A DNA stretch of 32,000 nucleotides from Trichodesmium erythraeum IMS101 (GCF_000014265.1 NC_008312.1:5880001-5912000), one strand, 5' to 3'; shown: positions 1-32,000, counted from the first letter of the stretch. Numbers and translations: made by a program. Notes: generated by a model not told the origin, from the letters alone.

Positions 1-1329
1 ACCTATGCAATGACAGAATCTATGCCTATTTGTAGTCCAGAAGTAGGTAAGGGGTTACTCAAGCGTGGCTCTGTAGGTCGCGCTGCTGGTCCGAAAGTAA
101 TTATTGGAGATGTCAAACTAGATGGAAAAGGCAAATCAGTTCTAAGTGTGCTAGAACCTTATGCTGAGGGGGAGGTAATGGTTCAAGGTGCCTGTGTGAC
201 TGCTGGATATGAGTTAAGGGAATGGATGGATTATAATCCTAATAAGGAAGCCTTTATTGACGGTTGGTTAAGGACTGGGGATAAGGGTTATAAAGATAAA
301 GATGGTTATGTTTATCTGGTAGGTCGGTTCAAAGAAATTATTAACCGAGCAGGGGAAAAAATTAGTCCGATGACAGTGGAAGATGTATTGCAGCGTCATC
401 CAGCAGTAGGTCAGGTGGTTGTATTTGCTGCCCCCCATGAACTTTTTGGTGAAGTAGTGGGAGCAGCAATAGTACCAGTTCCCAACCAGACACGACCAAC
501 TCTAGCAGCATTACGTCAGTTTGCTATGAAGCAAAAAGAACTGGAAACCCAGTATTTGCCAGAATGCTTAGTTTGGATGAATGCTATTCCTAAAGGTCTG
601 ACAGGGAAACCTGCGCGAATAGGTTTAGCCAAAAGGTTAGGAATACCTATTCTGACGACTGATGTGACAGCATCACCTCGAACTTTTGTGGCCACAAAAG
701 GAGGGGATGGTAAGTATGTTTTAGAAATATTGGAGAGTCAAATTGAGAATGGAAAAGGAAGTTGTCAGAGCTTACAACAGTTGACTGTTTATTTTACTTC
801 TAAGACAACAGAGTTTTCTTTAAGTCAGTTGTCAGAGTTTGAAGTACGCGATCGCTTTGGTACTCTCAGTCAAATCATGCCTTATGCTTTCGTCCAGTTA
901 GACACATTACCATTAACATCTGATGGAAAAATAGACCGGAAACGGTTACAAAACCCTGAGAAAGATGGTGGTTCTCAAATTGTACAACAAGGAAATGAGA
1001 CTGAGCAAAAGATTGCTGCTATTTGGAAAGAGGTACTGCAAATAGAAGAAGTTGGGATTTATGATAACTTCTTTGAATTAGGAGGTAAGTCTGTACTACT
1101 AATTCAGGTGTATGCCAAGTTACAAGAAATATTTGATATGAATAACTTGAAGGTTGTTGACTTGCTAGCTAACCCTACAGTTTATTCATTAAGTCAGTTT
1201 ATTATCAATGGCGGTACAGCAGAATCAAACAAACAGAGCCAAGTTAGTTATCAGAAGCGTTTAACTAAACGTCTCTCTAAGAAAAGTGAAAGGGGTAATA
1301 TGCGGAAAAAACTCCGTTCTCAAAAATAG
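1..1329 (+). CDS. ANL-superfamily adenylating enzyme fused to a carrier protein (A-T loading didomain); 5' end cut by the window edge
   Basis: The frame is open from nt 1: TYA precedes the listed Met, and YAMTE fits adenylation core A5. The cores appear in order: GEVMVQGACVTAGY (A6), WLRTGD (A7), GRFKEIINRAGEKISP (A8), PKGLTGKPAR (A10, Lys codon 607-609). The carrier domain spans ~997-1212 with FFELGGKS (Ser codon 1090-1092). A Lys/Arg-rich tail spans 1231-1326. Confidence 0.85.
   Translation, partial: TYAMTESMPICSPEVGKGLLKRGSVGRAAGPKVIIGDVKLDGKGKSVLSVLEPYAEGEVMVQGACVTAGYELREWMDYNPNKEAFIDGWLRTGDKGYKDKDGYVYLVGRFKEIINRAGEKISPMTVEDVLQRHPAVGQVVVFAAPHELFGEVVGAAIVPVPNQTRPTLAALRQFAMKQKELETQYLPECLVWMNAIPKGLTGKPARIGLAKRLGIPILTTDVTASPRTFVATKGGDGKYVLEILESQIENGKGSCQSLQQLTVYFTSKTTEFSLSQLSEFEVRDRFGTLSQIMPYAFVQLDTLPLTSDGKIDRKRLQNPEKDGGSQIVQQGNETEQKIAAIWKEVLQIEEVGIYDNFFELGGKSVLLIQVYAKLQEIFDMNNLKVVDLLANPTVYSLSQFIINGGTAESNKQSQVSYQKRLTKRLSKKSERGNMRKKLRSQK
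715..948 (+). other. Vestigial second adenylation C-terminal subdomain (NRPS-type A9-A10) between the complete A domain and the carrier domain
   Basis: QLTVYFTSKTTEFSLSQLSEFEVRDRFGTLSQIMPYAFVQLDTLPLTSDGKIDRKRL matches the NRPS pattern LPxYMxPxxFVxLDxLPLTxNGKxDRxxL. It has its own Lys (codon 928-930) although an A10 motif already occurs ~100 aa upstream. Confidence 0.65.
848..855. repeat. HIP1 octamer GCGATCGC (one of nine perfect copies)
   Basis: Perfect copies read at 848, 5606, 8211, 9581, 11244, 17401, 24613, 24955 and 27355, all inside coding regions. 7/8 variants (GCGATCGA) occur near 9113, 19130 and 29160. Confidence 0.9.
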
Positions 1330-1393
1330 ATAATAGGGAGTAAGGAAAAAACACAAAATTTATTTTGCTTGAATTTACCTGAAATTTAATACC

Positions 1394-1427
1394 TCTAAAA
1401 CCTAAAAGTTAAAATCTAAAACCTAAA
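1394..1427 (+). repeat. 13-nt direct repeat TCTAAAACCTAAA x2, 21 nt apart, in the loader-PKS1 spacer
   Basis: Identical 13-mers at 1394-1406 and 1415-1427, 16 nt upstream of the PKS1 ATG. The context is low-complexity, so function is unknown. Confidence 0.5.
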
Positions 1428-1442
1428 TATATAATAAAAATT

Positions 1443-4400
1443 ATGAATCAGCCAGAAGAACCACAACAATATAATGATAATGAAATTGCTATCATAGGAA
1501 TGTCTGGACGGTTTCCAGGGGCAAAAAACGTGGAGGATTTTTGGGATAATCTCAAGAATGGTGTTGAATCTATCTCATTATTATCAGATAAACAGTTGAG
1601 CAAGTCTGGTGTTGCACCCGAAATACTTAATAATCCCAACTATGTTAAAGTTAATTCTATGGTCTCAGACATCGATATGTTTGATGCTAATTTTTTTAAC
1701 TACAGTCCTAGAGAAGCAGAAGAAATAGACCCGCAACAACGACTTTTTTTAGAGTGCGCCTGGGAAGCAATAGAAAGTAGTGGTTATAACCCAGAAAACT
1801 ATGAAGGTTCAATCGGGGTATATGCTGGAGGTGGACTGCCTACCTATTTAATGTATAACCTGGAAGACCAAGATTTTATTCTACTGGGTAATCGCTACTT
1901 TACCCAAATGGTAGGTAATGACAAAGATTACTTAGCAACCCGCACCGCTTACAAACTAAATCTTACTGGACCAGCGCTCAATATTCAAACAGCTTGCTCC
2001 ACTTCATTAGTTGCAGTACATTTAGCATGTCAAAGTTTGCTCAATGGAGAATGTGACATGGCTCTGGCAGGTGGTGTTTCGATCCAAATCCCTCAAAATG
2101 TGGGATACTTACATCAGGAAGGATTGATCGGCTCTCACGATGGTCATTGTCGAGCCTTTGATGCCAGAAGTTCGGGAACAGTTTTTGGTAATGGTGTAGG
2201 AGTTGTGTTACTTAAACCACTGCAAGATGCTATAGCAGATGGAGATTGTATTCATGCTGTAATTAAGGGTTCGGCGATTAATAATGATGGTTCTTTGAAA
2301 CTGGGTTATACTGCTCCCAGTGTTGATGGTCAAGCTGCAGTTATTTCTGAAGCTCAAGCTGTTGCTAGTGTAACTCCAGAAACAATTACATATATAGAAG
2401 CTCATGGCACGGGTACGGAACTAGGAGATCCGATTGAGATTGAAGCTTTAACAAAAGCCTTTTCAGAGCATACTGATAAAAAACAATTTTGCGCCATAGG
2501 TTCCCTAAAAACAAATGTGGGACACATGAATACGGCGGCAGGGATAGGAGCATTGATTAAAACTGTTTTGACTCTCAAACATAATTTAATACCTCCCAGT
2601 CTACACTACGAAAAACCTAATCCCCAGATTAATTTTAGCGATAGTCCGTTTTACGTCAACAGTACTTTATCTGAATGGAAACGCAACGGCACTCCTCTAC
2701 GAGCAGGAGTTAGTTCTTTTGGTATAGGTGGAACTAACTCTCACGTTGTATTGGAAGAAGCTCCCAGTCAGGTTAAAGAAGAAGATGATTTGCAACGTCC
2801 CGTTCATATATTAACTTTGTCAGCTAAGACTCCAACAGCTTTAGCAGATTTAGTAGATAGTTATCATCATTATCTAGAAACTAATCTAGATTTGGATCTA
2901 GGAGATGTTTGTTACACTGCAAATACAGGAAGAGTTCATTTTAACCACAGATTAGCAGTTGTTGCTGAGAAACAAACAGAATTAACTGAAAAACTGCGAC
3001 AGTTTAAATTAGAAGATAAAGTAGAGGGTATCTGTTCTGGGAAACTGTTAATCAACGCTACTGCTCCTAAAGTCGCCTTCCTATTCACAGGTCAAGGTTC
3101 CCAATATGTTAATATGGGCAAGGAGTTATACGAACAAGCACCAGTATTCAGAGCGGCACTTGATGAATGTGAGGAAATATTAGAGGAACTGGGTGTAAAT
3201 TCTATATTAGAAATTATTTATCCTGAAGGTGGAGAGACATCACCCCTAGACCAAACAGCTTATACCCAACCTGCTATATTTGCCATAGAATACGCCCTAG
3301 CTAAATTATGGGAATCTTGGGGAATTAAACCAGATGTAGTGATGGGTCATAGTGTAGGTGAATATATAGCAGCAACAGTAGCTGGAATATTTAGTTTAGA
3401 AGATGGTCTGAAACTCATTGCAGCAAGGGGACGGTTAATGCAACAGTTACCCGCAGGTGGAGAAATGGTAGCTGTGATGGCATCAGAAGCAAAAGTGAAA
3501 AAGCTCCTCAGACCTTATGCAGAAAAAGTAGCTATCGCAGCAATAAACGGACCAAAAAGTGTAGTTATTTCTGGTGAGGCGACAGCAGTCAGGGAAATTG
3601 TCAGCAGTTTAGAATCAGAAAAAATTAAAACCAAACAATTACAGGTATCTCACGCCTTCCATTCACCATTGATGGAACCAATGTTGGCAGAATGGGAAGC
3701 AGTAGCTAAGGAACTAACTTATCATCAACCAGAGATTCCAGTCATATCTAATGTCACGGGAACAATAGCAGATAAAAGCATCACAACAGCCAAATATTGG
3801 GTAGATCATGTACGTCTACCAGTCAGGTTTGCTGAAGGTATGGATGCTTTACAGAAACAGGGCGTTGAAATTTTCTTAGAAGTCGGACCGAAACCAATAT
3901 TGTTGGGTATGGGTCGCCGATGTCTGCCTAAAGATGTAGGTGTTTGGTTGCCATCATTACGTCCTGAGCACATCCCTCTCCAGTCCTCCTTAGAAAGCGC
4001 GAGGTCAGAGGATTTTTCACAGATGCTTTCTTCTCTGGGAGAGTTATATGTGCGGGGAGTAAAGGTAGACTGGGTAGAATATGATGGAGAGTATAGTCGT
4101 CAGAAAGTAATATTACCTACTTACCCATTCCAACGACAAAGATACTGGATAGATAACTATTCGCGGGGGAGAAATTCTGTTTCAGTCAGTAGCAATAATG
4201 GTTTTGTCACTGAGGAGGGAACATCAAATCCTTTATTAGGTCGTAAATTACTTTTACCCTTTGCACAACAATTCCGCTTTCAGACTAAATTAACTCCTGA
4301 GTTTCCTTCTTATGTGAAAGACCACAGATATTACGGCAAAATAGTTGTAGCTGGTGCGTCTCACATTGTTCTTGGTCTCCTTGCTGGTAAAGAAGCACTA

Positions 4401-7172
4401 AACAGTGATTCTTGCGTTGTCGAAAATATTGAATTTTTGCAGATATTGGGAGCAGATGAAACTTCTAGTCGTACAGTGCAAATACTTCTGGATCAAGAAA
4501 AAGAAACAGAATATACTTATCAATTGATAAGTTGTGAAGCAGGAACAGAATACGACCCATCAACAGTTTGGACGGTTCACGCTAAGGCAAAAGTTCGCTC
4601 TGTTAATAACTCAGAGTTACCGAAAGAAAATATTGATATTGCAGCAGTAAAAAACCGATGTATTCAGTCTCTTTCCAGTGATGAATATTACTCAACTGCA
4701 CTGGAACCCATGAAAGGAGACTTTCACCTAGGACCGACATTTCAATGGACAGAACAAGCTTGGATAAGTAGTACAGAAGGCTTAGTCAAAGTAAAAGCAG
4801 GTGAAAACAATGAAGAGATGCAGGAATATTGGCCTCATCCGGGTATGGTTGATTCTGGAATTGTGCCAGTAGCTCTGTTGTCAATACTTAGGGAGTTGTC
4901 TCAGAATACTGAGAATAATGGTAATGGCAAAAAAAATGCCATTGATAGTGAAATGGAAATTCCTACCTACGCATTTGCTGGAGCTAAGAGCTTTAAGTTT
5001 TTTGATAATTTTGACATTGATGATGATTTGTGGTATTACACCAAAATTGACGAGTCAAGTTCTTATGATCGAGGAGAACTTCTAGGTGAGACTTACTTGC
5101 TCAATGGAGATGGCAAAGTATTAGCAGAATATAGTGGTATAGACTTCCGTCAATTAAGTCGCAAGTTATTGTTGAGGAGCTTTGGACTAGATTTCAGTCA
5201 GTGGTACTATCAAACAGAATGGCAACCTGCTGCTTTGATGCCTGGTGAGACACAGGAAACAGGAACTTATCTGCTATTTTGCCCTACAGGAGAATCAAAT
5301 AGTAAGTTAAAAGAATGGAGCGATAGCCTGAACTCCCAATTATTAGACCAAGGTCATCAATGTATTGTTGTTTATCCAGCAGATAGTTACAAAAAGTTAT
5401 CCTCTGAAGGCAAAAAACAGATAATTCAATTATCTCCAACACAACCAGAACATTTCCAAAAGTTACTTGATGAGGTAAATGAATTAACAGAAGAGTTACC
5501 TTTGAAGGGTGTTATTCACCTGTGGAGTTTAGATACAGATGTTGAGGAGTTGACAAAAACAGAAGAGATAATTTGTGGTAGTATCATTAACTTCTTGCAA
5601 GGGATGCGATCGCTAGAAAAATTACCTCCTCTTTTGTTAGTGACTCAAGGAGCTTCATTAGAAGTCAGAAGCAAGGAGTCAGGAGTCAGTATTAACGCTC
5701 AACCGCAACAAGCTCTTTTATGGGGGGTAGGCAAAGTCATAACTATGGAGTATCCGCAGTTAGACTGTCGTTGTTTAGACCTAGACCCTAATGCTGATGA
5801 ACAAGAAACTTTAAAAGTTTTACTTGATGAGGTCGCTAACCATCAGACATCAACCAGTGTGGAAAATCAAATCCGCTATTGTCAAGGAAAACGTCAAGTA
5901 GCAAGACTAACTCAACCCAGGTTAGATACTGATGCTAAGTTAGCTATTCAGACGGAAGCAAGTTATTTGATTACTGGTGGTTTAGGTGCTTTGGGGTTAG
6001 AAGTGGCTCAATTACTCGTACAGCAGGGCGTTAAGAGTATAGCCTTAGTAGGGCGCAACTCTCCCTCAGAAACCGCCCAGGAAAGTATCCAAGAATTAGA
6101 AGCAGCAGGAACTCAAGTTTCAGTATTCTTAGGGGATGTCTCTGTGGAAAAAGATATGGTTAATATTTTCCAAAAGATACAGACATCCTTACCTCCCCTT
6201 AAAGGTGTAATTCATGCTGCCGGAGTTTTAGATGACGGTTTCATACAACAAATGACTTGGCAACAATTCACAAAAGTTACTGCTCCCAAAGTTACTGGAA
6301 CTTGGAATCTACATAAATTAACAAAAGATATACCATTAGATTTCTTTGTTTGCTTCTCCTCCCTTGCATCAGTGTTAGGTTCCCCTGGTCAAAGTAACTA
6401 TGCCGCAGCTAACGCCTTTATGGATGCAGTGGCCCAATATCGTCAGAATTTAGGATTACCAGGATTGAGTATTAACTGGGGACCTTGGGCAAATGTTGGC
6501 ATCGCCGCTCGGATGGGGGCACAACAACAAGGTCGTCTACAAAGTCAAGGTTTGCAAGGGATTCAAACAGAGCAAGGGTTACAAGCTTTAGAAGAAGTAT
6601 TGGCGACCGATGAAGCACAAATAGCAATATTTAATATTGACTGGCCACACTTGTTGAGTCAGTTTGGACAGATGACTCCAGCATTTCTATCGGAAATAGC
6701 AAGTCAGCATCCACTCCAAGGTAAAGCAAATCAGGGACCTAAACAACGGGAGTTGTTAGAACAAATGAAGGTGGCAACAACTGACCAACGACAAAGGTTA
6801 ATGGTTGATTACTTGATCGGTGTTGTGGCTAAAGTATTGAGGCGGGGTAAAAATGATTTACCAGACCCAGAGGAAGGATTCTTTAATTTAGGAATGGATT
6901 CGCTGATGGCATTGGATTTTGGGCAAATGATTCAGGTTGATTTAGGTATTACTTTGTCCTCAACTTCTACTTTTGAGTATCCAAATATTCAGGCATTAGC
7001 TGAGTATCTAGAGGAAATAATTCCGAAAGTGGATGAAAAAGAGGCTGAGTATGAAACAGATGATACTGCTATTGATGCAGAAAGTCTAATTACAGAGATT
7101 AGTCAGCTTTCAGAAGACAAAATGGATGAAGCTATTGATGAAGCTCTGACTCAACTTTATCAGTTTATATAG
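1443..7172 (+). CDS. Type I modular polyketide synthase, KS-AT-DH-KR-ACP
   Basis: KS ~1479-2756: EIAIIGMSGRFPG, Cys in TACSTS at codon 1995-1997, HGTGT, NVGH. AT ~3075-3962: GQGSQ, GHSVGE Ser codon 3351-3353, and the malonyl-type signature HAFHS. DH ~4224-5162: HRYYGKIVVAGA with His codon 4323-4325, GDFHLGPTF, HPGMVDSG. KR ~5958-6497: GGLGALG, LDD motif, Tyr codon 6399-6401 in SNYAAANAF. ACP ~6795-7022: LGMDSL, Ser codon 6900-6902. An acidic helical C-terminal tail at 7023-7169 looks like a docking element. Confidence 0.97.
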   Translation: MNQPEEPQQYNDNEIAIIGMSGRFPGAKNVEDFWDNLKNGVESISLLSDKQLSKSGVAPEILNNPNYVKVNSMVSDIDMFDANFFNYSPREAEEIDPQQRLFLECAWEAIESSGYNPENYEGSIGVYAGGGLPTYLMYNLEDQDFILLGNRYFTQMVGNDKDYLATRTAYKLNLTGPALNIQTACSTSLVAVHLACQSLLNGECDMALAGGVSIQIPQNVGYLHQEGLIGSHDGHCRAFDARSSGTVFGNGVGVVLLKPLQDAIADGDCIHAVIKGSAINNDGSLKLGYTAPSVDGQAAVISEAQAVASVTPETITYIEAHGTGTELGDPIEIEALTKAFSEHTDKKQFCAIGSLKTNVGHMNTAAGIGALIKTVLTLKHNLIPPSLHYEKPNPQINFSDSPFYVNSTLSEWKRNGTPLRAGVSSFGIGGTNSHVVLEEAPSQVKEEDDLQRPVHILTLSAKTPTALADLVDSYHHYLETNLDLDLGDVCYTANTGRVHFNHRLAVVAEKQTELTEKLRQFKLEDKVEGICSGKLLINATAPKVAFLFTGQGSQYVNMGKELYEQAPVFRAALDECEEILEELGVNSILEIIYPEGGETSPLDQTAYTQPAIFAIEYALAKLWESWGIKPDVVMGHSVGEYIAATVAGIFSLEDGLKLIAARGRLMQQLPAGGEMVAVMASEAKVKKLLRPYAEKVAIAAINGPKSVVISGEATAVREIVSSLESEKIKTKQLQVSHAFHSPLMEPMLAEWEAVAKELTYHQPEIPVISNVTGTIADKSITTAKYWVDHVRLPVRFAEGMDALQKQGVEIFLEVGPKPILLGMGRRCLPKDVGVWLPSLRPEHIPLQSSLESARSEDFSQMLSSLGELYVRGVKVDWVEYDGEYSRQKVILPTYPFQRQRYWIDNYSRGRNSVSVSSNNGFVTEEGTSNPLLGRKLLLPFAQQFRFQTKLTPEFPSYVKDHRYYGKIVVAGASHIVLGLLAGKEALNSDSCVVENIEFLQILGADETSSRTVQILLDQEKETEYTYQLISCEAGTEYDPSTVWTVHAKAKVRSVNNSELPKENIDIAAVKNRCIQSLSSDEYYSTALEPMKGDFHLGPTFQWTEQAWISSTEGLVKVKAGENNEEMQEYWPHPGMVDSGIVPVALLSILRELSQNTENNGNGKKNAIDSEMEIPTYAFAGAKSFKFFDNFDIDDDLWYYTKIDESSSYDRGELLGETYLLNGDGKVLAEYSGIDFRQLSRKLLLRSFGLDFSQWYYQTEWQPAALMPGETQETGTYLLFCPTGESNSKLKEWSDSLNSQLLDQGHQCIVVYPADSYKKLSSEGKKQIIQLSPTQPEHFQKLLDEVNELTEELPLKGVIHLWSLDTDVEELTKTEEIICGSIINFLQGMRSLEKLPPLLLVTQGASLEVRSKESGVSINAQPQQALLWGVGKVITMEYPQLDCRCLDLDPNADEQETLKVLLDEVANHQTSTSVENQIRYCQGKRQVARLTQPRLDTDAKLAIQTEASYLITGGLGALGLEVAQLLVQQGVKSIALVGRNSPSETAQESIQELEAAGTQVSVFLGDVSVEKDMVNIFQKIQTSLPPLKGVIHAAGVLDDGFIQQMTWQQFTKVTAPKVTGTWNLHKLTKDIPLDFFVCFSSLASVLGSPGQSNYAAANAFMDAVAQYRQNLGLPGLSINWGPWANVGIAARMGAQQQGRLQSQGLQGIQTEQGLQALEEVLATDEAQIAIFNIDWPHLLSQFGQMTPAFLSEIASQHPLQGKANQGPKQRELLEQMKVATTDQRQRLMVDYLIGVVAKVLRRGKNDLPDPEEGFFNLGMDSLMALDFGQMIQVDLGITLSSTSTFEYPNIQALAEYLEEIIPKVDEKEAEYETDDTAIDAESLITEISQLSEDKMDEAIDEALTQLYQFI

Positions 7173-7248
7173 AATTGAGAATTTAGAATTGAGAATTCAG
7201 AATTGAGAATTAAGGAGTTAGGAGTCAGTTATCAGCTCACAGTTATTA
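7172..7248. repeat. STRR-like tandem heptamer array (11 consecutive G-N5-A heptamers)
   Basis: Reads GAATTGA GAATTTA GAATTGA GAATTCA GAATTGA GAATTAA GGAGTTA GGAGTCA GTTATCA GCTCACA GTTATTA. It starts at the last base of the PKS1 stop codon. Confidence 0.85.
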
Positions 7249-7279
7249 GTCTTGCCTAAAGATACTGAACTCCTCCACT

Positions 7280-7288
7280 CCCCCCCCC
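7280..7288. repeat. C9 homopolymer tract in the PKS1-PKS2 spacer
   Basis: Nine consecutive C in an otherwise AT-rich spacer, 48 nt upstream of the PKS2 ATG. Confidence 0.9.
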
Positions 7289-7336
7289 ACTCCAATACTC
7301 CCTATTCCCTAATATTTACTAAAGAAGGAATTAAAC

Positions 7337-10300
7337 ATGGAACCTAGCTCCGAAACTATTCAACTCTCAAATCAGCAACGTCTTTTATTAGCAGTTAAAC
7401 AAGCAACTGCTAAATTAAATGAAATAGAAACAGCAACCACCGAACCAATAGCAATTATTGGTACTGCTTGTCGTTTTCCAGGGGGTGTTGATACTCCAGA
7501 GTCTTACTGGGAATTTCTCAGGGAATCAATAGATGGCAGAGTAGAGATTCCTAAAGAGCGATGGGATAATGACCTCTACTACAACCCCGACCCAGAAGCA
7601 CCAGGTCAAATATACGTTCGTCATGGTTATTTTCTCCAACAACCAGTAGACCAGTTTGACCCCGCTTTTTTCAGTATTTCTGGGGTAGAAGCAAATAAGA
7701 TGGACCCATCACAACGACTTTTGTTGGAGGTAACTTGGGAAGCATTAGAAAATGCAGGTATTTCACCCAGGAGTTTGAAAAATACTGATACTGGAGTATA
7801 TATAGGTCAATGTTTTAATGATTATGCCTTGATTGGTATAAATGCTTTACCTAATAACTTTGGTGATTTTTATTTAGGTCTAGGTACAGCGATGAATACT
7901 TCATCGGGTCGGGTGGCTTATGCTTTTGGGTTACAAGGACCAACTTTTACTCTGGATACAACTTGCTCCTCGTCCTTAGTTACTTTGCACATAGCTTGTC
8001 AGAGTTTGCGGAGTGGAGAATCTAACCTTGCTCTGGTGGGTGGAGTAAATTTAATGCTTCATCCCAATGTTACTCATGGATTCTGTAAAGGTCGAGCATT
8101 ATCCCCTGATAGTCGTTGTAAGACTTTTGATGCTAGTGCTGATGGTTATGCTAGGGGAGAGGGTTGTGGTATTATTGTTGCCAAACGTCTTCGGGATGCT
8201 GTGGCAGATGGCGATCGCATTTTGGCTCTGGTGAAAGGTTCTGCTATTAACCATGATGGCCCTAGTAGTGGACTGACAGTTCCTAATCAACAGGCACAAA
8301 AGAAGGTAATTCGGCAAGCTTTGGTAAATGCTAAGGTAGACCCGTTAGCAGTTGACTATGTTGAATGTCACGGTACGGGAACTTCTCTGGGAGATCCTCT
8401 GGAGGTCAAAGCTATTGATGAGGTTTATTGTCGAGAAAGAAGTAAGGATGACCCTCTGGTTTTGGGTGCGGTTAAAAGTAATGTGGGGCACTTAGAAGCT
8501 GCTGCCGGGGTTGCAGGTTTAATTAAAATTATTTTGGCTCTGCAAAACAAGGAAATTCCACCTAATCTTCATTTTAATCAACCTAACCCTCAAATTGATT
8601 GGGATAAAATTCCGGTGCAGGTGGCAACAAGTGTTGTACCTTGGGAAAAACCAGGTAAACCTCTTTTGGCAGGAATTAGCGGATTTGGTATGAGTGGGAC
8701 TAATGCTCATGTAATTTTACAGGAAGCACCAGAACAAGTTAAAAGTAAAAATGATACAGATAGATCCCTTCATTTATTAACTCTGTCAGCTAAAACTAAA
8801 AAAGCTTTGGAGAAGTCGGTTGTTCGTTATCAAAATTATCTAGCACAAGAGAATAATGGGAATGAGTTAGCTGATATTTGTTATACAGCTAACACAGGAC
8901 GTACCCATTTCAATCATAGGTTAGCAGTTATCGCAGCTAATCAAGCAGAATTATTGGAGAAATTAAGCGCTGGTTTAACTGGGGAGGAAATATTCTCTGG
9001 ACAGGTATCTAGTAGCAGTTTACCAAAGGTGGCTTTCTTATTCACTGGTCAAGGTTCCCAATACGTTAATATGGGTCGGAGATTATATGAGCAAGCACCA
9101 GTTTTCCGACAGGCGATCGACCAATGTAATCAAATTTTCACTACAATTGTTGAGGAGCAAGCAGAATCAGAGGAAATGTCTCTGTTAGATGTCATATATT
9201 CTGATACTACAGAAGATTCTGATTCATCTCCACTACACCAAACTGCTTATACTCAACCAGCACTATTTTCTATTGAATATGCTTTGGCTAAATTATGGCA
9301 GTCTTGGGGAATTCAACCAGATGTAGTCATGGGCCATAGTGTGGGTGAATATGTTGCAGCAACAATAGCAGGAATTTTTAGTTTAGAAGACGGATTAAAG
9401 TTAATTACTGCTAGGGGACAATTAATGCAACAGTTACCTTCTGGTGGTGAAATGGTTTCTGTTATGGCCTCAGAGTCAAAAATACGCCCTCTCCTAAAAA
9501 ATTACACAGATCAAGTGGCTATGGCAGCGATTAATGGGCCAGCAAGTGTGGTGATTTCTGGAGAGTCAGAAGGGGTAAGAGCGATCGCTACTAAGTTAAA
9601 GTCGGAAAGAATTAAAACGAAACAACTGCAAGTATCCCATGCTTTTCATTCACCTCTAATGGAACCAATGTTATCTGAGTTTGAAGCTATAGCTAATCAA
9701 ATTGATTATAGTATACCCAGGATACCGATAATATCTAACGTCACTGGGGCAAAGGCAGATAGTAGTATTACTACTGCTAAATATTGGGTAAATCATGTCC
9801 GACAACCAGTTAAGTTTGCCCAAAGTATGAATGCTTTACACCAACAGGGAGTTGATATTTTCCTAGAAGTCGGAGCAAAACCAATATTATTAGGTATGGG
9901 CCGTCGGTGTTTACCAGAAGATGTAGGTGTGTGGTTACCATCATTACGCCCTAATGTGGATGAATGGCAGCAAATACTTTCTAGTCTATCAGAATTATAC
10001 GTTCGGGGAGCCAAAATAGATTGGTCAGGGTTTGATGGAGATTATCAGCGACAAAAAGTGACTTTACCTAATTATCCTTTCGAACGTCAACGGTATTGGA
10101 TAGAAAGTGAGAAGTCAGGGTTATCAGGATCGACTGTTTCTCAAATAACAGAAACGGCAACAGAAACTTTAACTAAGCAACTGGCAGAAACTGGTAATCT
10201 TTCAGCAAGCGAACTGAAGTTAGTGCCAAAAATACTGGATTTGCTCAAACAACAACAGTTAAAATCTGTTACAGAGTCGGACCAAAAGTATACAGAATTA

Positions 10301-11401
10301 GAAGACTTAGTTTCCCCTTCGTCAATAATAGATATTGAGAAGTTTCAAGCTGCTTCGAGAAAAGAACAGAAGTTGATGATAGTAGAGTATTTGCAAGAAT
10401 TGGCAATGAAGGTACTGCAACTGAATACTTCTGAGGTTTTAGACCCCAATGAATCTGTTCTAGAACTAGGTTTTGATTCTTTGAGCGTTGTAGAACTTCG
10501 GAGCAAAGTCGAAAAACAACTAGCAGTAACTATTCCTGCCAGCTTAATTTTGCAAGGTCCTAGCATTATGGAATTAGCAGAAGCATTGGTTGAACAATTA
10601 ACTAATAGCGGCTCATCTGACCAAGGTCCCGTTAAGAGCAAAAAAGGAAGTGGTTGGATTGCATACCACAAACCTAAACTTAATGCAAGTACCCGTTTAT
10701 TCTGTTTTCACCCATGGGGTGCTAGTGCTTCTATGTATCAACAATGGTCTGATGCTTTGCCTCCAGAAATAGAAGTTTTACCCATTCAACTACCAGGTAG
10801 GCAAAGGCGTATTCAGGAAAAACCATTTACAGATTTTGCAAGTCTAATAGAGGTTTTAGCAGATTTCCTTTCTCCTTATTTGGATAAACCTTTTGCTTTC
10901 TTTGGTCATAGCATGGGAGGGTTCATTGCTTTTGAGCTTGCCTATTTTCTGGAAAAACAATATAATTTGAAACCAAGACACTTATTTTTGAGTGGTGTTG
11001 TTCCACCATCAGACAATACTTTCTTAGAAAAAATAGGATCTCTTTCAGAAACAGAACGACTTAATTATCTTCTAGAAATTTCAGAAATTCCAGAAAGTAT
11101 TACTGAAGATTCATCCCTTTTCCATGAGTTAATGAATATCTTTAAGGCAGATTTTCAACTGTTACAAAGTTATCGTTATCTAGAGAAAAAGCCACTAGAT
11201 TTCCCAATCTCCAGTTTTAGTGGAGTAGATGATTATACGATTAGCGATCGCCAACTTAATAATTGGTCTAAGTATACTACCAGCAACCTAAAAATAGATA
11301 GGATACCTGGTAAACATATGTTTATGTTCTTGAAAGATAGCCAAAAATTACTTTTGGAGCTGATTTCTCAAGAACTTTTACCACAATTAATTGCTCAATA
11401 A
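7337..11401 (+). CDS. Type I modular polyketide synthase, KS-AT-ACP-TE (terminal module, no reductive domains)
   Basis: A helical N-terminal docking-like segment spans 7337-7444 ([22 protein letters not shown]). KS ~7445-8722: Cys in TTCSSS at codon 7964-7966. AT ~9032-9946: GHSVGE Ser codon 9338-9340, HAFHS. ACP ~10370-10600: LGFDSL, Ser codon 10478-10480. Thioesterase ~10685-11386: GHSMGG Ser codon 10910-10912, PGKHMF. GAAGGA lies 7 nt upstream of the ATG. Confidence 0.97.
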
Positions 11402-11408
11402 ATTATTA

Positions 11409-11432
11409 GGGTGCAGATTTTGCACCCTTTTT
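11409..11432 (+). terminator. Rho-independent terminator closing the PKS operon
   Basis: GGGTGCA (11409-11415), loop GATTT, TGCACCC (11421-11427), then TTTTT (11428-11432). It begins 8 nt after the PKS2 stop. Confidence 0.8.
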
Positions 11433-11525
11433 GAATAAAATTAGGGAGTATTGACTTAATCAAAGAATAACGATTTAATTCTTCAAAAGTATACTTTTAG
11501 ACAGGTTTATAGTATAAGCCAGTTT

Positions 11526-11542
11526 GTATAACCGTGTTATAC
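11526..11542. promoter_or_regulatory. 17-bp palindrome GTATAAC-CGT-GTTATAC, candidate operator
   Basis: Perfect 7-bp inverted arms with a 3-nt spacer. It lies between the PKS terminator and the lipocalin-like gene. Confidence 0.3.
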
Positions 11543-11717
11543 CATTTCTCAAAAAAAATTCTACATTTTTTGCAGTATGAGAGTAGGGAATTAGAGAAGT
11601 AAGGGAATAGTAAACATAAGAATAACTAACATTAACTTAGCTAAATAGAGTAGTAAAGTTATTAATTATTTAAGAACTGAAGTTTTACTTAAGTTTAGTA
11701 TTCATTTTGGTAATTTG

Positions 11718-11723
11718 TATAAT
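11718..11723 (+). promoter_or_regulatory. Candidate -10 box TATAAT (preceded by TG) upstream of the lipocalin-like gene
   Basis: Perfect TATAAT 45 nt upstream of ATG 11768. Only a weak -35 (TTAGTA, 11695-11700) sits at 17-nt spacing. Confidence 0.25.
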
Positions 11724-11767
11724 GCTTGTATTTATAACAAAATACAACCAAACTAGGAGAAAAAAGA

Positions 11768-12256
11768 ATGAGTGATAATTTAATCTCAAAAGATAATTTA
11801 GTTGGTACTTGGAAACTTGCTGATTTTTATACTATTGATTCAAAACAAAAAATTGCTTACCCCTTTGGTAAAAATCCTACAGGCTATCTTATATATACTG
11901 AAAATGGATATATGTCTGTGTTAATTATGACGACTAATCGCCCACTTCTTGGCCTATCAGTGGAAGAAATGCAAGATTTGAAAAGTCCTAAGTTAGGAAT
12001 AAAATTAATTGCTAATCTTGGTAAATATATTAAGGCTACTTTGAGATATTTTAGTGCTGGTAGAAATTGTCTTTCTTACAGTGGTAGGTATGAAATACGA
12101 GACAGTACAGTTATTCACCATATTGAAGTTAGCCTAGTTCCTGATTGGGTTGGTTTAGACTTTGAACGTAATGTAGAATTTTCAGAAGGCCAAATTATAC
12201 TTACTAATATGTTAAGAGATACATCCTTTAACTTAACTTGGAAACTGGTTCCTTAA
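11768..12256 (+). CDS. Small lipocalin-like (beta-barrel) domain protein
   Basis: 162-aa ORF with AGGAGA (11755-11760) 7 nt upstream of the ATG. LVGTWKL...PFGKNPTGYLIYTENGYMSV fits my recollection of the bacterial lipocalin-like domain pattern (GxW.L ... P.G..P.G.L.YT..G.M). Confidence 0.6.
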   Translation: MSDNLISKDNLVGTWKLADFYTIDSKQKIAYPFGKNPTGYLIYTENGYMSVLIMTTNRPLLGLSVEEMQDLKSPKLGIKLIANLGKYIKATLRYFSAGRNCLSYSGRYEIRDSTVIHHIEVSLVPDWVGLDFERNVEFSEGQIILTNMLRDTSFNLTWKLVP

Positions 12257-12399
12257 GATCTTTGATTAAAAATAATTTGATGTTCCATAATTAGGCAAAG
12301 TTAGAATAGTTGTATAGCCTGTTTGTTATATTTTCTGATCTAAATGCTTACCTCAATAAATATACATACAATATATAAAAAATTGTTAGAGCAATTATA

Positions 12400-13881
12400 A
12401 TGAATAATCAAATTTCTAGTAACCCAGACCAAAACTTAGAAATTGCTATCATTGGTGCTGGAATATCTGGTCTGTGTATGGCAATTAATCTCAGAAAAGC
12501 TGGCATTACAACTTTCAAAATTTTTGAAAAATCAGATAATGTAGGCGGTACATGGCACGATAATACATACCCTAGTTGTGGTTGTGATACACCATCTATT
12601 TTATATTCATTTTCCTTTGAACCTAAAAGTGACTGGACGCGACACTTTCCCAAACAACCAGAAATTCTAGAATATCTAGAACACTGTTCTAAGAAATATG
12701 ATATCAGAAAACATATTACTTTTAATACAGAAATTAGTAGCGCTTTTTTTGACTCAGAAAAAAATATTTGGCGTATTTATAGTGCCTCTGGGGAAGAATT
12801 TTCTGCGAATATTTTAGTTAGTGGTTGCGGACAATTAAATAAACCCAAAATTCCTCATCTTGATGGTCTAGAAACATTTTCGGGAACTCAATTTCATTGC
12901 GCTCGTTGGAATCACGAACACGATCTAAAAGATGAAACAGTAGCAGTAATTGGTACTGGTGCAAGTGCAATTCAGTTTATTCCTATTATTGCTGAACAGG
13001 TGAAAAAGTTAATTGTTTTTCAACGTAGCGCGCCATGGATCGCACCTAAACCAGATTTTAAATTTACAAATTTTATTCATTGGTTAGGCAAGAGTTTCCC
13101 ATTTATTCTTAGATTTTACCGATGGTTATTGTATTTAGTCCTAGAATATTTTGTTGTTTATTTAACAATAAAACAAAATACTATCGTTGGAAAACTTGTT
13201 AGTACTTTCCTCAACTTCCAAAGGGAGAAAATTATCAAAGATGAAAATCTTAAATCTATTCTAAAACCTAACTATGAAGTTGGTTGTAAGCGCATTTTAA
13301 TTTCCAATGATTATTATCCAGCTCTACAACTTCCTAATGTAGAGGTAGTTGCTCAGGATATTAAAGGGATTAATCAGAATCAAATTATTACCAAAGAAGG
13401 GAGAGAATATCCCGTAGATACTTTGATATTTGCTACAGGATTTGATACCAAACTTTTGTCCTCAATTAAAATTGTTGGTTTAAACAATCAATTGCTACAG
13501 GACAAATGGCAAGATGGAGCAGAAGCCTATAAAGGCATTATGATTCCCGAATTTCCAAATTTGTTTATGTTGTATGGACCTAATACAAATACAGGAACTC
13601 AGTCAATTATTTTCATGGTTGAATGTCAAGTTAATTACATTATTTCTTGTATCAAAATGATGCAGAATAAATCGCAGAAATATTTGGATGTGAAGCCTGA
13701 TATTAATTCTGAGTATAACCAAAAATTACAAGTTGCAGCTAGTCAAACCGTGTGGAATAGTGGTTGTAGCAGTTGGTACAAAACAAAAACAGGCAAAATC
13801 GTCAATAACTGGCCTTTTTCAACTGTACGTTATTGGCTCACAACTTCTCAAGCTGATCCCAAAGACTTTAATTTTTCTTAA
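12400..13881 (+). CDS. Type I Baeyer-Villiger monooxygenase (EthA-like class B flavoprotein monooxygenase)
   Basis: FAD fold IAIIGAGISG (12454-12471), GGTW, BVMO fingerprint FSGTQFHCARW (12877-12909, FxGxxxHxxxW), and second Rossmann motif VAVIGTGASA. There is an internal hydrophobic segment, FILRFYRWLLYLVLEYFVVYL. Confidence 0.85.
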   Translation: MNNQISSNPDQNLEIAIIGAGISGLCMAINLRKAGITTFKIFEKSDNVGGTWHDNTYPSCGCDTPSILYSFSFEPKSDWTRHFPKQPEILEYLEHCSKKYDIRKHITFNTEISSAFFDSEKNIWRIYSASGEEFSANILVSGCGQLNKPKIPHLDGLETFSGTQFHCARWNHEHDLKDETVAVIGTGASAIQFIPIIAEQVKKLIVFQRSAPWIAPKPDFKFTNFIHWLGKSFPFILRFYRWLLYLVLEYFVVYLTIKQNTIVGKLVSTFLNFQREKIIKDENLKSILKPNYEVGCKRILISNDYYPALQLPNVEVVAQDIKGINQNQIITKEGREYPVDTLIFATGFDTKLLSSIKIVGLNNQLLQDKWQDGAEAYKGIMIPEFPNLFMLYGPNTNTGTQSIIFMVECQVNYIISCIKMMQNKSQKYLDVKPDINSEYNQKLQVAASQTVWNSGCSSWYKTKTGKIVNNWPFSTVRYWLTTSQADPKDFNFS

Positions 13882-14116
13882 CCTGTTCTTAAAGGCGATA
13901 ATTATTTTGTCAAAATACTTTTGCGTAGATCAAAAAAATCTTATATACTTAAAGAGAGTACAGTTTTTGTTTTTAACAAAAAATAATAAGGACAAAATGA
14001 ATTATTAATTAATTGGGTCTATATTTGATTTTACAGCCAGCTTGTATGTGTTCTCCTCAGGCCTTATCTTGTCAATGCTTTTTTCAAATTATCCAGTTTT
14101 GCACCACTAATTAATT

Positions 14117-14122
14117 AAGGAG
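14117..14122 (+). promoter_or_regulatory. Shine-Dalgarno AAGGAG for the GTG-initiated lipase gene
   Basis: AAGGAG lies 8 nt upstream of GTG 14131. Confidence 0.6.
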
Positions 14123-14130
14123 AGATCATA

Positions 14131-15816
14131 GTGGCAACAACATATCAAACTTTACAAAAAAAACCTAAAGCACCTAAAGCACCATCAACAGAATACACTT
14201 GGGAACAGATAGTTATATCCCATATATGGATAATATACTGCATTTCATTCCCTTATTCTTATGTAGGTTCAAAAGAATATTTACAACAACTATCTACTGA
14301 ATCAGTTCAGAGAATTTTAGCTAATCCAAGAGTTAAAAAGTTGATTGGAAAATGGGAACTTGTATGGGGTATGTCTATTTATCAATTCCCAGGTTCTGGA
14401 GTGAATGACAATACACTCTACATTGCCAAGTACAATGATAACAATCCAGAAAAAGATACTTATGTTCTTTCTGTAGCTGGAACAAATATGAAGTCATTTT
14501 ACAGTATTCTTTGTGAAGACGGCGGTGTGTTCTCAACTAAAGAATGGAACAATGGTCAACCCTGGAACAGCCCACCAAACTTTCAATCTACTACTGAACC
14601 ATCAATATCTACAGGATTTACAAGGACCTTGGATAAGTTATTTAATAAGACTAAGGATAGTAATGGTACTCTTGTTATGGAAGCTCTCCAAAAAATAACC
14701 AGCAGCTCTAGCAAGCCAGTAGATTTGATAGTAGTAGGTCACAGTTTAGCTGGTACTATGTCTCCACTTGTGGCTCTAGCATTATTTGAACGTCAGTCAG
14801 AGTGGGATAGCAAAGGTATCGCTACAATCAAAGAAGTTTGGGCTATAGCCGGACCAACTCCGGGAAATCCAGCTCTTCAGGAATATTATACATCAAAACT
14901 TGGTGACAAAACTCAAAGTTTATGGTCTGAGCTTGACATTGTTCCTAATTGTTTCGCTAGGGAAGGTATGACTGGAGTGGCTAGCTTATATGAGCCTGAC
15001 ATTCCCTCTAGTCCTTTGGTTGAGATTATTATGCAGGCATTTAATAAGTCAATTGAACGTCATAACTATCAACATATCATCCCTCAGCCTGCTTATACTG
15101 GAAAGGTTAATAATGACTTCCGCATTGAAAATATTAACAAATATCCTGAAGTTAAAGAGTTTATTGCGGATCAGTGTGCTGCAATGCTACTCTACGCTTT
15201 TCTAAGTAGCTTAGAAGATATGTCTAATGTAATAGAAGACATTCCATTTGTCGGTAGAGCTTTTGAACCCCTTAAAGGTAAATTAGATTATCTCGTAAAA
15301 TCATCCACTTTTATCGTCTCAAAGTTTTTTGCTCAAGTTATTGATGCAGGTGTAACAGTAGTCCTTATTGAGGATAAAATTGAGTCAGTTTTTGAGGAAG
15401 TACTCGATCACATTGGTCTTACAGTGCCTATCTCTGTTGTTATGTCTGTTCTTCCTGGTGATTTAATTCTTGGTCATAACATTATTAATTTGATGGATTG
15501 GTATATGCAGTTCTATTTCCAGCACGTAGACCAATATGTTGGATATTATGGTGTTGATGAACTTTACGGTATCAAGGCAGATATTACAAGTGAAGTAGAG
15601 GCAAGACTTGGAAAGGAAGAGAACAAGAAGCAAGAAGCTAATACTATTCTTCTGAATTATGGTAAAGCCAAAAATGACGATATTAAAGATTTGTATCGTG
15701 GGGAAGGTAAGCTACTTGATGGAATATCTGATGTTGTTGCGGAATTGAAGCAGTCAGGTGATGTAGAGAAGAATGCACAACCTCTAGTTGTAATAGTTGA
15801 GAAAAAGAGAGACTAG
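14131..15816 (+). CDS. Class-3 (fungal-type) lipase family serine hydrolase with a ~230-aa C-terminal extension
   Basis: GTG start with a strong SD. The nucleophile elbow VVGHSLAG is at 14737-14754 (Ser codon 14743-14745), with a downstream ELDIVPN acid-residue region. The C-terminal third has hydrophobic stretches and the motif MDWYMQFYFQHVDQY (~15493-15537). Confidence 0.85.
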   Translation: MATTYQTLQKKPKAPKAPSTEYTWEQIVISHIWIIYCISFPYSYVGSKEYLQQLSTESVQRILANPRVKKLIGKWELVWGMSIYQFPGSGVNDNTLYIAKYNDNNPEKDTYVLSVAGTNMKSFYSILCEDGGVFSTKEWNNGQPWNSPPNFQSTTEPSISTGFTRTLDKLFNKTKDSNGTLVMEALQKITSSSSKPVDLIVVGHSLAGTMSPLVALALFERQSEWDSKGIATIKEVWAIAGPTPGNPALQEYYTSKLGDKTQSLWSELDIVPNCFAREGMTGVASLYEPDIPSSPLVEIIMQAFNKSIERHNYQHIIPQPAYTGKVNNDFRIENINKYPEVKEFIADQCAAMLLYAFLSSLEDMSNVIEDIPFVGRAFEPLKGKLDYLVKSSTFIVSKFFAQVIDAGVTVVLIEDKIESVFEEVLDHIGLTVPISVVMSVLPGDLILGHNIINLMDWYMQFYFQHVDQYVGYYGVDELYGIKADITSEVEARLGKEENKKQEANTILLNYGKAKNDDIKDLYRGEGKLLDGISDVVAELKQSGDVEKNAQPLVVIVEKKRD

Positions 15817-16337
15817 TGAGTATTTAAGCTTGTCGCTATGACCTCTAGCTAGTACGGTAAAATTCCGGCGGACAGGAGGGGGGCAACCAATTTCCTAGGA
15901 CGGCTGAAAGTAAACAAGTAGCTAAAGCAGCGATTTATTACTACAACATCTTGAGTAAAACCACTCTTTTAGCTAACTAAAAAAAGTAACCTCACAGATT
16001 TTTGTCTATGCCGAGGAATTTAGAAGTCTGTTGACAGGCTTGAAGCAAATGTGGATTTATCCCATGTGCGGTAGATTAAGCAGGTAATCCAGAGTGTTTC
16101 AACCTCTATAAATGTCAAAATATTCTCAGTTGCAACTAACACATAAATATAATTTTGGGAACAGGGTTATACTTGTTCCTTGACTTTAAAATTATTTAAT
16201 GTCCGGAGATTATACTTGGGGCTTGTAACTGTTATTTAGAAGTTATTTATCAGCAGGTATAATCTCTAATAATTTCCAATTATCTATTCATGTTACGAGG
16301 TTTAAAATCAGATATTCATAGATTTTCTTGATTTTTT

Positions 16338-16556
16338 GAGAGCTCTGGGAAAAGATGATATAACTTTCTTATTGTGTTTCATTTCCTACATTTTATAGAG
16401 ATACTCTTGAATAAAACGATTGATGCAGTATAGTTCGTAGCGAAGATAAATTGGTTCAGTTTGAAAGGTTATAACTCAAGTTAATACTAAGCTTTAAAAA
16501 GAGGTATTACTGAAGGATAAGTATGATTTTATGGCTAAGGGAGTACTTCATTTCAA
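16338..16556 (+). pseudogene. Short decayed relic of the lipase 5' region
   Basis: 16364-16397 is 29/34 nt identical to 19351-19384 of the larger pseudogene. Both encode LSYCVSFP (the intact gene has IIYCISFP). Weaker similarity continues to ~16550, broken by stops and frameshifts. Confidence 0.4.
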
Positions 16557-16725
16557 TAGGTAAAAATAGTGTAGATAGTGAATATTTATAAATTACATAT
16601 AGATTATGCAACAAAAAAAATAATAAAATTTGAGAAACCTAAGACTTTGATTGTAAATTATCCTAAGTTTAAAAATAATAGAGTTAAAGCTTTATCTTGT
16701 AGAAAGGATAAGTTATATAGAATAA

Positions 16726-16743
16726 TTGCTATATATATAGCAA
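16726..16743. repeat. Perfect 18-bp palindrome TTGCTATATATATAGCAA
   Basis: Every position pairs with its mirror. It lies ~340 nt upstream of the FMO gene. Confidence 0.7.
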
Positions 16744-16852
16744 AAAATCAATTATCAAAGCTGGTAAATCGCAATAAATAATCTTTTTAGTTGTTGACAA
16801 AAAGAAAAAATATGGGAGATTTTTTTGGTTAATTTAGATAAGACTTTTAGGT

Positions 16853-16883
16853 TATAGTTATACGCTATAGTTATACGCTATAG
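16853..16883. repeat. 13-nt tandem repeat TATAGTTATACGC x2.4
   Basis: Identical units at 16853-16865 and 16866-16878, with a partial third unit to 16883. Confidence 0.85.
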
Positions 16884-16937
16884 ATTATTCTGAATTATCA
16901 GTAAAAAATAGAAATGATTGAGGGAAAATTTGGTCAT
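16878..16937 (-). CDS. Candidate 19-codon small ORF (MTKFSLNHFYFLLIIQNNL) with a perfect AGGAGG
   Basis: On the minus strand, AGGAGG (16947-16942) is followed by a 4-nt spacer, ATG (16937-16935) and TAG (16880-16878). It is below the ORF-track size cut-off and there is no homology evidence. Confidence 0.2.
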   Translation of the reverse strand: MTKFSLNHFYFLLIIQNNL

Positions 16938-17085
16938 ATTTCCTCCTGTTTTGCTTGCCATATTTTCTCATAAAGTCTATCGTAATATCCAAAAACAAGA
17001 GTATTGACAAATAAGAAATAATGAATCATCATTATATAATGGAAATTAAATAACTCTTAAACCAAAATTTGAAAAAACTTTAACA

Positions 17086-19005
17086 GTGATGATAGAAACA
17101 AAACGAGCTATAGTCGTAGGAGCTGGATCGTCTGGTCTAATAGCAGCTAAAGAACTTTTAGATACTGGCTTAGACTTGACTATCTTAGAAAAGGAAGCAT
17201 CTTTGGGTGGTGTATGGCACAAATATTGCTGGAAGACTTCAACTCTCACTTCTTCCAAGTGGATGACAGAATATGGCTGTTACCCAGCACCAAAAGAATA
17301 TGCTGACTTTATGAAGCCAGAAGAAATGATGGAATATCTCAGCTCATTTACGAAGCATTATGGGTTAGAAGATAAAGTTCACTTTGGTGTACAAGTAAAA
17401 GCGATCGCTCGTAGCACAGATGGCAAATATGATGTAATTACTGATGGAGAAACTTACAGTGGCTACGATTATGTAGTAATTAGCACTGGATTACATGGTG
17501 AACCAGTTATTAGGGACGTTCCAGGAATAGAGAAGTTTACTGGTACTATAATGCACGGATTCAAATACAAAGACCCAGAAGCATTTCGGGACAAAAAAGT
17601 AGTGTGCATGGGTCTTGGTGAAAGTGGCATTGGTATTAGTTCTGAAATTAGCAGTGTAGCAGCTAAAACTGTTGTAGCAGCAGGTAATTTTAATTTTGCT
17701 CCCCGGGTTTATCCTTACAGTAATAAGCCTTTTGATCAAATCCAGTTCTGGCCAATGGGTCAATACATTAAGGACTACCAAGAATTATTAAGTGCCCAAA
17801 TGAGTTGGATTACTCGCCTACCAGAACCATTACGAACTGCTTATGCAAATATGCATCCCTGGTTACGCGATCTTCCTAAAGAATGGCTACCAACGGCTTA
17901 TGTTCCCCACTATTGGGCAGGTAAATACTGGCCTAAACCTAACAACAATTTTGGGGATATGAGTGGTAATTTGACCCGACCTAGTACTGCTCCTGATGAT
18001 ATTATATATTTGGTTCATAGTGGTAAGATTACAGCAAAGGGTAAGGTAGAGCGCTTTGATGAAACAGGAGTTTATTTCCCAGATGGCACCAGAGAAGAAG
18101 TTGATATGGTGGTAGCTAATACAGGGTTTAAGCCTGGAGCTGCTTTAATTGAGTTTCCTGATAACTGGCAATACCGACACCAAGAATTGTATAAAGGTTG
18201 TTTGCATCCTGATATGCCTAATCTAGCATTTGTAGGGTTTGTTAGACCTACTATCGGTTCTATCCCTGCTATGGCAGAAATGCAGTCACGGTTTGTCGCT
18301 CAAGTTTTCTCTGGTGGGTATAAGTTGCCAGAAAAAGAAAAATTGAAAAAACTAATTAAAAAAGAAGCTGATGCTCACGCTCGGAAAAATCCAAAGATGA
18401 CAGAGCGTTGGCCTCATATCTACTTTTTTGATCAATGGATGGAAGAAATGGCAGAACTACTTGGTACTCAACCTAAAATTTGGCAGCACCTAAGTTCTTG
18501 GAAGCAACTTCAGGGCTTTCTATTTGGGGCTCCGATGCCTATACGTTTTCGTCAATATGGCTCTGGAGTAGTTGCAGGTGCTAAGGAACGTTACGCTGAT
18601 AGGATTAATCAACTATATGGAACTCGCCCTCAGTCCTATATAATACCTTACCTGACAATTAGTCTTTTCTTCCCTTACATCTTATCTTTAATTATTTCTG
18701 CAGTTTGTTATTGGGGAGCTAACTTATCTCCATTAATTAGTATTGGTTCGGGTTTACTTTTCTATACTTTATATATGACAGTGGATTTATTCCGCTTTGT
18801 GGTAGGATTTTTACCGATCACATTACCTAGTCTAATGGCTCTAGAGCAAAGTCTGCCTTGGCGTAATTGTGACAATGATAGTATGATGTTTTTAATGTCT
18901 TTTCCTGAGAAAGATAGGATGAATTATGCTAATCCTAGAGTCTTTGAAAATGACGGGCTTCCTAAAAGTGAACTATTAGACCGTGAAATAGCTGTTAAAA
19001 ATTAA
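17086..19005 (+). CDS. FMO-type flavin-containing monooxygenase (class B) with a C-terminal multi-helix membrane anchor
   Basis: GTG 17086 or ATG 17089 is the start. Motifs: FAD fold VVGAGSSG, GGVW, FMO fingerprint FTGTIMHGFKY (17536-17568, FxGxxxHxxxY), NADPH fold GLGESG (17611-17628). The hydrophobic region spans 18637-18843 (about three helices). Confidence 0.85.
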   Translation: MMIETKRAIVVGAGSSGLIAAKELLDTGLDLTILEKEASLGGVWHKYCWKTSTLTSSKWMTEYGCYPAPKEYADFMKPEEMMEYLSSFTKHYGLEDKVHFGVQVKAIARSTDGKYDVITDGETYSGYDYVVISTGLHGEPVIRDVPGIEKFTGTIMHGFKYKDPEAFRDKKVVCMGLGESGIGISSEISSVAAKTVVAAGNFNFAPRVYPYSNKPFDQIQFWPMGQYIKDYQELLSAQMSWITRLPEPLRTAYANMHPWLRDLPKEWLPTAYVPHYWAGKYWPKPNNNFGDMSGNLTRPSTAPDDIIYLVHSGKITAKGKVERFDETGVYFPDGTREEVDMVVANTGFKPGAALIEFPDNWQYRHQELYKGCLHPDMPNLAFVGFVRPTIGSIPAMAEMQSRFVAQVFSGGYKLPEKEKLKKLIKKEADAHARKNPKMTERWPHIYFFDQWMEEMAELLGTQPKIWQHLSSWKQLQGFLFGAPMPIRFRQYGSGVVAGAKERYADRINQLYGTRPQSYIIPYLTISLFFPYILSLIISAVCYWGANLSPLISIGSGLLFYTLYMTVDLFRFVVGFLPITLPSLMALEQSLPWRNCDNDSMMFLMSFPEKDRMNYANPRVFENDGLPKSELLDREIAVKN

Positions 19006-19074
19006 TTATTGGGTTCGTCGATCTCATTCAATATTATTGGTTATGGCCTCATACATCGGTCTGCTAAGATAATG

Positions 19075-19120
19075 TATAAATACCTGTTAGGATTATCAAT
19101 AATCTTTACAGGTATTTATA
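19075..19120. repeat. 13-bp perfect inverted repeat (hairpin), possible terminator of the FMO gene
   Basis: TATAAATACCTGT (19075-19087) pairs with ACAGGTATTTATA (19108-19120) around a 20-nt loop that can partly pair itself. No T tract follows. Confidence 0.45.
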
Positions 19121-19215
19121 ATTAATGAGGCGATCGACTACTAGAGATTTCCTTATCCACTTTTTGGACATTATTTAAGTTTTTACAACACAAAAAATAG
19201 AAAGTAAGTATTATT

Positions 19216-19995
19216 ATGGCAAAACTACAGAAAGAAAAATTTAATCTAGATATAGATCAACCAGAAATATAAAATGAAGGCTATTTCAAAAATGATGATG
19301 ATTCACCAACAAAGCATCTATGGGATAGGAAAATATTGTCTTTGATTTGACTTTCCTATTGTGTTTCTTTTCCTAAGCTTTATACGGGTAAAGAAATATA
19401 TCTATCGAATTTAGCTACTAGAGCTGTTAAGAATACTTTCGAGAAGAAAAAAATTAAGAGGTTAACTGGAGAATGGGATATTCTCTGGTTTGTTAGTGTT
19501 GAGCGAAGATCAGTTTCTAATGTGGCAGATGGTACGATGTTTGTTGCTAAGTATAAGCTCTATAAAAGCATTAAGAGTAATGTTAAAGATGGCTTTAATA
19601 CTGATGATAGTGACAATAAAGATGATTATATTTTCAGATATGTCATTTCCATTGCTGGAACAAAGCCTTTCTCAATTTTTGCCGCTGTGTTTCAAGATTT
19701 AAGCATATTTAAAACTCGCCCTTAGAACAAACGTGAACCTTGGAGTAAGGCCATTAGAGATAAAACATTAAAAAACAATAAACCTACTATATCTTCAGGA
19801 ATTAGAAAAAGATTGAAACTTCTTTTAACAAATATTTAAGGTGCTTGTGGTACATTTGCCCAGTTTAATGCCAATTTATTAGATAATAACAACGTAGTGG
19901 AAATGATGAATTGGTATGTACAATTTGTTGATCAACATGTTGCCCAATACGAAAAATATTTAGAGATAGAAGAGTTTACCAAGGAGATGAGATAA
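19216..19995 (+). pseudogene. Internally deleted, stop-riddled paralogue of the lipase gene
   Basis: By-eye alignment, pseudogene/intact: LSYCVSFPKLY/IIYCISFPYSY, KRLTGEWDILW/KKLIGKWELVW, MFVAKY/LYIAKY, ISIAGTK/LSVAGTN, KPTISSGIRKRL/EPSISTGFTRTL. The tail aligns as MMNWYVQFVDQHVAQY/LMDWYMQFYFQHVDQY. In-frame stops occur at 19270, 19348 and 19723. The GHSLAG region is absent. Confidence 0.7.
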
Positions 19996-20217
19996 ATTAC
20001 TGATAAATTCTACAAAGGAATGAAGTATAGCTCGAAGAGGAGACTACAATAGGTACCTCTATCAATCACAAAAACTTTGTTTAAATTTGTTTTAGGGAAA
20101 TTTTATGGAATTCCCCTAAATTATTTTTTAGAAATGTCTCCAGGTCAAGAGGGAAAAGCCAAAAAGGATAATAAGAGTAATATTAAACTGTACTTTAATA
20201 TCTTCTTTTAGCTAACC

Positions 20218-21993
20218 TTAAATATTTAACTCTTTGCGTCCTAAGATTTTTGCACAAACTAATAAAACTTGGAAAATCAATCCTACAACAATTAATATTC
20301 CCACCCACTCCAAGTATGGTATATATGGGAACTTACTAACTATTTCATCAATCATTTGAATATTAATTGGCCGAATAATTTGAAAATAGTGTTGATAAAG
20401 GAATACATACAGTGCACCAAATTCAGCGACCAGCACTAGATAAGATGACCTCCTCAAAATCACTACCATTGAGAGAGCAAACTGATTAACTGTCAATTCA
20501 TAAGCATTTGTTCGCTTTCTAACTTCTGGCAAGACTAAATAATTATACTGATTAACAATATCTGAAGCTTGGTTAACCCATTTAAGAATATTCTCAGGAC
20601 GTAGATTATTTACTAAAGCACGACGCCGTGCTTGTTTGTTATACTTATTAATAACTTCAAAGACATCTATATCTGGCCATAGATATTGCAGTGAACCATC
20701 TAATGCTAGAACAGACCTAGTAAGTTTTAAAAAATCCCAGTTAGTAGGGATTTTATAACCAAAAGCTACATCAGTTACTCCTTTAATAGCTCCACCTAAA
20801 GATTTTTGCCGAAACGGTACTCCTTTAACTTGAGATCTGACATACCAGTTCTCAAACTGACGCCCCATCTCTACTCGCACTCTATCAATATCAACTTTAG
20901 GAATACCAACACCAAATCGAATATAGTAATCAGCTGCTTTGGTAAAATTTCCTTCCCCTAAACCATTAACATAATTCAAGTAAGTATTCCTTAATTCTGC
21001 TTCCAAAGAACCTGTACTACCATGATCAATGAGTACAAACTTGTTATTACGCAACAATATTATATTACCTGGATGTAAGTCAGCATGAAATAGATTGTCT
21101 TCAAATAGTTGTCGGAACAAGGACAAGTATAACCTTTCCCCAAGTTTGACTCTATCAATGTTATTTTCCTCCTCCCACTTCGCAGCTAGAGAACGTTGAC
21201 TTGCTAGGGCAGTAATATAGTCTGACATCATTACACCATTTATAAATTCCATTACCAAAATCCGACGTTTAGAATATTTTTCGTATATCTTTGGAACGAA
21301 AACTTTATGTTCTTTAAGGGACTTTCTCATCCTAATAGTACTGCTTGCTTCATATCTGAAATCTAGTTCTTCTTTAAAGGTTTTATCTAACTCTGCAATA
21401 AATTCACCCCAACCTAAATAAGTAGCAATATTCAAGAAAATTAATAGATTAACCAGACCCTTAATAACATTTAAATCTCGCTGGAAAGCATCTTCTAAAC
21501 CAGGACGCTGAACTTTCACGACTACAGGGATTTGTTTTTTACGCAAAACCGCAGTATGAACTTGAGCAATAGAAGCTGCTGCTAAGGGTTCCTCATCAAA
21601 AACGGCAAAAACTTTCTTCAAAGGAACACCCAATTCTGACTCAATAGTTGAGCGTACAATATCAAAAGGAAAACCAAGTGCTTCAGACTGTAAACTTTGT
21701 AAGGCATCACATATAGGTTCTGGTAAAATATCTGTTCGTAGTGCTAAAACCTGACCTGCTTTTACCCAAAAACCACCAAAATCTTCAAATATTTCTCGCA
21801 ATTGAGTTGCTGTTTTTTCCATATTTGCTTTGCCAGTAAATCTGCGCCACTGTAGGGCTAAAAAATAAATAATGAATCGCCGAATAACATAAGGAGTCGT
21901 GACTCGTCGCTTATCTATTTTTTCTACAATCTTTACTTTTTTCTTTTTCTTTTTCTCAATCAGCGGTGTTGGAATATATTTCTTGTTTAGCAT
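20218..21993 (-). CDS. ABC1/UbiB (AarF) family atypical protein kinase with C-terminal transmembrane helices
   Basis: AAASIAQVHTAVL...VVVKVQRPG, FHADLHPGNI and LIDHG motifs, plus a hydrophobic C-terminus (YLVLVAEFGALYVFLY, LEWVGILIVVGLIFQVLLV). Confidence 0.9.
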   Translation of the reverse strand: MLNKKYIPTPLIEKKKKKKVKIVEKIDKRRVTTPYVIRRFIIYFLALQWRRFTGKANMEKTATQLREIFEDFGGFWVKAGQVLALRTDILPEPICDALQSLQSEALGFPFDIVRSTIESELGVPLKKVFAVFDEEPLAAASIAQVHTAVLRKKQIPVVVKVQRPGLEDAFQRDLNVIKGLVNLLIFLNIATYLGWGEFIAELDKTFKEELDFRYEASSTIRMRKSLKEHKVFVPKIYEKYSKRRILVMEFINGVMMSDYITALASQRSLAAKWEEENNIDRVKLGERLYLSLFRQLFEDNLFHADLHPGNIILLRNNKFVLIDHGSTGSLEAELRNTYLNYVNGLGEGNFTKAADYYIRFGVGIPKVDIDRVRVEMGRQFENWYVRSQVKGVPFRQKSLGGAIKGVTDVAFGYKIPTNWDFLKLTRSVLALDGSLQYLWPDIDVFEVINKYNKQARRRALVNNLRPENILKWVNQASDIVNQYNYLVLPEVRKRTNAYELTVNQFALSMVVILRRSSYLVLVAEFGALYVFLYQHYFQIIRPINIQMIDEIVSKFPYIPYLEWVGILIVVGLIFQVLLVCAKILGRKELNI

Positions 21994-22506
21994 CCTATTA
22001 TATCTTAGACAAGACGTAGCTTTCTGTTTATAATTTTGAATTACAAATCTCTAGAAATCTAAATATAGTTTAGATTCAGCATATTTATAGATCAATTTAA
22101 TTGCAACAGTTCAATAATGAAAATAGTAAACATTCAGTTTTTTGGTAAAAATTAGTGAGTTCACTTATAGCAAACACCTCTCAAAGCTAATTCATAAACT
22201 TAGCTGTTGTTGCAGCATTCCCCAGGAAAGCTCTTATTTTACCTAGTGTTAAATTATTAAAGTTATAGTAAAGCATAACTAACAAAACACAATACTAGCA
22301 AGAAACTTATACTCTTAATATTTACTTAAAAATTAGCTATCGTATTTTGAGATCACGAATAGCTGAACAATTTAACTATCAACAATAAATCAGCAAACTA
22401 ACTTCCTATTCTTCCCTAGAGAAAAACCAAAAAGTTTATCACTAAATTATATTTATTATCATACTAACGATTGTCAGTAAAAAAAAAATAAATAATTAAT
22501 TAATTA

Positions 22507-22554
<48 letters not shown>

Positions 22555-24038
22555 TTAATATATAGTTATTATAGTAATTGTTTTTGATAAGGAAAACACT
22601 ATTATTCTGCTTTAACCAAACAAATTTATCTAAATAAATGCTTGACAAAAATTGATTAACCTTCTTATACATTAAAGAGTCTGAATTATCCGGAATAGTC
22701 ATCCCAGCAACTATACCAAGGTAAATCCAACCCAAGGAGTACTACTTAAAAAAATAACTTTATTAAACAAAAAATTTGGACTGGTCTTACTGCTTTCTTG
22801 ATATTTTCTAATGCCAGTCTAGGTTAGTGTTATGTCAGTATTTTCAGGGAAGGCCAAATTTATTGGCCGAACGAACCAATAGATAGAAGTTGAGAAACAA
22901 ATGATAATTCACACAAAACCCTTGCTAGCAGGCAAACAAATGTTATAATACTGTCTTTAAAATAGAATCCTCTACTTAAATAGGACCGAAAAACAGTAAA
23001 TAGACCAGATAATCTGATAATAATCTTTAGCTGTTCTTGATCAACGCTTTTTCCTAGTTTGAGAACAAATCTTTTGAAAAAATTCTAGATACTTCATCAC
23101 ACAAGGGATATAGTTTTTTTGAACCCATATTCTGTATAACAAAATGTAGTATTTAAAAGCCAAAAAAACTTGAGCAAATATTTATACTGTAAAAAAACTT
23201 TTTTCCTGTAACTAATTGTAAATTAAACTATCAGTATACTAAAGTATGAGGTATCAAGTAGAAACCTCTCCGTGCCTAAAGCTATGCTTTATCAACATTT
23301 TTCTTACAATTATGATTGACAAAAGTGGAAAAATTATGTCCTTTTCCTAAAGGAATACCAAAGAAAAGTAAATCTGTTTAAAAATAGGTTTATTCTAACT
23401 CTATAATTTGATTCTTCCCTTGCCCTCCTACTCCACATCTCCCTAAAATTTATGGGGCAGTAACATGGATAGTATTATAATCTAATTACCAGTTGACGAC
23501 CAAGCTCAAGTCTCAGAATTAGTAGCTCAATGCCAAATCAGCTAATAGCCTCAAAATTTATAATGTGTGCAATTAAGCTGATTTGATCTGAATTCCCAGA
23601 ATCATAAAAAAAGTTATGTTTCAACTCATAAAATTAATTCTGATGTAATTATTTCCTTTATAAGTACTTTTTTTCTACTATAAATAAACCTACAGTGATT
23701 ATTTTATATCAATCATATATCCACACAATTGATGATTATTGATGATTTTTGTAAAATAATTAACTTAATTTTTGATAATTGAATATCTCTATTCAGCTTT
23801 ATTGAACTTCTCTCCATTTCCCAAGATAGATATGCCAAATTTCCTAACCTTTTCCCTGTATTATTATGGGGTGCTGAATAGAAAATAGGGAGTTAAGAGT
23901 TCAAAAAACTTGTTTTTCAAGCATTATTTAACAGCATTATTTAGAAGATTTACAAGTATCTCTCACCTAAATATTTAGAGCTAAGAAGTTAATCCCTACA
24001 TCCTTGCCAAAATCCCTATTTTATCTCCTAATTTCAAG

Positions 24039-25364
24039 TTATAAATTTTTCTGTTTATCTTTTGCAAATTTCAATAATTCTTGAGCTTGTTGATAAAAAG
24101 TTGTTTCTGGTTTTACATTTTCTAACTGATTAATAATTTCTTGTAACTTACTAGCAAGTAAACCTCGATCAGAATTATTAATTGCAGACTTTTTCCAATC
24201 TGCAATTAAATCTTTACCCCGCTTAAAAGCTGTTCCTGAGTCCCTTTCTGCTTGTAATCGCATTTTCACATTAGCGAGGTTAAGCTGATATTCTGCTATT
24301 TTGCTCTGAGCTGCCAAATAACTAGGATTATCTGCTGATATTTTCTGTAATTGATTAATTGCTTGCTCCCATAAATCTACTATTACTTGCCATCGTTGAT
24401 CTGAATGGGGTCCATTTTGAGCAGCTTCAGCCGCCTTTAAACCAAATTTTTTTGCCACTTCTATAAAAGTGAAACTGAGTTTATTACCATCTGCTAAACC
24501 TACCTCTTTCTCAAAATCTCGTTTAGCTGCTGCTAATTGTGGTTGTGCTATTTTTTTAGCAACAGTAGTAGGTGGAATTTGTGCTAACCTATCTATTCCA
24601 CTTTGCCAGTTAGCGATCGCCTGCTGTTTTTCTGTTGAGGTTGTAGCTTCCAGATATTGTTGTTTAGCAGTGGCAATTGTTTGTTCCGCCTCCGCTAAGA
24701 ATGTTTGAGCATTGTTTTCTTGAAATACCTTTGCCTGCATTCGCCCTACCTGTTTTCTTGCGGTTTCAAATTCATCTAATGTGAATTTCCAAGAACAACT
24801 GAAAAACGTACAATATCTTTTAGGATAAAAATCTAAAAACCATACTGGCAATTCATTAAGATGCTTCTGTGCTAAAGCAACTTTATTAGCGCCTAAATTA
24901 ATATCTGCACTGGAAGTTGCTTTATTAATTAGTTGATCTGCTTGTTCAATATTAGCGATCGCTTCTCTATAGTTATAATCCATATTTATATAGCTTGGTA
25001 GCAAAACTATTGGTGCTACTCTAGACACAGGTTTACGAATCATGGGATAGGGTAAATTTGCTACCCAAACGATCCCTGCCATTCCCACTAATGCAGCAGG
25101 TATCCACATAATTTTACTTAATATTTTAGGTTGCTTATTTATTTTAATTGCTTTCTGAATAACTGTGTCACTAAAATTAGGAAATTGGTCTTTTACTATA
25201 TAACTTAATTCTTCTACTTTTAGGGTCTCTCCTGATTGAAATCGTAACTTATCCAGTCTTTTCATTACTATTTTTTTTCCCACTTCCCCAACCAAATCTT
25301 CTTTGGCACGTTTGTCAACTTCTACTTTTAATAGTTTATAGGCTCGGCTATTTAAACGTGACAT
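24039..25364 (-). CDS. Hypothetical single-pass membrane protein with a long alpha-helical, Ala/Gln/Lys-rich ectodomain
   Basis: I prefer the ATG at 25364 (MSRLNSRAYKLL) because AGAGGT lies 6 nt upstream. The track start at 25472 adds 36 unlikely residues. TM segment: IMWIPAALVGMAGIVWVANL. I recognise no catalytic motif. Confidence 0.7.
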   Translation of the reverse strand: MSRLNSRAYKLLKVEVDKRAKEDLVGEVGKKIVMKRLDKLRFQSGETLKVEELSYIVKDQFPNFSDTVIQKAIKINKQPKILSKIMWIPAALVGMAGIVWVANLPYPMIRKPVSRVAPIVLLPSYINMDYNYREAIANIEQADQLINKATSSADINLGANKVALAQKHLNELPVWFLDFYPKRYCTFFSCSWKFTLDEFETARKQVGRMQAKVFQENNAQTFLAEAEQTIATAKQQYLEATTSTEKQQAIANWQSGIDRLAQIPPTTVAKKIAQPQLAAAKRDFEKEVGLADGNKLSFTFIEVAKKFGLKAAEAAQNGPHSDQRWQVIVDLWEQAINQLQKISADNPSYLAAQSKIAEYQLNLANVKMRLQAERDSGTAFKRGKDLIADWKKSAINNSDRGLLASKLQEIINQLENVKPETTFYQQAQELLKFAKDKQKNL

Positions 25365-26306
25365 ATTTTTACCTCTAGATTTATTACTTATATTGTAACA
25401 TTTTGATGACTCATCAGTTAAATATCCAATTTCATATAATAGGAGATATACCCAATGTTTGCCTAACCTCAAAGCCTAATAATCACTTCCAAGAATATTT
25501 ATAATAGGAGGAAAAACAACCGATTAAATATGAATTTTTTGCCATCACTGGGAGAACTGGGAACTATTCGTCATAATGATATTGCAGTTAATTTTACTAC
25601 AATCTTCAAAAATTATCTGAGAGCTAAAGCATATAAAGAATGAATTGCATATGCTAAACTTAAATTTTCAGAAGTTAGATGTTTCTTTTTTCTCTCTGTT
25701 TCTTTGGGTGCAATTATTCATCCTCACCCTTTCTTGAGTATAATTAGGTATTGCTTAATTCAGGTGCACCCGAAAAATGATTCAATTCTCCCTCAGAATT
25801 TAGTATTTATTTTAGATATAACTCAGTGACAAAATCTAAGACCCCGTCTTTAAGGACTGAGTTTAATATGATAAAAAAACAGAACTTTACTAATACAAGT
25901 AAAATATTTTCATTCATAAAGTAACTAGTAATTTAACTGAATAAAAAGCAGTAATTCATCACTAAGCTCTGGATTTTATACGAATTTTTATCTGATAAAT
26001 TGAAGTGCAGAATGTGGGATATAACAATTATTAAAAAATTGCCTATAAGAGCTTTGACTCATTTAAGGTTTACCCCAGTTAAATAAATAGTTTTATGGCC
26101 CCTTATCCCCCTGATAGGTTGGACGAAGTTTCGTCTTATAAAGCCGAGCTAATTTATACACTAATATAAGCGCTTATGATTGAAATGACAAATAAATTTT
26201 AAATAATTTATTGATTTTTGTATTGTAAGGCTTTACAGCTATATCTATAAATTAAATAAAAAGTCAATATAATTTTCAACATCTACCACAATAACAAAAG
26301 CCTGTG

Positions 26307-29300
26307 ATGAAACCTAATAGCTCAAAACTCTGCACCATAAAAGCTCTGAGTTTAATACTAGGCACATTAGCCACCACTCCCGCCAACTCCCAGCCCATAA
26401 CCCCGGCTAAGGACGGTACCAATACTACTGTTACTCCACAGGGCCAACAATTTCATATTAAAGGTGGGACTCGCAGTGGTACTAATGTATTTCACAGCTT
26501 TGATAAGTTTAATGTGCACTCTGGTCAAACTGCCAACTTTGTCACGACCCCGGATACTCGCAACGTTCTCGGACGAGTTAAGGGAGGCGCTTCTTATATT
26601 AATGGTCTTATTCAGGTTCTAGGTAGCAGCTCTAACCTCTTCTTAATGAACCCCGCAGGCATAATGTTTGGCCCAAACGCCAGCCTCAATGTACCTGCGT
26701 CATTCAGTGTTACTACTGCTACTGGTATTGGTTTTGACCAGAATAATTTCTGGTTCAAGGCTATGGGCACTAATGACTATTCAAATTTGGTCGGAAACCC
26801 TAGTGGTTATAGGTTTGATGTTTCTAAGCCTGGTTCTATTGTTAATGAAGGGAATTTAACTTTAAAACCCCAAGGAAATTTAACTTTGTCGGGTGGAACT
26901 GTTGTTAATACAGGGGAACTCTCTAGCCCTGGGGGTAATATTACTGTCACTGCTGTCGAAGGTGGTAGTACCCTGAAAATATCTCAACCAGGACATTTGT
27001 TAAGTTTAGAAGTACCCCTAGAGGATGGAGAAAATATTTCTAATATTGATCCTCTATCTTTACCAGAGTTATTAGCTGGTGGAGGAGATATCGTTGAGGC
27101 TACATCTGTCGTTGTTAAAGAGAATGGTGATGTGGTTTTGAATGGTTCAAATACTATGGTGGCTGAGACTCCGGGAACGGCAACTATTTCGGGAAAGATA
27201 GATGTATCAACTACTGCTACTTCTCTTAAGGAGAAGGGGCGTGTTCCTAGTCAGAGAAAGAAGGAGGGTGCTGCTAGTCCAGGAAAGATAGATGTTCCTC
27301 CTTCCCTCAAGGAGAAGAGAGATGTTGCTAAGGCCGGTAAAGTTAATGTGTGGGGCGATCGCGTGGCTCTTATAGATACAAATATCAAGGCTGATGGCAA
27401 AAATGGGGGTGGAACTGTATTAATAGGAGGAGATTTTCAAGGGTTGGGTATAGTTCCTAATTCTCAGCATACTTTTGTTAATAATAATTCATTTATTTCT
27501 GCGGATGCTATCACAAATGGTGATGGAGGTCAAGTTAGAATTTGGTCGGATGGTATTACTAATTTTGCGGGAAATATTAGTGCTAAAGGCGGCACATCTT
27601 CGGGAAATGGAGGGTTGGTTAAAATTGGGGGAAAAGAACAATTAATCTTTGATGGAAAGGTGGATGTTACTGCGGCTTTAGGAACTAAAGGTAGGATTTT
27701 ATTAGACCCAGAAAGTGTGACGGTGGGAGAGGATAATTCGGAAGGTGAAAAGGAAATTGTCGAGGATAATTCGGAGGTTTCTGAGACAGAAAATACTGAT
27801 AATTATGATGGGGAAATTATTGAGGATAATTCCGAGGTTTCTGAGACAGAAAATACTGATAATTATAATGGGGAAATTGTCGAGGATAATTCCGAGGTTT
27901 CTGAGACCGAAAATACTGATAATTCCACAACAAAAAATACTGATAATTTAGAAGATAAAGAAACAGAAAATCCTCTTGATCCTTTTGCTGCTGATGAGAA
28001 TTCTGATGTGACTATTTCGGCGGATAATTTAGGGGAATTATCGGGGAATGTGATTATTGATGCTGATAATGATATTACGATAAATGAAAGGATAGAAACT
28101 GATTCTTCTGTGGAGTTAAAGGCGGGTCGAAGTATTAATATAAATGCAGATATTGATACTAAGAGTGGAAATGGAAATATTGATTTATTGGGTAATAATG
28201 ATGAGATGAATTTGGCTAACCGTTCTGATGGGAAAGCTTCGATAAATCAATTGGATGGAACAATTTTAAATGCTGGAAGTGGTGGAATTAATATTAAGTT
28301 GGGAAGTTTAGGAGAGGTAGGTGATATAAATCTGGGAAATTTAAGGACGACAGGGAAGGTTTTGGTTGATGCAAATGGGGGAAATATTGTTAGAGTTTCT
28401 GAGAATTCTTTGATAAATGCGGGGAGTGTTTTGTTTAGAACTTCTGGGAATGGAGGTATAGGTTTTCTTGGTCAACCTTTGCGGTTAGATGTGCAGAATT
28501 TGGAGGCGGTTTCTGGTAGTGGTGGGGTGTTTTTTGAGTCGTTGAAAAATGTGAATATTGGTGGTGTAAGTGAGGATGTGGATGGTATTGCTACTTTTGG
28601 AGGAGATGTTGATATTAAGAGCGCGGGAAATGTGACTTTAAATGAAACTATTTCTAGCAATGAGGTTGTAGAGAATAATTCTGAGGCGACATCTACAGAA
28701 AATACGGAGGTTGTTGATGGAGGTGGTGGGATAAATATTGAAGCGGCGGGAGATATTGTGGCTACGGGTAGTGGTATTAAAGGTGGTGGGGAAGCTGTTT
28801 CTTTGTCTGGGACTAATATTAGGATAAATGATGAATTTAATGAGACTTCTGGGGATGCGGATGTTAAGTTGTCGGCGACAAATGATATTGTTGTTGAGGA
28901 TATAGAGGATGATGCATTGGAGTTTATGCCTGGGAATGGGGAGATAGAATTTCGTGCGGATGTGGATGGGGATGGGTTTGGTCTTGTGGAGATTTTGGAT
29001 AATAAGCCGGATGTTGGGAGTAACCCTGATGTTTTTGATAATGGGGCGGATACTATTAAGACTAATGGGCGAGGTTTGACTATTGCTGGTGCTGGTGTGG
29101 TTTTGGGGAATGTTGATACTTCTTGGTTGCCTGTTTATTCTGGTGGGGAGCTATTGAAGGCGATCGATGTGGATAAGGGGGGGGCGATACCTCCGGTAGG
29201 TACAGAAGGCACTGCAACATTTACTTTTACTGTAGATGGTGACTTGGGAACTATAAAAAATATAGATGTTCGCTTTTCTGCAAAACATACTTACAATAAG

Positions 29301-32000
29301 CAGTTAGACGTTAGTCTGGAATCACCCCAAAAAACGAAAGTACAATTGTTTGCAGAGGTTGGTAATAGGGGAGATAACTTTCAGGATACTGTATTGGATG
29401 ATGATGCTTCTACAATTATTAGTATGGGCAGTGTTCCGTTTGATGGTACGTATCATCCCCAAGGAAGTTTAACAGATTTTAATGGAGAAACTCCGAATGG
29501 AAGGTGGAATTTGAAGGTAACTGATACCTCTGAGGGATACGATGGCACTTTATACAGAGCTGGTGAGCAGGCTCCCTGGGGAACTGCTATAGGTACACAA
29601 CTGTTGCTGCGTAACCCTCTTGTTCAGAGTGGTGGAGGAAGAGGAAGTGGAAATGGTGGAGCGATAAACCTAAAAGCAACTCATGGTGATATTAGTGTAG
29701 GAAATATTCGTAGTTTGAGCGAAGCTGCTAATGGGGGAAGAATTGACCTGAATGCTAATAACAATATTATTACTGGTCTGATTAATTCTAGTTCTGTGCA
29801 AAGGAATGGAGGAGCAATTGATTTGGTAGCTGGTGGGAATATCACTACACAAGACCTTTATTCCTATTCCTGGTCCAGCTCAGGCAACTCAGAAAATGGA
29901 GGAGTAATTGATTTAGATGCTGGTAGCAATATCACTATACAATCCCTCTATTCCTATTCCTATTCCAGCTTAGGCAAATCAGGAGACGGAGGAGCCATTA
30001 ATTTGGATGCTGATGGCAATATCACTACACAATCCCTTAGTTCGAGGTCTTATTCCCCTTCAGGTTCAGGAAATGGAGGAGCAATTAATTTGGATGCTGG
30101 TGGCAATATTACTATACAATCCCTCCATTCCAGGTCCACTGCCAGATCATTCTCAGGAAATGGAGGAGCAATTGATTTGGATGCTGGTGGCAATATCACT
30201 ACACAAGAACTCTATTCCTATTCCTATTCCAGCTTAGACAACTCAGGAAATGGAGGAGCAATTAGTTTGGATGCTGGTGGCAATATCACTACACCATCTC
30301 TCAATGCATATTCTTTTTCCCCCTCAGGCAACTCAGGAAATGGAGGAGCAATTAGTTTGGATGCTGGTGGCAATATCACTACACAATCCCTCAATTCTTA
30401 TTCCTATTTGTCTTCAGAAAAAGGGAACTCAGGAAATGGAGGAGCAATTAGTTTGGATGCTGGTGGCAATATCACTACACAATCCCTCAATTCCTTTTCC
30501 TCTTCAGAAAAAGGTAACTCAGAAAATGGAGGAAAAATTGATTTGGACGCTGGTGACTATATCACTACACAAGATCTCAAGTCCTATTCTTTTTCTCCCT
30601 CAGGCAACTCAGGAAATGGAGGAGCAATTAATTTGGATGCTGGTGACTATATCACTACACAAGACCTTGATTCGAGATCCTCTTCCAGCTCAGTCTCAGG
30701 AAATGGAGGAGCAATTAATTTGGATGCTGGTGACTATATCACTACACAAGGCCTTGATTCCTATTCGTACTCAGAAAAAGGCAACTCAAGAAATGGAGGA
30801 GACATAAAACTGAATGCCAATAAAATAAAACCAACCTCGGATAATGAAGAAAAACTAACAATACATACATTTTCATTCAGGAAAAATAAGTTTGGGGAAG
30901 GAAAAGGTGGAGACGTTAACATTACCACTAACAATCTCAGCAAGACAGAAATATTTACACTATCTTCCCGCTCAGAATCAGGAAAAGTAACCATAGAAAG
31001 TAAGACACAAGAACCACTTCAAATCAATGACTCATCCATTACTACAAGTGTACAAGTAAGCGTACAAATATGTTCCTCCTGTGGAACAAGACTAGTTGGT
31101 GAAATAGGAGATACTCGATCAGGCGAAGTCTCTATCAATAGTTCCGGCGACCTCAGCCTCAACAACGTCACCATAGAAAGCGACACCAAAAGTAACCAAG
31201 CCGCAGGAGACGTCAACATCTACAGCATTGGCAACATTACACTTGACAAGACGGATATCATCAGTACTACCAACTCCCAAGGCAAAGCCGGCCAAATCAA
31301 CTTAGAAACCAAGCAAAACATAGAACTCACCAACAACAGCAAAATCTTAGCCAACACAGAAGGAACCGGAAACGCAGGTCAAATAAACATAGAAGCTAAC
31401 AACCTCATCCTAGACCAAAACACCAAACTAATCACAGAAACCGCAAGAGCTGGAAACCCCGGAGACATAAATATCCAAGCTAACACCATAGAGATAGGAG
31501 AAGGCGCTAAAGCCAGCACCACAGTCTTAACAGGTTCAACCAGCACCGGAGAAGGAGGCAACATCACCATCAACACAAACGAACTCAACGTCACAGGAAA
31601 ACTCGGAATATTTGCCGAAACCGAAGCGAGCAAAAACGCCGGTATCCTTCGTATATCACCCTACAAAAACAACCCCAACCTAGACATCATCTTCAAAAAC
31701 GAGGGCTTCATCTCCGCCTCTACCTCATCCACAGGCAACGGAGGCAGCATATTCATACAAGCCCCAGAAAACATAAAAATAACAGGCAAAGGATTCATTG
31801 CCACAGAAACATCAGGTACAGGTAACGCCGGAATTATTGATATCAAAACCAACAACCTGAGAATATCCAATGGAGTCAAAATCAATGCTTCCACAGAGGA
31901 CCAAGGCAACGCCGGCGAAATCAAAATCAACACCACAGACTTCACCCTAGAAAAAGGAACAAGTCTAACAACAGAAACCAACAGCGCCGGACTAGCTGGA
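26307..32000 (+). CDS. TpsA / filamentous-haemagglutinin-type giant exoprotein, 3' end cut by the window edge; absent from the supplied ORF track
   Basis: Hand translation of the frame with codon starts divisible by 3 is stop-free from TAA 26292-26294 to nt 32000. That is 1898 codons from ATG 26307, with GTG 26304 as an alternative start. Signal peptide: MKPNSSKLCTIKALSLILGTLATTPANS. TPS-domain motifs: FHSFDKFNV, VLGRVKGGASYINGLIQV, NLFLMNPAGIMFGPNASL (NPNGI-type), GGTVLIGGDFQG, GRILLDPESV. The C-terminal part has GNAG-x-I-x-I beta-helix-type repeats. Confidence 0.9.
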   Translation, partial: MKPNSSKLCTIKALSLILGTLATTPANSQPITPAKDGTNTTVTPQGQQFHIKGGTRSGTNVFHSFDKFNVHSGQTANFVTTPDTRNVLGRVKGGASYINGLIQVLGSSSNLFLMNPAGIMFGPNASLNVPASFSVTTATGIGFDQNNFWFKAMGTNDYSNLVGNPSGYRFDVSKPGSIVNEGNLTLKPQGNLTLSGGTVVNTGELSSPGGNITVTAVEGGSTLKISQPGHLLSLEVPLEDGENISNIDPLSLPELLAGGGDIVEATSVVVKENGDVVLNGSNTMVAETPGTATISGKIDVSTTATSLKEKGRVPSQRKKEGAASPGKIDVPPSLKEKRDVAKAGKVNVWGDRVALIDTNIKADGKNGGGTVLIGGDFQGLGIVPNSQHTFVNNNSFISADAITNGDGGQVRIWSDGITNFAGNISAKGGTSSGNGGLVKIGGKEQLIFDGKVDVTAALGTKGRILLDPESVTVGEDNSEGEKEIVEDNSEVSETENTDNYDGEIIEDNSEVSETENTDNYNGEIVEDNSEVSETENTDNSTTKNTDNLEDKETENPLDPFAADENSDVTISADNLGELSGNVIIDADNDITINERIETDSSVELKAGRSININADIDTKSGNGNIDLLGNNDEMNLANRSDGKASINQLDGTILNAGSGGINIKLGSLGEVGDINLGNLRTTGKVLVDANGGNIVRVSENSLINAGSVLFRTSGNGGIGFLGQPLRLDVQNLEAVSGSGGVFFESLKNVNIGGVSEDVDGIATFGGDVDIKSAGNVTLNETISSNEVVENNSEATSTENTEVVDGGGGINIEAAGDIVATGSGIKGGGEAVSLSGTNIRINDEFNETSGDADVKLSATNDIVVEDIEDDALEFMPGNGEIEFRADVDGDGFGLVEILDNKPDVGSNPDVFDNGADTIKTNGRGLTIAGAGVVLGNVDTSWLPVYSGGELLKAIDVDKGGAIPPVGTEGTATFTFTVDGDLGTIKNIDVRFSAKHTYNKQLDVSLESPQKTKVQLFAEVGNRGDNFQDTVLDDDASTIISMGSVPFDGTYHPQGSLTDFNGETPNGRWNLKVTDTSEGYDGTLYRAGEQAPWGTAIGTQLLLRNPLVQSGGGRGSGNGGAINLKATHGDISVGNIRSLSEAANGGRIDLNANNNIITGLINSSSVQRNGGAIDLVAGGNITTQDLYSYSWSSSGNSENGGVIDLDAGSNITIQSLYSYSYSSLGKSGDGGAINLDADGNITTQSLSSRSYSPSGSGNGGAINLDAGGNITIQSLHSRSTARSFSGNGGAIDLDAGGNITTQELYSYSYSSLDNSGNGGAISLDAGGNITTPSLNAYSFSPSGNSGNGGAISLDAGGNITTQSLNSYSYLSSEKGNSGNGGAISLDAGGNITTQSLNSFSSSEKGNSENGGKIDLDAGDYITTQDLKSYSFSPSGNSGNGGAINLDAGDYITTQDLDSRSSSSSVSGNGGAINLDAGDYITTQGLDSYSYSEKGNSRNGGDIKLNANKIKPTSDNEEKLTIHTFSFRKNKFGEGKGGDVNITTNNLSKTEIFTLSSRSESGKVTIESKTQEPLQINDSSITTSVQVSVQICSSCGTRLVGEIGDTRSGEVSINSSGDLSLNNVTIESDTKSNQAAGDVNIYSIGNITLDKTDIISTTNSQGKAGQINLETKQNIELTNNSKILANTEGTGNAGQINIEANNLILDQNTKLITETARAGNPGDINIQANTIEIGEGAKASTTVLTGSTSTGEGGNITINTNELNVTGKLGIFAETEASKNAGILRISPYKNNPNLDIIFKNEGFISASTSSTGNGGSIFIQAPENIKITGKGFIATETSGTGNAGIIDIKTNNLRISNGVKINASTEDQGNAGEIKINTTDFTLEKGTSLTTETNSAGLAG
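27729..27950 (+). repeat. 60-nt in-frame tandem repeat (about 3 units) encoding the acidic peptide EIVEDNSEVSETENTDNY(D/N)G
   Basis: Near-identical units at 27753-27812, 27813-27872 and 27873-~27925, with partial copies on both flanks. Confidence 0.9.
29202..29610 (+). other. Proprotein-convertase-type P domain embedded in the exoprotein
   Basis: TFTFTVDGDLGTIKNIDVRFSAKHTYNKQLDVSLESPQKTKVQLF...NFQDTVLDDDAS...PFDGTYHPQGSLTDFNGETPNGRWNLKVTDTSEGYDGTL fits the P-domain pattern (V.V.I.H....DL...L.SP.GT...L ... F.D.A ... G.Y.P...L..F.G....G.W.L.V.D....D.G.L). Confidence 0.6.
29805..30830 (+). repeat. Array of 12 in-frame tandem repeats of 87-96 nt (29-32 aa)
   Basis: Unit starts (the Asn codon of NGGAI; Asp codon GAC in the unit at 29985) fall at 29805, 29895, 29985, 30072, 30159, 30249, 30339, 30435, 30525, 30615, 30702 and 30792. 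The conserved core is NGGAI(N/D/S)LDAGGNITTQSL, followed by a variable Ser/Tyr-rich segment. More degenerate copies lie upstream from ~29650. Confidence 0.9.

Follow-up and report, generated by a model that had tools for sequence, protein, structure and literature searches.

Gene content of the locus

The window, the whole stretch of 32,000 nt from Trichodesmium erythraeum IMS101 (NC_008312.1:5880001-5912000) that was analysed, contains the 3′ end of Tery_3820 and the genes Tery_3821 to Tery_3826, and all features described here lie on the plus strand. A locus from a T. erythraeum MAG, L041, was used as the upstream reference; window positions 1-1500 correspond to L041 8559-10058 at 100% identity, and over positions 1-17172 the two differ by 1 base (99.994% identity). 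The first open reading frame, ORF1 (1..1329), represents the last 442 aa of an NRPS-like module of the Tery_3820 type, recognised by Pfam matches to AMP-binding_C and PP-binding. It takes in the C-terminal portion of the embedded ANL domain, what is left of an A-domain C-terminal subdomain (...LPLTSDGKIDRKRL), and a PCP.

ORF1 is followed by PKS1 (Tery_3821; 1443..7172), which is 100% identical (rounded) to the IMS101 protein ABG52865 by BLASTP. Its domain order, KS-AT-DH-KR-ACP, is the one claimed in the preliminary description, its Pfam matches having E-values between 1e-75 and 4e-14, with a HAFH motif in the AT at aa 737 and the LDD motif of a B-type KR at aa 1596. The best alignment of its DH is to the CurJ DH (6e-25), where the catalytic His and Asp of the two coincide, and the product of PKS1 is probably a 2-enoyl intermediate. 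PKS2 (Tery_3822; 7337..11401) is a KS-AT-ACP-TE protein by Pfam and by motif (HAFH in the AT at aa 768). KR, DH and ER all lacked a Pfam match in PKS2, which agrees with the earlier claim that the last module is devoid of reductive domains and leaves a beta-keto group. The PKS2 TE matched RedJ (3e-34), human TE2 (2e-31) and RifR (1e-30), and on these alignments it resembles hydrolytic type II thioesterases. Directly 3′ of the PKS2 stop codon is a terminator-like hairpin, a 9-bp stem followed by a T-run (11408..11428), at which attenuation may take place between the synthase and the tailoring genes; the evidence is weak, because such sites do not exceed the chance count in this region.

The first tailoring gene (Tery_3823; 11768..12256) encodes a calycin beta-barrel of the Lipocalin_5 family (Pfam 8e-29), as had been proposed. 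Its AF2 model (pLDDT 94) resembles only Bacteroides lipocalins and FABPs in fold, and no siderocalin was found among the 50 fold matches listed. A signal peptide is not present on the T. erythraeum protein; a signal-peptide-like leader is found on the lipocalins of Dapis, Trichodesmium sp. MO_231.B1 and P0261. The lipocalin would therefore be extracytoplasmic in those three lineages, away from the decarboxylation role considered below, which argues against the main proposal.

Tery_3824 (12400..13881) is a class B flavoprotein whose best solved relatives, steroid monooxygenase (1e-72) and PAMO (1e-68), are type I Baeyer-Villiger monooxygenases (BVMOs). Both BVMO fingerprints are present, including the previously noted FSGTQFHCARW at aa 160, and the catalytic residues of steroid monooxygenase find their aligned counterparts in Arg298 and Asp63; the reading of this gene as 'TrkA' is at odds with this identity. 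Tery_3825 (14131..15816) is a class-3 lipase with a C-terminal DUF6200 (Lipase_3 and DUF6200 matches), and the GHSLAG motif on which its first assignment as a serine lipase was based lies at aa 203. GHS205, D269 and H465 are unchanged in 8 paralogues. When 5.8 billion proteins were searched by a word index, only 20 came in at E <= 1e-5; just nine of these combine Lipase_3 with DUF6200, and every named one is from Trichodesmium, Okeania or Dapis. These proteins could be acyltransferases, which would count against the main proposal.

The second class B monooxygenase, Tery_3826 (17086..19005, with the annotated start probably the ATG at 17089), matches the flavin-containing monooxygenase (FMO) family (PF00743, 6e-58). 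Assignment as a trimethylamine monooxygenase is disfavoured, the protein reaching 78.5 bits against an NCBIfam model with a cut-off of 675. The FMO gene lies 1.27 kb downstream of the preceding gene and is expressed much more highly than the rest of the block; it may have its own promoter, a point against the main proposal. Hydrophobic segments had been ascribed to all three tailoring enzymes. By Kyte-Doolittle analysis this holds for the FMO, whose C-terminus has strong membrane segments (aa 517-586), and moderately for the lipase (aa 393-448), but not for the BVMO, in which only two Rossmann strands exceed the threshold.

Extent of the cluster and its upstream assembly line

The full ORF1 gene in L041 encodes a protein of 1453 aa, TubC_N-C-AMP-binding-PCP, and lies downstream of a gene for a 2551-aa PKS whose analysed part reads AT-DH-cMT-ER-KR-ACP, the KS being added from the gene call. 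Judged by the L041 locus, the 'orphan two-module PKS with an A-T loader' of the preliminary description is an artefact of the window edge, and the full-length dock-C-(A remnant)-ANL-PCP gene rules out ORF1 as a loading module. The collinear product read from that loader, R-CH=CH-CO-CH2-CO-S-ACP, is not supported, since its R group comprises a longer polyketide plus the unit supplied by the C-(A remnant)-ANL-PCP module. Nor are the genes orphans, as the Trichodesmium iron literature already refers to Tery_3819-3822 as a 'cryptic PKS cluster' and to Tery_3823-3826 as a 'putative siderophore uptake/production' set. Of this larger polyketide–peptide cluster, the window covers the rear two-thirds.

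The best solved relatives of the Tery_3820-type ANL are oxalate-CoA ligases (5ie0, 1e-76). If this domain loads oxalate, which has no nucleophile, the intact C domain has no explained role, and this weighs against the main proposal. The arrangement is similar to that of the C-Ax-KAL-KR-T modules Dol15D-M2, PyrG, HctF and HapC (PMC13643306), in which an ANL ligase follows a degenerate A domain and precedes a pseudo-Asub element and a carrier domain. Unlike these, the Tery_3820 module lacks a KR and keeps just a short piece of the A domain, and its ANL is closest to oxalate-CoA ligases; the StsA-type KAL chain is absent from its table of structural relatives at a cut-off of 1e-20.

At the other end, the block had been closed at 19005. 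With the lipases of L013 and L019 as queries, tblastn locates a decayed, internally deleted second lipase/DUF6200 copy, a pseudogene remnant, at 19303..20025 (172-178 aa aligned at 34-37% identity, and a fragment of the C-terminus besides), and the footprint of the cluster therefore extends beyond 19005. Lipase paralogues multiply and decay, with 1-3 copies per locus and the one pseudogene in the window, another point against the main proposal.

Response to iron

Published RNA-seq data answer the question of co-expression. The genes Tery_3816 to Tery_3826 rise together about 5-7 fold at low iron, with log2 fold changes (high versus low Fe) of -2.31, -2.82, -2.57, -2.69, -2.83, -2.86, -2.79, -2.28, -2.53, -2.73 and -2.36, in gene order, and the flanking Tery_3815 and ubiB (Tery_3828) show about -1.03 each (PMC12090762, Table S2). 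All eleven genes thus form one iron-co-regulated regulon. The proteins of Tery_3823, Tery_3825 as well as Tery_3826 increase under Fe stress (PMC4642986), and transcripts of Tery_3825 and Tery_3826 drop as Fe′ increases (PMC5776111), so that Tery_3826 is up at low Fe in transcript and protein data alike. The 2015 proteome lists the Tery_3824 protein as 'observed but not Fe regulated' (PMC4642986), which counts against the main proposal. Window positions 1-20025 would, on the reading that we favour, be the 3′ part of one iron-limitation-induced hybrid PKS-NRPS cluster, Tery_3816-3826; taken jointly with the pathway set out below, this reading is given an even chance of being correct.

Conservation of gene order

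The tailoring genes belong with the PKS, as had been suspected, since their synteny is kept across diverged lineages. Trichodesmium sp. MO_231.B1 has the order PKS1-PKS2-lipocalin-BVMO-lipase-[IS605]-lipase-FMO, and in Dapis PKS-PKS-lipocalin-BVMO and lipase-FMO are split over two contigs. The TARA contig L017, which stops short of the FMO position, encodes AT-ACP-TE, lipocalin, BVMO and three lipases on one strand with gaps of 26-183 nt; synteny is kept even though its lipases are only ~30% identical to the window lipase. In Okeania, a 534-aa ORF at the contig start occupies the position of the PKS2 end, and the ORFs that follow have, in order, the sizes of lipocalin, BVMO, lipase and FMO; here the PKS2 assignment is based on ORF size and position, and direct comparison covered the BVMO and lipase.

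A chimeric terminal module and a mobile off-loading cassette

The two halves of PKS2 have different relatives. Its KS is 80% identical to that of a mid-line beta-branching module in bin.35 and 73% to one in Roseofilum, and only 41% to the Nostoc KS, whereas for its linker-ACP (48%) and its TE (60%) the match is to Nostoc, with a 25% match or none in bin.35 and Roseofilum. By these identities PKS2 is a chimera, newly recognised in this analysis, of a KS-AT from a beta-branching mid-line module and the ACP-TE of an off-loading cassette. The nearest relatives of the KS-AT of both PKS1 and PKS2 sit in lines that run into an ACP/KS0/HMGS/ECH cassette. In this, and in the CurJ-like DH of PKS1, the cluster resembles curacin/jamaicamide-type cis-AT lines with HMGS beta-branching. 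It differs from them in that the lines of Trichodesmium, Dapis and probably Okeania (PKS part not analysed) are truncated at the PKS2 module and capped by ACP-TE-BVMO; the HMGS cassette is absent from the truncated Trichodesmium/Dapis line.

Identity to Tery_3824 is 83% in Trichodesmium sp. MO_231.B1, 68% in L017 and 60-63% in the loci of four Nostocales genomes. In the two Nostocales loci with ORF lists, NIES-4103 and Komarekiella, the start of the BVMO gene and the stop of the ORF upstream of it, which measures 1335 or 1337 aa, overlap. The NIES-4103 ORF is KS-AT-ACP-TE, and the line before it ends in ER-KR-ACP-C-A-PCP. The ACP-TE and the BVMO are thus inherited jointly as a cassette, described here for the first time, that stands behind a different assembly line in Nostocales. 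The one piece of chemistry common to the Trichodesmium and Nostoc lines is thus an unreduced 3-oxoacyl end. This ties the beta-keto module to the BVMO more firmly than could be told at first reading.

Comparison with known systems

The combination of a BVMO and an esterase in biosynthesis is not the novelty that it was first taken for. In aflatoxin biosynthesis MoxY (BVMO) and EstA (esterase) take the methyl ketone hydroxyversicolorone by way of versiconal hemiacetal acetate to versiconal. Here, too, a type I BVMO acts on a polyketide-derived ketone and an esterase then strips the new acyl group; unlike in Trichodesmium, the system is fungal, its ketone lies inside an aromatic polyketide and is not the 3-oxo end that a modular line sets free, and there is no TE-BVMO cassette, lipocalin or FMO partner, or iron control. 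Terminal KS-AT-(cMT)-ACP-TE modules with the flavoenzyme EpxF (epoxomicin/eponemycin) and the tomato methylketone synthase MKS2/MKS1 share the freeing of a 3-oxo acid by a thioesterase and subsequent processing of the decarboxylation product; their partner enzyme is acyl-CoA-dehydrogenase-like or an alpha/beta-hydrolase decarboxylase, whereas that of Trichodesmium is a BVMO. In mekA/mekB of Pseudomonas veronii MEK700 and hapE/hapD of P. fluorescens ACB a BVMO gene likewise adjoins an ester hydrolase gene, with the same ketone-to-ester-to-alcohol logic, but these operons are catabolic and act on ketones supplied from outside. In Trichodesmium the hydrolase combines a class-3 lipase with DUF6200, carries hydrophobic inserts and exists as 1-3 paralogues.

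A further precedent is found in trans-AT PKS pathways (oocydin OocK, pederin PedG, toblerols), where FMO-like Ox domains or proteins act on ACP-bound intermediates; carrier-bound Baeyer-Villiger oxidation is established for OocK- and PedG-type enzymes. As in these systems, which are mentioned in PMC9324945, oxygen would be placed beside the beta-keto group from an unreduced module and ester cleavage would shorten the chain. Tery_3824 differs in being free-standing, of the steroid-monooxygenase/PAMO type, and in following a terminal cis-AT module that has a TE of its own.

Proposed pathway and alternative explanations

The proposed pathway would begin with Tery_3819, a fully reducing, C-methylating PKS module, followed by the C-(degenerate A)-embedded ANL-PCP module of Tery_3820, whose ANL is akin to oxalyl-CoA synthetase and might load a unit of that kind. 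PKS1 would act third, giving the probable 2-enoyl intermediate, and PKS2 would add one malonate and retain the C-3 ketone. The cis-fused, type-II-like TE would then hydrolyse the 3-oxoacyl-ACP, and the 3-oxo acid would lose CO2, either spontaneously or within the lipocalin-like barrel. The type I BVMO would insert oxygen beside the former C-3 ketone, the lipase/DUF6200 protein would hydrolyse or transfer the new ester, and the membrane-anchored FMO would carry out further oxidation. As a net result the chain end would be trimmed and re-functionalised from acyl to alcohol or aldehyde, giving a product that would presumably serve at low iron.

It is possible, if rather doubtful, that the BVMO acts before release, on the 3-oxoacyl thioester carried by the PKS2 ACP. 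This would yield an ACP-bound malonyl half-ester, which the TE would release and the lipase would cleave (R-O-CO-CH2-COOH to R-OH and malonate); R-OH would here be an enol and therefore give an aldehyde, and a methyl ketone would at no point arise. The joint inheritance of linker-ACP-TE and BVMO, and their overlapping genes in Nostocales, fit a protein-level partnership of ACP and BVMO. Because the trans-AT enzymes referred to in PMC9324945 use carrier-bound beta-keto thioesters, a methyl ketone formed by decarboxylation is not required, which speaks against the main proposal. On the other hand, Tery_3824 is of the free-standing kind and not of the Ox type, the lipocalin gene and 0.5 kb separate TE and BVMO in Trichodesmium, and a docking element was not identified.

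Iron-limitation control is typical of siderophore clusters, and ketone-to-alcohol trimming alone gives no account of the iron link, which counts against the main proposal. The cluster might instead make a lipophilic siderophore-like or iron-reactive ligand, bound by the lipocalin (exported in some lineages), with the lipases freeing iron or recycling the ligand and the two flavoenzymes building or exposing groups that bind metal; they might do so through hydroxylation at N or C, or by freeing a masked alpha-hydroxy or alpha-keto carboxylate derived from the ANL-loaded unit. The induction of the entire block at low Fe, the Fe(III)-binding capacity of oxalate-type groups together with the oxalyl-CoA-synthetase-like ANL, the lipocalin leader in three lineages and the siderophore-related role put forward by Snow et al. 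(PMC4642986) are all consistent with this, yet we regard it as unlikely. Domain searches of the window found no IucD/PvdA-type N-hydroxylase, catechol or hydroxamate machinery, TonB-dependent receptor or transporter; the lipocalin lacks siderocalin fold matches among those listed and, in T. erythraeum itself, a leader; and a pangenome study predicted no Trichodesmium PKS cluster to encode a siderophore (PMC9950141). Far less probable still is that Tery_3823-3826 are mere neighbours of a cryptic PKS, serving iron-stress uptake or scavenging (siderocalin and esterase) and organic N use (the FMO as trimethylamine monooxygenase). The earlier literature treats them in this way, and the distance and high expression of the FMO gene and the hairpin after PKS2 are in keeping with it. 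Against it stand the near-identical fold changes over all 11 genes, the one-strand adjacency of PKS, lipocalin, BVMO and lipase across gaps of 26-94 nt despite lipase divergence, the coupling of BVMO to KS-AT-ACP-TE in Nostocales, the low trimethylamine monooxygenase score and the type I BVMO identity that contradicts the 'TrkA' label.

Under the pathway that we favour, in which TE release precedes trimming by BVMO, lipase and FMO, the chimeric PKS2, the recurring ACP-TE/BVMO cassette and the type-II-like TE together support action of the BVMO on the C-3 keto end. The end of the cluster is an unusual, evolutionarily mobile "release-then-oxidise" unit.

Gene organization and extent of the assembly line

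Seven reading frames occupy the forward strand between positions 1 and 19005 of the window. The first, ORF1 (1-1329), is open at the left edge and carries the Pfam domains AMP-binding_C and PP-binding; it is followed by PKS1 (1443-7172; KS-AT-DH-KR-ACP) and PKS2 (7337-11401; KS-AT-ACP-Thioesterase, without a reductive domain), and then by genes for a Lipocalin_5 protein (11768-12256), a class B flavoprotein monooxygenase of 493 aa (the BVMO, 12400-13881), a protein that combines Lipase_3 and DUF6200 domains (14131-15816), and a second class B flavoprotein monooxygenase of 639 aa (the FMO, 17086-19005). Pfam E-values in the window lie mostly between 1e-9 and 1e-89, with the DH (PF21089) at 7e-15, so that chance is no concern for the domain calls. 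The motifs quoted in the preliminary description were all recovered, namely HAFH in both ATs, LDD in the KR, FSGTQFHCARW in the BVMO and GHSLAG in the lipase. Both synthases possess the signatures of modular cis-AT type I PKSs (KS Cys-His-His, AT GHSxG with a specificity motif, and ACP DSL), which read TACSTS, EAHGTGT, NVGH, GHSVG, HAFH and GMDSL in PKS1 and TTCSSS, ECHGTGT, NVGH, GHSVG, HAFH and GFDSL in PKS2. By BLASTP, PKS1 is 100% identical (rounded) to Tery_3821, a "beta-ketoacyl synthase" of T. erythraeum IMS101; the genes that follow are Tery_3822 to 3826, and the ABC1/UbiB kinase gene on the opposite strand is Tery_3828. The DH of PKS1 is closest to the DH of CurJ and has the catalytic His and Asp in the alignment, from which a 2-enoyl product is a fair reading for this module.

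The region upstream of the window was read from a near-identical T. erythraeum MAG (protein P0143 on contig L041), which differs from the window by 1 base in 17172 and reaches 8.5 kb farther upstream. Here ORF1 constitutes the last 442 residues of a 1453-aa protein (Tery_3820), and before this protein lies a 2551-aa PKS (Tery_3819), for which AT-DH-cMT-ER-KR-ACP is contained in the L041 part and the KS is taken from the gene call. Because L041 displays the full ORF1 protein and the upstream PKS, the "A-T loader" and the "orphan two-module PKS" of the preliminary description are produced by the position of the window edge: ORF1 is the C-terminal part of a TubC_N-C-ANL-PCP extension module, the assembly line comprises four modules or more, and the "R" of the collinear product stands for a methyl-branched polyketide plus a small acid rather than an A-T-loaded unit. 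With regard to the literature, too, "orphan" is a misnomer, as the genes have already been named, though with no product, pathway or unified cluster described. At the DNA level the AT of Tery_3819 (L041 1-418) is 99.3% identical to that of PKS1 (window 3546-3963), and the ATs of PKS1 and PKS2 are only 70-80% identical, a pattern that points to recent gene conversion between modules. A heptamer tandem repeat, AGAATTG x6 (7170-7211), starts at the PKS1 stop codon.

The Tery_3820 module

In L041 the 1453-aa protein begins with a TubC_N docking domain and an intact C domain (HHIISDG); an ANL ligase follows, flanked by a short A8-A10-like remnant on its N-terminal side and by a second remnant, Asub-like, on its C-terminal side, and a PCP closes the protein. 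The placing of an ANL ligase inside a degenerate A domain is known from recent work on C-Ax-KAL-KR-T modules, among them those for dolastatin 15 and pyridomycin (PMC13643306), and Tery_3820 displays the same embedding, with an A remnant before the ligase and an Asub-like remnant after it. It differs from these modules in that it lacks a KR and its ligase is not a KAL. A full C-Ax-KAL-KR-T keto-acid module is ruled out: there is no KR match, the distance from the ANL to the PCP is only about 130 aa, and the best solved relatives of the ANL are oxalate-CoA ligases (AAE3 5ie0 at 1e-76, 6qjz and Pcs60), no StsA-type (KAL) chain being found among its solved relatives at a cut-off of 1e-20. If the ANL takes oxalate, the role of the C domain is left without an explanation.

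A different front end, an AprA-like MT-GNAT-ACP loader fused to a C domain, had been considered for the window from protein P0001 (83% identical to ORF1), and was dropped because L041, which is identical to the window, has another front end. The lineage of this A-PCP protein (L029-L033, from TARA and other marine metagenomes) has an AprA_N-WH-MT2-like-GNAT-ACP loader fused to a truncated C domain, then an 81-aa ORF and a separate 734-aa ANL-PCP protein; in L033 the loader has no intact ORF, and the front end in this lineage is rearranged and partly decaying. A metagenome scan with the AprA-like loader returned mostly other clusters.

PKS2 and the ACP-TE-BVMO cassette

The closest relatives of PKS1 and the NRPS-like module are encountered in Roseofilum casamattae and in "Cyanobacteria bacterium P01_H01_bin.35", where the ANL is 73-81% identical. 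The counterpart of PKS2 in these lines is without a TE and is not followed by a BVMO, and at least one of the two lines runs on into an ACP/KS0/HMGS/ECH beta-branching cassette. Relatives of the BVMO were sought by a genome scan with a BVMO alignment, and those in Nostoc sp. NIES-4103, Nostoc sp. MG11, Komarekiella and Desmonostoc are 60-63% identical. In both loci for which ORFs were listed (NIES-4103 and Komarekiella), the start of the BVMO gene and the stop of the preceding ORF (1335 or 1337 aa) overlap. In NIES-4103 this ORF is a KS-AT-ACP-TE protein, 50% identical to PKS2, that sits behind a different assembly line, one ending in ER-KR-ACP-C-A-PCP; the lipocalin, lipase and FMO are absent at this locus. 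A 143-aa ORF 3′ of the Nostoc BVMO gene was considered as a divergent lipocalin and rejected (BLASTP E = 0.76, no Pfam match). Outgroup BVMOs from a deltaproteobacterium, Catenulispora and Kordiimonas (41-48% identical) served as unlinked controls, and the ORF lists of the deltaproteobacterium and Catenulispora loci contain no large upstream PKS gene.

Identities along PKS2 are divided between these two sets of relatives. The KS is 80% identical to that of bin.35, 73% to that of Roseofilum and 41% to that of Nostoc NIES-4103; for the post-AT linker and ACP the values are 25% for bin.35, no real match for Roseofilum and 48% for NIES-4103; and the TE, which has no counterpart in bin.35 or Roseofilum, is 60% identical to that of NIES-4103. 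Because of this split, PKS2 is a chimera: an ACP-TE unit, and with it the BVMO, was joined to a module whose product keeps its beta-keto group. An unreduced 3-oxoacyl end is the only chemistry common to the Trichodesmium and Nostocales lines, and this provides the best available evidence that the BVMO would work on the C-3 ketone.

The TE has the nucleophile motif GHSMG and is type II-like, its matches being RedJ (3e-34), human TE2 (2e-31), RifR (1e-30) and SrfD (5e-23), with no DEBS-/Pik-type (macrocyclising PKS) TE among them at 1e-5. Its closeness to hydrolytic type II thioesterases favours a hydrolytic release by PKS2.

Tailoring enzymes

The BVMO is a type I enzyme, with steroid monooxygenase (1e-72) and PAMO (1e-68) as its best solved relatives. 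The first fingerprint, FxGxxxHxxxW[P/D], is represented by FSGTQFHCARWN at aa 160, with N rather than P/D in the last position, and this N is kept in the copies of Trichodesmium sp. MO_231.B1 (contig L013) and of the TARA contig L017. The second, [A/G]GxWxxxx[F/Y]P[G/M]xxxD, occurs as GGTWHDNTYPSCGCD with one substitution, S for G/M, where the L013 and L017 proteins carry YPGCGCD. The Rossmann motifs are GAGISG and GTGASA. R298, within GCKR, aligns with the GAKR motif of steroid monooxygenase and D63 with an Asp of that enzyme, these being its catalytic residues. The published annotation of Tery_3824 as a "TrkA"-type protein is therefore replaced by that of a type I BVMO.

The lipase belongs to the class-3 lipases (PF01764, 38.7 bits against a cut-off of 22; solved relative 2ory at 3.5e-17). 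GHS205, D269 (DxVP) and H465 are invariant in 8 paralogues, and H465 is probably the triad His; His322 is nearer and was rejected, as it is not conserved. A word-indexed search of 5.8 billion proteins returned only 20 proteins at E <= 1e-5, just nine of them with both domains, and every named two-domain protein is from Trichodesmium, Okeania or Dapis; nothing on DUF6200 was found in the literature. The family is small and fast-evolving and includes a pseudogene, which is what an internal deletion has left of a second lipase/DUF6200 gene between the FMO gene and ubiB (19303-20025, forward strand). Related lineages keep two to three intact paralogues, and T. erythraeum has thus lost one. In L017 (4244-9598) the C-termini of the three lipase/DUF6200 paralogues are short tails with Cys (…PCFS, …ACIDVFS, …FDCLG), which are missing from the Trichodesmium copies, and the three are followed by a small Lys-rich DUF6312 protein.

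The FMO is a class B FMO (PF00743, 6e-58; motifs FTGTIMHGFKY, GAGSSG and GLGESG), with ancestral FMO5 as its best solved relative (7e-49) and transmembrane segments at aa 517-586. Its reading as a bacterial trimethylamine monooxygenase (PMC12206446) can be rejected, since it scores 78.5 bits against an NF058570 (NCBIfam) equivalog cut-off of 675. The UniRef label of this protein is "4-hydroxybenzoate brominase (decarboxylating)", that is Bmp5-type; if this were true, the product could be halogenated.

The lipocalin

The lipocalin had been read as a siderocalin (PMC4642986). Its AF2 model has a pLDDT of 94 and comes closest to Bacteroides lipocalins and FABPs, at TM 0.4-0.47. The 50 matches listed in the fold search are generic calycins and FABPs only, with no siderocalin or enzyme, and sequence and profile searches against the PDB gave no match. 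The family comprises 2460 representatives at E <= 0.001, in which Tyr43, Arg58, Tyr104, His117 and Arg134 are conserved; these residues would fit the binding of a carboxylate or polar head group.

Three related lineages have an N-terminal extension of 58-69 aa (MKRKIW...SYA/D) that resembles a signal peptide (Trichodesmium sp. MO_231.B1, L013 7314-8009; Dapis, L018 9162-9857; and P0261, the third lineage). The leader is lacking in the window, Okeania and L017 (TARA) lipocalins, so the location of the protein may differ between lineages. A DPBB/RlpA-like gene that Okeania and Dapis keep intact downstream of ABC1 is represented in the window by a stop-interrupted remnant (22732-22947, forward strand), whose N-terminus is similar to the signal-peptide-like leader found in lipocalin variants of 220-231 aa.

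Gene order in related lineages

In Trichodesmium sp. MO_231.B1 the order is PKS1-PKS2-lipocalin-BVMO-lipase-[IS605 TnpB]-lipase paralogue-FMO, followed by ABC1 on the other strand; the lipase is 66-67% identical to that of the window, and the IS605-family TnpB (OrfB_IS605 / Cas12f-like) is inserted between the two lipase paralogues at L013 11880-13208. In Dapis the genes are spread over two contigs, one with PKS-PKS-lipocalin-BVMO and the other with lipase-FMO-ABC1. In Okeania a 534-aa ORF at the contig start takes the position of the PKS2 end, and ORFs of lipocalin, BVMO, lipase and FMO size follow in order, with one of ABC1 size on the opposite strand; direct comparison covers the BVMO and lipase, and the remaining assignments are by ORF size and position. 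On the TARA contig L017, AT-ACP-TE is followed by the lipocalin gene, the BVMO gene and three lipase/DUF6200 genes, with gaps of just 26-183 nt between them, its lipases being about 30% and its BVMO 68% identical to those of the window. The FMO is assigned to the cluster by its conserved position in four lineages and by its co-regulation, the TARA contig ending before the FMO position.

Response to iron limitation

The co-expression check by RNA-seq suggested for these genes turns out to have been published already. Every gene from Tery_3816 to Tery_3826 has a log2 fold change, high versus low Fe, of -2.28 to -2.86 in Table S2 of Zhong et al. 2025 (PMC12090762), which contains 199 differentially expressed genes in total, and all rise together at low Fe; for the neighbours on either side, Tery_3815 and ubiB (Tery_3828), the value is about -1.03 in both cases. 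The authors name only "the cryptic PKS cluster Tery_3819-3822", and Tery_3816-3818 are annotated there as two hypothetical proteins and "cotSA" (PMC12090762). Earlier, Snow et al. 2015 had found the proteins of 3823, 3825 and 3826 strongly up under Fe stress and suggested a siderophore uptake system of an unconventional kind (PMC4642986), and Polyviou et al. 2018 found that the transcripts of 3825 and 3826 drop with added Fe' (PMC5776111). In a 2025 metaproteome the FMO, read as a trimethylamine monooxygenase, is enriched in Fe-P co-stressed colonies (PMC12206446).

Synteny across lineages and published co-expression are two independent lines by which the tailoring genes belong with the PKS, as the preliminary description had supposed. 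Taken together they define Tery_3816-3826 as one iron-limitation regulon with its downstream border between the FMO gene and ubiB. Fur-box searches gave intragenic matches only: the 19-mer GATAGTTATCATCATTATC (2856-2874, inside the PKS1 coding sequence) agrees with the E. coli consensus at 16/19 positions, with 0.04 such matches expected per window, and a weaker NAT(A/T)AT-repeat match lies shortly past the PKS1 start (1471-1487). Rfam, tRNA and promoter/terminator scans yielded nothing decisive.

Other features of the window

From position 26295 to the right end and beyond (26295-32000, forward strand) runs a frame that codes for 1902 aa or more. It starts with a TPS (two-partner secretion) domain and also has a proprotein-convertase P-domain, tandem repeats of 60 nt (27752-27924) and 90/177 nt (29805-30801), and an extreme GC skew of up to 0.62; its product is a giant secreted repeat exoprotein, and the ORFs listed in other frames here are artefacts. 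A 477-aa ORF on the reverse strand (24039-25472) has one hydrophobic segment (aa 117-142) and no Pfam/NCBIfam match. The AT-rich spacer downstream of ubiB contains a (TTAT)15 microsatellite (22496-22556).

Proposed chain-end chemistry and possible nature of the product

The observed domain states, the cassette and the co-regulation allow a route to be proposed in which the TE would hydrolyse the 3-oxoacyl-ACP, the 3-oxo acid would decarboxylate to a ketone, the BVMO would insert oxygen, the lipase/DUF6200 protein would cleave or transfer the resulting ester, and the membrane-anchored FMO would carry out further oxidation. On chemical reasoning, migration of the vinyl group of an enoyl substituent would give an enol ester and then an aldehyde with one carbon fewer than the product of PKS1, and the same logic applied to the Nostocales line would give an N-acyl carbinolamine; both outcomes would amount to a trimming of the chain end. 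In the main rival the BVMO would oxidise the thioester while it is bound to the ACP, a step known from trans-AT PKS pathways. The ACP-TE and the BVMO are tightly co-inherited, and on-line oxidation fits this equally well.

Induction by iron starvation is a hallmark of siderophore clusters, and to our knowledge Trichodesmium is generally held to make no siderophores. The published transcriptome and proteome place the present cluster among those induced by iron limitation, which favours an iron-ligand function for its product, and the closeness of the Tery_3820 ligase to oxalyl-CoA synthetases is suggestive only. Against this, neither the window nor L041 contains hydroxamate, catecholate or alpha-hydroxycarboxylate machinery, a receptor or a transporter, and a pangenome study predicted none of the Trichodesmium PKS clusters to encode a siderophore (PMC9950141). 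An iron-ligand function is thus possible and rather unlikely. With similarly low confidence, the cluster might make an iron-starvation metabolite of its own, a lipophilic polyketide-peptide hybrid with an oxalate-like unit, whose end would be unmasked by the mobile ACP-TE(II)-BVMO cassette and which would help in acquiring iron, perhaps as a ligand attached to the membrane or the colony, perhaps as a photoreactive chelator handled by the lipocalin. As part of this tentative reading the off-loading cassette would be horizontally mobile and previously undescribed.

Relation to known systems and significance

The pairing of a BVMO with an esterase is not new as a concept, since it is established in catabolism (mekAB, hapED) and has precedents in biosynthesis, in aflatoxin MoxY/EstA and in chain cleavage in trans-AT PKS pathways. 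Nostovalerolactone of N. punctiforme was considered as a known match and set aside: its candidate BVMO, NvlQ, is said to resemble trans-AT PKS oxygenases (PMC9324945), whereas Tery_3824 is a free-standing type I BVMO. Four points are new against the literature searched: the interpretation of Tery_3816-3826 as a single conserved cluster for biosynthesis, the chimeric PKS2 with the portable ACP-TE(II-like)-BVMO cassette, a module that lacks a KR and contains an oxalate-ligase-like domain within it, and the small lipase-DUF6200 family. The cassette is a candidate portable device for chain-end trimming, grafted onto two unrelated assembly lines.

Trichodesmium is a large supplier of new nitrogen to the oligotrophic ocean, where it is often iron-limited, and the way in which it deals with scarce iron has long been debated as a question. 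Four proteins of the window have been present in iron-stress datasets since 2015 and were read piecemeal as "siderocalin", "TrkA", "esterase" and "TMA monooxygenase", and the adjoining PKS was noted separately in 2025 as "cryptic" (PMC12090762). If these genes are read as a single biosynthetic cluster of 11 genes, which Trichodesmium, Okeania and Dapis have conserved and which would have a defined and unusual off-loading chemistry, several loose observations become one testable hypothesis.
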